Shown here: positions 1 through 64,000 of the stretch, one piece after another
Numbering within the stretch: position 1 is the first letter of the stretch
How the letters are laid out: each line of letters begins with the position of its first letter
NCBI GenBank assembly: GCA_050012755.1
Contig: JBEKGO010000002.1
Coordinates: forward strand, 1-64,000
Direction of reading: 5' to 3'
DNA length: 64,000 nt
From: Candidatus Bathyarchaeia archaeon
GTDB taxonomy: Archaea; Thermoproteota; Bathyarchaeia; Bathyarchaeales; Bathycorpusculaceae
The notes under the pieces: model-generated
Databases searched by the model: none
The model's input: only the letters and a program-made list of their open reading frames with translations
What the model was told of the DNA's origin: nothing
Made by a program: the position numbers and the translations under genes

Positions 1-122
1 CATCAGCATTGGAGTTTTATTCGCTACTATAACTATACGAGGCCTCATGAGGGAATAGGCTATTTAACTCCCGCTGAAATATACCTCAAAGAAAAAGTGT
101 AGCCCATTTTCTAGATAGAACA
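1..122 (+). mobile_element. Right end of an IS481/IS3-type insertion sequence: transposase C-terminus (1..102) plus probable terminal inverted repeat ending in ACA (122)
   Basis: Frame 1 reads HQHWSFIRYYNYTRPHEGIGYLTPAEIYLKEKV*, the YN-x2-RPH-x5-TP end of integrase-core transposases. It is followed by ...CCCATTTTCTAGATAGAACA, a typical IS481 TGT...ACA end. Confidence 0.75.
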
Positions 123-203
123 ATGCTTGTCCACCATCTACCAACCGTTGAAATCATGTGCCTACACCTTTGCGTGACCAAATTTGCAAGCATGATAGAC
201 GGA

Positions 204-533
204 TTAGGACGGCTCTTTTTTTTCGCCAAGCATTTCTTTTATGGTGTCATAGTACGTGTTCATATAAATTCGTCCGCTTTCGGTTATAGCGTAAACTTTT
301 CGGGCGCGCCTGCCTTTTTGTTGCGTTGTGCTTTCAAGAAAACCTTTTTTTTCCAGAGAGTTTAGTGCGGGGTAGAGTGCGCCATGTCTTATTTTTATGT
401 TGAAGTCTGTTTCTACTTGTTTTTTGATTTTGTATCCCCATGTGGGTTGGGCTTGTACGGTGCGTAGTAGTTTGATTTCTAGTAGGTTTCTGATTATGTG
501 TTGTACAATTTCTTTTTTGTATTTTTCTGACAT
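204..533 (-). CDS. PadR-family transcriptional regulator
   Basis: WGYKI...HGALYPALNSLEKKGFL...RARKVYAITESG PadR wHTH motif. Confidence 0.88.
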   Translation of the reverse strand: MSEKYKKEIVQHIIRNLLEIKLLRTVQAQPTWGYKIKKQVETDFNIKIRHGALYPALNSLEKKGFLESTTQQKGRRARKVYAITESGRIYMNTYYDTIKEMLGEKKEPS

Positions 534-698
534 TTGTTTTTGCCTGGTGGCCGTTGTTCTTGGCGCGTGGATGTTAATTTTGTTTGGGTTATGTTAAGTT
601 TAGGTTGTTCTTATATTATGTTGTTATGTTTTTGTATGCTTGGGCTATGTATCAAGCTTTATATTAGGGTTTATGGATATTCAATACTCAAGATAGAA

Positions 699-722
699 AA
701 TATGTCTAAAAACGGACATATT
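699..722. promoter_or_regulatory. Candidate operator between the divergent PadR genes
   Basis: Perfect inverted repeat AATATGTC-N8-GACATATT downstream of TATA-like CTTTATATT (~657-665). Confidence 0.45.
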
Positions 723-776
723 GTCTACACGCAGAACAGCAAAACTGTTCTACACAAATACAGGAGAAAAACAAAA

Positions 777-1205
777 ATGTTAAAAACAGCAAACTCACAA
801 AAAGAAGTTTCAAACAAACTAATGAAAGGTCTACTAGACCTAATAATACTCCAATTCCTAAACACCCAACCAATGCACGGCTACCAAATAATTACAAAAA
901 TCCGCAAAAACTTCGGCGTCTACTTCGGCCCCAGCACCGTATACCCACTACTGAACACACTCGAGAAAAAAGGCTTCGTAAACAGCGCCTGGAACATGAA
1001 CTCTGATAGACCAAGAAAAATTTATAGCCTAACTACAAACGGCCAAAACATGCTAGACTTTACAGAAGAATCGTTGAACTTAATCTGCCGAAAAATATCA
1101 TCACAAACTAAAACAGACGTTACAACTGAGCCCTCAATTCAACCAACAATAGGCATGATTACCAAGAGAGAAAGAAGTACTCCAACAAGCCGCTTAGTGT
1201 TTTGA
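777..1205 (+). CDS. PadR-family transcriptional regulator (start reassigned to ATG 777)
   Basis: KGLLDLIIL...MHGYQII...STVYPLLNTLEKKGFV...RPRKIYSLT; RBS-like CAGGAGA upstream of 777. Confidence 0.88.
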   Translation: MLKTANSQKEVSNKLMKGLLDLIILQFLNTQPMHGYQIITKIRKNFGVYFGPSTVYPLLNTLEKKGFVNSAWNMNSDRPRKIYSLTTNGQNMLDFTEESLNLICRKISSQTKTDVTTEPSIQPTIGMITKRERSTPTSRLVF

Positions 1206-1346
1206 AAAGAGTTAAATAGAAATCAGGGCGCAAAAACGCCACCCTCTTTGTTTTGACCAGTTTTGCTAGATAATTTTGGTTTTTAAACCGTCTTTTAATA
1301 TAACTCAATGTCTTAATTCTATATTGGCTAAAGTATTGATGCCCAA

Positions 1347-3056
1347 TTGAAACAAATAATCAACCAAAGCAGCGAATTAAATACTCAAATACTCGATTTT
1401 TGTAGACATATCGCTGGCTCCTCAAACATCACAGCCATAGCTCACGTTGACAACTACTCGATGAAGCCAATTAACGACAAGGCAATAATTAACATCATGC
1501 TTGTAATTCAGCCGTTTCCACCTAGAATAATGAGTTACATTAAAACAGTAAATGAAAAAACCGTTTTCGTTTTTGCGGTTGATCAATGGGTTTTCGAGCG
1601 AGATATAGAAATAGGTCTGTTGGGCGAAGCGATTGCAGGCAAACTTATTTTCCCCCATTCAACACTTTATGGCGAAGATTACTTAGATAAGAAAGAAGTA
1701 ATGTTGAAAAAACGTTTGATTCTTGAATTGCTGGAAAATTTAGCATCAAGTTTTCCTGAGCTTACACATCGAATTCAAATTGAACCGCAATACTTCCTCT
1801 ATGAAGTGCTTTCTAATCGAACCCGTCTTTCTCCATTACTAACTTATGATGCGTCGAATTTGATGAACGGCTTGCTGTTAAATGAAGCTGAATTTCTAAA
1901 AAGCTACAATGAAGCGCTTACGCAGCTTGAATTGGAGGGGAAAATATATTTTCTAAATAGTTACGTGAAGATATCAAAGAAAATTTTGAAGCAGTGCCAA
2001 AATCCAAGAGTCAAAATTGTTAACTTAACAAAAAACGCACCCAGAAGATTATTCACATCAATCTTTGGGACTTTTCCTCAATTAATTAATATTTTTTCGC
2101 AAAATACTGAGGCTTTTCTTAAGACACAAAAGATTAATTGGAGAAAACAACTTGATCAACCCTATTTATTCATAAATCCTCAAAAATATGTGTTCTTTCA
2201 AACGTCAACTGGTTTAGTTTCTTTGTCTGATAAGATTGATATCAAGGGTTTCGCTCAAAAAATGCTTTCGAAATCAGGTCAAGACATTGATGTTGAACCC
2301 TTAGGCGGCATGCTCAACGATGTATACCTGATTAATGTTCGAGGGAACGGGGTTGTAACGAAGGTTCTGGCTAAGCGTTTTAAGGATTGGTCAGGATTCA
2401 AATGGTTTCCCTTAACGGTCTGGTCACTTGGAACAAGACCTTTCGCCATTACCGCTCAAGCCAGGCTTGCAAAAGAATGTGCAATTAGCGAGCTTCTTTA
2501 CAATGAAGGGTTTAAGGTACCAAAAATTTTGCATATAAGCAATGCTGAACGTTTAGTTTTCATGGAGTACATAGAAGGAGAGAATCTCAGCCAAGATATC
2601 AAACGCATAGCCACGGCAAGAGAGAACCAAACATTCGAACAAGAACTCACCAACCTAACTAAAGCGGGAGCAATACTTGCCAGAGTTCATTCTCACAACA
2701 TTGTTTTAGGAGATACTAAGCCGGAAAACATGCTGGTTAAACCCGATGGCAGTATTTTCATGATTGATTTTGAACAGGCAATTCAAGACGCCGACGGAGA
2801 TAAAGCATGGGATGTAGCGATCTTTCTATACTATGCTGGTCATTTTCTTCAACCGCTTTATGGGAATGCAAAAGCTGAATCAATTGCTAAAGCGTTCATA
2901 AACGGTTATTTGAGGGCTGGGGGCGACGTTGAAGTCATTAACAAAGCAGGGTTACCCAAATACACACGGATTTTTAGCATATTTACAATGTGGAATATTA
3001 TTTCGACTATGGCTAATGTCCTCAAAAAAACTGAAGCTCTCAAGCAAGAAAGCTGA
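1347..3056 (+). CDS. Protein-kinase-like phosphotransferase (Bud32/RIO/Kdo-kinase-like) with large N-terminal domain
   Basis: C-terminal kinase motifs: LAKRF, VPKIL, LVFMEYIEG, LGDTKPENML, MIDFEQA. Confidence 0.7.
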   Translation: MKQIINQSSELNTQILDFCRHIAGSSNITAIAHVDNYSMKPINDKAIINIMLVIQPFPPRIMSYIKTVNEKTVFVFAVDQWVFERDIEIGLLGEAIAGKLIFPHSTLYGEDYLDKKEVMLKKRLILELLENLASSFPELTHRIQIEPQYFLYEVLSNRTRLSPLLTYDASNLMNGLLLNEAEFLKSYNEALTQLELEGKIYFLNSYVKISKKILKQCQNPRVKIVNLTKNAPRRLFTSIFGTFPQLINIFSQNTEAFLKTQKINWRKQLDQPYLFINPQKYVFFQTSTGLVSLSDKIDIKGFAQKMLSKSGQDIDVEPLGGMLNDVYLINVRGNGVVTKVLAKRFKDWSGFKWFPLTVWSLGTRPFAITAQARLAKECAISELLYNEGFKVPKILHISNAERLVFMEYIEGENLSQDIKRIATARENQTFEQELTNLTKAGAILARVHSHNIVLGDTKPENMLVKPDGSIFMIDFEQAIQDADGDKAWDVAIFLYYAGHFLQPLYGNAKAESIAKAFINGYLRAGGDVEVINKAGLPKYTRIFSIFTMWNIISTMANVLKKTEALKQES

Positions 3057-3450
3057 ATGGAAATGCATACGAAGCATCACAAACGGAAAGCTTCTGCATG
3101 CCTCAATTTGGTCACTGGGATATTGCCTGTTCAGTGCAACTGTCTTAGTACCTTACAAAAGCAGTTATGTTTGCTTGTTTCACTCAAACAAGCTTATTTC
3201 TGAGGCACATTTTCTGCTAATGCAATGTGATTTCAAGCCCTCGATAAGGTGGAATGGTTATTTTTCGAAGGTCGAACAAGCGCTAAATGAAGTGACGAAA
3301 CATTGATTGAATGTTTTGAGCGGGGACAGATTGATTTAGGATGGCTTCGAGGGTTCGAAGCTGCAATCCAACATGGCTTAAGCAGTTGTTGGACCCCTTT
3401 GGGCAACAGTGTTTATTTACCTTCAAGGGAAATATTTACTTGGGACTTTT

Positions 3451-3726
3451 ATGAGCGAATTTTACTATTATAACGGACTCAACAAGGTTAAGGTGGTAAC
3501 TGAAAGTGATGGTTACTGGATTGTTGAGGCGTTAGAAGATTTTGAGGATTGTTCTGAAGGCGAAGCAATTAGCGTTAAAAAGGGTGAACGACGAATTGTG
3601 CCGCCGGATACTTTATTTAAGCAAAAAAGAATGTTGCCCGTGGTTAAAGAGCATGAATACGAGCTGAACATGGAGAAGAAGCTTAAGCGAATGGTTGCAG
3701 AGTCGGATGAAGCCACAAAGAAATAA
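3451..3726 (+). CDS. Small hypothetical protein
   Basis: Charged 91-aa ORF with plausible ATG; no motif recognised. Confidence 0.6.
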   Translation: MSEFYYYNGLNKVKVVTESDGYWIVEALEDFEDCSEGEAISVKKGERRIVPPDTLFKQKRMLPVVKEHEYELNMEKKLKRMVAESDEATKK

Positions 3727-3845
3727 CTAGCTTTTTTAGAGTGGAGAAAGGCTCTGTAAGTTTCGCTATAACAGTTTTTTAATTTGGTGTTCAAAGCTTA
3801 AATGGTACAACCTGCATTTTCACTTCCAAACGAGGCTCAATTCAT

Positions 3846-4721
3846 TTGGCTAACCAGAAAATAAGCGAAGGCGACTACGTCCTAATTTACCTAGATGCGC
3901 GAAGAACTTACATGATAAAAATGCAGGCAGGACAAACCTTCCACACACATAAGGGCTACTTGAAGCTTGATGAGTTAATCGGCAAAGAATATGGCGAACC
4001 CATCAAAAGCAGTCTCGGCACCTACTTCACAACCCTTAAGCCATCTTTGACCGACTACATCATGAAATCTTCACGCAACACACAAATCATCTATCCTAAA
4101 GACGCCGCCTTAATCGTTATGTTTAGCGGAATCGGTCCAGGAAGCCGCGTCGTAGAATCAGGCACAGGAACAGGCTCATTAACTACGGCCCTCGCCCATT
4201 ATGTTGGTCCAACTGGAAAAGTTTACACTTATGAGTTGCGCAGTGAATTTCAAAAAAACGCTGCCAAAAACCTTGAACGCTCAAAACTCATAGACCGCGT
4301 CGAAATGAAGAGCGGCGATGTGACTTTAGGTATTGAGGAACGAGATGTTGATGCAGTTATTTTGGATTTGGCGGTTCCATGGCTGGTAGTACCGCACGCT
4401 TATGAAGCTCTGAGACCTTCAGGCACACTTGTTTCGTTTAGCCCAACCATCGACCAAGTCGTGAAAACAACTGAAGCCCTGAGAGAAAACGGGTTCGTAT
4501 TTATAGAAACAATCGAATGCATGATGCGGGCAATGCAGGTCGAACGGGGAAAAACAAGACCACAAACGCTTATGACGGGGCACACGGGCTACATTACTCA
4601 TGCAAGAAAAATCCTTAAACTTCTGCAACAACCAGTTCCGGAAACAGCAACAGAGCAAACGCTGGAAACTGAAATTAAAGAAAAACAAGAGACCGCAGAT
4701 GAAACTGCTGAATCAAGTTGA
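3846..4721 (+). CDS. trmI: tRNA (adenine-57/58-N1)-methyltransferase
   Basis: TQIIYPKDAALI, VVESGTGTGSLT, ILDLAVPW, FSPTIDQV, GHTGY. Confidence 0.93.
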   Translation: MANQKISEGDYVLIYLDARRTYMIKMQAGQTFHTHKGYLKLDELIGKEYGEPIKSSLGTYFTTLKPSLTDYIMKSSRNTQIIYPKDAALIVMFSGIGPGSRVVESGTGTGSLTTALAHYVGPTGKVYTYELRSEFQKNAAKNLERSKLIDRVEMKSGDVTLGIEERDVDAVILDLAVPWLVVPHAYEALRPSGTLVSFSPTIDQVVKTTEALRENGFVFIETIECMMRAMQVERGKTRPQTLMTGHTGYITHARKILKLLQQPVPETATEQTLETEIKEKQETADETAESS

Positions 4722-6323
4722 TTTTTGCTTATTCTTAATTATTGGTTTCTGAGACATGCTTAGAGACCAGAAAGCTTGTTTTAGTTGTTCGCCGCGTGTC
4801 AACCCGTAATAGAACCCTGCAACTCTGCCAACGTAAGGAATAACAAGTTGATCAACTGCCTTGTAGATATACGGGTTCGGGATGCGGTTTTCGAGGAATG
4901 TTGGTTTCCAAATCTTGATGTTGTATTCCCAGCATTTAATGAAAAAGTCCCAACGTGCTTTTGAAAGAGAATCCATTTCAGCGCCTTTCTTGTTCATCAG
5001 CACACAGTTCTCTAACGGTACAAAGAACAAAGGTACGTAAAATGCATTGTAATCCTTCAACTTATCCATAAGTTCAAGCGTCTGCAAAATGTCCTCTTCT
5101 TTCTCATCTGGAAGCCCAATAATCAATGTTGCTAACGGATACCAGTTATTATCGTTAAATATGCCAAAGGCTTGCTCCACAACTTCCTGCCATTGTTCAG
5201 GCTTAAAGGGCAACATTTTACCTGCCATGTACTTCTTCATCAATCTTGGGCTGCCTGTTTCAATTCCTGTTTCAGCAGTAATTATTGCTTTTTTGTCAAA
5301 AGAGTACCAGCTACGTTCGATGAGGATTTCTGCTAGTTCTTTCACCATTTGCGGGTTATGAACTGCAGGTGCTAGAGACATATGGGATGCTTGAATGCTT
5401 TTGACACCTGGATGCTTTGCAACGCTTCTTACAAGGTTTACGACGGCTTCTTTGTTTGGAATGAATGCTTTGTCTTTGGTTCCGTAAAGGAAGAGGTCTT
5501 CAGTGACCAGGGTTATGTGGTTACTGCCCTCAGCCGTTGTCAAGGCAACTTCCTTCATAATTTTTTCCATGGGCACATCGATTTTATGCTGCATAGTCGG
5601 TGTGCAGAACTGGCAGTTTCTTCCACACCCCTTTGAAATTTCAACCGCACCATGAATACCCGCATGTTTGGTTAGCGGCATTATAGTATTGTAATCCCAA
5701 TTGCTGATTGATTCATCAGCTTTCACGATGCGTGGAAGTGCCTCGCCATTTACTGCTTTTTTGAAAATATCAACAATTGGTTCTGGTCTTCCGCCAAGGA
5801 GGACGCAATCTACACCATACTTGTCAGATACGTGTTTGCGTTCAAGCTGCCAGGCACCAAATCCGCCGACTACAATTTTCGGCTTAAACTTTTTGATATT
5901 CGGATGAGTGAGCAGTTTTTGGAATTCAACGGCGTTCATTGGTTCTCCTCCGCCGATGATTGAAGAATAAGTTTTGCTGACGTAACCCATGCCTGTTGGA
6001 TCCATTGAAGAAATGCCAATGACCCTGGTTTGTGACCCCACAAAATCTTCAAGATCGTCGGGATGAACAACAGCGACCTCCTTTTCGGTGAAGCCACTGT
6101 TTAGAAGAATAGCTTCCACTTTTCTTAAGCCGTAAGGTGCAAATCTTGCTCTGCCATCAGGTTTGCGGTCTACTGGGGGATACAGTGTTTTCCTAACAAA
6201 ACCTAGTGGAACTGGACCTTTACCAAAGCCTGCTACAAATGCGATAAAGGGATTATTGTAAAAGTCACTCATTTCGGTCGATGATGCAGTAAGGACAACT
6301 TTGATGCCTGAACCTGAAGCCAA
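4713..6323 (-). CDS. B12-binding-domain radical SAM protein
   Basis: EISKGCGRNCQFC (CxxxCxxC); APYGLRKVEA and SMDP-G N-terminal motifs; ETGIETGS. Confidence 0.85.
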   Translation of the reverse strand: MASGSGIKVVLTASSTEMSDFYNNPFIAFVAGFGKGPVPLGFVRKTLYPPVDRKPDGRARFAPYGLRKVEAILLNSGFTEKEVAVVHPDDLEDFVGSQTRVIGISSMDPTGMGYVSKTYSSIIGGGEPMNAVEFQKLLTHPNIKKFKPKIVVGGFGAWQLERKHVSDKYGVDCVLLGGRPEPIVDIFKKAVNGEALPRIVKADESISNWDYNTIMPLTKHAGIHGAVEISKGCGRNCQFCTPTMQHKIDVPMEKIMKEVALTTAEGSNHITLVTEDLFLYGTKDKAFIPNKEAVVNLVRSVAKHPGVKSIQASHMSLAPAVHNPQMVKELAEILIERSWYSFDKKAIITAETGIETGSPRLMKKYMAGKMLPFKPEQWQEVVEQAFGIFNDNNWYPLATLIIGLPDEKEEDILQTLELMDKLKDYNAFYVPLFFVPLENCVLMNKKGAEMDSLSKARWDFFIKCWEYNIKIWKPTFLENRIPNPYIYKAVDQLVIPYVGRVAGFYYGLTRGEQLKQAFWSLSMSQKPIIKNKQKST

Positions 6324-6566
6324 ACGTCTCTTTTCCCCGCGAATAGAGTAATAAATATTCCATAGCCTTTTAAGAATTGCTATCGGTTGAACGTCATTGG
6401 ATAGAAACTAAAAGAGAATTCGATTCGGCCTGAGAACCCATGATTGCATAAATGTTAACGTCTGAATATAGCACTTAACCTTGATATTTGTATTATTTGT
6501 AAAGTTCATGATCTCGCCTTAGGAAATAACTAAAAAAAGGGAAAATGGAGAATCTTTTTTTGTTAT

Positions 6567-9000
6567 TTAGTTTTTTTCAGTCTTTTTCTTGCGACGTCTG
6601 TACCATGCAAGGAGTATCAGGAGCAGCACTATGATGATGACGATGATCACTATGAGCCAGTCAAACGCACTGAAAACAAATGATGCTGTAGTAGGTGCTG
6701 GCGTTAGGGTTGGTGTTGCTGTTGGAGACGCGGTAGGAGTGACAGTAGGGGTTGGTGTTGCTGTTGGTGTTGTCGTAGGAGCTAATGTGGGGGTAGCGGT
6801 AGGTGCGACAGTGGGAACGGCAGTTGGAACTGCAGTTGGAGTTGCAGTAGGTGCTGGTGTTGGTGTTGGGGTAGGAGCTGAGGTGGGGGTTGGAGTAGAA
6901 GTTGGCGTAGGTGCTGCTGTCGGCGTGGGAGTTGGAGTAGGTGTTGGAGCAGGAGTTGGAGTCGGCGTTGGTGTTAGGGTAGGAGTGGGCGTGGCTGTTG
7001 GACTAGGAGTGGACGTAGGAACTGGCGTAGGCGTTGCGGTAGGAACCGCAGTTGGAACCGGAGTAGGCGTAGCACTTGCGTACACAGAAACGGAAATGGT
7101 GTTAGAAGCAGCAGTAACTGGAGTAGAAGCGCTATCGGTTACTGTGCAGTAAACTGTATGCGAAGAACCTGAAGCAGAATACGAATAAGTCACACTGTTA
7201 GAGCCAACCGCAGAACCATCCAAATACCACTGATAAGACAAAGGAGCAGTACCGCCGACACCTGTAGCAGTAAACGTCTGAACCTGACCAACAACCAAAC
7301 CGATCGGACCCACAGGAGAAACAGAAACTTTCGGAGCAACATTCACCGTAAGTAACGTAGGAGCGGATTGAGCCGAAGTCAAGCCTACACTAGAAGTTGC
7401 GGTTGCAGTAACATAGTATGTACCCGAGGCATCAGGTGCAAAATTAAACGTAGAAGCAGTCTGACCGAACTGAGGAACCCCGCCGACATACCATTGATAA
7501 CTTGAGTAGATACCTGAACCGCCACTAGCTATAGCTGAGAACTGCAGAGACTGCCCGACATCCATTGTCCAGGAAGATGGCACCACAACAACAGTCGGAG
7601 GACCGCCAGAAGGTCCAGTCGAGACTAGCTGAACAACGCAGTTTGTGTTGCTTGTGACTGAAACTGATACTGCCAGTAATGCCTGAAATAGTGTTCGGAC
7701 CGCTGGCAACGACTGTCGCTCCGGAAATCGGCGATAGCGTTAGTGAGTTCTGCACTGTTACGGTAAGAGTGAACAGGCTTGCAATGTTGATAACGTATGG
7801 CTCCAGAATCAAAAGAGCTAATGCAGTGCTTAAGGCTGGTCCATATGCATAAGGACCATATTCTGCCCATTCCACCCATCCACCGTTATTCCAACCTCCA
7901 TTAGAACCTTGATTAGCGATGAGTTGATCTGCATATTCTCCTGTGCCATTATACCATTCAACACCGTTAGTCCCGTTGTAGAGCGAAATGTACTGAATTG
8001 GCGGTACAGCACTTCTGCAGGCTTTCATGACATTATACATGGCGTACAGGTTACCAATGTTGACACTCCAATCAGAATCGCTGTAAGTCCACATCCGGTT
8101 AATATTGCCTTCAGCGGCGATTATGCTGGAATTCGTTGAAAGAGCACCTACAAGCGTCAATTCTTCAATTCCTACTGCAGCTTCTGAAACCTGTCCTAGG
8201 ATGGAATCTTTACCTTCGTAGCCAAATGAACCGTATAAATTAGTGGTAGTCGAGTTTGAGGTTAGATCTTCGTCGGTGTTGATCCAATTTCTAAGTTGGT
8301 TTAGCACCCATGTCGGTGGATTTATTCCCCATAACTCAGCTGCAGCTAGACCAAACACTGGCCAACCTGTATTTGATTGGTCAGCTGCACTGCCATTATT
8401 GACGGGGTTATAGCTCCATCCTCCTGCAGAGGCACCGATGTCTGATTGAGCATAGAAAAGATAATCATCTACGTCTCTAGCAATAGATAGGTAAGAACGA
8501 ACGCCTAATGGTCCTGGCAATGTCATGTTTGTTTGTGCGTCAGAGCCGATTAGGGCTAGAAGAGCAAACGAAGTTTCATACTCGGGGTAGTTGTCACCAT
8601 TCCAATATACGCCTATTCCAGTTCCGCTGGTGTCTGGATTGCCCGCTGTTTGATTAGACAAAGTTATGTTTGTTCCTTGTGTGAGAAGCCAATTTAAGCC
8701 GTTTTGAACATCAGTGCTGAAAGGATCAGATGTGTTCCAACCGTAGTGACCGTCGTTTTCGAAAGCCAAGACAGCCATTGCTGTGGCAGCAACTGGATAA
8801 TTCCCGATGCTCCATTCTCCGTTTGATGCCTGAGTACTGTTCAAGAATAAAAGTCCATTAAGGATTGAAGCGTTAATCGCTGCTTGTGTTGCTCCGCTGC
8901 TGGTAGAGGTCGTATATAGCGCAACTGTAAAGAATGTAGCTGTTGATATCAAAACTATTATCAGAATTGCAAATATTTTATTACGTGAAAACTTTTGCAT
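6567..9000 (-). pseudogene. Large surface protein split by a frameshift near 7670: signal peptide, prenyltransferase/squalene-cyclase-like repeat domain, Ig/PKD-like domains, Pro/Thr linker, C-terminal TM and basic tail
   Basis: ORF 7525..9000 holds the N-terminus and ORF 6567..7709 the C-terminus. Sensible sequence switches frame at ...NTISGITG / VSVSVTSNT... Confidence 0.72.
6762..6880. repeat. Pro/Thr-linker DNA block nearly identical to 24046..24170
   Basis: TGTTGGTGTTGTCGTAGGAGCTAATGTGGGGGTAGCGGTAGGTGCGACAGTGGGAACGGCAGT... occurs in both genes. Confidence 0.9.
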
Positions 9001-9167
9001 GTAAAATTGTTCTCCTTCTAATTCATTGTATTGAAGTTAGATTCTGTTAGATAATAAGTTTTGTGGTATTTTCTAGAGTTGCCTGCAACCATCACTTGGT
9101 TTCTCCAAAATCAAACAATTAATAAGGAGACTATTGTTTTGGAACAAAAGATAGCTTGGAAAATGGA

Positions 9168-9689
9168 TTAACGCACTGACCTCATGAAGAGGTTCGAAGA
9201 GGTTTGGTTGTAGGAAACTTCATTCGGCAAAGCTGATGTAATGGTGTTTCTAATATGCAAAACATCAAACGGTATGGTTACATTGGAGAATATGATAAAC
9301 GAAGAGACGCTGTTGCTTGGCACAACATAAACGATAGCCCAAAGAGCAGAGTTCATTTTAGAAGAAGCAGTAATATTTGCTATTAAGGCAGTTGTTTCAT
9401 TGAACGAGCAAAAATTAGGCAAACTGCCAGCCGCAACGGATGGAATGGAAACGCTTTGAATAGTGGCGTTGATAACTCGCACCGTATAGGTCGGCACAAC
9501 ATTCAGGCTTCCTGAATTATAGAGATACAAATTTACTTGAAGCACTCCGCCAGCATTCACATAAGTGGGTCCAGATAGATAATATTCGACTCTGGAATAG
9601 TTGAAGTATTCATCGACAAGAAAAAATACAGAAGTCACAACCAAAACAATGATCAAAATGCCTGCGAACACCTTCTTTATCAGATTCAT
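9168..9689 (-). CDS. Membrane-anchored secreted hypothetical protein
   Basis: N-terminal hydrophobic helix, then a beta-rich Ser/Asn/Val domain with NxT/S sequons. Confidence 0.7.
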   Translation of the reverse strand: MNLIKKVFAGILIIVLVVTSVFFLVDEYFNYSRVEYYLSGPTYVNAGGVLQVNLYLYNSGSLNVVPTYTVRVINATIQSVSIPSVAAGSLPNFCSFNETTALIANITASSKMNSALWAIVYVVPSNSVSSFIIFSNVTIPFDVLHIRNTITSALPNEVSYNQTSSNLFMRSVR

Positions 9690-9828
9690 TGAAAATAAAT
9701 GCACCTCAGTTTTGCCTCATTTATTAGAGGCACCTTCTTAAAAGGCTTCGGTTAAGAAAAAATGAAGTTAGACATTAAGTTTATATTTTGGCTATTTCAG
9801 ATTTAACCAGAAATAGTTAGGCGAAACC

Positions 9829-10419
9829 ATGACACAAGACAAATCGCCAAAAAAGTCGAACAGACGTAGATTATATGCCATAGTGATTGGTGTGATGTGC
9901 ATAATTCTTTTCGCATCTGTCTTACATTTTGCTATCCAAAAAGGACCAAGCACTGACTCAAACGTAAATGGTGTTGCTAACACTCCACCGATACAGATTA
10001 TACTTTACGAAGGCGAAATAAACGCGACGACTTATGGGTTCGGAACCAGTCCTACCGAATTAACGTCGCCAGGACCACAACTAAATCTGCAACAAGATCA
10101 GTCGTACACAATAACCGTCTACAATACAGGAACAAACCCTCACAATTTTGCGATTATTGGGGCACAATGGGCACCAACCGTAACTAATGGTGTGCTCACG
10201 CCTCTAAAGCCTATTTCAACTACTTTTGTCCAATTCGGCGCCCAAGTTGGCTCGGACGCTAACCCAATTCAGCCGGGATCTCATGTAACAGTAACTTTTG
10301 CAATAGCTCCAGCTGACGTCAATCAGTACCCTTCACTGACCTACGCCTATTGCAGCCAAGTTTCCCAAGATGCAAACAGCTACAACATGTGGGGACCAAT
10401 AGAAGTTTACTCGGCTTAA
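9829..10419 (+). CDS. Membrane-anchored cupredoxin-fold (sulfocyanin-like) protein with atypical ligand loop
   Basis: SPGPQL, YNTGTNPHNFAII, IQPG, YAYCSQV...NMWGPIEV. Confidence 0.65.
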   Translation: MTQDKSPKKSNRRRLYAIVIGVMCIILFASVLHFAIQKGPSTDSNVNGVANTPPIQIILYEGEINATTYGFGTSPTELTSPGPQLNLQQDQSYTITVYNTGTNPHNFAIIGAQWAPTVTNGVLTPLKPISTTFVQFGAQVGSDANPIQPGSHVTVTFAIAPADVNQYPSLTYAYCSQVSQDANSYNMWGPIEVYSA

Positions 10420-10521
10420 TAACAACTGAGCACGTGCCAATTTTTTATATAATTCAGACAAAAGCAGATTTAAATGGGGCGTAAATTTTTCGTGGCAGAA
10501 AAAGAATAATTTAAAAGGGCA

Positions 10522-11784
10522 CTAGCTACGCTGGATTTTCTCAATTTTTCTCTTCTTTGCAGCGATAACCGCAGATAAAACTATGATCATAGAGACAGCT
10601 AACGCAATTCCAAGCATTTGACCAAAAAACTCTGGAACTATGGGAGATTGTGAAGGAGACAACGTAGATGAAGCACCCAAAGCGTAAACGTTGCCGTCTT
10701 GCGAGCCCACGTAGACCACTCCGTTAACGACCGCAGGAGATGAATAAACCCAGTTGCTGGTGGTGTAGCTCCAGAGTTTAGCACCGCTAGAAGCTTTCAA
10801 AGCATAAACCTTACCGTCGCCTGAGCCAACATAAACTACCCCGCCGACAACAGCAGGAGAAGACCGAACCCCGCCGCCAGAAGTGCCAGTTGTGTAGCTC
10901 CAGAGTTTAGCACCGCTAGAAGCTTTCAAAGCATAAACCTTACCGTCGCCTGAGCCAACATAAACTACCCCGCCGACAACAGCAGGAGAAGAATAAACCA
11001 CGCTGCCAGCGGTGTAGTTCCAAAGTTTGTCGCCGTTAATAGTGCTCAAAGCATAAACGTTGCCATCTTTGGAGACAACGTAGACTACGCCATTAACAAC
11101 AGCAGGAGACGAATTAATAACATCCATGCCTGTGGTGTAATTCCAAAGTTTAGCACCACTGGAGGCGTCCAAAGCATAAACGTTTCCGTCCCATGAGCCA
11201 ATATAGACTACGCCATTAACCACAGCAGGAGACGAATAAACCGACCAGCCTGTAGTGTAATTCCAGAGTTCAGAGCCACTGGACGCATCCAACGCGTAAA
11301 CGTTGCCATCATTTGAACCTGCATAGACTACGCCGTTGACAACAGTGGGAGATGACTGAACCTCGTCGCCAGTTGGGTAGCTCCAGAGTTGGATACCACT
11401 AGTGGCGTTCAAGGCATAAACGTTGCCGTCGTCGCTTCCAATGAAGACTACGCCGTTGGCAACAGTGGGAGATGACTCAACTTCGTTACCGGTTAGGTAA
11501 CTCCAGAGCTTTGCACCACTATAAGCGTCCAAAGCATAAATCTTGCCGTCTTCAGAGCCGACGTAGACTACACCATTAACCACGGCAGGAGACGAATCAA
11601 CCCCATAGCCAGTAGTGTATTTCCAGAGCAGATTACTGGTAAGCGCTGGATTACCTGTTCCTGCACCACTGTGGGATGTATCGGTTCGGAACATTATCCA
11701 GTCAGCATTTGCAAATGGAATTGAAACTAAGCTGACAAGGAAAATCGCGCAAACGACTACCGCAACAACACGAAATTTGCCCAT
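10522..11784 (-). CDS. Secreted PQQ-like (BamB-type) 8-bladed beta-propeller with VPEF C-terminal sorting signal
   Basis: Signal peptide; eight W-x-YTT...SSPAVVNGVVYVGS-DG-VYAL repeats; VPEF + TM + KKRK tail. Confidence 0.9.
   Translation of the reverse strand: MGKFRVVAVVVCAIFLVSLVSIPFANADWIMFRTDTSHSGAGTGNPALTSNLLWKYTTGYGVDSSPAVVNGVVYVGSEDGKIYALDAYSGAKLWSYLTGNEVESSPTVANGVVFIGSDDGNVYALNATSGIQLWSYPTGDEVQSSPTVVNGVVYAGSNDGNVYALDASSGSELWNYTTGWSVYSSPAVVNGVVYIGSWDGNVYALDASSGAKLWNYTTGMDVINSSPAVVNGVVYVVSKDGNVYALSTINGDKLWNYTAGSVVYSSPAVVGGVVYVGSGDGKVYALKASSGAKLWSYTTGTSGGGVRSSPAVVGGVVYVGSGDGKVYALKASSGAKLWSYTTSNWVYSSPAVVNGVVYVGSQDGNVYALGASSTLSPSQSPIVPEFFGQMLGIALAVSMIIVLSAVIAAKKRKIEKIQRS
10763..10992. repeat. 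Identical 101-bp direct repeat within the propeller gene (10763..10863 and 10892..10992)
   Basis: Nucleotide-identical copies encoding most of blades 6 and 7. Confidence 0.9.
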
Positions 11785-12082
11785 GCTGAAAAACACCAAT
11801 TATTATCGTGTAATGTCAAATAGTTATTAAGTATTTTGATATCAGGTGCTGTCATGCATTTAGTAAATGATTCTATTTTAGTCTTTAAGAAGATTGCAGA
11901 GTTTTATGCCGTCTGAGTAACTCTGAACTTTCATCCAAATAAATGTCAAGCTAATGCCTTCTCATCATCCGGCAAAAAACTATTTAGTGTAAGCGGGATA
12001 AAAGCATATACATAAATCAGAATCGATTACAAGGAACACTTTTATTTTCCCACACAATTCTAACTATGTTAGGTGTAGAATT

Positions 12083-12655
12083 ATGGATTTTGAAGGTAGC
12101 CAAACAGAAAAGAACCTGCTTGCAGCATTTGCAGGAGAATCTCAAGCACGAAACCGGTACACATTCTTTGCAAGTGTCGCTAGAAAAGAAGGATATGAGC
12201 AAATTGGCGCAATTTTCGATGAAACATTGGGCAACGAGAAAGAGCATGCTGAGCTTTTCTTTAAGCATCTTAAAGGCGGGATGGCTGAAATCACGGCGTC
12301 TTATCCAGCTGGTATAATCGGTTCAACAGTTGATAATCTTAAGGCGGCAGCTGCAGGCGAAAAAACGGAGTGGGGCACACTTTACCCAAACTTTGCGGAT
12401 ACAGCTCAACAGGAAGGTTTTCCTGAAGTCGCCGCAACTTTTCGAATGATTGCAAAAGTAGAAGCTTATCATGAAAGAAGATACAACAAATTAGTTGAAA
12501 GCGTGGAGCAGGGAAAAGTCTTCAAGAAAGAGCAGCCTATCAAATGGAAGTGCAGAAACTGTGGCTTCGTTTTCGAAGGCTCAGAAGTTCCGGACAAATG
12601 TCCAGTATGTGCTCATCCAAAAGCGTATTTTGAAGTTTGGGTAGAAAACTACTAA
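12083..12655 (+). CDS. rbr: Rubrerythrin
   Basis: AFAGESQARNRY, NEKEHA, EAYHE, WKCRNCG...CPVCAHP. Confidence 0.95.
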   Translation: MDFEGSQTEKNLLAAFAGESQARNRYTFFASVARKEGYEQIGAIFDETLGNEKEHAELFFKHLKGGMAEITASYPAGIIGSTVDNLKAAAAGEKTEWGTLYPNFADTAQQEGFPEVAATFRMIAKVEAYHERRYNKLVESVEQGKVFKKEQPIKWKCRNCGFVFEGSEVPDKCPVCAHPKAYFEVWVENY

Positions 12656-12689
12656 CATCCCAATTTTTTTATTTTCTACAGACCAGAAT

Positions 12690-13532
12690 CTATTTGAGTT
12701 TAGGTTTTGTAGCGATATTTTGAATTCTTTTTGCAACGAAAACAATTGCAAGAATCGCCAAGCCTGAAAGGACAATTGTTCCACCAGGTGCTGCATCTAT
12801 GATGACTGATATTAGTATGCCGATTATTACAGTGATGAGACTAATTATGGGTGATAGCATAACGGTTTGTTTGAAGGATTGTGTAATTTGAGTACTTATA
12901 AGTGCAGGCAGAACTAGAAGTGATGAAATTAACAGTACACCGACAATGGGTATGGCTACAATTACGACTATGCCTGCAAGAATGCTTAGGAGGTAATCGA
13001 ACACCCATGTTCTGATTCCTGCTGCACGAGCTTGAGTTTCGTCAAAGGTTATGTAAGTAAACTCTTTGAAGAATAGAAAAACTATGGTAAGAGTAATTGC
13101 CGCAATAACTGCTGCAGTAATGATTTGGTCCATGTTCACTATTAGGATACTGCCGAAAAGAAGGCTTTCAAGATTTACTCCGAAACCTCTGGCAACACTC
13201 AAAAGTGTTATTCCGCCTGCAAGGCCAAGCTGCAGGAAAACAGCGACCGCAGCGTCACCTGAAATTTTAGTTGAACGTAGCGCCTTGTTAATCCCTATGG
13301 ACCCTAACACTACAGTGATTCCCGCTATCCATAATGGGAAAATGCTAACATAGTATCCAAGGGCTAACCCTCCAAAAGCCGTATGTGATAGCCCGTCACC
13401 TATTAACGAAATCTTCTTTAAGACTATAAAAACGCTCAGGATAGAACTGAGAATTGCGATGATGATAGCTATGATGAAGGCACGCTGAATGAAAGGTGCA
13501 CCAAGTAAAGACAAAACATCAAGGATGACCAT
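12690..13532 (-). CDS. Zn/Mn-type ABC transporter permease (ZnuB-like)
   Basis: GDGLSHTAFGG, LFGSIL, VGVLLISSLLVLPA. Confidence 0.9.
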   Translation of the reverse strand: MVILDVLSLLGAPFIQRAFIIAIIIAILSSILSVFIVLKKISLIGDGLSHTAFGGLALGYYVSIFPLWIAGITVVLGSIGINKALRSTKISGDAAVAVFLQLGLAGGITLLSVARGFGVNLESLLFGSILIVNMDQIITAAVIAAITLTIVFLFFKEFTYITFDETQARAAGIRTWVFDYLLSILAGIVVIVAIPIVGVLLISSLLVLPALISTQITQSFKQTVMLSPIISLITVIIGILISVIIDAAPGGTIVLSGLAILAIVFVAKRIQNIATKPKLK

Positions 13533-14277
13533 GATGATCCATAATCTCCACTGGATGATCATACAATTTATGAAGTTCAACATCAGCGTCAAAGGACGCG
13601 TTTTCGCCGCAATAGAACTGTGATTTGTTAATACAGAGCACCCTGTTGGCTATCTTTGTTATTACACTGATATCGTGGGAGGACAAAATTACTGTTATTC
13701 CATGTTCTTTGTTTAAGCGTTCAAGAATGTTATAAAACTCTTTTTTGGAAGTGCTATCCACGCCGCTTGTTGGTTCGTCTAGCAAGATCAGTTTCGGTTC
13801 AGCAACCATTGCCTTAGCCAAAAAAACACGCTGGGATTGCCCGCCGGATAGTTGACCTATTTTTCTATCTTTGAGTTCGTATATTCCGAACATTTTTAGA
13901 GTTTCGTTTACTTTGTTCCTGTCTTCAGAATGCATTCCATGAAGTAGTCCAGCGATAGGAGTCCTTCCAAGCAGGACTGTCTCGTAGACGCTGAAGGGTA
14001 GATTTGGGTCTCGAGCTTGTGCAGTTTGCGGGACATAGCCCACGTATTTGAGGTTTTTACTCAAGTCTTGGCAGCCAAAGAGTTTTACTGTACCGCTTGT
14101 TGGTTTTATTAGTCCGAGAATGACTTTTAGTAATGTTGATTTTCCTGCGCCGTTGGGTCCGATGAGGGCTATGAGATCATTTTGATTTATCTCTATATTT
14201 ATGCCGTCAAGAGCAACTACGCCGTTTGCGTATTTGACACTTACATTTTGTATTTCAACGATTGGTTTAGCTTCCAA
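13519..14277 (-). CDS. Zn/Mn-type ABC transporter ATPase (ZnuC-like)
   Basis: GPNGAGKST, LSGGQSQR, LLDEPT, SSHD. Confidence 0.92.
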   Translation of the reverse strand: MEAKPIVEIQNVSVKYANGVVALDGINIEINQNDLIALIGPNGAGKSTLLKVILGLIKPTSGTVKLFGCQDLSKNLKYVGYVPQTAQARDPNLPFSVYETVLLGRTPIAGLLHGMHSEDRNKVNETLKMFGIYELKDRKIGQLSGGQSQRVFLAKAMVAEPKLILLDEPTSGVDSTSKKEFYNILERLNKEHGITVILSSHDISVITKIANRVLCINKSQFYCGENASFDADVELHKLYDHPVEIMDHHGHP

Positions 14278-15208
14278 CTGTACTCAACGCCAAGTGAATA
14301 TTTGCTATGTCCTGCTTCATTAAGCTAATGTAGTTGTCGCCTGCAGCTTTTTGGTCAGCTGTCAAGCCTTCTATAGGGTTCATATTTATCAAAGTGGCAT
14401 TTGTCTGGCTACCGATTGACTGGGATATTGCTGGGTTTTCAAGTGACTCATATCCAACGTATTTGAGGTGATTTTGGTTGATTGCGGTGATTACATTTTG
14501 GATATCGCTCGGTGTGGGTTCTTCCTCAAATGGCCCAGAAATTGAGAGTTGAGTAACATTGTATTGTTTTGCAAAATATGCGAATGCTTCGTGGAAAGTA
14601 ATAAAGACTTTAGTAGGTGTGTTTGTGGTGGCATTAATTGCTAATGAATTCAAATTGTCGAGTTGGGCATCATAAGCGATTGCATTTTGTGTGAAATATT
14701 GGCTATCGGCAGGGTCGGCTTTGATTAACCCTTGAAGAATATTGTTCACTTGTTGTTTTGCGTTCAGGGGGTCAAGCCAGATATGAGGGTCAATTGTTTG
14801 ATTGTTTTTTTGGAATTCGGCTGGCACTGGGAGTAATGTGATGTTTTGGCTTGAATCAACTTGAACCAGATTTGGGTTTCCCGCGGCACTGACTATGTTT
14901 TGGAGCCATGGCTCTAGACCTGCGCCATTGTAAACTAGTACATTTGCGCTTGATACTGCCTCTATTGACGATGGTGTTGGTTCAAATTCGTGTACATCAA
15001 CGGTTTCTGGTACAAGTAATGAGACACTGACTTTATCTCCTCCTACGTTTTGAGCGAAATCATAAAGAGGGTAAAATGTTGCAAGCACCGTTAATTTTGA
15101 ACTTGAGTTAGTTCCTTTATTGTTATTGAGATACACACCTGCTGCGATGGTTGCTACAATAATTACTGCAACCAGAATTCCAACAACAACATAAATGATT
15201 TTTCGCAT
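14267..15208 (-). CDS. Zn/Mn-type ABC transporter substrate-binding protein (ZnuA/AdcA-like)
   Basis: DVHEFEPTP, DPHIWLDP, FHEAFAYF. Confidence 0.92.
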   Translation of the reverse strand: MRKIIYVVVGILVAVIIVATIAAGVYLNNNKGTNSSSKLTVLATFYPLYDFAQNVGGDKVSVSLLVPETVDVHEFEPTPSSIEAVSSANVLVYNGAGLEPWLQNIVSAAGNPNLVQVDSSQNITLLPVPAEFQKNNQTIDPHIWLDPLNAKQQVNNILQGLIKADPADSQYFTQNAIAYDAQLDNLNSLAINATTNTPTKVFITFHEAFAYFAKQYNVTQLSISGPFEEEPTPSDIQNVITAINQNHLKYVGYESLENPAISQSIGSQTNATLINMNPIEGLTADQKAAGDNYISLMKQDIANIHLALSTVGS

Positions 15209-15252
15209 GAATATTCTCCATTTTATTAAATTATCCGCACTATTTATTAAAT

Positions 15253-15282
15253 GTTATTAAATTTAGCGTTTTATTTAATAAC
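15253..15282. promoter_or_regulatory. Candidate NikR-type operator upstream of the ABC operon
   Basis: GTTATTAAAT-N10-ATTTAATAAC perfect inverted repeat (GTTATTA-N16-TAATAAC). Confidence 0.65.
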
Positions 15283-15439
15283 CGAGCCACCCCATATCAC
15301 CTTCCAAATCCCTCTTTGAAAAGCAATCGAAAAAGCAGGGCAAACAAACTCCTAATTTTATGGTGAAGGAAAGGCAATACTTAAGTCAAACAAAATTCAT
15401 AAACAAACAACAATTATGGTAAAATTAAGAGGAATTTGA

Positions 15440-15847
15440 GTGAGCATCATTAGTCTTTCATTGCCGAACGAGTTGCTTGAGCAACTAGACACAATGCTTG
15501 GAGAGAATGGAGGCGCAAACCGGTCAGAGGTAATTCGTCAAGCGGTCCGGATGTACCTTACCCAGTTGAATGAATTAGAAAAAATCAAAGGAAGTGTTAT
15601 TGCCACAATAACTGTTCTTTATGAAAAAGCTGAGCAAAATAAGGAATTGTTCAGGTTGCAACATGAGTTTGATGACATGATAACCGCTTATTTGCATGCT
15701 CATCTTTCAGAAACAGACTGCCTTGAAGTCATGGTTGTAAAAGGACCAGGAAAACGCCTAAAATGTTTAATTGATGGGCTCAAAGGAAACAAACCTGTCA
15801 AACAAATAAAAGTTTCAATAATGTCAAGCAACGAAAAAGAACCTTAG
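15440..15847 (+). CDS. NikR-family metal-responsive regulator
   Basis: RHH N-terminus (ISLSLP...NRSEVIRQAVR); LQHEF...HAHLSETDCLEV metal ligands. Confidence 0.88.
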   Translation: MSIISLSLPNELLEQLDTMLGENGGANRSEVIRQAVRMYLTQLNELEKIKGSVIATITVLYEKAEQNKELFRLQHEFDDMITAYLHAHLSETDCLEVMVVKGPGKRLKCLIDGLKGNKPVKQIKVSIMSSNEKEP

Positions 15848-16126
15848 TTAGCCAGGTTGAAGCGTAATTTCCATCATATAACCTTTGAGATCAGGCACAA
15901 ATTGCTTCAACGAAGCCACAATTAATGCAGGAACTGTTATGCGGCCATCTTTTCGCATTTTAGCCAAAAAACTTTCGCGAACTCCAATCATGTTTACAAG
16001 TTCGATTTCGACGTTTAGAGTCTGAGATATTTCAAGTTTGTATTGCCAGCGAACTATAGTTGGAACTTGAAAACGATTGCCCTTTTGAAGTTGAATTTTG
16101 AAACGAGCAGTTTCAGTTAATGGCAA
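15848..16126 (-). CDS. Tandem AbrB/SpoVT-domain DNA-binding protein (MraZ-like architecture); TTG start at 16126
   Basis: Two swapped-hairpin-like repeats, LQKGNRFQVPTIVRWQYKL and MRKDGRITVPALIV; RBS GGAGG upstream. Confidence 0.7.
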   Translation of the reverse strand: MPLTETARFKIQLQKGNRFQVPTIVRWQYKLEISQTLNVEIELVNMIGVRESFLAKMRKDGRITVPALIVASLKQFVPDLKGYMMEITLQPG

Positions 16127-16138
16127 CAAGACCCTCCA

Positions 16139-16239
16139 GGGACTTTTCAGGACTTTTTGGGACGAATCTAGACGCAACCTGCAAACAATTTAAGCTTTGT
16201 TACAAAAAAGCGACCTAAAACACAAAGAAAAAAATTTGC
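16139..16239 (-). repeat. Dispersed cassette copy 1: 66-bp core (16174..16239) plus about four 10-bp repeats
   Basis: Core GCAACCTGCAAACAATTTAAGCTT...AAAACACAAAGAAAAAAATTTGC; GAC recurs at 16141, 16151, 16161, 16171. Confidence 0.88.
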
Positions 16240-16265
16240 ACCAAAATTTGCAAATCATCAACAGC

Positions 16266-16772
16266 TTACACAATGTATTTTCCTGTTTTCTCAAAATTCT
16301 TAACAATTTTCATAACACGTTTACGCGTATAAAACGGTTCAAGCGGAATATCTTTCAAAAGAACCCAAGGACTTTTGCGAGCCACCACTGTTGCAACGTG
16401 TTGGTCCCCAAAGCATTTTGTAGCAACTTCGACAACTTCCCGTCTGACTCCTGCCTCTGAAAGCTCACCGAGTGCATGCAAGTACTCATGTAGCAGGAGA
16501 TTGTAAGTTAAGGCGTTCACTGTAGGTTTGGAACTGATTGATTGCTCAACAATGTCGACGAGTGACCGGTTTAAGACAATGTTGTTGGTTCCAACCGGGT
16601 AGTAGGCGCCAAGTTGCAGAGGCAAATCATCGAGAAAAAGCATCATTGCAGCTCTTCTTTTGGCTTGAGCAAACTCGACAGTGTCCTTTACGATTTGCCA
16701 GACTTCAGCGTAGTTTTTAGCATTATCTAACCGATTACTGAACTGCTCAGCGGCTTCAGAATCATTGCTCAA
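16266..16772 (-). CDS. Conserved hypothetical protein with HExxH (zincin-like) motif
   Basis: GAYYPVGTNNIVLN...LLHEYLHALG...E. Confidence 0.75.
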   Translation of the reverse strand: MSNDSEAAEQFSNRLDNAKNYAEVWQIVKDTVEFAQAKRRAAMMLFLDDLPLQLGAYYPVGTNNIVLNRSLVDIVEQSISSKPTVNALTYNLLLHEYLHALGELSEAGVRREVVEVATKCFGDQHVATVVARKSPWVLLKDIPLEPFYTRKRVMKIVKNFEKTGKYIV

Positions 16773-16898
16773 AAAGTATCCCGCTCTCTAAAAAGAATAA
16801 AATAAACCTGCCTTTAAGTTTTGCACATGCAGAGGCTAAATAAACAAAAAATTGATAAATGACAAGTGTGTTTTCATAGACGTTAAGGTGAAAATTGA

Positions 16899-17321
16899 AT
16901 GGCAAGCAATGTTCTCGTGAGAGACATAATGTCCAAGGATGTAAAAACAGTTCGCAACGATACAACAGTGAAAGAAGTTATCGCTTTAATGAACAAATTC
17001 GACAAAGATGCAATACTTGTCGAGCAAAGCGGAAAACCAACCGGAATCATTACAGTCAAAGATGTTTTGGTGAGAGCAGTTGAACATGGTGTTCCCCTAA
17101 ACACAATTATAGCAAGAATGGTCTACACAAACCCATTGGTAGTGATAGATGAATCAGCAACCGTTGAAGAAGCAGCTAAACTGATGAAACATTGGCAAAT
17201 AAAGCATTTACCAATCGTTGACAAAAACGGCGCCCTCGTAGGCATGGTAAATGATAGAGACATAGTCTACGCAGTTCCGTCATTAATGTCAACAATGGAA
17301 GAATTCTGTCGCACAAAGTAA
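16899..17321 (+). CDS. CBS-domain pair protein
   Basis: VRDIMSKDV...GIITVKD; EEAAKLM...IKHLPIVD...GMVNDRDI. Confidence 0.9.
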   Translation: MASNVLVRDIMSKDVKTVRNDTTVKEVIALMNKFDKDAILVEQSGKPTGIITVKDVLVRAVEHGVPLNTIIARMVYTNPLVVIDESATVEEAAKLMKHWQIKHLPIVDKNGALVGMVNDRDIVYAVPSLMSTMEEFCRTK

Positions 17322-17401
17322 AAAGCGATAAACTAATTTTTTTATTTATTTCAATATCAAAATCAAACGTGAGTTTTAGAAAAAAGGGTAAAGAAAAATA
17401 C

Positions 17402-17731
17402 CTATGCTTTTTGCTCTTTGGCCCATTCTTCTTTAACAAGCTTTGTAATATTGTCTAAGTTTGGCTGCGCGGTGAGATCGGAGATAACCCAATTCAACTC
17501 GTTCTTAATTAACAAAGCGATTTCTCCTGGTCTTAGAGGTTCTGGCCGGGTAGATTGATAAACTCTCAAAGCACGTAAACAGAACTTTACCATTACATTG
17601 TTGAGTTCATTTCGCAAATCTCCCAGTTCATCTTTACTCTCTTTCATTAATTTGCTGAAACCTTTTGAATCCCAATTTCCTTTTTCTTCCATTTTTCTCT
17701 CAATCCTTACCGTTTCATGTAAATCATGCAT
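17402..17731 (-). CDS. Hypothetical protein downstream of pyrG
   Basis: Charged helical ORF co-oriented with pyrG; exact start uncertain. Confidence 0.6.
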   Translation of the reverse strand: MHDLHETVRIERKMEEKGNWDSKGFSKLMKESKDELGDLRNELNNVMVKFCLRALRVYQSTRPEPLRPGEIALLIKNELNWVISDLTAQPNLDNITKLVKEEWAKEQKA

Positions 17732-17754
17732 TATAGCCTTTTCTAATGATTTCC

Positions 17755-19383
17755 CTAAGGCACAAAAACCTTGGGTTTTCCAAGCTTTTTGTTAAGGCAC
17801 GCTTGTATAAACCCAAAGTATTCAGGCGATGGTCGTCCAGGTCTGCTTTTGAATTCTCCATGAAATTGTGATGCAAAAAAGAAGTAATTCATAGGCAAAT
17901 CTAAAGTTTCCATTCTTCTGCCATCAGAACTTTTGCCAGTGAAGCATAAACCGTTATTCTTGAGGATTTCCGAATAATCCAAGTTAACTTCGAAGCGGTG
18001 ACGGTGGCGCTCATAAATTTCCTCTTGACCCCACAAATGGTAGGCGAGCGAGCCTTTTTGCAAAACAATTTTGTGTGCACCTAAACGCATTGTTGCGCCT
18101 TTGAGTTCTATTCCACGTTGCTCAGGCATAAGGTCTATAACTGGATAGGGTGTTTCAGGGTTAATCTCGGTGCTATTTGCATCTTTTAAGCCGCAGACAT
18201 TTCGGGAGAATTCAATTACAGCCAATTGGAAGCCATAGCAGATACCTAAGAAGGGTAAGTCATTTTCTCGGGCAAATTTGGTGGCGGCGATTTTGCCTTC
18301 TGTTCCTCGCGGGCCAAAGCCGTATGGAACAAAAACTCCGTCGAAATTTGCGAGGTCTTTTATGCATTCAGGTTCATGTTCAAGTTTTTCGGCTTCAAGG
18401 TATGAAATGCAGACTTTGGCGTTGTTTGCAGCGCCGCCATGGCGTAGTGCCTCGGTCATGCTTACGTAACTATCGGTTAACCCAGCGTATTTGCCTACCA
18501 GAGCTATTTTGACTTCATGTTCTGGGTGGACAGCGGCTTCAACATATTGTTGCCAAGAACCGAAGTCTTTGCCATCACATTTGAATTGGAGTCGTTGGCA
18601 GATAAAGTCGCCCATGCCCTGTTTATCCAAGATAAGAGGTACTTGATAAACAGAATCGGCATTGTAAGAGCAGAAGACGGCGCTCTCTGGGATGGTGCCG
18701 AACAGCGCGATTTTTCTAAGGGCTTCAGCATCAATCATTTTGGGGCTTCTAGCCACTATAGTATCAGGTTGAACACCGATACCACGAAGTTCGTTGACGC
18801 TGTGTTGTAGAGGCTTAGTTTTCATTTCACTAGTGACATCTAAAATAGGCACCAAAGCCACATGTACATAAAGCGTATTTTCATAACCTTCTTCTAAACG
18901 CATTTGGCGTATAGCCTCGAGAAATGGTAAACCTTCGATGTCGCCGACCGTTCCGCCGACCTCAGTCAGAACTACGTCGGCACATGTGACTTTTCCGACG
19001 CTTTTAATGCGGTTTTTGATTTCGTTAGTTATATGGGGGACAATTTGGACACAGCGGCCTAAAAAATCTCCTCGCCGTTCTTTTTCAATAACTGCTTTGT
19101 ACACCATACCAGTGGTTAAGTTGTTTTCTTGCTTGAGGCTTAAATCCAAGAAGCGTTCATACCAGCCCAAGTCTAAGTCGGTTTCCCCGCCATCGTCGGT
19201 CACAAAGACTTCACCATGCATATATGGATTCATTGTACCCGCATCAACGTTCACATAAGGATCGATTTTCACAACTGTTGGTTTTATCCCTCGCGCCTGA
19301 AGCATTTTACCGATGGAAGAAGTTAATATGCCCTTTCCGACGGAACTTAACACACCACCCGTAACGAAAATGTACTTAACCAT
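17755..19383 (-). CDS. pyrG: CTP synthase
   Basis: MVKYIFVTGGVLSSVGKG, DPYVNVDAGTMNP, GICYGFQ, ERHRHRFE, QFHGEF. Confidence 0.97.
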   Translation of the reverse strand: MVKYIFVTGGVLSSVGKGILTSSIGKMLQARGIKPTVVKIDPYVNVDAGTMNPYMHGEVFVTDDGGETDLDLGWYERFLDLSLKQENNLTTGMVYKAVIEKERRGDFLGRCVQIVPHITNEIKNRIKSVGKVTCADVVLTEVGGTVGDIEGLPFLEAIRQMRLEEGYENTLYVHVALVPILDVTSEMKTKPLQHSVNELRGIGVQPDTIVARSPKMIDAEALRKIALFGTIPESAVFCSYNADSVYQVPLILDKQGMGDFICQRLQFKCDGKDFGSWQQYVEAAVHPEHEVKIALVGKYAGLTDSYVSMTEALRHGGAANNAKVCISYLEAEKLEHEPECIKDLANFDGVFVPYGFGPRGTEGKIAATKFARENDLPFLGICYGFQLAVIEFSRNVCGLKDANSTEINPETPYPVIDLMPEQRGIELKGATMRLGAHKIVLQKGSLAYHLWGQEEIYERHRHRFEVNLDYSEILKNNGLCFTGKSSDGRRMETLDLPMNYFFFASQFHGEFKSRPGRPSPEYFGFIQACLNKKLGKPKVFVP

Positions 19384-19696
19384 GGATCTCCCTGCAATTA
19401 ACCTACACCTTTCAAACTGTGTTAATATAACTCTTTTGTGTGCATAGCTGTAAAAATGTGCAATTATAAAGGAACTTTTTGAACAAAAGAAAGATGTGTT
19501 GCCGCAAGGGTATTCTGCATCAAAATATCGATGACGACTCTTACGCCAATTTTTGTGCAATAAACCAATCTAATTTCATCAGTAATTGCTTTTAGACTGA
19601 TATGGCTGATAAAATCTCGGTACTTGAATTTTGTATTGGGTGCCTTGGAGAAAAATTTTAATTCATTGTTTACTTAGTTATGTGTGGAGACAAAAA

Positions 19697-19930
19697 ATGC
19701 CCAGAGCATTTGTATTAATAAACGTTGAATCAGGAGCAGAACAAGAAGTTGTTAACGAACTGAAAAAAATTGAAGGCGTTGAAGAAGCCTACTTTTCATA
19801 TGGTGTTTACGACATAATCACAAAGATAAAAGCTGACTCAATGGAAAGACTCAAGGACTTGGTAACTCGAAAGGTTAGAACTATAAGCAGGGTTCGATCA
19901 ACCTTGACATTGATAATGATGGAAGAATAA
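19697..19930 (+). CDS. Stand-alone Lrp/AsnC ligand-binding (RAM) domain protein
   Basis: MPRAFVLINVESG...GVEEAY..YGVYDII...RSTLTLI. Confidence 0.9.
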   Translation: MPRAFVLINVESGAEQEVVNELKKIEGVEEAYFSYGVYDIITKIKADSMERLKDLVTRKVRTISRVRSTLTLIMMEE

Positions 19931-19960
19931 AACGATAGATCTCTATCGTTCCCTATTTTT
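19931..19960 (+). terminator. Hairpin plus T-tract directly after the stop codon
   Basis: AACGATAGA-TC-TCTATCGTT followed by CCCTATTTTT. Confidence 0.4.
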
Positions 19961-20146
19961 GTTTCATGAATACAGGTGTATCCTAGGTTTACCGGTGGCA
20001 CTTGTCTTAATTGTTATTGCGATTGTGTTTGTGGCTTTGTACTAGAGTAGCGGAAAAAAGAAATTGGCGACAAAAAGCTGATTCAATGTTTTGTATATGC
20101 TTAATAGTTTAAGTGTCAAGGATTAATCAAGGCTTGAAAAGTTACA

Positions 20147-21205
20147 ATGAACAATACAAAAAGACCCGCACATGTAAATGCTATTTTCGCAATTTTAATT
20201 CTTGGATTAATCGCCTTCATTCTTTATCTATACTTCTACGTTAATCCCGCAGATGTCATAAATATACTCTCTAGAACAAATCTCTACTACTACACAGGTG
20301 CCTTTGCGGCTTATTTTATTTGTACTTTCTTCTCTTCTCTGGTTTGGCGCAACTTGCTGAACAATCTATCAGTAAAAATAAGCGTGCGAAAAGTTCTCCT
20401 GTTCACGTGGGTTGGATTATTTTTTGATGCAACAGTTCCCCAGTTGGGATGGTCTGGAGAAATATCAAAAACTTACATGTTAACTAAAGACACAGATTAT
20501 GATACTGGGAAAGTGGCATCTTCTGTGGTTGGACAAAAGATTTTTGTTATAACAATCACTGATGTTGCTCTAACCCTCGGTCTAGCATTAGTACTGAATA
20601 GTTATCCCTTGCCATTCATTGTTACCTTCTTCATCGCCCTAGTATTAGCTCTTTCAGTTTTGTCCCTAATGCTCATTTATTATGTCAGCCTTAAGCCGAA
20701 GGCAACAAAAACATTGTTAACCTGGGGAATAAGAATAGTTTCATTTTTTAGGAAAAAATGGGACCCAAAAGAATTTAGCCTCAGAGCAGAGGAAGTTTTG
20801 GGTAAATTTCATTCAGGCATAAAAGAGCTGAAGGCTAATCCTAAAGCCCTAGTTAAACCAATAATATATGCCATTACAAGTTTTATTTTCGAAGTTTCAG
20901 TCATATTTTTGACTTTTGTGGCGCTGGGTTATCCGGTTCCCGTTGATAAAGTGCTTATTGTTTTCACTTTAACTGGAACGCTTCAGACGGTTGGAGTAAC
21001 GTTTTTTGGTTTTCCTGAGTTAATTATGAGTGTTTCATTTACTGCTCTTGGGATTCCTGCGGCGCTGAGTGTTTCCGTTACGTTGCTAACTAGAGTTGTG
21101 ACTTTATGGTTTAGGCTAATTATTTCTTATGCTGCTCTACAATGGGCAGGAATAAAAATTATGCAAAGAAAACAAAACATCGGTTCTGACAATTTACCAA
21201 AATGA
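20147..21205 (+). CDS. UPF0104 / lysylphosphatidylglycerol-synthase-TM flippase-like membrane protein
   Basis: Multi-TM; WRNLL, VGLFFD-TVP..SGE, TLLTRVVTLW pattern. Confidence 0.8.
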   Translation: MNNTKRPAHVNAIFAILILGLIAFILYLYFYVNPADVINILSRTNLYYYTGAFAAYFICTFFSSLVWRNLLNNLSVKISVRKVLLFTWVGLFFDATVPQLGWSGEISKTYMLTKDTDYDTGKVASSVVGQKIFVITITDVALTLGLALVLNSYPLPFIVTFFIALVLALSVLSLMLIYYVSLKPKATKTLLTWGIRIVSFFRKKWDPKEFSLRAEEVLGKFHSGIKELKANPKALVKPIIYAITSFIFEVSVIFLTFVALGYPVPVDKVLIVFTLTGTLQTVGVTFFGFPELIMSVSFTALGIPAALSVSVTLLTRVVTLWFRLIISYAALQWAGIKIMQRKQNIGSDNLPK

Positions 21206-21297
21206 GTTTTAAACGATAATTCAAGCACTGTCTTGCAATGCGTCTAGGAAACTTTTTAATGCACTGTAAACTTATCAATTCTTAGAGAATGATTGAT

Positions 21298-21534
21298 ATG
21301 CCCACAGCCTTTGTTCTAATTAATACCGAAATAGGTTCAGAATCAGATGTTTTAAAGGCGGTAAAAGGAGTTGAAGGTGTAGAAGAAGCTTCAGCCGTTT
21401 ACGGAGTCTACGACATAGTCGCAAGAGTCAAAGCTGACACAATGGATAAGCTAAAAGAAATAGTGACATGGCGCATTCGAAAACTCGACAAAGTACGGTC
21501 AACATTGACAATGATCGTTGTTGAGGAACGATAA
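21298..21534 (+). CDS. Stand-alone Lrp/AsnC RAM domain protein
   Basis: MPTAFVLINTEIG...YGVYDIV...VRSTLTMIV. Confidence 0.9.
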   Translation: MPTAFVLINTEIGSESDVLKAVKGVEGVEEASAVYGVYDIVARVKADTMDKLKEIVTWRIRKLDKVRSTLTMIVVEER

Positions 21535-21959
21535 CATACTCATTTAAACTTTTTTTTCTTTTACTTATGTCACCTCAAACAGACACCAAATCTATTGCCC
21601 ATAAAATTTTAGTGTACAATCTTGAATTATTAGCCAGTTTTTCAGTTGAAGCATTATTTTAGTAAGCGCTAAGTTGTGACTGCCGACATACAGTCACATA
21701 ATTTTAAATTTTATACAATTGATTTAAAAGTCCCATGCATTTGGAGCAGTGAAGGAAGACTTGCAAATCTTCAATAATATTTCAGGAAGAAGCCACAGAA
21801 TAATAGTATACTTCACTGTAAGCAGATGCATGCAATTTTTTATTGGTTTGATGAAGAGGTTTGGATACACCCAAGAAGCCTTTTTCGTTCCCTTGAACAA
21901 AAAAGCACATCCAAACCTCTGAGACCCAAAACATAAAAATCGATTGGAGATTAACAAAA

Positions 21960-22247
21960 ATGCCCACAGCGTATGTACTCTTAAATACGGAAATTGGAGC
22001 TGAAAACCAAGTACTGAAAGCACTAAAGAAAATTGAAGGCGTTGAAGAAGCACACAACCTATGGGGAATTTACGACATAATTGCAAACATAAAAGCTGAA
22101 AACATGGAAAAACTCAAACTTATTGTCACCAAAAAAATTTCGAAAATTGCTAAAATAAATTCAAAACTTACTATGATAATAGATGAAAAACCATCCTCTG
22201 CATTGCAAGAACAAGTTTTTTCTAAATCAAACCCCCTTATTACATAA
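21960..22247 (+). CDS. Stand-alone Lrp/AsnC RAM domain protein
   Basis: MPTAYVLLNTEIG...WGIYDII... Confidence 0.88.
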   Translation: MPTAYVLLNTEIGAENQVLKALKKIEGVEEAHNLWGIYDIIANIKAENMEKLKLIVTKKISKIAKINSKLTMIIDEKPSSALQEQVFSKSNPLIT

Positions 22248-22334
22248 TTAAACCTCTATTTTTTGGGTATAAAAACAATATTTTTTTTACTCTCGCAGAT
22301 TATTCTTTATTTTACATCGGAGAATAAGCTAGCT

Positions 22335-23693
22335 TTGATTCGGCAACAGATAATGAACATAGGTTTAGACGATACTGACTCAACGAAAGGAGGCTGCACA
22401 ACTTACCTTGCAGCATTACTTATTGAAAAACTCGAAAAATATAATGTTCAATTTACTGATTATCCTAATCTCATACGGCTTAATCCAAATGTGCCATGGA
22501 AAACAAGGGGCAACGGCGCATTATGTTTAAGATTCAAATATGAAGAAGCCTTCGAAGAAGAAATCAAAGAAACAGCTATAGATTTATGGGAAACAAACTC
22601 TGCTATCAAAGAAAAAGGCACTGACCCGGGAATAATTTTTTTTAAAGGTCAAGAGATCCCTGAGGAACTAAAATTCTTTGCGAAAAAGACGGAAACAAGC
22701 ATTGTAAAAATAAAAGATGCATTGGCGCTAATCAATAAGTTTGAAGCTGAAGCGTTAGGATTTAACTCTTGCAGAGGCATCATCGGCGCTTTAGCAGCAA
22801 TCGGAGAAACCTTGGATGGGGATTATACCTACGAATTAATTGCTTATCGAGAACCACAAAACTGGGGTTCAAAGCGGAAGGTGGATGAAGCATCAATTTT
22901 TGAGATGGATAAGAAATTGCAGCCTTACACTTTCAACAACGTGGATGAAGAAACAGGTAGGGTAATTATTACGCCGCGGGGTCCGGACCCAATTTTCTTC
23001 GGCATTAGAGGTGAATCAGCCGAAATAGTCAAGGAAGCATACGGGTTGGTTAAGCCGCTTGAACCTGTTGAGCGCTGGATTATTTTCCGCTCGAACCAAG
23101 GCACAGATGCCCACCTAAAACACGTTGACACATTAAGCAACATCGAATCATATGGTTCAGTTATCGTGAGAGCAGCCGTTTCACAGAATCCGCGGATTGT
23201 TCCCTTGCGCCACATTATTTTTTCAATTAAGGATAATTCAGCGGAAGTGGATTGTGCAGCTTATGAGCCGACCGGCAACCTCCGGAAAATCGCAAGAGAA
23301 CTCATCGTTGGCGACTGCATTGAAGCCTACGGAGCCGCACGCAAAGCAACACGAACCAAGCCATTAACGATTAACCTCGAAAAAATTAACATCCTAAACC
23401 TCAAAATTAAAACGTCATCTGAGAATCCGCTCTGCCCCCAATGTGGAAAACGATTGAAATCGATGGGCAAAAACCAAGGGTTCCGTTGCGAAAAATGCAG
23501 CGGAAAATTCGATCAGCTAAAGAAAAAAGACACATCTATTCCTAGACTTGTTAGATCTGGCTTGTACACAACTTCAACAAGGTCTCAAAGACATCTTACA
23601 AAACCACTTCGACGCTGTGGTTTAGAAAAAAACGCCTCTAATCATGCGCCTATGATTGAAGGCTGGCATTCTCGTCCAATAGAAAACAAGTGA
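22335..23693 (+). CDS. tiaS: tRNA(Ile2) agmatinylcytidine synthase (start approximate)
   Basis: IGLDDTDS..GGCTTY, RLNPNVPWKTRGNGA, SNQGTDAH, AAYEPT, NPLCPQCG...CEKC, HLTKP. Confidence 0.95.
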   Translation: MIRQQIMNIGLDDTDSTKGGCTTYLAALLIEKLEKYNVQFTDYPNLIRLNPNVPWKTRGNGALCLRFKYEEAFEEEIKETAIDLWETNSAIKEKGTDPGIIFFKGQEIPEELKFFAKKTETSIVKIKDALALINKFEAEALGFNSCRGIIGALAAIGETLDGDYTYELIAYREPQNWGSKRKVDEASIFEMDKKLQPYTFNNVDEETGRVIITPRGPDPIFFGIRGESAEIVKEAYGLVKPLEPVERWIIFRSNQGTDAHLKHVDTLSNIESYGSVIVRAAVSQNPRIVPLRHIIFSIKDNSAEVDCAAYEPTGNLRKIARELIVGDCIEAYGAARKATRTKPLTINLEKINILNLKIKTSSENPLCPQCGKRLKSMGKNQGFRCEKCSGKFDQLKKKDTSIPRLVRSGLYTTSTRSQRHLTKPLRRCGLEKNASNHAPMIEGWHSRPIENK

Positions 23694-23913
23694 AATTATT
23701 AAAAGCACATTCTTGCCAATCAATGATCAGCTCTAACAGTTTTTCGTTAGCCAAGAATCTTATTCGTTGGCAAAAAATAGGCGATTTTAGAAAATTAAGT
23801 ATCCAAGTCCGAAGCTCATGAGCGTTTTGAACTCTAGCTCGTGATTCAATATCTTCTTGCGGGAAGATTAAGCTCTTAGCTGTGTGCTTTGTTTATTCTA
23901 ACGAGATAGCAGT

Positions 23914-24678
23914 TTAGCTTTTGATTTTCCGGCTCGTTCTTCTCTTTGCAATGATGACCCCCGCCAAGACTACAACCACAGAAACAACTAACGTAATTCC
24001 AAGTAGCTGACTCGAAAACTCAGGAACTGTAGGCGAAGAATTTATTGTTGGTGTTGTCGTAGGAGCTAATGTGGGGGTAGCGGTAGGTGCGACAGTGGGA
24101 ACGGCAGTAGGAACGGCAGTAGGAACTGCAGTTGGAGTTGCAGTAGGTGCTGGTGTTGGGGTAGGAGCTGGAGTGGGAGTTGGAGTAGGAGTTGGAGTAG
24201 GAGTTGGTGTGGGTGTTGCTGTCGGAGCTGGAGTAGGTGATGGAGTGGGAGTTGGAGCGCTTCCGACGCTAAAGGTTGTTGAGTTTGATGCTAACTGCTG
24301 ACCGCTTGAAGCTGCAACTGCCAAAAGCGAGTAGGTTCCAGCTGGTCCAGTTGGGTCACTGAAACTTGTGTTGTATGTTCCCGATGCTCCCGTAAAGAAG
24401 ATGTTACTATAGGCGAGGTTGCTGGCTGAGTCGTAAACGATAACACTAACAAGAATGTTTGGTTGTGGGACCCCATTGTTTGTTAAGTTGCCTGTAATGG
24501 TAATCAAATCGCCTACTTGGTAGTTTATTTTGTCGCTGGTTGTTGTTAAGTTCCATCCTGAAGCTGCAGTGACGGCTGGTATGATAATTGCCAGAGTAAG
24601 AGCCAAAAGGAGGACCGCACAGAGCACAGTTTTTAGTATTAATTGAGGGTTAAAGGGGGCAGCCTGTTTTGGTTTCAT
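23914..24678 (-). CDS. Secreted Ig-like protein with Pro/Thr linker and VPEF C-terminal sorting signal
   Basis: Signal peptide; [10 protein letters not shown] Ig-like domain; PT repeats; VPEF + TM + KRR tail. Confidence 0.85.
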
Positions 24679-24843
24679 AGGTATGGTACTTCAGTGTGCA
24701 TTAATAGGTTTTACGTTTTCCATAGCAGAAAAACGATATTGCGCAACGGTTGAACAACACCAAGTGGATAACTATTTAAATGTAAGATCCTCGTACCCAT
24801 TAAAAGCTAAGATAACAACTAATGAAAATGGAGCGCCGAAAAG

Positions 24844-27645
24844 TTGAAGCAGTTTGCAGAGGAAGATTATGTTCTTCCATTCTTTAAGCAAGAAGGTTTT
24901 GTTAGAAAGCATTGTCCAAAATGTGGAGAATACTATTGGACACAAAATGAGAAACAGGAAACATGCGGCGAATCAACTTCTGACGAATGCGGATGTTACA
25001 CCTTCATAAACAATCCAGCAACAAAGAAAAGTTTCAACCTTCCCGAGATGAGAGAGGCTTTCCTCTCGTTTTTCGAGAAAGAAGGACATACGCGAATCAA
25101 ACCTTACCCTGTTGTGGCAAGGTGGCGCAAAGACATTTACCTAACTCACGCCAGCATAATTGATTTTCAACCATACGTAACCGAAGGCATCGCCCCTCCA
25201 CCAGCGAACCCGCTGGTGATTTCACAGCCATCCATCAGACTAACCGACATTTCTAATACAGGCCCCACTTTTGGCAGGCACCTCACCATTTTCGAGATGG
25301 GTGGAGCACACGCATTCAATTATCCAGACAAAGAAATTTACTGGAAAGATGACACTGTCCGTTTCCACCAACGGTTTGCAACTGAAGCTTTAGGCATAAA
25401 GTCAGATGAGATTATTTACAAGGAGGGCGTGTGGGTTGGTGGAGGTAACGCTGGACCTGATGTGGAATGCATTGTTCGTGGCTTGGAAGTCGGCACTTTA
25501 GTTTTCATGCAGTATAAGGTAGTTGGTGAAGAATTCGTTGAGTTGCCCATTCGCACGGTTGACACGGGTTACGGAATTGACCGTTTCACGTGGATCAGCC
25601 AAGGTGTTCCAAGCTTATTCCAAGCGATTTACGGAAAGATGCTGAATAAAATCTATGCAATGGCGGGAATAACCAATGTTGATGACGATTTCTTGTCCCT
25701 TGTGGCGAAGTATTCTGGGTTGGTCAGCGTTGACAAAAACGCGAATAGAATGGTTACTCGCAAGCGAGTAGCTGAACTTACAGGATTAGATTTGCAAACT
25801 CTCGAGAAGGTGTTGGTTCCCATTGAAAACGCTTGGGCAGTGACTGATCATACCAAAACCTTAAGCTTCATTCTTTCCGAAGGAGTTGTTCCATCAAACA
25901 TTCAAGAAGGCTATTTGGCAAGATTGCTGTTCCGCAGGGTTTACCGCTTAATGCGAACCCTAAACATGGAACCAGAACAACTTTACGACATCATAGATAT
26001 GCAAGTTGCTTTATGGTCAAAAGATTTTCCTCGCATTAAAGAAATGCAAAAGGAAATTGTTGAAATGCTTAGAGTTGAGGAAGAAAAGTTCAAAGACACA
26101 TTAGCCCGCGGAGAAGGCATGGTTAAACGAATAGCTAACGACCTGAAAGCAAAAGGAACAGGAAAATTGCCCATGGACACACTAACAGAACTGTACGATT
26201 CACATGGGCTTCCACCAGAAATTGTGAAGCAGGCAGCAGAGAAGGAAGGCGTGCAAGTGGAGATGCCTGAGAACTTTTACGCTTTAATCGCTAAACGGCA
26301 CATGCAAGCATCTAAACCAGCTGAAGAGGAAGAAACTCAAGCAGAAAAAAGCTTGGAAAAAACAGCTGAGACACTGCCTGCAACGGAACAACTGTATTAT
26401 GCAGACACTTACATGAAAGAGTTTGATGCTAAAGTTCTCAAAGTAATCAACGAAAAGTATGTTGTTTTGGACAGGACATGTTTCTACCCCGAAGGCGGTG
26501 GCCAACCTGCAGACCATGGATGGCTAAAAGCTGGCACGTCAAAATTCGATGTAGATGACACCCAAAAAATCGGCAAAGTCATAGTCCACAAACTTGGCTC
26601 TTCACCGACATTTAAGGAAGGCAGCGTTGTTCACGGCATTCTTGACTGGGACAGACGCTACTCACTGATGAAAGCGCATACTGTTACCCATTTGATTAAT
26701 GGAGCTGCAAGAAGGGTTTTAGGCGAGCATGTTTGGCAATCAGGCACGCAAAAGGGCTTGGAAACATCGCGGCTTGACATTTCTCATTATAAAAGATTGA
26801 GCCCTGAAGAAATTCACAAGATTGAGCGGCTGGCGAACGGTGCGATTGCTGCTAACATGAAAGTTGAGATAAAGTGGTATCCACGTAATGAAGCGGAATC
26901 ACGCTACGGATTCAGACTTTACCAAGGCGGCGCTGTTCCAGGCAAAGACATCCGCGTTGTGAAGACCGGAGATTGGGATGTAGAAGCGTGTGCTGGAACC
27001 CATTTAGGAAACACTTTGGAGGTTGGCTTTGTAAAAATCGTTTACACTGAACGCGTGCAGGATGGAGTTGAACGTTTAGGATATGCTGTTGGATCAGAAG
27101 CGTTGAAGGCAGTGCAGAAACAGGAAAGTCTGCTCTGGAACGTCTCAGAAGTTCTGACTTCCCCAATCGATAAGTTAGACAAAACTGCAGAAAAAATCGT
27201 CAAAGAACTAAGAGAAGCTAATGTTGAGAAACGTAAACTGATCAAGGAACTGGCTGAAAAGGAAAGCTCTACGGGGCAGGCAAAAAAGAACGAGGCAACA
27301 GTAGAATTTGGAGGCATATCAATTGTTAAACGGGATTTCGGAGAAGCTATTGACATTAACCGTATGTTACAAACCGCATCTGAAATCATAAAACGAAATG
27401 ACGCAGCCGTTACGTTGTTTTATGGATCAGATGGAAAATCCTGCAGACTTATGATTATGGCTGGAGAAACATCTGTTCAGAAAGGTGTTAATGCTGGAAA
27501 CATTATGAAGGAAGTTGCGCCGATTTTCGGTGGCGGAGGCGGCGGACGACCCAACTTTGCACAGGGTGGCGGAACAAAACCTGACAAACTACGAGAAGCT
27601 CTAGAAGCAGCAGAAGACACAGTTAAGAAACAGGTAAAACTCTAA
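24844..27645 (+). CDS. alaS: Alanine--tRNA ligase (archaeal type)
   Basis: YPVVARWR, GRHLTIFEMG, DTGYG, FYPEGGGQPAD, HTVTH, ACAGTH, GGGGGRPNFAQGGG. Confidence 0.97.
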   Translation: MKQFAEEDYVLPFFKQEGFVRKHCPKCGEYYWTQNEKQETCGESTSDECGCYTFINNPATKKSFNLPEMREAFLSFFEKEGHTRIKPYPVVARWRKDIYLTHASIIDFQPYVTEGIAPPPANPLVISQPSIRLTDISNTGPTFGRHLTIFEMGGAHAFNYPDKEIYWKDDTVRFHQRFATEALGIKSDEIIYKEGVWVGGGNAGPDVECIVRGLEVGTLVFMQYKVVGEEFVELPIRTVDTGYGIDRFTWISQGVPSLFQAIYGKMLNKIYAMAGITNVDDDFLSLVAKYSGLVSVDKNANRMVTRKRVAELTGLDLQTLEKVLVPIENAWAVTDHTKTLSFILSEGVVPSNIQEGYLARLLFRRVYRLMRTLNMEPEQLYDIIDMQVALWSKDFPRIKEMQKEIVEMLRVEEEKFKDTLARGEGMVKRIANDLKAKGTGKLPMDTLTELYDSHGLPPEIVKQAAEKEGVQVEMPENFYALIAKRHMQASKPAEEEETQAEKSLEKTAETLPATEQLYYADTYMKEFDAKVLKVINEKYVVLDRTCFYPEGGGQPADHGWLKAGTSKFDVDDTQKIGKVIVHKLGSSPTFKEGSVVHGILDWDRRYSLMKAHTVTHLINGAARRVLGEHVWQSGTQKGLETSRLDISHYKRLSPEEIHKIERLANGAIAANMKVEIKWYPRNEAESRYGFRLYQGGAVPGKDIRVVKTGDWDVEACAGTHLGNTLEVGFVKIVYTERVQDGVERLGYAVGSEALKAVQKQESLLWNVSEVLTSPIDKLDKTAEKIVKELREANVEKRKLIKELAEKESSTGQAKKNEATVEFGGISIVKRDFGEAIDINRMLQTASEIIKRNDAAVTLFYGSDGKSCRLMIMAGETSVQKGVNAGNIMKEVAPIFGGGGGGRPNFAQGGGTKPDKLREALEAAEDTVKKQVKL

Positions 27646-27986
27646 TTTGTGGAAGCACGTCCGTTCAAAACTCTGTCCTTTTTGAAGGAGCAGGCGACAT
27701 AAGGGAAATGTGCCATGGCACAGTGCAAGTCAATCGCTAGTTCTTTTGCTTACTTGACAAGCAGTCAATGCTTTCTTGCAAACAGCTAATCCCTTATACG
27801 ATTTTAGACACTCTCAATGCCCCCACACCCCCCCACATAACTATTAATGGGATGGTTAGAACGTGCAATATTATTTCTCGAATACCTCCTTTTTGTGATT
27901 TTTTGAACAGAAAATTTATAAGCATGCAGGCACGCTGCTGCAGCAGGTGAAGCGGTGCAAAATCGCTTAAGCACTGGTGACGGTAT

Positions 27987-28379
27987 ATGCGCAGAAGTTT
28001 AACAGTGACCCCTGAAAACGACAAAAAAATCCTACTCACAAAAGGACGATTCCTAACAGGAGACGCCCCCTTTGACATAGATTATACCACGCTAGTCAAC
28101 ATATTCGTAGAGCTCGGCCATAAACTAATGACGTCAGCATGGAACGACAGCGCAAACCCCAACGTAGTCATCGACAAAAATGAGATAATAGAATCCTTCA
28201 AAAAGCACTTCTTCAATGCTGAACTCAAAGAAGAAGCAGTTGGAGATCTAGTGGCCGAGATCATATTTAGAAAGCTCGTTGAACAATCTAACAACCAAAT
28301 CCAGCAAGAACAAACCCCAGAATTGCCTATTAAACAACTAAAGCCCAAGGACACAAAAAAGGAAAAATACATCGCATAG
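27987..28379 (+). CDS. Hypothetical protein heading the grpE-dnaK-dnaJ cluster
   Basis: 130-aa ORF ending 26 nt before grpE; TATA-like AATTTATAA upstream. Confidence 0.65.
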   Translation: MRRSLTVTPENDKKILLTKGRFLTGDAPFDIDYTTLVNIFVELGHKLMTSAWNDSANPNVVIDKNEIIESFKKHFFNAELKEEAVGDLVAEIIFRKLVEQSNNQIQQEQTPELPIKQLKPKDTKKEKYIA

Positions 28380-28405
28380 AGTAGAACACATAGGAGCACA
28401 GCAAA

Positions 28406-28936
28406 ATGAGTGAAGACAAGGAACCTCAGACATCAAATTTTGAGGAACAACTTGACTGCGAAAAGAAACGTTCCGACGATTATCTGGCTAGGTTAAAGTA
28501 TTTGCAGGCCGACTTCGAGAACCTGAAAAAGAGATTTGACCGTGAATTCGAGCAAACAAAGAGCTTCTGCAATGAACGCATAGTGATGCAACTCTTAGAC
28601 GTCGTTGATGAATTGGAGCTTGCGGTCAAAAACGGTGAAATCTCCACATCGCCTGACTCGCTGATAGAAGGGGTAGAAATGACGCTAAAGAAGCTCAGAA
28701 AGGTTCTTGAGCAAGAAGGAGTCACTCCAATAGAAAGCCCTGAAGGCAAAGCTCTTGACCCAACTCGTCACAACGCTGTTGCCGTTGTTGAGCAAAATGA
28801 CATTGCCGATGGCACAGTGCTTGAAGAAATAAGAAAAGGCTACATGATGAGGGGAAAAGTCATCAGACCTACCATCGTTAAAGTAGCAGTTAAACCAAAA
28901 AATCAAAGTAACCAAACGGAGGAAAAAAATGAATGA
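28406..28936 (+). CDS. grpE: Nucleotide exchange factor GrpE
   Basis: [38 protein letters not shown]. Confidence 0.95.
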
Positions 28937-30861
28937 GTAATCAAAATCCAAAAACAAATCAAAAAGTGTTAGGAATAGACTTAGGAACAACCAATTCAGC
29001 AGCCGCTATTTATGAAGGCGGACATGCAACTGTTGTTCCAAGTGCCGAAGGCCCAACCATGGCGGGAAAAATGTTCCCATCAGTTGTAGCCTTCACAAAA
29101 GACGGACAACTTTTAGTAGGCGAACCTGCAAAACGCCAAGCAGCAACCAACCCAGAAGGAACAATTTTTGAAATAAAACGCAAAATGGGCTCAGACTACA
29201 AAGTTAACGTATACGGCAAAGAATACAGCCCCCAGCAGATTTCAGCGTTCATTCTTCAAAAAATAAAGAAAGATGCAGAAACCTACCTAGGCGGCACAAT
29301 CAACAAAGCCGTAATTACTGTCCCAGCACACTTTAACGACAACCAACGCCAAGCCACAAAAGATGCTGGCGAAATCGCAGGCTTCCAAGTCATGCGCATA
29401 ATCAATGAACCAACCGCTGCATGCCTCGCCTACGGCATAGATAAACTCCAGCAAGAAATGAAAATCCTTATTTTCAGTTTCGGCGGAGGCACACATGATG
29501 TCACAGTTATGGATTTTGGCAAAGGAGTCTTCCAAGTGCTCAGCACAAGCGGCGATACACAACTTGGAGGAACAGACGTTGACAAAGCAGTCATGGATTA
29601 CATACTCGGCGAATTCAAACGCCAGACAGGCATAGACATTTCAAGCGATAGAATGGCAATGCCAAGGCTAAAAGATGCGGCTGAAAAAGCCAAAATTGAA
29701 CTTTCAACTTTAATGAGCACTGACATTGATTTGCCATTTCTAACAGCAGATGCTTCAGGACCTAAACACCTACACCTAACGTTGACAAGAACAAAATTGG
29801 AGTCTCTTGCACAACCAATCGTGCAAAGGACACAGCCTACCTTGCTGAAAGCCCTTGAAGACGCAAAGCTAACCCCGCAAGGAATCGACAAAATCATTTT
29901 AATCGGTGGAATGACCAGAATGCCCCTTGTCCAAAGATTTGTGGAACAAATATTAGGTAAAGCACCAGAACGAGGACTAGACCCCATGGAATGTGTCGCC
30001 ATAGGCGCATCTATTCAAGCAGCAGTCATCACGGGCGAAGTAACAGACTTACTTCTACTTGACGTTACCCCATTGTCGCTCGGTGTAGAAACTATGGGCG
30101 GCGTAATGACCAGAGTAATGGATAAGAACACCACTATTCCGACTAAGAGAAGTCAGATCTTTACCACAGCAGCTGACTTCCAAACCGCAGTCACTATCCA
30201 TGTACTGCAAGGCGAACGTGCAATGGCACAAGACAACGTTTCGCTCGGAACCTTTAACCTTGTAGATTTGCCGCCAGCACCACGAGGTGTCCCACAAATA
30301 GAAGTAACATTTGACATCGACGCCAACGGCATAATGAACGTAACCGCTAAAGACTTAGCTACAGGAAAAGAAGCAAAAATACGCATAACAGCATCTACTA
30401 AACTATCCAAAGAAGAAAAAGAACGCTTAATCAAAGATGCCGATCAATATGCAGAGCAGGACAAAAAGAAACGAGAGGAAGCTGAACTCCGCAACAATGC
30501 TGATAGTTTAGTCTATACAGCTGAACGAACAAAAACAGATCTTGCAGGCAAAATCAACCCAGAAGAAGTAGGCAAAATCGACGCAGCAGTGACAGAACTC
30601 AAAAATGCTCTAGCAAGCAATGACATGACCCAGTTGAAAGCTAAATCTGACGCACTTCAGAAGGTTCTTCAAGAAGTTGGAACAAAGGTTTACCAGCAAG
30701 CAGCAGCTGAGCAAGCAAAACAGCAAGGACAACAACCGGGGCAAGGCCCAGAAGCAGGCGCAGGACCTCAGCCACCTCCAAGCGGCGGACCTGAAGGCCC
30801 AGGTTACGAAGGCCCAGGCGAAGAGAAAGTGGTTGATTCAGAAGACTACAAAGTAAAGTAG
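28933..30861 (+). CDS. dnaK: Chaperone DnaK (Hsp70)
   Basis: [59 protein letters not shown]. Confidence 0.98.
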
Positions 30862-30993
30862 TCTTTTCCCATTTTTGATCTTAAAAGCGACCAAGAGGAA
30901 AAATTGGAATAATCAGGGGAAATGGTATAAATTCCAGTCTGGATAGCATACTTTTAACCTGAAAATAAAAATGCTAATTTAGCGGTAAATCTG

Positions 30994-32103
30994 ATGGCTG
31001 AAAAACGAGATTACTATGAAATTCTTGGCGTTCAACGTGGCGCTTCAAAGGATGAAATCAAAGATGCTTACAGAAAACTGGCGATGGAGTTTCACCCTGA
31101 TCGAAACAAGGATGCTGGAGCGGAAGAAAGATTCAAGGAAATCAGCGAAGCCTACGCCGTTCTCAGCGACGACCAAAAAAGGCAAACATACGATCAGTTG
31201 GGCCATTCAGGTTTTGACCAAAGATATAAACAAGAAGACATTTTCAGAGGCGCCGACTTTGACTCTGTCTTTAGAGATATGGGTTTCAACGATATTTTCC
31301 GCACTTTCTTCGGCGGAGGCTTCGGCGCTGAAAGAAGCAGCAGAGGCCAAGATTTAGCTTATGACATAGAAATAACTTTGGAAGAAGCCGCTAGAGGAGC
31401 TGATAAAGAAATTGAAATTCCCAGAACTGAGCGCTGTGATGTATGCGGCGGCTCAGGCGCAGCTCCGGGGACAACTGCTAAGGTTTGTCCAAGATGTGGT
31501 GGTGCTGGACAAGTTCAGGTTCAGCACAGAAGTAGTTTTGGCGTATTTGTGCAGGTAACGGTTTGTCCACAATGTAAGGGGAAAGGCAGGATAATAGAGA
31601 CTCCATGTTATAATTGCCATGGCTCAGGTTTAGTTAAGAAACGCAGAAAAATCACGGTGCATATTCCCGCAGGCATAGATGAAGGCTATCAGCTACGGCT
31701 CCGGGGAGAAGGGGAAATGACAGAAAGAAATGGCGAACCTGGCGATCTCTATGTGGTCGTGCATGTTAAGCCTAATCAACAATTCATCAGGGAAGCAGAG
31801 GATCTCTGGTACGTAGCTATGATCACTTATCCTCAAGCTGCACTTGGCGCTGAAATAACCGTGCCTACGCTTGAGGGACCTTCAACTGTTAAAATTCATC
31901 CGGGAACACAAGTTGGCGAAGTTATAACGCTGCGAGGAAAAGGCATGCCCCGTTTCAGAGCGTATGGCAGAGGCAACTTACTTGTACGCATAGGAATTGC
32001 GGTTCCAGAAAAACTCACATCACAACAACGATTAGTTTTGGAGCAATTCGCGAAAGAATTAGGCACAGATGTGCAAACGAAAAGCCACAAATTCCGGCTC
32101 TAA
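30994..32103 (+). CDS. dnaJ: Chaperone DnaJ
   Basis: J-domain HPD; four CxxCxGxG repeats. Confidence 0.97.
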   Translation: MAEKRDYYEILGVQRGASKDEIKDAYRKLAMEFHPDRNKDAGAEERFKEISEAYAVLSDDQKRQTYDQLGHSGFDQRYKQEDIFRGADFDSVFRDMGFNDIFRTFFGGGFGAERSSRGQDLAYDIEITLEEAARGADKEIEIPRTERCDVCGGSGAAPGTTAKVCPRCGGAGQVQVQHRSSFGVFVQVTVCPQCKGKGRIIETPCYNCHGSGLVKKRRKITVHIPAGIDEGYQLRLRGEGEMTERNGEPGDLYVVVHVKPNQQFIREAEDLWYVAMITYPQAALGAEITVPTLEGPSTVKIHPGTQVGEVITLRGKGMPRFRAYGRGNLLVRIGIAVPEKLTSQQRLVLEQFAKELGTDVQTKSHKFRL

Positions 32104-32160
32104 ACATTTCTAAAATCTTTTTATCGCGTCCTGAGCTTACTATCAGAAACCTGAAAGTAG

Positions 32161-32308
32161 CCTTTTCAAACCTTTTTTGTACTTTTTGGACCTTTTTGGT
32201 ACGTTTCAAACCTTTCCTAACCTTTTCCAACCTTTTTGGTACGCAGCCTGCAAAGAATTCAAATCTTGAACTGAAAAAGCAACCCAAAACACAAAGAAAA
32301 AAATTTGC
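32161..32308 (-). repeat. Dispersed cassette copy 2: eight 10-bp repeats (32161..32240) plus 66-bp core (32243..32308)
   Basis: CCTTTTCAAA/CCTTTTTTGT/ACTTTTTGGA/CCTTTTTGGT..., then GCAGCCTGCAAAG...CAAAACACAAAGAAAAAAATTTGC. Confidence 0.88.
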
Positions 32309-32398
32309 CAGAAAAACTGCAAAAAAAGCTTAGATTAACTTGAAGATATTAAATAAAATAAAAAGAAAAAAAGATTTTCTGGGGAAAGCAAGGAAAAG

Positions 32399-34360
32399 TT
32401 ATTTACTGCCTAGTTGTTTGCGCAGTTCGCTGTAGGTTGCTTTTATGTCTTCGATTGAGCCTTCGTCTTCGATTGTTGATGTGTCGCCTAGTGGTGCACC
32501 GGTTAAGACTGCTTTGAGGAGTCTGCGCATGATTTTACCGCTTCGTGTTTTTGGCAGCTTGTTAACTATGATGACGGCGTCTGGAGTTGCGATTGGACCA
32601 ATGGTTGTTCTAACGTGTTTTATGAGTTCAGCGCGTAATTCGTCGGATGCTATGAAGCCGCTTCTTAGGACTACGAATGCCACTGGAACTTCGCCTTTGA
32701 CTGCGTCTTCTTTGCCCATGACTGCTGCTTCTGAGACAGCTGGATGAGAAACCAATGCGCTTTCAAGTTCAACTGTGCCGATTCTGTGTCCTGCTACTTT
32801 GAGAACTTCGTCGGATCTGCCGAGAAGCCAGAAGTAACCATCAGGGTCACGCACTGCGTAGTCGCCTGAGAAGTATATTCCGGGCCATCTGCCATAGTAT
32901 GTTTGTTTGAAACGGTCTGGGTCTTTCCATATTTGCTGAAGCATGCCTGGCCATGGTGACTTGATTACAAGTACTCCTTTGTTTCCGGGTTGCACTGGCT
33001 GTCCTTTCTCGTCATAGATGTCTGCGTTGACTGAGGGCAGGGGGAGTGTTGCGCTGCCTGGTTTTAGGGGTGTTAGTTCTATGCCTGAGGCTGGAGAAAT
33101 CATGAAGCCGCCTGTTTCTGTTTGCCACCAGGTGTCGATTATCGGTAGTCTTTCTTTGCCTATGACGCGATAATACCATTTCCAAGCTTCTGGGTTTATT
33201 GGTTCACCTACTGAGCCAAGGATACGTAATGAGCTGAGGTCATGTTTGTTCACCAGGTCTTCGCCGAATTTCATGAACATACGCACAGCAGTTGGTGTAC
33301 CGTAAAGGATAGTTATGCCATGGGTTTCAATCATTTGCCACCAGCGGTCTTGGCCTGGGTAGTCAGGTGTGCCTTCGAATAGGAATGCTGTGATTCCGCT
33401 GCTTAATGGTGCATATACGTTGTATGTGTGTCCTGTGATCCAGCCAATGTCTGCAACGCACCAGTAAATGTCTTCGTCAGTTGGGTTAAAAGCCCATTTA
33501 AGTGTCCAGTACGCCCAAACAAGGTATCCGCCTATTCCATGCTGAACACCTTTTGGTTTACCAGTAGTTCCTGAAGTGTAAAGAATGAATAGTGGGTCGG
33601 TTGATTTCATGCTTTCTGGTTCTACATAGACGTTTGCGCCTGCATTTGCAAGTGCATCGTGATACCATATATCTCTGCCTTCTTTCATCTGAACTGGTTG
33701 GCCTGTTCGTTTAACAACTACGATTTTTTCGATGTTTGGCATGAGTGGTGTTGCACGGTCCGCGTTGTCTTTGATTCCTACTGGTTTTCCTCTTCGGAAA
33801 GAGCCGTCTGCTGTAACCAGGATTTTCGCTCCGCAATCGTTTACTCTGTCTGCTAATGCTTCAGCGCTAAATCCTGAAAAGACTACTGTGTGAACTCCAC
33901 CAATTCTTGTTGTGGCAAGCAAAGTTATTGGTAATTCTGGAATAACAGGTAGGAAAACTGCGACGCGGTCGCCTTTTTTGACACCTAAGTCTTTCAGTGC
34001 TTTGGCAAATTTGTTTACTTCTCTATAAAGTTGATAATATGTGTAAGTTTTGACTTCACCCATCTCGCCTTCCCAAATGTAAGCAAGCTTGTTTTTACGG
34101 TTAGTCTTCACATGCCTGTCTAAAGCGTTGTAGCAAATGTTTAGTTCTCCGTCAGGGAACCACTTGTAAAATGGCGGGTTTGAATCGTCCAGCGCTTTGC
34201 TGAATGGCTTGAACCAGTCGATTGCTTTTGCTTTTTCTGCCCAGTATTCTTGTGGATTCTTTAGTGATTTTTCCCATTCTTGTTTGCGTTTTTCTCCGTT
34301 AGAAATTTTTGCTATACTTGGACTATACTTTTCGTTGAAAGGTAAACTAGCTTCTGTCAT
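32399..34360 (-). CDS. acs: AMP-forming acetyl-CoA synthetase
   Basis: ILYTSGTTGKPKG, VGEPINPEAW, DTWWQTETGG, LPKTRSGKIMRR. Confidence 0.96.
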   Translation of the reverse strand: MTEASLPFNEKYSPSIAKISNGEKRKQEWEKSLKNPQEYWAEKAKAIDWFKPFSKALDDSNPPFYKWFPDGELNICYNALDRHVKTNRKNKLAYIWEGEMGEVKTYTYYQLYREVNKFAKALKDLGVKKGDRVAVFLPVIPELPITLLATTRIGGVHTVVFSGFSAEALADRVNDCGAKILVTADGSFRRGKPVGIKDNADRATPLMPNIEKIVVVKRTGQPVQMKEGRDIWYHDALANAGANVYVEPESMKSTDPLFILYTSGTTGKPKGVQHGIGGYLVWAYWTLKWAFNPTDEDIYWCVADIGWITGHTYNVYAPLSSGITAFLFEGTPDYPGQDRWWQMIETHGITILYGTPTAVRMFMKFGEDLVNKHDLSSLRILGSVGEPINPEAWKWYYRVIGKERLPIIDTWWQTETGGFMISPASGIELTPLKPGSATLPLPSVNADIYDEKGQPVQPGNKGVLVIKSPWPGMLQQIWKDPDRFKQTYYGRWPGIYFSGDYAVRDPDGYFWLLGRSDEVLKVAGHRIGTVELESALVSHPAVSEAAVMGKEDAVKGEVPVAFVVLRSGFIASDELRAELIKHVRTTIGPIATPDAVIIVNKLPKTRSGKIMRRLLKAVLTGAPLGDTSTIEDEGSIEDIKATYSELRKQLGSK

Positions 34361-34452
34361 TTAGATCATCCTAAATTGCTGGGAATGGTAAGATCTTAAG
34401 AATATAAGTTTTTCACTTGGTTATTAGAAAATAAAAAAAGAAATTGTTGTTT

Positions 34453-35067
34453 TTAGCTTGTTGGGTAAATTGGCAAGATAGTTTTATGGTGAGATTCATT
34501 TAAGACTTCAGCTAATCCGAGATATACCGCGCTTAAGCCGCATATGACGCCTTCGATGCCTACGAATGTATTGAACGTTATTGATCCAGACAGTACGGGG
34601 TTGTTAGTTAATTCTCTTATTGCAAGCATAAAGAACAGTACAAATAAGCTACCGAACACGAATTGCAAAGCTCGATTAGCCTTCAAAGTGCCAAAGAACA
34701 TGCCGAAGGTAAAGATTCCCCACATTATGAAGTAAGCTGCCAAAGATGACGAAGACGGTGCAAAACCAGCGAATTCAGGAAACTTCGGTAAAAGCAGAAT
34801 CATAACAAGACTCCACCAGAACAAGCCATAAGAAAGGAAAGCCACAGTACCGAAAGTGTTGCCTTTTCTGAACTCCATTGCGCCAACGATAATTTGTGCT
34901 ATTCCTCCGTAAGCAATGCCCATTGCTAAAACTACAGTATCCAACGGAATAACGCCTGCATTAACCAAGTTAAGAAGCACAGTAGTCATGCCAAAGCCGA
35001 GAAGCCCGAGAGGTGCGGGATTTGCCAATTTTGTTAATAGATTATCGCTCATTTTTTGTTTCTCCAA
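34453..35067 (-). CDS. Acetate uptake transporter (SatP/YaaH, GPR1/FUN34 family)
   Basis: [16 protein letters not shown] signature; GNTFG..AFLSYG.FW. Confidence 0.92.
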
Positions 35068-35227
35068 ATGCTATCATTTTACCACTTCAATCATCATCTT
35101 TCATTTTAAAGCTTTACGGTGCTTTGACACGTTGATTTAGTGTTTACAAGATAGTTTTAGTAGTAAAGTTTATTGTAACGAACAAATTATATAGAATTCA
35201 CACTTTCTGAAAGGTGATATGATTTTA

Positions 35228-35929
35228 ATGAAGTTCGAAACACGAATCATTGAAATTATACCTCGAACGTCCGATGTAACTAGCTACAGATTCCCTAGAC
35301 CCATAGAATTTACCTACAAACCAGGCCAAAATTTCATGATAACAATAAAACAAGAAAGCAAAGAGCTGACGCACCATTTCAGCTTTAGCAGCAGCCCAAC
35401 AGAAAAGGAACATTTTGAATTTACCAAAAAGTTAACTGACCATGAGTACTCGTTGACTCTAAAGTCGGCAAAGATTGGCGACTGGGCTTTAATAGATGCA
35501 CCATATGGACAATTCACTTTTGATGGAGAATACCCAAAAATTGCTTTGCTTGCAGGAGGCATAGGAATAACGCCGTTCATCAGCATAATCAAAAATGCAG
35601 CAGACAAACGTTTAGACGCGAAAATAACCCTTCTTTACGGTTGTCGCACTGAAAATGACATCGCATTCAAAAAAGAACTTGAAAACATGCAAAATGAAAA
35701 TAAAAACTTAAAAATGGTTTGCATAGTAAACCAGCCTTCAAACCAATGGACAGGGGAAACTGGCATAATCACGACCGACATGATTAAGAAAGCGTTACCC
35801 GACTACAAAGAAAACATATTTTACACCTGCGGACCACCGCCCATGGTAAAAGCGATGGAAGCAATTATCGAAAGCCTAGGTTTGCCTAAAAACCAGATGA
35901 AACAAGAGTATTTTACAGGTTACCCATAA
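35228..35929 (+). CDS. FAD/NAD(P)-binding oxidoreductase (ferredoxin-NADP reductase family)
   Basis: YKPGQ, HHFSFSSSP, PYGQF, LAGGIGITP, YTCGPPPMV. Confidence 0.9.
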   Translation: MKFETRIIEIIPRTSDVTSYRFPRPIEFTYKPGQNFMITIKQESKELTHHFSFSSSPTEKEHFEFTKKLTDHEYSLTLKSAKIGDWALIDAPYGQFTFDGEYPKIALLAGGIGITPFISIIKNAADKRLDAKITLLYGCRTENDIAFKKELENMQNENKNLKMVCIVNQPSNQWTGETGIITTDMIKKALPDYKENIFYTCGPPPMVKAMEAIIESLGLPKNQMKQEYFTGYP

Positions 35930-36069
35930 AAACAAAAGGAAAAAGATAATAAAAAAGGTTAATGAACCGAATATTTCCTCTGCAAGAGAAAAGTGTAATC
36001 ATTATTAGAGAAAATCGCCTGTAAAAAAAGGACCTATTCTAAAGGTCATATGTTAAAAGAAAAATTGTG

Positions 36070-37353
36070 TCATGGGTAAAACCTGCGAGTTGTTCTCGGG
36101 AAGGGTATTGCATCGATTATGTTGTCTAGATCAAGCATCCATGTTAAAAGGCGTTCAACCCCCATTCCGAAACCAACATGCGGCACAGTTCCATAGCGTC
36201 TTAGGTCAAGATACCACTCGTATTCTTCAGGTTTCAAACCCTGCGCTTTCATACGCTCGATAAGTAGGTCTTTGTTTTCTTCTCTTGAACCGCCTGTGCT
36301 GATCTCGCCGATTCGTGGAACCATCATGTCCACTGACATTGCAATTTCAGGATGTTCTTTGTAAGTCTTGCAGTAAAACGCTTTAATCGCTGTTGGATAA
36401 TCATAAACGAAGAATGGTTTACCGAAATCTTCAGCTAAAACCTTCTCATCTTCATAGCCTAAATCAGCACCCCAGCTCAAAGTGGGATTTTTCGCTTTAA
36501 GCCTGTCAATTGCTTCAGCGTAAGTTATGCGGGGAAATGGCGGCTGCACTGCTTTGAGCTTGTTTATGTCAGCGCCTAACTCTGCGAAATCCTTTTGGCA
36601 TTTTCCACCGATGGTTTGGCAAACATGGGTCATTAAGCCTTCTTCAAACTTCATTAAATCATCCATTTCAGCAAATGGCCATTCGCCTTCCATGTGCCAA
36701 TACTCAGTTAAATGCCTGATTGTTCTGCTTTTTTCCGCACGGAACGATGGAGCAATGCAGTAAACGTTTTCCAATGAGTAAATGAGAATTTCAAGGTAAA
36801 GCTGAGAGCTCTGTGTTAGGTATAGGTCTTGGTCGAAATATTTTAGACCGAAAAGTGTTGAGCCACCTTCGACTGCCGCTGAAATGAACATTGGTGGCGA
36901 AACCTCAGTGAAATTCTGCTGTTTGAAGTATTGGCGTGATACTTCTAAAACGTCGCCGCGAACTTTCATCATTAAATTCATTTTTCGGCTTCGGAGCCAT
37001 AGGTGACGCATGTCACGGATGAATTCTTCGCTTTTATCTTTTGCGATTGGGAATGTTTCTGCTAAACCGATAATTGTGATGTTTTCTGCGCTGATTTCAT
37101 ATCCGCCTGGAGCGCGTTTGTCTTCTTTTGCGGTACCCTCAAGGGTCAGCGAAGATTCAATTGTTAACCGTTGCGCTTCACTCCAACCGAGGCTGGTTTT
37201 CTTTACTGTACATTGGATTACCCCTGTTGAATCGCGGATTAATAGGAAAATGAGTTCTTTTCCTTCACGTTTGCGGTAAACCCAGCCGCGGACTGTTACT
37301 TTCTGGTCTTGGCAGCATCCTTCTAACACTTCGCTTATTTTTACTATAGCCAT
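36070..37353 (-). CDS. asnS: Asparagine--tRNA ligase
   Basis: YLTQSSQLYLE, FRAEKSRT.RHLTEYWHME, YGTVPHVGFGMGVERL. Confidence 0.85.
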   Translation of the reverse strand: MAIVKISEVLEGCCQDQKVTVRGWVYRKREGKELIFLLIRDSTGVIQCTVKKTSLGWSEAQRLTIESSLTLEGTAKEDKRAPGGYEISAENITIIGLAETFPIAKDKSEEFIRDMRHLWLRSRKMNLMMKVRGDVLEVSRQYFKQQNFTEVSPPMFISAAVEGGSTLFGLKYFDQDLYLTQSSQLYLEILIYSLENVYCIAPSFRAEKSRTIRHLTEYWHMEGEWPFAEMDDLMKFEEGLMTHVCQTIGGKCQKDFAELGADINKLKAVQPPFPRITYAEAIDRLKAKNPTLSWGADLGYEDEKVLAEDFGKPFFVYDYPTAIKAFYCKTYKEHPEIAMSVDMMVPRIGEISTGGSREENKDLLIERMKAQGLKPEEYEWYLDLRRYGTVPHVGFGMGVERLLTWMLDLDNIIDAIPFPRTTRRFYP

Positions 37354-37645
37354 CGAGCATCAACCATTTCCAATTAATACTTATTTTCAAACCTAAATGC
37401 CTATCGTTTCAAGTTATTCTTCACAATTTAGAAAATGATTAATGAAAAAACGGTGAAGTTTGGGTTTTACAGAAAAAAAATATTAAGCATGATTTTTCAG
37501 CCTGTGGTGTACGTGTGGCTACTATAGGCACTTCTGTGTACTTGCTTGTACTTTGAAGCACCTCTGTTTACGCGGTCTCCAAACAAGTCAGCTTAGACTC
37601 AGAAAACCAACTTAAAGCAAGCTGAAAAAAATGCTGTCCAAAACT

Positions 37646-37745
37646 GACCTTTTTAGACCTTTCCGAACCTTTTTAAACCGCAACCTGCAAAAGATTTAAG
37701 CTTAAAAGCAAAAAAGCAAACCAAAACACAAAGAACAAAATTTGC
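37646..37745 (-). repeat. Dispersed cassette copy 3: three 10-bp repeats plus 66-bp core (37680..37745)
   Basis: GACCTTTTTA/GACCTTTCCG/AACCTTTTTA, then GCAACCTGCAAAAGATTTAAGCTT...CAAAACACAAAGAACAAAATTTGC. Confidence 0.88.
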
Positions 37746-37882
37746 GCAAAAATCCGTCAATAATAGCGAAAACAACAAGATAATTGAGAAACAAGAAAGC
37801 AACATTTCTGCACATCGATGATTGTTAATTTGCCCCGCAATTCTTAAATCGCCCTTGCTATGAGCATAGTTTGATTAAAATA

Positions 37883-39253
37883 ATGCAAGGCTCTCCCGAA
37901 TCAAACTACAAACTTAAAGCATTGAAAATTTCAGCGGTTGCAATCTTTAGCGTTGTTATTGTTGAAGTTTCAGTAGGTTTAACCGTTAACAGTCTAGCTA
38001 TTTTGAGCGACGGTTTACACGCTTTACTTGATGCTGTGTCAACTATTATGTTGTTTTTTGCGGTTCGCGCTTCAATCAAACCCCCTGACGAAGAACACAC
38101 TTACGGACATGAAAAGTTTGAAACGATAGGTGGACTCATCGGTGGCATAGTGTTAATTGCAGTTGCATTCTTAATTTTTTATGAAGCTGCCCTTAGACTA
38201 ATACATATAACGCCTATTGCTCAAAGCGTAGAGTTTGCAGGCTTCATCGCAATCGCTTACGCTCTTTTCATAGCTTCTTTAAGGGTAACGGTTTTCAGGA
38301 AAACAGCACATATTGAGAGCCCTTCAATGAGAGTTGGTCTTTACGACGCCATTTCCGATTTAAGCTCGACCTTGATTGCGCTATTGGGGTTTGGCTTGGC
38401 CACTTTAGGCTTTTTATACGGAGATGCCATAGCTTCAATCTTCCTTGGAGTTATGCTTAGTTATTTGAGCGTTAAACTTGTCAGATTCAGCGTAATGGAA
38501 CTCAGTGACACCGCTTCAAAAGAGCTTGTTCAGAAAACAAGAAAAGTAATTCTTTCACATCAAGAAGTTGTGAAAACCGAGAATCTAAAAGTCCGAAAAG
38601 TAAGCTCTAAAGTTTTCATTGAGGCCTCAGTGCAGGTTTCAAGTCATATGAGCTTGGAAGAAGCACACTCTTTGGCATCCAAAATTGAAGATGACCTAAA
38701 ACAAACATTCGGAAACGTAGATGCAACCACTCATATTGAACCATCTGAAAAAGATGCAACAATGGATCTGTTAGTGCAGAACCTTGCTATGGTAGATGGG
38801 GTAAAAGAGGTACATGAAATCTCCACTATTTACACTGGCGGCAAATTCTACATAACCTTGCATGCTTATGTTAACCCTGAACTGTCCGTCGCAGAAGCAC
38901 ATAAAATCGCTGAGATCATAGAACAAAGAATGCATTCTGAAATTAAACCACTTGAAAATGTGACGGTTCATGTTGAGCCCTCAAACATAGCGGGTCCATC
39001 CATCGTTGTAGATGAAGTTCAACTCAAAAATCTTGTCGACGAAATTACTAAAGGTATAGCGGCTCATATACATATAAGGAAAATAGTAACCTACGCCGCT
39101 GAAGGAAAACGATATATTAACATCGACTGCTGCTTCACCGAGCAAATCCAAATAAAAGAAGCACACAAAATCGCATCACAAATTGAAAAAGAAACCAAAG
39201 AACGCTTTGCAAACGCAGTTGTAACTGTTCATATTGAACCTGAATGCGCGTAA
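37883..39253 (+). CDS. Cation diffusion facilitator with three tandem C-terminal dimerisation domains
   Basis: SDGLHALLD, PPDEEHTYGHEKFE; three AH..A..IE...H(I/V)EP modules. Confidence 0.9.
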   Translation: MQGSPESNYKLKALKISAVAIFSVVIVEVSVGLTVNSLAILSDGLHALLDAVSTIMLFFAVRASIKPPDEEHTYGHEKFETIGGLIGGIVLIAVAFLIFYEAALRLIHITPIAQSVEFAGFIAIAYALFIASLRVTVFRKTAHIESPSMRVGLYDAISDLSSTLIALLGFGLATLGFLYGDAIASIFLGVMLSYLSVKLVRFSVMELSDTASKELVQKTRKVILSHQEVVKTENLKVRKVSSKVFIEASVQVSSHMSLEEAHSLASKIEDDLKQTFGNVDATTHIEPSEKDATMDLLVQNLAMVDGVKEVHEISTIYTGGKFYITLHAYVNPELSVAEAHKIAEIIEQRMHSEIKPLENVTVHVEPSNIAGPSIVVDEVQLKNLVDEITKGIAAHIHIRKIVTYAAEGKRYINIDCCFTEQIQIKEAHKIASQIEKETKERFANAVVTVHIEPECA

Positions 39254-39370
39254 ATCTATAATGAAATAATGACAAAAGGAATTGTGAACAAACTTTCTGA
39301 AATAAATGGGGGTAATACTTTAATTATCATGAAATACAGATATTGTAACAGTCTGAAAGTGAAGAGAATT

Positions 39371-41605
39371 ATGCTATCTCGCTCAGCGGTAGTAAAGCTA
39401 AAAGCAATTTTCGTAATTGATCTAATTATTGTTGGCGCTGCAGCTGGAGCCTTCTTTTATCTTCAAAATGAAGGTATGATAGCACATGGGATCAAACCAG
39501 CCAAGTTTACACTGCAAGACCTAACTATCAGCCCTTCGGGAGCAAATGTCGGTGATTCCGTTCAAATTTCAGTTAATGTCACAAATGTTGGCGACTTAGG
39601 AGGCAACGACACAGTTAATTTTGAAATAAATGGCACCATTAAAGATGTTGAAAATCTAACTTTGGCAGCGGGCGACTCTGAAATAGTTTTGTTTAACGAT
39701 GTCGAAACAAAAGAAGGAAGCTACACTGTTGCAGTCGGTGCTCTGACGGGAAACTTTACAATTAACCCAGCACCGCCTGAATCAAGTAAAATCATCATAT
39801 CAAATTTGGTGGCAGATCCATATGAGGTTTGGACCAATGATACAGTTACCTTAGCGGTAAACGCACAAAATCCTAGTACAGAAGACGATAAACTCAGAGT
39901 TACAGTGACAGTTGATGATATAGTTGTGGAAACTTCTACAATTAAATTAGCGGCTGGAGCAGCCCAAAGTATTGCGTTCAATGTTACGGCGACAACTGAA
40001 GGAACACATAAGGTTAAGGTAAACACGTTGTCTGGTTCTTTCAAAGTCGTTGCGACTGGTTACCACACGATTGAAGTTACTAGATCAGGCGGCGGTAGCA
40101 CAGCCTTGCCCTTTACGTTTGACGGACAAGCAGAAACCATGCCATATTTTGCGCTTCTTCCAGTAGGAGAACACTCCATATCTGTTCCATCGCCTTTTAA
40201 CGTTGGGACTGGCGTATTGGCATTTTCAAGTTGGAACGACGGAGTTAATAGCGCTTCAAGAACGATCGATTTGGAAGAATGGACTATATTGGTTGCTACA
40301 TACACTGTAATTAGTGGATATGCATCATGCCCATCGCTATATACTTGGAATGGAACGGGCTACTCTTACGTTACTGATGTGGCAAACTCAGGATGGCTTG
40401 GCTATCTAGGAACGATAAGTAACATAGGCACAATTACATTCACCGGAGGAAATCCGTGGGATTATGTAAAACTTGACAAAAGCCAACTAGCAACAAAAAT
40501 TGTTAATGGAAACAGCTACTTCGACATGGTTCTTTCTCAAGAATGGGATGAACTTTTCTATTTAGACTCAGCAACCTTGGTGGCTGTTGACCACCCAGTA
40601 GGCACAGACGCTTACACAACCATGACCAATTATCTAAACAAAGGTTCAACAGGACAGATTTACACAGTAAACTCAAGTAACCTCTTGTCACCCATTGCAG
40701 CAACCGATGGAAATGGAAAAAACGTTCTTCCCGACATCTTGAAACAAGATGGAGTTTTCATTCCTGCCACATATGGAGACCAAAGTTCAGCGTGGAACAA
40801 CATAACAATGAACCAGCTAACAGTTGATCTTGGTAATCTATCTTCGGCTCAACAAATAAAACTCGTATTTACTGCAATTGTGGATTGGGGACCATATCAA
40901 TCCTATTACAACTGGATAAACCAATTCAAGAATGCAGCTGCTCAGGGACTAGTACCAAACGGCACAGTACTTACACCTGATTCATACATGGAAATAAAAG
41001 CTGCAAATGGCACCTGGGTACGCGTTCCACAAGACAGACAGATACCAATACCTTCAGATTCCAACCCTAGAACTTTTGTCGTAGATTTAACAGGACTTTT
41101 CCCACAAGGCATAAATGACTATCAAATACGAATAAGCAACTTCTGGAACGTAACCTACGACTACATAGGAATAGACACAAGTAATCAACAAAATATTACA
41201 GTCCAAAAAATCAGTCCTATTGCAACTCTCAGCCAATTCTGCAGCACAAATTCCACTTCTTCTGGAAACTTCACAAGGTACGGTGATGTAACAGCGTTAG
41301 TTCAAAATGTAGATGATATGTTTGTAATTGGAAGACAAGGTGACCAAGTTGAGCTTGAATTCCCAACGGGCAACCTTTCGGCGCCTGCACCAGGTATGGT
41401 GAGAGATTATTTCCTATTCATATCCTGTTGGTTTAAAGACCCGCCGGGAGAATGGGGATACGGGTTTAATTTTACAGTTAACCCGATGCCGTTTATGGCT
41501 ATGAGTGGATTTCCGTATCCAGCAAGCGAGAGTTACCCCTATGACGCATCACACTTAGCTTACCTCGAACAATTTAATACAAGGGTAATACCGCCTTCAA
41601 ACTAG
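39371..41605 (+). CDS. Membrane-anchored extracellular protein with CARDB/Ig-like domains and a large C-terminal domain
   Basis: N-terminal TM; ISVNVTNVGDLGG CARDB-like repeats; GYASCPSLYTWNG motif. Confidence 0.75.
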   Translation: MLSRSAVVKLKAIFVIDLIIVGAAAGAFFYLQNEGMIAHGIKPAKFTLQDLTISPSGANVGDSVQISVNVTNVGDLGGNDTVNFEINGTIKDVENLTLAAGDSEIVLFNDVETKEGSYTVAVGALTGNFTINPAPPESSKIIISNLVADPYEVWTNDTVTLAVNAQNPSTEDDKLRVTVTVDDIVVETSTIKLAAGAAQSIAFNVTATTEGTHKVKVNTLSGSFKVVATGYHTIEVTRSGGGSTALPFTFDGQAETMPYFALLPVGEHSISVPSPFNVGTGVLAFSSWNDGVNSASRTIDLEEWTILVATYTVISGYASCPSLYTWNGTGYSYVTDVANSGWLGYLGTISNIGTITFTGGNPWDYVKLDKSQLATKIVNGNSYFDMVLSQEWDELFYLDSATLVAVDHPVGTDAYTTMTNYLNKGSTGQIYTVNSSNLLSPIAATDGNGKNVLPDILKQDGVFIPATYGDQSSAWNNITMNQLTVDLGNLSSAQQIKLVFTAIVDWGPYQSYYNWINQFKNAAAQGLVPNGTVLTPDSYMEIKAANGTWVRVPQDRQIPIPSDSNPRTFVVDLTGLFPQGINDYQIRISNFWNVTYDYIGIDTSNQQNITVQKISPIATLSQFCSTNSTSSGNFTRYGDVTALVQNVDDMFVIGRQGDQVELEFPTGNLSAPAPGMVRDYFLFISCWFKDPPGEWGYGFNFTVNPMPFMAMSGFPYPASESYPYDASHLAYLEQFNTRVIPPSN

Positions 41606-41720
41606 CATTTCCCAGAAAAACAGCTCACAACGACAAAAAAGGCAACATGTAAATCATGTCTAAACCTTTAAATGGTTATTTTCTTATTTTGCTTAATAAA
41701 AACTTTGCAAGAGCACAATT

Positions 41721-42419
41721 ATGTCATTAATACCCCAACTCTCTAATCCGTATTTAGGAGCGCTTATTGGCGGTTTGGTGTATGGATTAGCGGTTTGTAC
41801 TGCAACTTGCCTCCCGTATGTAGCAAGCTACATTGCAGGAACCGGCGCTGATTTCCGCAAGGGTGTTATCATAACGGCATTTTTTAATTCAGGAAGAATT
41901 GCAAGTTACGCAATAATTGGAGGATTAGTCGGTTTGTTTAGCGGTCTATTCCGATTATTTGTTTCCAGTTCAGCTATTTCGCCATTTCAAATTTATTCTT
42001 CATTTGCCTTTGGTATAGTAACCATATTAATCGGCAGTTATATTTTGCTCAAGCTAAAATCAGGGTCCACATGCGATTCTCAACATGTTAAAGCAATAGA
42101 TATGAATAAGAAAACAGGCAGATTTGGGTTTGATTTTGGCGCTTTTTCCCTTGGTCTAAGCAGAGGACTAATCATATGTCCACCTTTGATAGCACTTCTA
42201 GTTTATTCGCTGCCATTTTCTAGTCCAGTGGGTAGTGTAGGTTTGGCTGTTTTGTTTGGTTTAGGAACAACGATTTCCCCGATACTCTTTCTCGGGGGAC
42301 TCACGGGCTGGCTTCTTAATAAAGCACCATTACTCAGAAAATGGATTTCCATTGCAGGTGCAGGAATACTAATAGTGCTTGGAATTGTTACGTTAATCAA
42401 TTCAGCAATCCAAATTTAG
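41721..42419 (+). CDS. DsbD_2/TauE-like membrane protein with conserved cysteines
   Basis: GLAVCTATCLP, FNSGRIASYA, RGLIICPP, LFGLGT. Confidence 0.8.
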   Translation: MSLIPQLSNPYLGALIGGLVYGLAVCTATCLPYVASYIAGTGADFRKGVIITAFFNSGRIASYAIIGGLVGLFSGLFRLFVSSSAISPFQIYSSFAFGIVTILIGSYILLKLKSGSTCDSQHVKAIDMNKKTGRFGFDFGAFSLGLSRGLIICPPLIALLVYSLPFSSPVGSVGLAVLFGLGTTISPILFLGGLTGWLLNKAPLLRKWISIAGAGILIVLGIVTLINSAIQI

Positions 42420-42443
42420 CAATAATTGAAATGAGGAAAAAAA

Positions 42444-43427
42444 TTGAGCTGGGATATCATAGCTAACATGCTAATAATCATAGTGCTTGCAGGACTTGCA
42501 GTAGCCGGTGTAGTTGCCGTTCTGATTTGGAAAAAGAACTTGGCGACAAAAATAACATTCATGCGGCTAGCTATTCAAGCGGTTTCTTTTGGAGCATTAT
42601 TTTACGTTTTTTCCCTTTCAATTCCACTTCTTTACTTAATGATCTTTGTTTTCGGTATCACTATTGTTTTAGGTCGGCTTTACTGCGGTTGGTTCTGTCC
42701 ATTAGGTTTAGTCATGGACCTCGTCATCATGTTAAGAAAAGCTCTCAAAATTCCTTATAGAAACCTTTCTGAAAAACTGAACCTTAGGCTGCATCAATTA
42801 AGATACATAATATTACTTTTCTTTTTGCTAATCCCTATCGCATTATGGTTGATCCAGCCGCCTCCAAATATCGATTTTGCAATGCTTATGGTGAAACTCT
42901 TAGCTGGTCCATTTAGACCGTACAGCATTCTTATTGATCCGATGATACCATTCGTAGTTCCATGGTCAAGCAATACGGTGTCAGTTTTCCAAATTAACTT
43001 CACGTTCCCCTATGCTCAAGAATTTATTACCTATGCAGGACAAAATATTGGACAAGTAGTCGCTATTGTTTTTGTCGGTTTAACGCTTGTGGGTTCATTC
43101 TTTATTAGACGATTTTGGTGCCGCTTCTGTCCGACAGCTGCGTCCATAGCTGTTGTAAATAGGTTTTATGGATTTAAGTGGGCACCTTTGCTGCATCTTG
43201 AAAAAGATGAAGAAAAATGTACAAAATGCGGTGTTTGCAAGAGAGTTTGTCAATCGCAAGTAACAGAAGTTTATGAGCAACGAGGTGGAAAAATCAATAC
43301 ATCCATGTGTATGCTGTGCTTGCGATGTGTGGAAATTTGCCCATACGAGGATACGCTAAAATTGAGGTTTGGTAATAAGACACTATTTAAATCAAGAAAC
43401 TGGCTGGAGCCATCAAAAAGTGTGTGA
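42444..43427 (+). CDS. NapH/MauN-like membrane 4Fe-4S protein
   Basis: GRLYCGWFCPLG, RRFWCRFCP, CTKCGVCKRVC, CMLCLRCVEICP. Confidence 0.88.
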   Translation: MSWDIIANMLIIIVLAGLAVAGVVAVLIWKKNLATKITFMRLAIQAVSFGALFYVFSLSIPLLYLMIFVFGITIVLGRLYCGWFCPLGLVMDLVIMLRKALKIPYRNLSEKLNLRLHQLRYIILLFFLLIPIALWLIQPPPNIDFAMLMVKLLAGPFRPYSILIDPMIPFVVPWSSNTVSVFQINFTFPYAQEFITYAGQNIGQVVAIVFVGLTLVGSFFIRRFWCRFCPTAASIAVVNRFYGFKWAPLLHLEKDEEKCTKCGVCKRVCQSQVTEVYEQRGGKINTSMCMLCLRCVEICPYEDTLKLRFGNKTLFKSRNWLEPSKSV

Positions 43428-43434
43428 AAGAGAT

Positions 43435-44766
43435 ATGAAGACAGAAAATGTTGAAAAAAAATACATGCCTGAAATCTCGAAAAAAGAAGCCGAAGAAATG
43501 AGAAATTCAATGAAGGCGGCATCTGAGAAAATAATGGCTGATAATATTGAGCGGATGAAGAAAGCCGACCCAAAAAGACCTGAATCCATGAAGTATTTTG
43601 ATGAAATGGCCAATTTGTTCGGCCAACGCCCAAAAGAAATTGTGGCTGAGAAGGAAAAAGGCAAGAAAGTTATTGGTTACACCTGTCTCTTTGCCCCGAC
43701 CGAGATGATTTTGGCTGCAGATGCTATTCCAGTCAGGGTAAATTCTGGATGGTATGATGCTGCTAAACTTGGCGATAGGGTTGTGCCCGTGGAGGTTTGT
43801 CCAGTTATCCGCTCAACCATAGGCGCAAAAATGATTGAATTGTCGCCTTTTCTTGAGTTAAGTGACGTTTTAATTAGTGTTCTAACCTGTGACGGAATGA
43901 CCAAGCTTAGCGAGATTTTAAGTGATAGCAAGACAATTTGGGGTATGAATATTCCCAGAGTTAAAGATGCACCACAATCACTTCATTTTTGGAACCAGGA
44001 AATTAGACACATAAAGACGCAAATCGAAGAATTAACCGGTAATAAAATTACTCGCAAAAATCTTAAGGTAGCCATAGAAGAGACACAGAATGCAACACGA
44101 GCGTTCCGCAGACTGCAGGATCTACGCAAGGGTCCACCCGTGATTATGGGCAGAGACGCCATGCTTGTTAATCAAGCATATCTATGGGATGATAAAAAGC
44201 GTTGGACCGAAAAAGTTGAAGTTCTATGTAATGAACTTGAGCAGAGAGCACAAAGGAAAGAGTGGGTTTGCCCACTTGATACGCCTCGCGTACTAGTTAC
44301 AGGTACGCCGATGTTTTGGCCTGATAACTGGAAACTACCGACACTTATTGAAGAAGGCAACCCTAAGGGCATCATTGTTGCAGATGAACTTTGTTCAGGC
44401 GAAAGGATTCTCAACGACCCAGTTGGAGTAGACGAATGGAACATGGATGACATGCTTAACGCAATAGGAGATAGATACTTGATGGCTTCGACATGCCCAT
44501 GCTTTACGTCTAAGGATGGAAATGAAGATAGGATTAACTGGCTTGTAAACAAGGTTAAGGAATCGAATGTTCAAGGCGTGATTTATCACGTGGTGCGTGG
44601 CTGCATGCTCTATGCCATGGAGTACACCAGAATCAAGAAAGCTCTTGACAAGATAAACATTCCAGTATACTACCTTGACACCGATTATACAAGAGAAGAT
44701 GTTGGACAAATGAAGACGCGCGTTGAAGCTTTCCTTGAAATGCTAACAGCAAGGGTTGAAACCTAA
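43435..44766 (+). CDS. 2-hydroxyacyl-CoA dehydratase-family protein, single-chain double-cubane-cluster (DCCP)-like reductase
   Basis: IGYTCLFAPTE, EVCPVIRS, LTCDGMTK, DELCSG, STCPCF, RGCMLY, GQMKTRVEAFLE. Confidence 0.8.
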   Translation: MKTENVEKKYMPEISKKEAEEMRNSMKAASEKIMADNIERMKKADPKRPESMKYFDEMANLFGQRPKEIVAEKEKGKKVIGYTCLFAPTEMILAADAIPVRVNSGWYDAAKLGDRVVPVEVCPVIRSTIGAKMIELSPFLELSDVLISVLTCDGMTKLSEILSDSKTIWGMNIPRVKDAPQSLHFWNQEIRHIKTQIEELTGNKITRKNLKVAIEETQNATRAFRRLQDLRKGPPVIMGRDAMLVNQAYLWDDKKRWTEKVEVLCNELEQRAQRKEWVCPLDTPRVLVTGTPMFWPDNWKLPTLIEEGNPKGIIVADELCSGERILNDPVGVDEWNMDDMLNAIGDRYLMASTCPCFTSKDGNEDRINWLVNKVKESNVQGVIYHVVRGCMLYAMEYTRIKKALDKINIPVYYLDTDYTREDVGQMKTRVEAFLEMLTARVET

Positions 44767-44778
44767 AAAAGTGATTTA

Positions 44779-45564
44779 ATGATTACTGTCGGAATGGATT
44801 TAGGCACTCAAAGCGTGAAGGCTGTAGTCCTAAAAGACGATTCTGTAGTTTCAAGAAAGCAAGTGTTCTCAGGGTTCGATCCTACAAAAGCCGCTGAAGA
44901 AGCGGTACATGAAGCACTAAAACAAGCAAACATGCAGAAGTCTGGCGTAGCCTATTTCGTCGCAACTGGCTCAGGTATGGAAATGGCTCCCTTTGCTAAC
45001 AGCACGGTAAGCATGATGGGGGCGGATGCTAAAGCAGCAATTTACGTTTTCCCAAAAGCCAGAACAATTATTGATGTTGGTGCCGAAGAAGCTAGAGCCG
45101 TCAAATGTGATGAGAAAGGAATTATGGTTGATTTTGTAGTTAACGAACGCTGCGCCGCTGGTGCAGGAACTTTCATTGAAGCAATGGCGCGGGCTTTGGA
45201 AGTCAAATTGGAAGAGATGGGACCGCTATCTCTTAAAGCAGAACGGGCAAGTCCCATTAATGCTTCATGCGTAATCTTTGGCGAATCTGATGTTGTTTCA
45301 CTTATCCATCGCCAAGAGTCTAAACCTGAAATTGCAAGGGCAGTTTTTGATGCAATGGCAGATCGCATTTCATCTATGGTTCATAGGTTAGGAGTAAACC
45401 CCGAAGTGGTTCTGGTTGGCGGTGTAGCTAAGGATGTTGGATTTATTGCATCGTTAAATCGAAAATTAGGGGTTAACGTGTTGATACCTGAATTTCCCGA
45501 ATATGTCGGGGCACTTGGTGCGGCTCTTGTAGCTACCAACCGAACGAAAGAGGGCCAAAAATGA
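44779..45564 (+). CDS. BadF/BadG/BcrA/BcrD ATPase, BzdP-like activator subunit
   Basis: GMDLGTQ, IIDVGAEEARA, NERCAAGAGTF, NASCVIFGES. Confidence 0.82.
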   Translation: MITVGMDLGTQSVKAVVLKDDSVVSRKQVFSGFDPTKAAEEAVHEALKQANMQKSGVAYFVATGSGMEMAPFANSTVSMMGADAKAAIYVFPKARTIIDVGAEEARAVKCDEKGIMVDFVVNERCAAGAGTFIEAMARALEVKLEEMGPLSLKAERASPINASCVIFGESDVVSLIHRQESKPEIARAVFDAMADRISSMVHRLGVNPEVVLVGGVAKDVGFIASLNRKLGVNVLIPEFPEYVGALGAALVATNRTKEGQK

Positions 45565-46472
45565 AAGAACCTAGCACAATTAAAGGTGACATTGAATTTT
45601 GGCGTTGGCAAGAATACCAACGTATTGTGCCGAGCATAAAATGGACAAAAAAGGACATAATAACTGCAGGTGTCGATGTTGGTTCTGTCGGTTCAAAAGC
45701 CGTTATTATGGTTAATGGTCAAGCTTACTCTTGGGGAATTGCCAGAACAGGTTCCAACAGTCCTGAAAGTGCAAAGAAAGTTTTAGACTGGGCACTTATG
45801 GACACTGGTCTTAAGGTAGGTGACCTCAAATACATCGTGGGCACAGGCTATGGCAGAGTTAATGTGCCCATGGCAAACAAAGCTATAACAGAAATTGCTT
45901 GTCATGCAAAAGGAGCTAACTATATTTGGGGGCCAAGCGTTCGAACCGTATTGGACGTTGGAGGACAAGACATTAAAGCCATTCGAATCGACGAAACCGG
46001 TAGAGTAGTCTCTTTTTTAATGAATGATAAATGTGCAGCTGGAACAGGGAGAGGAATGGAAGTTTTCGCCGATTTGCTAAAAATTTCCATTGAAAAAATC
46101 GGAGAAATGTCTCTTCTGGTTGATGAGGAACCGCCGCCAGTAAGTTGCACATGCGTGGCTTTCGCAAAAACTGAAGCCGTGGGACTCTTGCGTAAAGGTT
46201 GGTCTAAAGAAAAGGTTTTAGCTGCCTACACTCGGGCAATGGCAGTTCGTATGGCTAACTTGATTAATAGAGTAGGCCTAGAAAAAGAATTGGTTATTAC
46301 TGGCGGACAATCAAAAAACATTGGAATTGTTAGCAGGATAGAGGTTGTTTTAGGAGAGAAATGTTTGCCGATGCCAAACTGGCGAGAGAACGGTTTGGAC
46401 CCTATGATTGCAGGCGCATTAGGTGCAGCGCTCTTTGGTAAAGCGCTCTACGAGAAAGCACAAAAAACCTAG
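45561..46472 (+). CDS. BadF/BadG/BcrA/BcrD ATPase, BzdQ-like subunit
   Basis: FWRWQEY N-terminal extension, AGVDVGSV, RTGSNSP, GTGYGRVNVP, TEIACHAKGANY, MNDKCAAGTGRGMEV. Confidence 0.87.
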   Translation: MKEPSTIKGDIEFWRWQEYQRIVPSIKWTKKDIITAGVDVGSVGSKAVIMVNGQAYSWGIARTGSNSPESAKKVLDWALMDTGLKVGDLKYIVGTGYGRVNVPMANKAITEIACHAKGANYIWGPSVRTVLDVGGQDIKAIRIDETGRVVSFLMNDKCAAGTGRGMEVFADLLKISIEKIGEMSLLVDEEPPPVSCTCVAFAKTEAVGLLRKGWSKEKVLAAYTRAMAVRMANLINRVGLEKELVITGGQSKNIGIVSRIEVVLGEKCLPMPNWRENGLDPMIAGALGAALFGKALYEKAQKT

Positions 46473-46487
46473 AGGCACTTTAGATTT

Positions 46488-46772
46488 ATGATTACGCATT
46501 ATGGCTACAGCGATGGATCAGGCGAATACTACATTACAATTGATACCGACAGGTGCAATAGCTGCGGCAAATGCGTTAAGCAATGTCCTCAATCAGCACT
46601 TCAGATGGAAACTATGTTAATTGACCTTGAAGACAAGACAGTGGCATCAGTCACAGAGGAGCACCGGAAAAAAATAAAATACACATGTGCTTCTTGCAAA
46701 CCAGAAACTAATAGATCCCCTTGCGTACTAGCTTGCAAGACCAAAGCAATTAGCTGTAGTTGGAAAGTATAA
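46488..46772 (+). CDS. Ferredoxin, BzdM-like
   Basis: YGYSDGSGEYYITIDTDRCNSCGKCVKQCP...CASC...PCVLAC. Confidence 0.8.
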   Translation: MITHYGYSDGSGEYYITIDTDRCNSCGKCVKQCPQSALQMETMLIDLEDKTVASVTEEHRKKIKYTCASCKPETNRSPCVLACKTKAISCSWKV

Positions 46773-46959
46773 TAATGTTTGATTGAAATGAGTAACCTCA
46801 CTATTTTCTGTTCGTCAACAAAAGGTTTCTAAACGCAAACATTATTTGTATCGTGAGTCATCAGATAGTAGAAAGCAGTATTAGAGATATTACTTGAGAA
46901 TTCGCTAGCTTTATTTATGATTTCACACACTCAAACGTTGATAGCGGGGCAAGAAAACA

Positions 46960-47511
46960 TTGGCAAGAAATCCTCAGTCAAAAGATGAAGCATTAGAAGC
47001 CATAGACTTCATCGTAAATGTTTTAAAAGAACACGAGAAAGATTTAGATAAACTGATTAATGAGTTAGCAACTGTCACCGAACAACTTGGAGATACCGGG
47101 CAAATAAACGATAAAGTAGAAAAAGTTGAAGAAAAAATAAATAACCTGCAAAAAGAAGTCACAAATCTGATCACTTACTTATCAAGTGCACCAAGACAAG
47201 CTTCTCCTGCAACGGCTAAGGAGCAGGTAGCTCAAGCAACACCTACCGCTGCGGTTCAGAGTGGGCTCTCTTTGATTTTTAGGTGTAAGCAATGGGAAGA
47301 TTTTCAAACTTTAGCTTTTCAGGCTCAAACTTTGTCTTTTAGCCTAAAAGAAGAAGAGAAGAGTTTTCAAGCTGATGCGTTTAAAGGTAACCAGATCATT
47401 ACTTATAGCGGTCCTGTCCCTAAGTTGTCAGCCGTTTTGAAGGCATGGTTGTCTAGGCAATTGGACGTTCCAGAAAGAAGTATTTTGGAAGGCGTTTTAG
47501 CAATTAACTAA
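46960..47511 (+). CDS. Hypothetical coiled-coil protein
   Basis: Heptad-rich N-terminus EAIDFIVNVLKEHEKDLDKLINEL... Confidence 0.7.
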   Translation: MARNPQSKDEALEAIDFIVNVLKEHEKDLDKLINELATVTEQLGDTGQINDKVEKVEEKINNLQKEVTNLITYLSSAPRQASPATAKEQVAQATPTAAVQSGLSLIFRCKQWEDFQTLAFQAQTLSFSLKEEEKSFQADAFKGNQIITYSGPVPKLSAVLKAWLSRQLDVPERSILEGVLAIN

Positions 47512-47582
47512 GATTAATATGTTCATTCTTTATTTTTGATTCATAAAGCTTATAATATGCTTTATCATATCTTAAGTCTTGT

Positions 47583-47721
47583 TAGTGTATGGAGTATTAG
47601 TTAGGGTTGAAGGCAAAACCACTAAGCCATTTAACTTTTCCGTTTTCGAAGCCTTCTCCTTTCTCCTCGATGACGGATGGCACTGGTAAGCCAACAAACA
47701 ATAACTAGTTCTCCAGCACTA
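47583..47721 (+). ncRNA. Candidate rod-shaped small RNA
   Basis: Nested complementary segments over ~140 nt; TATA-like AAAGCTTATAA about 30 nt upstream. Confidence 0.5.
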
Positions 47722-47803
47722 CATTACAACAAGAATTTTTGAATAAACCAATACACCAAATCTTATATGCACTTAAAGTCCATTATAATTCAGGTTGATT
47801 TGT

Positions 47804-47887
47804 TTGGCTATAGATGTAGAAAGAACAAAGAAGCCGAAACTTCCCACAAAAAAACGGTTGCTAAAGAAAATAAAAAATAGAAGATAA
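47804..47887 (+). CDS. Candidate 27-aa basic micropeptide
   Basis: TTG-started MAIDVERTKKPKLPTKKRLLKKIKNRR*, with TATA-like CTTATAT and AGGTTGA upstream. Confidence 0.3.
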   Translation: MAIDVERTKKPKLPTKKRLLKKIKNRR

Positions 47888-48137
47888 ACCGCTGAAACTA
47901 CGTTGACTTTCGATTATTGATATGATAGCTTAGAAAATGTCTTTTAACTTTCCTTCAATTTTACATCCAATTGTTAATTACCAAATTAACTCCTCTCCTC
48001 GTTTTTATCTGCAAAAACAGCCAACAAGAAGCAAACCAACTCTAGAGAGAAAGAAGAGGCAAAACAAACTGTCTAAAAGAGTGTAAATGCTCGTTAGCAT
48101 TAAACTTGTAAAAGTCGCTTGCCTTTCATCAACTACT

Positions 48138-48644
48138 TTACTTGGGCGTTGTCAAATATTTGAGATGGAACGGCTTTATCATGATTCCAGCCTTTAAATC
48201 TGCATTGAAAGTTTGGCTTTCAACCACCCAATCAGACAGTTCAGAATCATGTGCCCGAATGAACTCAGCGAAGTTTGCGAAGTTTTCATGAAGTGAAATA
48301 CAAGCAGCATCCCAGCCCATTCCTCTTCCATCTAAAACCAGAATCACGTTGGGTTGCTTCATGTACCAATCTTTCATTTCTTGCAGTGCCTTTGTTTTTT
48401 CCTCGCCCGTTGTAAATTTCAGTTTACTCTTTACAAAAGTGAATGCAGCTATTTCAAACCCAATTTGCCCAAACTTCGGGATTACGGTATATCCTTCTAT
48501 GAAGTTTTCTTCAAGCATGGCTCTTCTTCGGGTGACTGTAGGTTGAGAAACGCCGAGTGATTTTGCCAGTTGCCTATCGCTTCTGTGCGAATCCTTCATT
48601 AATTCAAAAAGTATTTTGTAGTCGATCGGTTTAAGTTCTTTCAT
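48138..48644 (-). CDS. Lrp/AsnC-family transcriptional regulator
   Basis: DYKILFELMKDSHRSDRQLAKSLGVSQPTVTRRR HTH; GYTVIP...GFEI. Confidence 0.87.
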   Translation of the reverse strand: MKELKPIDYKILFELMKDSHRSDRQLAKSLGVSQPTVTRRRAMLEENFIEGYTVIPKFGQIGFEIAAFTFVKSKLKFTTGEEKTKALQEMKDWYMKQPNVILVLDGRGMGWDAACISLHENFANFAEFIRAHDSELSDWVVESQTFNADLKAGIMIKPFHLKYLTTPK

Positions 48645-48804
48645 CGTAATCAACTTTTGCCATTCACTAGCGTTTTTGACATCATATATAAACATCGTTG
48701 TTGAATAAACGGAAAATCGTTCCAGTATTACAGGGCAACAATAACCCTAAGTCGATACTTTTAAGAGAAAAAACCCCTTAACACATGTGGGAGCCACGAA
48801 AGTA

Positions 48805-50163
48805 ATGTCGCCTCAAATTCTTACGGATGTAAAACAGGAAATAACCAATTTACTCAGCGATTTAATACGTTTAGACACAACTAACCCTCCAGGCAACGAA
48901 ACACAAGCAGCAACATATGTTGCAGAATACTTTGGCAAGGAGGGGTTCAAAACAGAAATTATTGAGTCAGCGCCTGGAAGAGGCAGCGCAATTACAAGGC
49001 TTAAAGGAACAGGCGAAAAACCCAACTTACTTTTGTTGTCTCATTTGGACGTTGTTGCGGCTAATCCAAACGAGTGGACCGTTGACCCTTTCGCTGGTAC
49101 AGTCAAGAATGGTTATGTCTATGGCAGAGGAGCTTATGACATGAAATGCATGACGGCCATCGAAATGGTTGTCCTAAAGTATTTGAAGAAAAACAATGTG
49201 CATCTGAAAGGCGACGTTGTTTTGGCAGCTACGGCTGATGAAGAAAGCGGTGGCGAAGAAGGAGCAGGTTACCTTCTAAGGAAACATAAAGAAAAAATTT
49301 GGTGCCCATACGTTATCAATGAAGGGGGTGGCTTAGCTTTCCCATCAAAAAAAGGCTATGTGTTTCCTATTCAGACAGCGGAAAAAGGAATTCTTTGGCT
49401 TAGAGTAAAGGCAAAAGGAACCCCCGGGCACGGATCCACGCCTAATACGGCTGATAATGCAGTCATGCGTATGAACAAGGTTGTCGACATATTGGGAAAT
49501 TACAAAGCCAAAACCATGTATGTGCCCACTCTCAGAAAGTTTCTCGATGAAATGGGAAAACATGACCCTGAAATCAGCGAGATATTTTCACGTTTGCTTG
49601 CCAATCCTATGCGAAGCGAACAGATACTCGATGAGTTGGCAAAAAAAGACAAGGCTTTAGCTGAAGAAATTAGGCCAAGAACCAAAATGACCATTGCCCC
49701 AACCATGATCCATGGTGGAGTTAAAGAGAACATAATACCTTCAGACTGTGAAGCAGTATTTGACTGTAGAATACTTCCAGGGCAAGATGCGAATGCGACA
49801 TTTGATTTAATAAAGAACTTACTGAAAGATGTAGGATTAGAAAAGTTAAGTTTTGAGTTTATTCAAAAACATGATGGATCTGAGTCTACTACGAAAACTC
49901 CACTTTACGAAACAATCACAAGTGTTCTTAAAGAGTTTGGACCAAACTGCGGAATCACACCAACACTAACTACAGGAGGAACCGACTCACGTTTCTTCAG
50001 AGAAGCGGGCAGCATATGCTATGGCTATCAACCTATGATTCCTGATGAGCCAAACGATCAATTGGAGAAACGCATGCATGGTATTGATGAACGAATAACG
50101 ATTGAAAACCTTGTTTATGGAACTAGCATACTTTATGAGACTGTGAAAAGATTCATGAGCTAA
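48805..50163 (+). CDS. M20-family metallopeptidase/deacylase
   Basis: NPPGNE, SHLDVV, GRGAYDMK, ADEESGG, GHGS, GGTDSR, HGIDERI. Confidence 0.92.
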   Translation: MSPQILTDVKQEITNLLSDLIRLDTTNPPGNETQAATYVAEYFGKEGFKTEIIESAPGRGSAITRLKGTGEKPNLLLLSHLDVVAANPNEWTVDPFAGTVKNGYVYGRGAYDMKCMTAIEMVVLKYLKKNNVHLKGDVVLAATADEESGGEEGAGYLLRKHKEKIWCPYVINEGGGLAFPSKKGYVFPIQTAEKGILWLRVKAKGTPGHGSTPNTADNAVMRMNKVVDILGNYKAKTMYVPTLRKFLDEMGKHDPEISEIFSRLLANPMRSEQILDELAKKDKALAEEIRPRTKMTIAPTMIHGGVKENIIPSDCEAVFDCRILPGQDANATFDLIKNLLKDVGLEKLSFEFIQKHDGSESTTKTPLYETITSVLKEFGPNCGITPTLTTGGTDSRFFREAGSICYGYQPMIPDEPNDQLEKRMHGIDERITIENLVYGTSILYETVKRFMS

Positions 50164-50295
50164 AAAACACCAGGCTAACTCTCGCTCATGACTTATTTCC
50201 CTAATTTTTTGGTGAATGGCATTTGTTTTTGCGCACAACCTACCGCTAAACTCTATTAGATGCGTCCAACAAGAGCGCTAATAAGAAAAAACATA

Positions 50296-50324
50296 GCACC
50301 CAAAACACAAAGGACAAAAACTGC
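50296..50324 (-). repeat. Degenerate partial copy of the dispersed cassette core
   Basis: GCACCCAAAACACAAAGGACAAAAACTGC matches the distal half of the core; no decamer array. Confidence 0.55.
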
Positions 50325-50479
50325 AAAATTTAAATCCGCATCTTCAACTATCATCGCATTCAAGAGGAACATTTATCGAAGCAAGATTAATGTAAACTGA
50401 TGAACACAAAATATAAATTTTTATAGTAACAGCGCCAATTTAACAAGCAAGATGCGCCTATCTTGGTGTCAACTTCATT

Positions 50480-51022
50480 ATGACAAGCGAGTTAACGTCA
50501 ATTAATCAGGAGCTAAAGAATTATGAAGCCGGCAAAATTGTCGGTTTAATCTCTGATACGCATGTTCCAAAAAGGGCATTGAGTATTCCAAAAAAAGTTT
50601 TTGAAGCGTTTGCAAACGTTGATTTTGTCATTCATGCAGGCGACCTTGTGGAGTTAGCAGTCATTGATGAGTTGGAGCAGGCTGCCCCTGTTTTGGCAGT
50701 TCATGGAAACATGGATAGCTTTGAAGTTAGCAATTCTTTGCCTAAGATTAATTCTCTTAAGCTTTTTGATTGGAAAATAGGTGTCATTCATGATGCAGAC
50801 AGCTTTAATGAGCGGGGAAAAATGCAGGATATTGCTAAAGAAAACGGTTTTAACGTTTTGGTCTACGGGCACACGCATGTTTCAAAAATAAAATGGGAAG
50901 GCAAAACTCTCTACATTAACCCCGGAAGCCCAACTGACCCAGCATCAATCCTCAATAAACCATCTGTTGCGTTGCTGAGAGTAACCAAGGAAGTCATTAC
51001 TCCCCAAATAATAAACATCTAA
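50480..51022 (+). CDS. YfcE/MJ0936-family metallophosphoesterase
   Basis: SDTH, HAGD, HGNMD, YGHTH, NPGS. Confidence 0.92.
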   Translation: MTSELTSINQELKNYEAGKIVGLISDTHVPKRALSIPKKVFEAFANVDFVIHAGDLVELAVIDELEQAAPVLAVHGNMDSFEVSNSLPKINSLKLFDWKIGVIHDADSFNERGKMQDIAKENGFNVLVYGHTHVSKIKWEGKTLYINPGSPTDPASILNKPSVALLRVTKEVITPQIINI

Positions 51023-51463
51023 CCGAAAAGTAGAATAGAAGATAGAATATAGCAATATTCCAAAAAAGAGTGAAACAAGCCAAGTAATCATTGTGGCAAG
51101 CACAAGCTTTTTCCTGTTAAAGCAACCCTTCAAGCCTTGACAGCGCCAAGAAATTACAAACCAGACACCAAACGAGACAACTGTTATGCCAAGGGGAACA
51201 TGAATCAAAGTAATAATTGATACCATGCCGTAGGAGTGTCGAACGATGTATTCCGGAATCAATGCTAAAACTAACGAAGGAATCATAATCGCAAAAATGA
51301 CTATAAGATGCAAAACCACAACCTAAGCCATTATTTTTCCATGCTGCTGAAATATCAGCCTCTGGAAGAGCAAACAACCGTAAATCAGCAAGGCTAAGAC
51401 AATTATTTGAATTAACAAAGCGATTGCGGAAATTAAGAAGTAAGGATTCGTTAAAAAAGACAT
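50945..51463 (-). pseudogene. DUF420-like membrane protein gene interrupted by an in-frame TAG (51325..51323)
   Basis: ATG 51463 reads MSFLTNPYFL...QQHGKIMA*VVVLHLIVIFAIMIPS..., continuing in frame into ORF 50945..51319. Confidence 0.7.
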
Positions 51464-51600
51464 GCCTCAACAAACTTACCACTTGAAGTCTAAACGTACA
51501 AAGTTTCACTTTCACTCACCCCTCCTCTGCTCCGAATTGCAGTTAATCCAACCAACTTAAAAGCAGTAAAACACCAAAATGTCATTCTAAGGTAAAAAAA

Positions 51601-51732
51601 ATGGAGCATTGTAAAAACCCCTTGAAGGACAATTGTAAAAACGAAAACATAAAACTGTATATCCAGAAAAACGGCGAGAATTTGCCGATTTGCCAGCAAT
51701 GCTGGATTAAAATAGCCGAACAAGAGTGGTGA
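51601..51732 (+). CDS. 43-aa Cys-rich microprotein (not in ORF track)
   Basis: MEHCKNPLKDNCKNENIKLYIQKNGENLPICQQCWIKIAEQEW*; ends 6 nt before the next gene. Confidence 0.7.
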   Translation: MEHCKNPLKDNCKNENIKLYIQKNGENLPICQQCWIKIAEQEW

Positions 51733-51738
51733 AAAAGA

Positions 51739-51987
51739 ATGGAGAATTTCAGTTCTAACAGCGCTAAATCGTACATTGGAAAAAACGTTAATCTTCACCT
51801 TAAAGATGGAGCCGTAATAATAAACGTGGAATTAACCCGCATTCGCAAGGGCGCAGGAAAAAACAGCTTAATCGAATACACTGCAGCCAGAAACCGCAGG
51901 GCTATTCGCATACCGTTAAGAAATGTTGCTTGGGCTGAAATGTTAAACCGAAATATAATGCAAATTAGCCGCCCGAAATGTTCTTGA
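51739..51987 (+). CDS. Small Sm/LSm-like-fold hypothetical protein
   Basis: SYIGKNVNLHLKDG resembles the Sm1 motif; IPLRNVAW resembles Sm2. Confidence 0.6.
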   Translation: MENFSSNSAKSYIGKNVNLHLKDGAVIINVELTRIRKGAGKNSLIEYTAARNRRAIRIPLRNVAWAEMLNRNIMQISRPKCS

Positions 51988-52031
51988 TAGGAAGATAAAA
52001 GCAGAAATACAAGCCACACATTACAAAGCTT

Positions 52032-52418
52032 ATGCGTTGCTCAAACTGCGGAATTTGTTGTACAGAAACGGAAATGTTGCTTGCGGTAAGAGACATAAAA
52101 CGCCTAGAAAAGAAAGGCTTTAGCAAGAACTACTTTGTGGAAATTGACAAGCAAGGTTATGCCGTGCTTAAGAATCGAGATGGCTATTGTGTTTTCTACG
52201 ATTTGAAAGGTCACCAATGCAGTGTTTATGCTGATCGGCCGTCTGGTTGTAGAGTTTATCCTGTAATTTTGGATGAGGAAAAAGGGATAGTTTTTGATGA
52301 AATCTGTAATTCTTGTAGCAGCATAACTGTGAAAGAAAGAAAAGTTAATGGAAAAAAAGTAACTAAGCTTCTAGAAAGAATCGATGTTGAAGCCGAAAAT
52401 AGGCGTTCTCAAGTCTAA
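52032..52418 (+). CDS. YkgJ-family cysteine-cluster protein
   Basis: CSNCGICC...YCVFYD...CSVYADRPSGCRVYP. Confidence 0.9.
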   Translation: MRCSNCGICCTETEMLLAVRDIKRLEKKGFSKNYFVEIDKQGYAVLKNRDGYCVFYDLKGHQCSVYADRPSGCRVYPVILDEEKGIVFDEICNSCSSITVKERKVNGKKVTKLLERIDVEAENRRSQV

Positions 52419-52430
52419 TAAAGACGGAAA

Positions 52431-52604
52431 TTACTTCTTTTTGTTTTGAACATCTTTACATTGGCAGCAAATTACTTTTGTGTTCTTCTGAGTTTCCAAT
52501 TCTTCCCTTTTAATTAGACCAGTCTTTACCTGTTTACCACAATTATCGCAAAGAAATTGTACTTCGGCAACTCTGTGATTGGATTGAAGAACTTGGAGAG
52601 GCAA
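52431..52604 (-). CDS. 57-aa zinc-ribbon microprotein (not in ORF track)
   Basis: MPLQVLQSNHRVAEVQFLCDNCGKQVKTGLIKREELETQKNTKVICCQCKDVQNKKK*. Confidence 0.65.
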   Translation of the reverse strand: MPLQVLQSNHRVAEVQFLCDNCGKQVKTGLIKREELETQKNTKVICCQCKDVQNKKK

Positions 52605-52613
52605 TTATTTTCC

Positions 52614-52751
52614 TTACTTACCAACTTTATCTTTGGAAAGTAAGTATTCAACGTATTCTCTTATGGTGCGGTTTGTTTCCTTGGCTCTTTTTTTGATGTC
52701 TTCATGAACCTTGTCGCTTACTGTTATGCACTTGTATCCTCTTCTGGGCAA
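52614..52751 (-). CDS. 45-aa ribbon-helix-helix-like protein (not in ORF track)
   Basis: MPRRGYKCITVSDKVHEDIKKRAKETNRTIREYVEYLLSKDKVGK*; GGAGA upstream. Confidence 0.72.
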   Translation of the reverse strand: MPRRGYKCITVSDKVHEDIKKRAKETNRTIREYVEYLLSKDKVGK

Positions 52752-52900
52752 AATGTCCAATCTCCATTCCGTATTTTACAGTACTCTAGTTATATATAAT
52801 TGACGGTGTTGTATGCTGCCTACTTCAACCGTGCGTCCTCCAATTGTGAAACCTTATATAAATGTACGTCCGCTAACTAAGAATCAGAGGGAAACAACAA

Positions 52901-53095
52901 ACGCCCAAAAAAGGCTACAAAAGCATCACTGTCAAGGCTGAGGTCTATGACTACTTCTTTAGAGAATGGCTCAGAGTCAAAGAGGAATACGCCATAAAAA
53001 AAGGCATTCACAGCTTCTCAGCATACGTTACCTACCAGCTATCTCAACTGATAAATGAAGACAAGAAACTCAACGATAAACGTAAAATGCCCTGA
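52901..53095 (+). CDS. 64-aa RHH-like protein with apparent ACG start (not in ORF track)
   Basis: ACG-PKKGYKSITVKAEVYDYFFREW...FSAYVTYQLSQLI; in-frame TAA upstream; TATA CCTTATATAAA at ~52852. Confidence 0.65.
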   Translation, partial: TPKKGYKSITVKAEVYDYFFREWLRVKEEYAIKKGIHSFSAYVTYQLSQLINEDKKLNDKRKMP

Positions 53096-53147
53096 AGCCC
53101 TACATATTTAAATAATTCTTGAAGTGACTTGTCAACGGTGAATTACT

Positions 53148-54149
53148 ATGCCTTGCACTGTAATCGTCGGTGCCTTCTGGGGAGACGAAGGCAAAGGAAA
53201 AATAATCTCCTATTTAGCCCTAAAAGATAACATTGATTTTTGTGTAAGAACTGGTTCGGTAAATGCAGCTCACACCGTCTGGTTTGAAGACAAAAAATAT
53301 GCTCTGCACATGGTTCCTGCTGCATTCTTAAATCCAAAAACGCGCCTGCTTATTGCGGCAGGAGCAAACGTTGAGGTTAAAACGTTTCTTGATGAAGTTG
53401 AATTAACTAAGGTTAAAGACAGAATTGCCATAGACCAGAACGCTTCGATAATTGAAGAAAAACATAGTGCTCAGGACAAGGCAAGTGCTGTCAATAAAGG
53501 AATCGGAACCACAGGGCGAGGAGTAGGACCTGCCTTGGAAGAACGGGTTAGACGTACAGCAAAGCTTGCCAAAGATATCCCCGAATTGAAACTTTATCTT
53601 ACTGATCAAGTGCAAGAAGTCAACGACGGCTTGGATGTCGGCAAAAAAGTAATACTGGAAGGCACACAGGGCTTCATGTTATCGCTGTTTTTGGGGGGCG
53701 GTTACCCTTATGTGACTGGAAGAGATACTGGCGCATCAGCTATCGCATCGGAGGCTGGAGTGGGACCCACAAGAGTAGACGATGTGCTAATAGTTTACAA
53801 ATCATTCATTACAAGAGTTGGAGCTGGCCCGTTGCCTGGAGAAATAACAAAAGAGGAAGCGCAGAAACGCGGATGGTTTGAAGTTGCCGCTGGGACGGGC
53901 AGAGATCGACGTTCAGCGCCATTTGATTTTGAATTAGCTAGGAAGACTGCAAAGATAAACGGTGCCACACAGGCGGCGATGACGAAGTTGGACTGCATTT
54001 TCCCGAATTGTAGAAACGCCAGAAATTACAGCGATTTGCCCAAAGAAGCAAAAGATTTCATTAAGGATGTCGAGGACAAAACAGAAGTCCCTATCGTTTT
54101 AATAGGCACTGGACCTGAAGCAATGGATATAGTAGATCGCAGAAAATAG
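53148..54149 (+). CDS. purA: Adenylosuccinate synthetase (short archaeal type)
   Basis: GAFWGDEGKGK, NAAHTV, IGTTGRGVGP, EGTQG, YPYVT, TRVGAGP. Confidence 0.95.
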   Translation: MPCTVIVGAFWGDEGKGKIISYLALKDNIDFCVRTGSVNAAHTVWFEDKKYALHMVPAAFLNPKTRLLIAAGANVEVKTFLDEVELTKVKDRIAIDQNASIIEEKHSAQDKASAVNKGIGTTGRGVGPALEERVRRTAKLAKDIPELKLYLTDQVQEVNDGLDVGKKVILEGTQGFMLSLFLGGGYPYVTGRDTGASAIASEAGVGPTRVDDVLIVYKSFITRVGAGPLPGEITKEEAQKRGWFEVAAGTGRDRRSAPFDFELARKTAKINGATQAAMTKLDCIFPNCRNARNYSDLPKEAKDFIKDVEDKTEVPIVLIGTGPEAMDIVDRRK

Positions 54150-54200
54150 GAACTTTTATTTCCTGACAATCAAATGCTCTTTCGAGGGCGAGACGCTAAG

Positions 54201-55337
54201 ATGACAGCTAACGAATCTATCAGAATTTCAACAGCCTTGCTAATACTTCTATTTACTGCAGGGCTTTTTATTGGCGGAATCGGAATTTACTTCTTAAGTT
54301 ACAGGGAAGTAAATTCTCTCAACGGTCAAGTTTCGAATCTGCAAAGCCAAGTTTCCAATCTCAGGGGCTTCCAAAACGTCACTTATCAAAACATCAATAT
54401 TCAGCAAAATGGCACATCACTGACTGACATTTATCAAGGGGTGCGAAACTCCGTTGTTTTAATACAAGGTGAAACGAGCAGCGGTACGGTGCAAGCATCT
54501 GGTTTTGTTTACAATTTTGCAGGCTCAATTGTTGTTTTAACTAATTATCATGTTGTTCAAGGTACAACCAGTTTGAGCGTCACGTTCTCCGATGGAAATG
54601 GCTATTCAGCCAGAGTTTTGGGGACTGATCCTTATTCAGATTTAGCGGTTGTTTCAGTTAATAATGCTCCCGTCACTGAATATAAACCGGTTACAATTGT
54701 AAGTTCATCTACGCTCAATGTCGGTGAATCAGTTATTGCCATTGGGAACCCCTATGGATTGGTTGGTTCATTAACAACAGGCGCTGTAAGTGCTTTGGGA
54801 AGAACAATAACCGAAGATACGGCTCAAGGCTTTGCGATTGCCAATATTATCCAAACAAGTACGCCTATTAACCCAGGAAACTCAGGAGGACCCCTTCTAA
54901 ATGCTGTCGGAAACGTCGTTGGCATCACGACAGCGATAGTTTCTAACTCTCAGGGATTAGGTTTTGCTATTCCATCAAACACAATTTTAAGAGAAATCTC
55001 GGCGTTGATAACAACAGGTTCTTACCATGGACACTCTTATCTTGGCGTTACAGGACAAGACATGGATTATGCAACAGCCCAGCAAACTGGAGACAGCATT
55101 ACTTACGGCTGGAAAATTGCCACAATAGTTAGTGGAGGACCTTCAGACGGCAAGCTAAGTGTTGGTGACATTATAATTGCGCTCAATAATCAAACAATTA
55201 GAAACAATGATGACTTAGCAAGCTACCTAGAAGAACATACTTTGCCAGGCAACAGTTTAACTATAACTGTTGTAAGAGGAAGCGCACAACTAAATGTAAT
55301 TGTTGTCCTCGGAGAAAGGCCAGCGGCTACATCATAA
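54201..55337 (+). CDS. HtrA/DegP-like serine protease with PDZ domain
   Basis: TNYHVV, DLAV, AIGNPYG, INPGNSGGPL. Confidence 0.93.
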   Translation: MTANESIRISTALLILLFTAGLFIGGIGIYFLSYREVNSLNGQVSNLQSQVSNLRGFQNVTYQNINIQQNGTSLTDIYQGVRNSVVLIQGETSSGTVQASGFVYNFAGSIVVLTNYHVVQGTTSLSVTFSDGNGYSARVLGTDPYSDLAVVSVNNAPVTEYKPVTIVSSSTLNVGESVIAIGNPYGLVGSLTTGAVSALGRTITEDTAQGFAIANIIQTSTPINPGNSGGPLLNAVGNVVGITTAIVSNSQGLGFAIPSNTILREISALITTGSYHGHSYLGVTGQDMDYATAQQTGDSITYGWKIATIVSGGPSDGKLSVGDIIIALNNQTIRNNDDLASYLEEHTLPGNSLTITVVRGSAQLNVIVVLGERPAATS

Positions 55338-55513
55338 AAATCTCTCAAATTTCCTATAATAATTCTGTTTGACAGTATTTTCTTAAAAAATAATTCACTT
55401 TCTTTCGTGAAACAAATTAGCAGGCGACTGATTGCCGTGCTTTTTGTTTCCCTTTTAAATTAAGGGATAAATACTGGAAGTGCAATTTCGTTACCTTAAA
55501 GGAGAAATAAAAG

Positions 55514-55936
55514 TTGTCTGTAGCGCAAAGAAAATATTTCACTGAAATCGCAGCGTTGGCAGATAAAACTGTGTCTGTTGTAACAACTACAGGAAAAACA
55601 TTTACTGGCACATTAATCGGCATTAACCCTGACAATATGAGCCTAAGCATAAGTGATGCTAAAGATGAATCTGGAAAATTAGTTCACAGAATATTCCTAA
55701 ACGGATCTGTCGTGGCTCAAATATCAAGCGCAGAAAAACCCTTCGACCTTAAAGGCTTAGCTTCCAGACTTGAAAAAGTTTTTCCAACTATGGTTAAACT
55801 ATATGAAGACCAAGGGTTCATTTGGGTAATGGACAAAGTGAAACTTACCGAAAAAGGCGTAACTGAAGGTTCAGGTCCAGCTGCTGATCGAGTGCAAAGA
55901 GTTTACGAAGCGTTCATGAGTGAAGTAAAAACCTAA
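55514..55936 (+). CDS. Lsm-family RNA-binding protein (SmAP3-like)
   Basis: DKTVSVVTTTGKTFTGTLIG Sm fold plus C-terminal domain (LEKVFP..VK). Confidence 0.8.
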   Translation: MSVAQRKYFTEIAALADKTVSVVTTTGKTFTGTLIGINPDNMSLSISDAKDESGKLVHRIFLNGSVVAQISSAEKPFDLKGLASRLEKVFPTMVKLYEDQGFIWVMDKVKLTEKGVTEGSGPAADRVQRVYEAFMSEVKT

Positions 55937-56685
55937 ATAAACCAGCGCAGTTGTTGATCCTCTTTCTTCTTTTCTTCTGTTATGCTTCTGATAATTCCAA
56001 ATGATTCTAAGGTCTTTTTAATTTCGACCCCGCTTTCTTCTAACTTGGATTGGTCAACATTAAGGTTCAAGTATTTGTCGAGCAAATTCAAGGCGTATCT
56101 TGCAGCGTTTACGTCAGGATTCATTCCGAGAGTATCTACAAGAAGCGAGAAACCTTTCATATCCCTGATTCTTGCCAGCCCAATAGATAAGCCAGCGATG
56201 CCGAAAACATGTCCAACCATCACCTTGGTTCCCAGATCCAGAGCTTCTTGCATTGTATCCAAATCAGTGGCAGTGCTGTAAATTGCAGGTACAGGCTGTG
56301 CCTCGTCTTTTTTGAAGCCACCGATAGAAATTACGAAGCGGGAGCCAAACTGTTGTGCTAAATCAAGAACTTTACCAACCAATTCATATTGCCCCACAGT
56401 TGTCAACGCTTGTGTGTTTCCGAACCAAATAATTAAGTCGCGTGCGCTATCTCTTCGCTTAACATAATATAGTTCATTTATAGGTGTAAGTGCTCCCCCA
56501 TCTCCTGTTGTGACGGCAAAATCTTGGAATGACGAAGAAAAAATCTGCACAAATTTTTTGGCTTTAAGCTCTTTTATCAAATGCAGTGTCGCGATGTTAG
56601 CTACAAATCCTATGCCTGGCAACCCTTCAATGAGGATTGGGTCGTTCAGTTTTGGTTTTTCAATTATATCAATAGAGCAAACCAT
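55933..56685 (-). CDS. PAC2-family proteasome assembly chaperone
   Basis: LIEGLPGIGFVANIA, GNTQ, ISIGGF, GIAGL, PDVNAA. Confidence 0.88.
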   Translation of the reverse strand: MVCSIDIIEKPKLNDPILIEGLPGIGFVANIATLHLIKELKAKKFVQIFSSSFQDFAVTTGDGGALTPINELYYVKRRDSARDLIIWFGNTQALTTVGQYELVGKVLDLAQQFGSRFVISIGGFKKDEAQPVPAIYSTATDLDTMQEALDLGTKVMVGHVFGIAGLSIGLARIRDMKGFSLLVDTLGMNPDVNAARYALNLLDKYLNLNVDQSKLEESGVEIKKTLESFGIIRSITEEKKKEDQQLRWFI

Positions 56686-56946
56686 TGTTGCGCATCTCTC
56701 TTCGTTATTAGACAAACTATGGTGATATAAGCATGCCTAATCTAATTGGGACTTATGTTTAGGCTGTCGCCTGCTTAAGATTTTATAGAGTAAGCATCAA
56801 GCGAACAGCATTATCAATCAAGAGGCTTTTTCGGGGGTAGAATCCCGAGTGACTTAGCCAAAAATAAATCCTGTGCTTGCTCTGGTTGTCTATCTTTTTT
56901 TAAACTTTTTTATAATCGAGCAGCCCATCATGTTTAGGTTTCAGCG

Positions 56947-58572
56947 TTGAGTTTCGAAATCAAAGAAAAGGACTTACTTGGCAGAATAGGCAAACTAAAA
57001 ACTAAAAGCGGAACAGTGGAAACTCCCCTTTTATACCCTGTAATTAACCCCAGTATCCAGCTAGTTAACCCAAGAAAGCTTAAGGAAAACTTCGGTTTTG
57101 AAGCAATAATAACGAACGCTTACATACTCAATAAACGCTATGGCGACAAAGTGGTCAACGAAGGTTTGCATAAATTTTTGGATTTCGATGGAGCTGTAAT
57201 GACTGATTCAGGAGCTTACCAAATCCTTGTTTATGGCGAAGTAGAAGTCAGCCAAAAAGAAATCGTTGCTTACCAAGAAGCCATCGGCAGTGACATTGCC
57301 ACAATGCTAGACATTCCAACAGGGTGGAAAGTAACTAAAGAACAAGCCCAAGAAACCGTGGCTGAAACATTAAAACGAGCTAAGGCTTTCTTCAAAATCA
57401 AAACACGCGATGATATTTTATGGGTTGGACCAGTACAAGGCGGAAGACACCTAGACCTCGTTGCCAGTTCAGCTCTCGAAATGGGAAAATTGCCTTTCCA
57501 AATCCACGCGCTCGGAAGCCCAACTGAAGTTATGGAAAGCTACCGCTATGACGTGTTAGCCGACATGATATTAACCGCTAAAAAAGGCTTGCCTATTGAG
57601 CGCCCACTGCATTTGTTTGGCGCTGGGCACCCAGCCATGTTTTCGCTTGCAGTGGCTTTGGGCTGTGACCTTTTTGACTCAGCAGCTTATGTTTTGTATG
57701 CTCGAGAAAACCGTTACATGACTGAAAACGGCACATGGCGACTACACGAGCTAGATCATTTTCCATGTTCGTGCCCTAGATGCTCATCTGAAACGCCAAG
57801 AGGGCTTGAACAGAAACCAAAAAAGGAACAAGAGATTTTCTTAGCTGAACATAATCTTTATGTTTGCGTTGCGGAGATGCGACGAGTTAAGCAGGCTATA
57901 AAGGACGGCAGATTGTGGGAGCACACAGAAATGCGAGTTCACGGGCATCCAGCGTTGCTCTCTGCGCTCAAAAAACTTCGAAATCATGTTGATTTTCTTG
58001 AAAAGCACAGTCCAATAGTAAAGAGTAGTGGTTTCTTCTACTTTGGTTCTGAAGGACTTGCACGCCCCGAAATCACACATTACCGCAAACGTTTAACTGA
58101 ACGGTATGACCCGCCCAGCAACGCGAAAGTTCTGTTTCTTGTACCTCAGACACGAAATAAGCCGTTTCATAAAGCACCTGAATTCAAAAAGATTCGCCAG
58201 CTTTTCCGCAGTTTAGGCGAAAACTTTGCGTCAAAAATCCATGTCTGCGTTTACTGTGCCCCATTTGGCGTGATTCCATTGGAACTTGATGAGACTTATC
58301 CGTTGAGCCAGCATGAAGCCGCTTTGCCAATCGACTTAGAAACTGTGGATTATGTTGCAAATCAAACTCAAGAATATATTGTACGTTCGGCTTACGTGAG
58401 TGTTGTCTTGCTTAATGATGCTAAACTTTGGCAAGACACAGTTGAAAAGGCCTGCAAATCAGCGTGTAGGGCGAAGGGTTTAGCGTTTGACTGCGTTGGT
58501 GTCGATGTGAAAGAAAGCAAAGAGATTTTAGCTCGTTTAGAGAAGATTTTTCGGAAACATCTGAGTGAATAA
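56947..58572 (+). CDS. tgtA: Archaeosine tRNA-guanine(15) transglycosylase
   Basis: MTDSGAYQ, LDIPT, PVQGG, PLHLFGAGHP, DLFDSAAY, PCSCPRC, AEHNL. Confidence 0.95.
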   Translation: MSFEIKEKDLLGRIGKLKTKSGTVETPLLYPVINPSIQLVNPRKLKENFGFEAIITNAYILNKRYGDKVVNEGLHKFLDFDGAVMTDSGAYQILVYGEVEVSQKEIVAYQEAIGSDIATMLDIPTGWKVTKEQAQETVAETLKRAKAFFKIKTRDDILWVGPVQGGRHLDLVASSALEMGKLPFQIHALGSPTEVMESYRYDVLADMILTAKKGLPIERPLHLFGAGHPAMFSLAVALGCDLFDSAAYVLYARENRYMTENGTWRLHELDHFPCSCPRCSSETPRGLEQKPKKEQEIFLAEHNLYVCVAEMRRVKQAIKDGRLWEHTEMRVHGHPALLSALKKLRNHVDFLEKHSPIVKSSGFFYFGSEGLARPEITHYRKRLTERYDPPSNAKVLFLVPQTRNKPFHKAPEFKKIRQLFRSLGENFASKIHVCVYCAPFGVIPLELDETYPLSQHEAALPIDLETVDYVANQTQEYIVRSAYVSVVLLNDAKLWQDTVEKACKSACRAKGLAFDCVGVDVKESKEILARLEKIFRKHLSE

Positions 58573-58574
58573 CG

Positions 58575-59168
58575 TTGATTCAGGCAGACCTTCATATTCA
58601 CACAGTTTACTCTTCTGACTCGCTTATCCAACCTAAAAGTTTGGTTGACATGCTTGTAGCGCACAGTTTCATTAAGGTTGCAGCCGTAACTGATCATGAC
58701 AACGTCCGCGGTTGCAGAGCAACGGTTGAGTTGGCTGCTGCTTACCCTGATGTCCTGATTATCCCAGGCGTAGAAATCAGCACGACAGAGGGGGACATAT
58801 TGATTTTGGGGGCTGAGGAGTTGCCGCCTAAGCCTTGGACAGCAGAGACAGTGGTTGATTACGCAAAAAACATAGACGCCGTCACCATTGTGGCTCATCC
58901 TTTCCGCGAATATGGCATGGGAGAGTCAGCAAGAAAATATAATGTCGACGCGATTGAGGTCCTCAACGGCAACTCATCAACAGCAGCCAATAATGAAGCG
59001 AAAGCGCTTGCCAAAAGCATGGGTTTGCCCGGCACAGCCGGCAGCGACGCGCACCAAGTTTCAGAGCTGTTTAGCGTCAACGCAAAAATCGAAGCAAATT
59101 TGAATGTTGAATCGGTGTTAAAGGCAATTAAGAAGGGTTCCATATCTACGCAAGTAACAAAAGGATAA
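58575..59168 (+). CDS. PHP-domain phosphoesterase
   Basis: DLHIHTVYS, TDHD, GVEIST, AHPFR, GSDAH. Confidence 0.92.
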   Translation: MIQADLHIHTVYSSDSLIQPKSLVDMLVAHSFIKVAAVTDHDNVRGCRATVELAAAYPDVLIIPGVEISTTEGDILILGAEELPPKPWTAETVVDYAKNIDAVTIVAHPFREYGMGESARKYNVDAIEVLNGNSSTAANNEAKALAKSMGLPGTAGSDAHQVSELFSVNAKIEANLNVESVLKAIKKGSISTQVTKG

Positions 59169-59232
59169 ATATCTTTTTAAAACACCTGCGTTAATTTTTA
59201 ATCGTCAAAGGTTAACATTAGGATTGGTCTGA

Positions 59233-60489
59233 TTGCAGGTTGGATTTTTAGGCGGAGCTAGAGAAGTTGGCAGAATTGGCATAACTGTTAAGTCTCAAAA
59301 AAGTAAAGTTGTGCTAGATTACGGAGTCATGCTTGATCATGAACCTGGTTTCCCAATGCATGTTCCACCCAAAGAGTTAGATGCGGTTATTCTAACTCAC
59401 AGCCACCTTGACCATTCAGGAGCCATCCCAATCTTTTACATAAACGACAAAAAACCATTAATCACAAACAAACTAAATTTGGAATTAACTCAGGTTCTAA
59501 TTCAAGATTTTATTCATTTATCAAGTTACTATTTGCCTTTTGAGTATCTTGAACTTAACACAATGATGCATAACAGTAGACACATAGATTTTGGTGTAGA
59601 AGAAACCGTCGGCGATATGAAAATTAAACTGTTTGATGCAGGACATACCCCTGGAAGCGCTCAGGTGCAAGTTGAAGCAGATGGCAAAAAAATTCTCTTC
59701 ACTGGCGACTACAACATGGAAGATAGTAAAATGTTAAAAGGCGCCACAATGGATTACGGCGATTTCGACGCTGTTATTACAGAGAGCACTTATGCAAGTG
59801 AAGATCATACCTTGCGACCTGAACTCGAAAAAAGTTTTGTTGAAGCAGCAACCGAGGTAGTTGAGCGTGGTGGAACTGTTCTGGTTCCAGCGTTTGGTGT
59901 GGGGCGGGCGCAGGAGATTGCTTGCGTTTTGTCGGCAAACCATTTTGAATACCCAGTGGTTTTGGATGGTATGGCTCGGGAAGCTAGCCGAATAATGATG
60001 AATTACAAAGAGTTCCTGAGAGACCCCAAGCTCTTCATGAATGCCATGCACTCATTGGATTGGGTTGATGGCTGGAGAGATCGACGCAGAGCAGCTAGGG
60101 ATCCAGGCGTTGTTATTTCACCCGCAGGCATGTTGAAAGGTGGTCCATCACAATTTTATGTTTCAAAAATAGCCAAGAAGGCAACTAACGCAATTTTCCT
60201 GGTTAGTTATCAGATTCCTGGTACACCCGGCAAACAATTAATGGACACGGGTGTTACCCTGGTTGATGGAAAAGTGCGTAAGGTCAAGTCGCAGTATCGA
60301 CATTTCGATTTCTCCTCTCATTGTGGAGCAAGCCAACTCAAAGAAGGCTTACGACGCCTCGGAGGGAAACCAAAAGTATTCTGCGTTCACGGTGCAGAAG
60401 GCAACTGTGAATTGTTTGCGAATTGGGCAAAAACCGAGCTTGGATTAGATGCGGTAGCTCCTAGAACTGGTGAAACTTTCGAAATTTAG
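59233..60489 (+). CDS. Beta-CASP metallo-beta-lactamase ribonuclease (aCPSF2-like)
   Basis: GGAREVGR, THSHLDHSG, AGHTPGS, TGD, ESTY, FSSH, VHG. Confidence 0.9.
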   Translation: MQVGFLGGAREVGRIGITVKSQKSKVVLDYGVMLDHEPGFPMHVPPKELDAVILTHSHLDHSGAIPIFYINDKKPLITNKLNLELTQVLIQDFIHLSSYYLPFEYLELNTMMHNSRHIDFGVEETVGDMKIKLFDAGHTPGSAQVQVEADGKKILFTGDYNMEDSKMLKGATMDYGDFDAVITESTYASEDHTLRPELEKSFVEAATEVVERGGTVLVPAFGVGRAQEIACVLSANHFEYPVVLDGMAREASRIMMNYKEFLRDPKLFMNAMHSLDWVDGWRDRRRAARDPGVVISPAGMLKGGPSQFYVSKIAKKATNAIFLVSYQIPGTPGKQLMDTGVTLVDGKVRKVKSQYRHFDFSSHCGASQLKEGLRRLGGKPKVFCVHGAEGNCELFANWAKTELGLDAVAPRTGETFEI

Positions 60490-60498
60490 GCTATTTGC

Positions 60499-61050
60499 AT
60501 GAAAATAGGTATTTTGTCTGTCGGCCAATTAGCTCCTGACGCGTTGGTTAACCTTAAGCAAGAGTTAGTTAAAATTCTTCCTGACACCGACTGCACAACG
60601 ATTAAAGATTCTTTTCCTGTTCCAAAGCAAGCTTTTGACAAGAAACGTAGCCAATATAATTCAAGCATTATACTTGACGATCTGAGAGTTTTCATAGTTA
60701 AAAAACCCCAGTATCATCGTGTTTTGGGTGTAATTGATGCTGACATCTTTGCTTCTGGCTTGAATTATGTGTTTGGTGAAGCTTATGTTTCTGGAAGGGC
60801 TGCTTTGATTTCGCTCTGGAGACTTAAACCCCAGTTCTATCGTGAAAACGTCAACATAACTGTCTTTGTCTCAAGGATGGTGAAGGAAGCTGTGCATGAG
60901 TTGGGGCACACTTTGGGTCTTCAACATTGCTCGCGGAGTTTCTGTGTTATGCATTTTTCAAATTCTATTTTTGATACAGATAAAAAGCAAAGCTTATTGT
61001 GTGACCAATGTTATTTGCAAACGGCTTTAGCTATTAGCAATTTAGGGTAA
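60499..61050 (+). CDS. amzA: Archaemetzincin zinc protease
   Basis: LNYVFGEA, KEAVHELGHTLGLQHC..CVMHFSNS...CDQC. Confidence 0.92.
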   Translation: MKIGILSVGQLAPDALVNLKQELVKILPDTDCTTIKDSFPVPKQAFDKKRSQYNSSIILDDLRVFIVKKPQYHRVLGVIDADIFASGLNYVFGEAYVSGRAALISLWRLKPQFYRENVNITVFVSRMVKEAVHELGHTLGLQHCSRSFCVMHFSNSIFDTDKKQSLLCDQCYLQTALAISNLG

Positions 61051-61056
61051 GCAACC

Positions 61057-61914
61057 TTGACCGAGCAAAAGAAAGAGGATAAATTCAAATTTCAAATTGT
61101 TTATTTGATTCCGATACTAGCAAGCTTAGTTTTTGGTTTAGGCTGCGCTTACTTGCTAGTGCCGCAGTCGAGTACAAGTATTCCAGTCACACCTATTCCC
61201 GACAACACTCCTGCAGGACCTTTCGGCAACGCTTTGTACTTTGTAGTTCTTGTAGCTGTAAGTGCAACGTTGTTCTATGTCCTTCTGAAGCGGAAAAGCA
61301 AAAAAATCATCAAAACACTAATTGTGGTTGCAATGACCGTTGCTGCTTTGCTTTTGTCTCTGGTTTATTTGTCAACTGTATTCTCTTTTTTCCCAAATTG
61401 GAGCATCCTTCTAATTCCCTTGTCGATAGTAATTGCGGTGCTGTTTGATCTTGCAATTTTCCGTTTCGGTAACATTTCCAGAAACGTGGCGGTAGTTTGT
61501 GTTGGAGGGGCTTTGGGTGTTTTCTTTGGTAAATTTATTCCATTGTACAGTGCAGTCGTGATTTTGGCATTCCTTGCAATCTATGATGTATTTGCGGTTT
61601 ATCGAGGTCCAGTCGGAAAAATTGCTCAATCATCAGGGCTTGACGAACTTCAAGGTTTAAGCTTCTCTTTCAAAGACATTCAGATGGGACTTGGCGACTT
61701 AGTTTTCTATTCAATGCTGACTGGCGCCATATTCTTCTATTTCAGCATGAGTATTCTGCCAACAATAGTTGCGATCATTGGCATCTTAGCAGGCTCAATC
61801 ATAACCTTTTTCATGCTTGAACGAAAAGGCATCTTCCCAGGCTTACCCTTTCCCATCATGTTGGGTTTAGCAGGCGGCTTAATTACCGGGTTTTTGATAC
61901 TTCCCCTTTTGTAG
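61057..61914 (+). CDS. Presenilin/signal-peptide-peptidase-family intramembrane aspartyl protease
   Basis: AIYDVFAV, MGLGDLVFYS, PGLP. Confidence 0.9.
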   Translation: MTEQKKEDKFKFQIVYLIPILASLVFGLGCAYLLVPQSSTSIPVTPIPDNTPAGPFGNALYFVVLVAVSATLFYVLLKRKSKKIIKTLIVVAMTVAALLLSLVYLSTVFSFFPNWSILLIPLSIVIAVLFDLAIFRFGNISRNVAVVCVGGALGVFFGKFIPLYSAVVILAFLAIYDVFAVYRGPVGKIAQSSGLDELQGLSFSFKDIQMGLGDLVFYSMLTGAIFFYFSMSILPTIVAIIGILAGSIITFFMLERKGIFPGLPFPIMLGLAGGLITGFLILPLL

Positions 61915-61948
61915 TTACATCATATCTAGGATTAATGAGCAGTTTTGT

Positions 61949-62110
61949 GCAAATTTTGTTCTTTGTGCTTTGGGTTGCTTTCTTTAAGCAAAGCTTAAAT
62001 TGTTTGTAGGTTGCGTCTAGATTCGTCCCGTTTCGTCCCAATTCGTCCCGTTTCGTCTTGATTCGTCCCAAAAAGTCCCAAAATGTCCCGAAAACTCCCA
62101 GAAAGTCTTA
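61949..62110 (+). repeat. Dispersed cassette copy 4: 66-bp core (61949..62014) plus about ten 10-bp repeats (62011..62110)
   Basis: ATTCGTCCCG/TTTCGTCCCA/ATTCGTCCCG/TTTCGTCTTG/ATTCGTCCCA/AAAAGTCCCA... Confidence 0.9.
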
Positions 62111-62216
62111 CAAAAATCTATTTAGATGAATGAATTCAAATCAGAAAAAGTCTAATATGGACTTGCAACGAGGAAAAAATTTAAGACTGATTGAGTTTAT
62201 AGAAGCGGTGTCGTAA

Positions 62217-63050
62217 ACGGAAAAATCAACAGTTGCAATCGTCAAAGGCGAAAGAGGGCACGAACCCGTTTTCAAAGCGCTCGACTTAATCGATTACAAA
62301 TCTTGCCTATCTGGTTACAAGAAAGCGCTCATAAAAGTCAATTTCATAACAACTAAAACATGGGACACCGGAGCAACAACCGACCCCATCGTTGTTGAAG
62401 CTATAATAAGAAAACTCAAGGATTTGTCCATTGAAATCTTCGTTGCAGAATCAGACGCTACCATGACTAACGCAGACAAAGCCTCCGAAGTCACCGGAAT
62501 GAAAGAGATGTGCGAACAAAACGGCGTAGAATTCTTAAACTTGCGATATCAAAAAGAAAAAGTCAAAATTCCTATTCCGGGCTGCGAAACCCTAGGCAGC
62601 ATCACCGTTCCCAAAATAGTTATGGAATCAGCCGTAATTAGTGCCGCAAAACTCAAAACCCACACCGCAACGAAAGTCACGTTAGGAATGAAGAACATGT
62701 TTGGTCTTATGCCCGACAAGTTTAAGGGAAAATATCATGTTCGAGGCATAAGCAGCGTGATAGTTGATATAAACACTGTAATAAAACCTGCATTAACAGT
62801 GATAGATGGCTTCGTGGCTATGGAAGGCAAAGGCCCAACCGATGGCACACCAGTCAAGATGGATTTGATAATTGCAGGAAAAGATGTTGTCGCCACAGAC
62901 GCAACCGCCGCGAGAGTCATGGGATTTGAGCCTAAAGAAATCAGCCATATCAGAAGAGCAGGCGAGAAAGGCTTAGGAAACATTGATAACATAGAAATCG
63001 TAGGTTCAAAAATAGAAGACGTAACAAAAGTGTTTAAGCGAAGCAGGTAA
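62217..63050 (+). CDS. DUF362-domain protein with apparent ACG start
   Basis: Frame extends 69 codons upstream of the ORF-track start (EKSTVAIVKG...LIKVNF...GATTDPIVVEA); KLKTH..TLGMKN, IDG..MEG.GP. Confidence 0.85.
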   Translation, partial: TEKSTVAIVKGERGHEPVFKALDLIDYKSCLSGYKKALIKVNFITTKTWDTGATTDPIVVEAIIRKLKDLSIEIFVAESDATMTNADKASEVTGMKEMCEQNGVEFLNLRYQKEKVKIPIPGCETLGSITVPKIVMESAVISAAKLKTHTATKVTLGMKNMFGLMPDKFKGKYHVRGISSVIVDINTVIKPALTVIDGFVAMEGKGPTDGTPVKMDLIIAGKDVVATDATAARVMGFEPKEISHIRRAGEKGLGNIDNIEIVGSKIEDVTKVFKRSR

Positions 63051-63126
63051 CCGCTCAGTGAAAGATCTCTCTTGTCGATACGCTGATTAGCGAAAAAAGA
63101 GAAAGAAGATTCTCTGTTCGTTTTTT

Positions 63127-63528
63127 CTATGCGGCTGCTGTTAAGAAAACGATGTTTTTCCTGGTTTTTGTCGATGGAACAAAAGTTGCGCCATATTTTG
63201 ATACTTGTCTACTTGTTTCTCCATGGCTTTTGTGGCACTGCACACCCATTGTTTTTTTGTCTTGCGAGACCCAAACTACACAGCCAATGGTTCTGCATTC
63301 AGGACACATTCTGTGGTCACCGACATTAACTACCGGTTTAATTTGTTTATTTTCTTTCTGAGACGACGCTCCGCTCTTAATGTACAAATTTTTTTGCCCC
63401 TTGATTTTTTCCTTGAAAAGAATCAGTGACTCAACAGGGTCAGCCAAGAGAACAAAAGAAGCTCTTCGCTTACATGAAAGGCGCCCGCGCTTATAAACCA
63501 AGTAAAGATGATGGTAACTCGATGACAT
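63127..63528 (-). CDS. Hypothetical Zn-finger-like protein (start uncertain)
   Basis: CPEC...VVWVSQD..TMGVQCHKSH. Confidence 0.5.
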   Translation of the reverse strand: MSSSYHHLYLVYKRGRLSCKRRASFVLLADPVESLILFKEKIKGQKNLYIKSGASSQKENKQIKPVVNVGDHRMCPECRTIGCVVWVSQDKKTMGVQCHKSHGETSRQVSKYGATFVPSTKTRKNIVFLTAAA

Positions 63529-63645
63529 AACATTTTGGCTTTGGTGCTTAGACGCTTACCAATTAATATAAAGAAACTTCAGCCTTCAAGAGCGTATTGT
63601 TGCTGGAAAGGTTTATTTTGTTGCGTCGCTGTATGATGTGAAATT

Positions 63646-63701
63646 GCAGGCGGACAACATGTCCGTTGGGATGTGGTCCCCTCGGGGACTGAACCGTAAG
63701 C
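63646..63701 (+). promoter_or_regulatory. Structured 5' leader of rpl15e
   Basis: Hairpins CGGACA-ACA-TGTCCG and GTCCC-CTCG-GGGAC between the TATA-like box (~63611) and the RBS GAGGAGG. Confidence 0.6.
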
Positions 63702-63731
63702 AAAAATACATTGAGGAGGAAAAACGAAAAA

Positions 63732-64000
63732 ATGGCATATAAGTACATAGCGGAAGAATGGTCTGCCCCAGAAAAATCCTTCGTTGAAGAACTCATGCGC
63801 GAAAGATTAGTGCAATGGCGAAAACAGCCATCGACAATGCGTCTTGAACATCCAACAAGGCTTGACAGGGCAAGAAAACTAGGCTACAAAGCCAAACAAG
63901 GCTTCGTAATGGCCAGAACAAAAGTCCGAAGAGGCAACCTAAGAAAACTACGTCCACGATCAGGCAGACGCCCAAAACGAATGGGAGTCGCCAAATTCAA
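63732..64000 (+). CDS. rpl15e: 50S ribosomal protein L15e (runs off the window; not in ORF track)
   Basis: [10 protein letters not shown]...WRKQP...[18 protein letters not shown]...RRPKRMG. Confidence 0.96.

Follow-up and report, generated by a model that had tools for sequence, protein, structure and literature searches.

A dispersed core-and-decamer cassette in a Bathyarchaeia genome: a probable MraZ-like promoter-operator of a 92-aa swapped-hairpin protein family

A 66-bp core, in most copies followed by an array of 10-bp repeats, was counted genome-wide by profile search (threshold E ≤ 1e-3) and was found in 127 copies at 74 loci of a 2.4-Mb Bathyarchaeia genome. The original prediction, made on a window of 64,000 nucleotides of this genome, had described a dispersed core plus array and named a genome scan as a check on it; the observation is real and was understated. 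The cassette is, in our judgement, probably a MraZ-like autoregulated, insertion-polymorphic promoter-operator unit belonging to a family of 92-aa swapped-hairpin proteins that are predicted to bind DNA. That the protein binds the array, where transcription starts and how the cassette spreads are what we infer from the sequence. No description of the cassette or of the protein family in Bathyarchaeia was found in the open-access literature searched. The features of the window are as follows.

15848-16126, minus strand: gene for the 92-aa single-chain swapped-hairpin (PhS018-/MraZ-like) protein, an ORF with a TTG start at 16124-16126.
16133-16137, minus strand: GGAGG, ribosome-binding site, 6 nt upstream of the TTG (CCTCC on the plus strand).
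16139-16173, minus strand: array of 3.5 decamers, of the GTCCC class when read on the transcribed strand, putative operator (by reading and Tandem Repeats Finder).
16174-16239, minus strand: 66-bp core of the gene-bearing locus, with a T-rich upstream block, a TTGGGTTGCTTTTTTG-type block, the BRE/TATA string AAGCTTAAAT at 16188-16197, then TGTTTGCAGGTTGC.
32164-32308, minus strand: gene-less cassette b, with array 32164-32242 (8 units) and core 32243-32308, between two convergent gene ends.
37505-37634, minus strand: probable decayed second unit beside cassette c, GTAC-class decamers and then a core-like stretch (by eye; missed by the profile at E ≤ 1e-3).
37647-37745, minus strand: gene-less cassette c, with array 37647-37679 and core 37680-37745.
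50298-50325, plus strand: decayed core fragment of 28 nt without array (82% match; unrecovered by the profile at E ≤ 1e-3).
61949-62110, plus strand: gene-less cassette d, with core 61949-62014, TATA string 61991-62000 and about 9.5 GTCCC-class units at 62015-62110.

All four full cores of the original prediction were recovered, at 16174-16239, 32243-32308 and 37680-37745 (given there as plus) and at 61949-62014 (given as minus). Compared pairwise, they gave matches of 68-87 nt at 78-89%, and their E-values against the core profile ranged from 3.7e-14 to 5.5e-13. The partial fifth core placed at 50296 survived only as the 28-nt fragment listed above, which has no array and is missed by the profile. 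Identity of each core to its nearest relative was about 0.61 to 0.93, mostly 0.7-0.8; the cores are old and diverged, and the arrays are nonetheless still phased. At least three phased decamers adjoined 96 of the 123 testable cores, compared with 12 of 2000 random sites. Where several cassettes stood together they were arranged head-to-tail without exception (34/34 multi-copy clusters, reaching 5 units), and behind each array stood the next core's T-rich 5' block. Local tandem duplication was rejected as the origin of these clusters, because the closest relative lay in the same cluster for 0/125 cores and similarity between cluster neighbours (mean 0.563, 67 pairs) did not exceed that between other pairs (0.584, 7683 pairs).

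Arrays were located by Tandem Repeats Finder and by direct reading, and adjoined every full window core on the same side, as had been claimed. Unit numbers put at about 4, 8, 3 and 10 came to 3.5 (by eye), 8, 3.3 and about 9.5; the program reported 2.5 copies at 16139-16163 (3.5 units by eye, to 16173), 8 units at 32164-32243, 3.3 at 37647-37679 and about 9.5 at 62020-62107. At the locus orthologous to 16139-16173, the related genome G020 has about 6-9 units. In 92 arrays with 584 units, nearly all of them gene-less, positions 1-3 of the decamer (the box) matched the consensus of their own array at 98, 92 and 94%, while positions 4-10 (the spacer) agreed at 66-79%. With all box classes pooled, position 1 was G in 94% of units, and positions 1-3 were mostly GTC. 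The 10-bp phase, the A-tract spacers and the 3-nt box suggest recognition of double-stranded DNA at sites one helical turn apart. Since gene-less arrays keep their boxes, they are most likely still binding sites, and are predicted to act as extra operators or titration sites. Box classes outnumber the resident paralogues of the 92-aa gene; for classes such as GCAAA, GACAT and GTAAG, the assembly contains no linked gene.

The string AAGCTTAAAT was present in three window cores and upstream of a trmI-like gene (3794-3803), and was degenerate in the 32.2-kb copy, in agreement with the original reading. It occurred 4 times in the window, against a shuffle mean of 0.57 and with 0/100 shuffles reaching 4. 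Outside cassettes, 8 of its 11 intergenic occurrences had a same-strand start 19-43 bp downstream, and on this distribution it is a genuine host promoter string. The claim that transcription begins inside the array is borne out to the extent that the string is a host promoter motif whose geometry puts the predicted start within the first decamer. The TATA region was AAGCTTAAAT-type in 36/125 cores, a TTTAGGG-type variant in 59/125 and neither in 30/125; with only 36 of the first type, many gene-less copies may not be promoters.

The gene-bearing locus reads core, array, GGAGG, TTG and 92-aa ORF, the order originally given, and a GGAG-type string stands at the equivalent place in many, not all, of 30 related loci. 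The genome holds 8 paralogues of the gene. The proposed association of gene and cassette holds in one direction: core, array, GGAGG and start precede all six paralogues with a visible 5' end (6/6), but the gene follows only 6-8 of the 127 cassettes. A periodic array lies upstream of 71 of 72 gene copies from related genomes, including copies from further families of the order, in which the core's upstream half has become unrecognisable. From the sequences compared, the gene family appears to be specific to one order of Bathyarchaeia. Some sources label its members 'AbrB/PrlF antitoxin'; no toxin gene was adjacent at the 4 complete paralogue loci. Neighbours (NikR, a CBS protein and others) differ at each paralogue, with no conserved neighbour.

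The two AbrB-type repeats that had been read in the protein correspond to a two-repeat swapped-hairpin barrel, and among solved structures PhS018 and MraZ have the closest folds. The AF2 model (pLDDT 90.4) has duplicated beta-beta-alpha-beta halves. Using Foldseek, the top match was PDB 2GLW (PhS018; TM 0.72, probability 1.0, E 6.2e-5, 93 columns), followed by MraZ entries (probability 0.93-0.99, TM 0.45-0.51), and hmmsearch gave a profile match to 2GLW over residues 8-72 (E 5.9e-4). The window protein matched no Pfam family at E ≤ 0.1; PF04014 was found neither in it at that threshold nor in its homologues, and none of 26 homologues matched the MraZ family of Pfam at E ≤ 1. PhS018 of Pyrococcus horikoshii, the best match by both profile and structure, has the same 92-aa length, a single-chain barrel and an internal duplication, but is only 17% identical and comes from another phylum. 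Its structure has been available since 2006, and in PMC4333400 it is still listed as uncharacterised, with DNA binding only predicted. Autoregulators of the AbrB/SpoVT/MazE/VapB type (PF04014) are likewise small, have the same swapped-hairpin fold and bind their own promoter; they are homodimers of single halves, whereas both halves lie in one chain here.

MraZ, the regulator of the bacterial dcw operon (PDB 1N0E, 9QLG, 9R4J, 9SZ7), also has two swapped-hairpin halves in one chain. As reported in PMC12957436, it recognises GTG(G/T) boxes separated by 6-nt spacers; transcription starts within the first of them, and each box is read by one subunit through the basic loop residues K13, R15 and R86. 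The likeness lies in a gene directly behind its own promoter and in direct-repeat boxes of 10-bp period, made of a 3-4-nt box and a spacer, with the start in the first box (PMC12957436; predicted for the cassette). MraZ differs in its length (about 140-150 aa with oligomerisation helices, against 92 aa without them), in having 3-4 boxes where the cassette has from 3 to more than 10, of many classes, and in its dcw context, which is absent around the archaeal protein. Moreover, the archaeal gene is a multi-copy family whose operator has proliferated without the gene, and it has no Pfam membership and Foldseek TM values of only 0.45-0.51 to MraZ. The original proposal of an archaeal MraZ-like module thus stands for fold, linked gene and promoter geometry, but not for Pfam membership or dcw context.

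The cassette is probably best read as follows. It would be a self-contained promoter and operator of the 92-aa gene family (PhS018-like fold, MraZ-like topology), ordered on its G/T-rich strand as T-rich block, conserved upstream block, BRE/TATA (AAGCTTAAAT or variant), about 14 bp, 3 to more than 10 decamers (G-T-C/A-N-N plus A-rich spacer), GGAGG and start codon, with transcription expected to begin in the first decamer. One protein barrel would sit on each box, one box per helical turn, along a single face of the DNA, so that an occupied array would block initiation, giving autorepression as for MraZ. Recognition of the invariant G of the box would fall to the likewise invariant second loop (D60-G61-R62), and that of the class-specific bases to the variable first loop (residues 16-18). 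Cassettes turn over by insertion and loss, and have multiplied in this genome to the 127 cores at 74 loci.

In gene copies from related genomes the first hairpin loop differed with box type. G16 was paired with GTC boxes in 22/28 copies, H with GGTA/GATA, Q or K with GTA, R..L with TGTG and F.K with CGAC. G61 was kept in 72/72 proteins and R62 in 70/72, and position 16 was the most variable loop column. The association is inseparable from shared ancestry: supported branches provide only 2 independent pairs, and a phylogenetically independent loop-box test therefore has no power.

The three gene-less window copies were compared with orthologous sites, a check that the original prediction had named, and were missing in most of the close relatives examined. 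Sequence showed the site of cassette b to be empty in G020, G015 and G004, and flank spacing showed the same for G018, G046 and G052; in G055 it held a gene-carrying cassette in the opposite orientation. Cassette c was absent from its orthologous site in G055 and G063 (by flank spacing), and the G020 locus gave no core match. The site of cassette d was empty in G020, G055 and G075 and held a cassette of a different class, in the opposite orientation, in G063. The 127 cores show that the cassette has spread through the genome, and whether a site is filled differs between species. Filled and empty sites were compared for target-site duplication, and the intergenic DNA was too diverged to place junctions. 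The array side pointed towards gene starts in 40 cases and gene ends in 28. This near-random orientation argues against a simple regulon of the genes downstream, which was rejected, and no second gene family recurs behind arrays; any regulon or chromosome-organising role is conjectural.

A rather unlikely alternative, yet the strongest, is that cassette and gene are a small mobile or duplicative unit and that the roughly 120 cores without a gene are non-functional, non-binding remnants, their boxes being conserved through young age, slippage or gene conversion. The empty sites and the near-random orientation would suit it, as would the patchy copy number within the genus (90 motif matches in the source genome, 38, 22, 22 and 10 in four others and about background in most of the rest). 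So would the stop codons that interrupt many gene copies, and the decayed gene stubs in some gene-less copies, two of which (C32:16952, C16:51490) keep a gene N-terminus after the array. Small contigs rich in toxin-antitoxin genes are also enriched in cassettes (68 copies in 0.53 Mb vs 59 copies in 1.88 Mb); the cassette-rich contigs encode PIN, MazE-type and PemK toxin-antitoxin genes and small HTH regulators. Against it, array mismatches fall on spacer positions and spare the 3-nt box, a pattern unlike neutral decay, and arrays have remained phased behind cores as old and diverged as these. The 78 ORFs examined on four cassette-rich contigs included no member of a transposase, integrase or recombinase family. 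Terminal inverted repeats of IS/MITE type were not found in the window copies (three of four had no inverted pair of 9 nt or longer, the fourth a single low-complexity pair).

A MITE defined by inverted ends was accordingly rejected; the cassette is short, non-coding, multi-copy and variably present, as MITEs are. The BrickBuilt MITE of Porphyromonas gingivalis, with a 23-nt repeat and small inverted-repeat ends, is similarly dispersed, strictly intergenic and confined to one lineage, with conserved leader and tail, an internal variable-number tandem repeat and promoter activity (PMC4596501; promoter activity is predicted for the cassette). The cassette differs in its 10-bp period, in a repeat sequence that varies between copies, in a cognate gene on a subset of copies and in the lack of terminal inverted repeats in 3/4 window copies. 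Putative mobile promoters, Correia, ERIC and REPIN elements are likewise cases in which a sequence carrying a promoter recurs at many loci without the gene it first served (PMC3575422), but here the reused piece includes an operator-like array, the source gene family is identifiable and units are stacked head-to-tail. An integron cassette array was rejected (no attC-like folding, z -1.04 to +1.10; no integrase among the 78 ORFs on the four contigs). The sole resemblance to integron arrays is the head-to-tail stacking of unrelated units. Viral origin was rejected as well: a 20-nt core pattern occurred in 7 IMG/VR contigs, none of which matched the core profile, and these were taken as chance matches.

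It is improbable that the gene-less units are small-RNA genes, each making a short RNA of GUCNNAAAAA repeats that is ended by the T-runs of the next core, with a protein that binds RNA or is unrelated. The predicted start at the first decamer, the consistent head-to-tail order of clusters and the T-rich block after each array would fit such genes, but no cassette matched Rfam 15 at the gathering score (the sole window match was an eL15 leader, 63651-63700), four stretches folded no better than shuffled sequence (the z range given above), a good TATA string is missing from many gene-less copies, and the phase, spacers and box point to double-stranded DNA.

Equally improbable are architectural or segregation sites, either centromere-like or nucleoid-organising arrays coated by protein or intrinsically bent or histone-positioning DNA without a dedicated protein. 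Type Ib/II partition sites, which the arrays resemble, are typically short direct-repeat arrays over a promoter, bound by a small autoregulator encoded alongside; ParR on parC and omega on heptad arrays are examples of a protein coating its sites. Phased A-rich spacers with G-T-C every 10 bp should curve DNA, and the arrays are numerous, dispersed and clustered in up to 5 units. However, no partner NTPase gene lies beside any paralogue, neighbours differ at every locus, and sites are not conserved between close species, a poor fit to an essential chromosome function.

Under the preferred reading as a promoter-operator cassette, a testable function is offered for the orphan PhS018-type fold, namely that the protein would bind, in a sequence-specific way, the phased decamers that span its own transcription start. 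The cassette would be an apparent archaeal analogue, and possibly a counterpart, of promoter recognition by MraZ, and the 72 natural protein-operator pairs with differing boxes are material for a recognition code. More tentatively, and with doubt prevailing, it may represent a new archaeal unit, in which a regulator gene travels with its own promoter and a modular operator, a 3-5-nt box per helical turn co-evolves with a hairpin loop, and units, with or without the gene, stack head-to-tail at chosen intergenic sites through an orientation-specific mechanism in which neither a transposase nor an integrase can be recognised. The family would then provide DNA readers of natural origin whose specificities are simple and readable, and arrays offering the protein more than 100 landing sites would rewire or buffer transcription. 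The cassette is also a high-copy repeat in Bathyarchaeia and a practical cause of broken assemblies; it stands at the ends of many contigs and is enriched on small ones.

The cassette, a 66-bp core holding a T-rich block and a BRE/TATA-type string and abutted by an array of 10-bp units, was judged to be the MraZ-like autoregulatory promoter-operator of an uncharacterised PhS018-type protein family. Within this Bathyarchaeia genome it has become a high-copy repeat whose insertions are polymorphic, with roughly 120 gene-less copies. The relevant features of the window were as follows.

15848-16126, minus strand: gene, 92-aa ORF
16139-16239: site a, gene-linked cassette
32164-32308: site b, gene-less cassette
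37647-37745: site c, gene-less cassette
61949-62110: site d, gene-less cassette

Pairwise sequence comparison placed four full cores at 16174-16239, 32243-32308, 37680-37745 and 61949-62014, in agreement with the original prediction, as were the 10-bp tandem array on the same side of every core and the order core, array, GGAGG, TTG and 92-aa ORF at 16.1 kb; the partial fifth core claimed at 50.3 kb was present, but as a 28-nt relic without an array. The closest cores were 16159-16245 and 61943-62029 (89% complementary over 87 nt), the remaining pairs matching at 78-82% over 68-73 nt. Terminal inverted repeats were absent in three of the four window copies, the cassette had no Rfam match, and RNA folding of cassette stretches was no better than that of shuffled sequence. 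A small hairpin (TTTGCA, 8 nt, TGCAAA) with T7 behind it (16240-16262, minus strand) lies immediately upstream of cassette a and looks like a terminator at the 3' end of a 168-aa gene (16266-16772). Elsewhere in the window, 63651-63700 matched the Rfam eL15-Euryarchaeota ribosomal-protein leader (42.6 bits; gathering score 33.7) in what is a Bathyarchaeia genome, and tandem repeats with no relation to the cassette lay at 6706-7091, 24014-24279 and 10636-11628, with 12-bp (GTTGGA-type) and 120-bp periods.

Eight gene copies were found in this genome (four complete, four truncated by contig ends), with different neighbours at each locus; core and array lay at the 5' side of six, the remaining two being cut off by a contig edge before their 5' end. 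The gene was present in 36 of 61 genomes of the genus, this one included, with up to 11 matches per genome, many containing stop codons. Among 72 full-length copies from related genomes, 71 carried at least three periodic units directly upstream of the start (6/10 match, loosened to 5/10 where none was found), and one (locus L138) had no periodic upstream array. Gene copies in the order's other families had no recognisable upstream core half, yet a TATA-like string still preceded, by about 20 bp, the decamers and then the start; that this layout persists while the sequence turns over is the chief reason for regarding the array as functional for the gene. L210 (G055:C6:214130-215090; loop LQNRNN) departed from the 10-bp rule: in place of decamers, the gene was preceded by a perfect array of hexamers (CCCGTT, about 14 copies), a period of 6. 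Three gene copies spaced regularly at 1539 bp in another relative (G012:C1:7626-10973; L128, L188) suggest a tandemly repeated 1.5-kb unit.

No Pfam family was found for the 92-aa protein. A profile built from 26 homologues (A1) matched a single solved structure, that of PhS018 from Pyrococcus horikoshii (2GLW; likewise 92 aa; E 5.9e-4). The AF2 model (pLDDT 90.4) had two beta-beta-alpha-beta halves, and Foldseek returned 2GLW first (TM 0.72, probability 1.0), followed by Mycoplasma MraZ chains (probability 0.93-0.99, TM 0.45-0.51), among them those of the 2026 promoter complexes. The protein is therefore a single-chain swapped-hairpin barrel, so that the proposed MraZ-like tandem-AbrB protein stood as to fold, but it is not a member of the MraZ family by sequence. 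The family comprised 582 clusters at E<=1e-3 in a large protein collection, all unnamed or automatically labelled 'AbrB/PrlF antitoxin', and occurred in 6 of 301 sampled genomes of the phylum (this one included), all in the window's order.

The string AAGCTTAAAT occurred four times in the window (shuffled expectation 0.57) and 17 times in the genome outside cassettes. Eleven of these 17 were intergenic, and 8 of the 11 had a start codon on the same strand 19-43 bp downstream; the string therefore behaves as an ordinary BRE/TATA of the host. In the cassette it ends 14 bp ahead of the first decamer, and from the usual archaeal spacing between BRE/TATA and transcription start, transcription would begin in that decamer. 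Among 125 cores of this genome, 36 carried AAGCTTAAAT, 59 a TTTAGGG-type variant, which also precedes intact genes, and 30 neither. In the trmI-like promoter (3794-3830), AAGCTTAAAT is followed by GGTACAACCTGCA, and the stretch ACAACCTGCA matches 9/10 the reverse complement of TGCAGGTTGC, the string that follows the same TATA string in the cassette.

Array statistics cover 584 units in 92 arrays, of which nearly all lack the gene. Read along the transcribed strand, 94% of units had G at position 1 regardless of box class, 74% had T at position 2, and position 3 was C (58%) or A (22%). Units matched the consensus of their own array in 98, 92 and 94% of cases at positions 1, 2 and 3, compared with 66-79% across positions 4-10, and the spacer was A-rich. 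Neutral decay of slipped repeats would not leave such a conserved 3-nt box with a free spacer. Judged from base conservation, one box per helical turn is the imprint that would be expected of a protein that reads the DNA along a single face. The MraZ promoter has GTG(G/T) boxes and 6-nt spacers, transcription starts within box 1, and each box is bound by one subunit (PMC12957436); the cassette array parallels this in having a short box every 10 bp plus a spacer. One protein would occupy each box, and the 92-aa protein would probably repress its own promoter.

The two pseudo-symmetric hairpin loops differed in variability among the 72 proteins. The second was almost invariant (G61 in 72/72, R62 in 70/72, D60 in 64/72), and residue 16 of the first was the most variable column. 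Loop type varied together with box type.

Loop type (residues 16-18) and box type of the array
G-N-R: GTC (22 of 28)
H-N-R: GGTA or GATA
Q/K-x-R: GTA
R-x-L: TGTG
F-x-K: CGAC
x-x-T: GCGT or GCGC
C-x-K: GTCAA

Because the loop groups were mostly clades when the tree was computed with the loop columns removed, and an independent-pairs test had only two usable pairs, the association is suggestive, a hint of a possible loop-box recognition code short of proof.

A two-round nhmmer profile of the core found 127 copies at E<=1e-3 in the source genome (2.41 Mb, 65 contigs, the window being on contig 2). Three or more decamers strictly phased to the core boundary were found at 96 of 123 flank-testable copies versus 12 of 2000 random positions. 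The cores formed 74 loci (40 single, 22 double, 7 triple, 3 quadruple, 2 quintuple). Many lay at contig ends, and density was about fourfold higher on small contigs (C31-C65, 68 copies/0.53 Mb) than on C1-C30 (59 copies/1.88 Mb). Four cassette-rich contigs encoded PIN, MazE-type and PemK toxin-antitoxin genes and small HTH regulators, with no transposase or integrase family match among their 78 ORFs. On C33 (about 10-28 kb; L234, L235), 17 cassettes/28 kb among such pairs and regulators look like a variable island. Near-identical core and flank, with an ACAC-class array next, occurred at four contig ends (C46:1-39, C60:10417-10455, C55:82-144, C61:81-144), a recent duplication breaking the assembly. 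On C34, the last array of a four-unit cluster (25844-26455) was followed by an opposite-strand stretch resembling, by eye, a putative tRNA gene.

Gene-linked copy a had an ortholog with the same neighbour in the relative G020 (77% protein identity), its array numbering about 6-9 units versus 3.5 in the window. Site b was empty by sequence in G020, G015 and G004 and by flank spacing in G018, G046 and G052, and in G055 the gap held a complete cassette and gene in opposite orientation. Site d was empty in G020, G055 and G075; in G063 it was occupied by an oppositely oriented gene-less cassette whose boxes belonged to another class. Cassette c was absent by flank spacing in G055 and G063, and the orthologous G020 locus had no core match. 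Either cassettes have been gained independently at favoured intergenic positions or they are lost rapidly. Outside the window, two copies lacking the gene retained its first 12 to 14 codons after the array, so at least some arise by gene loss.

No core of 125 had its closest relative within its own cluster, and neighbours were no more alike than random pairs, so clusters grow as unrelated cassettes are placed head to tail, not by local duplication. Orientation was the same throughout each of the 34 multi-copy clusters. Speculatively, recombination between direct cores could excise a one-unit circle that re-enters at another core, which would always give uniform orientation.

A 20-nt core pattern gave no true match in IMG/VR, its seven hits there being chance. 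The exact 20-nt motif matched 86 DNA stretches in a species-representative genome set; among the matches listed (80 of 86), nearly all were Bathyarchaeota/Bathyarchaeia MAGs from peat and soil, and about ten bacterial ones were chance. Counts within the genus were very uneven: 0-3 in most other genomes, the level of the reversed-pattern control, 10, 22, 22 and 38 in four others, and 90 in this genome.
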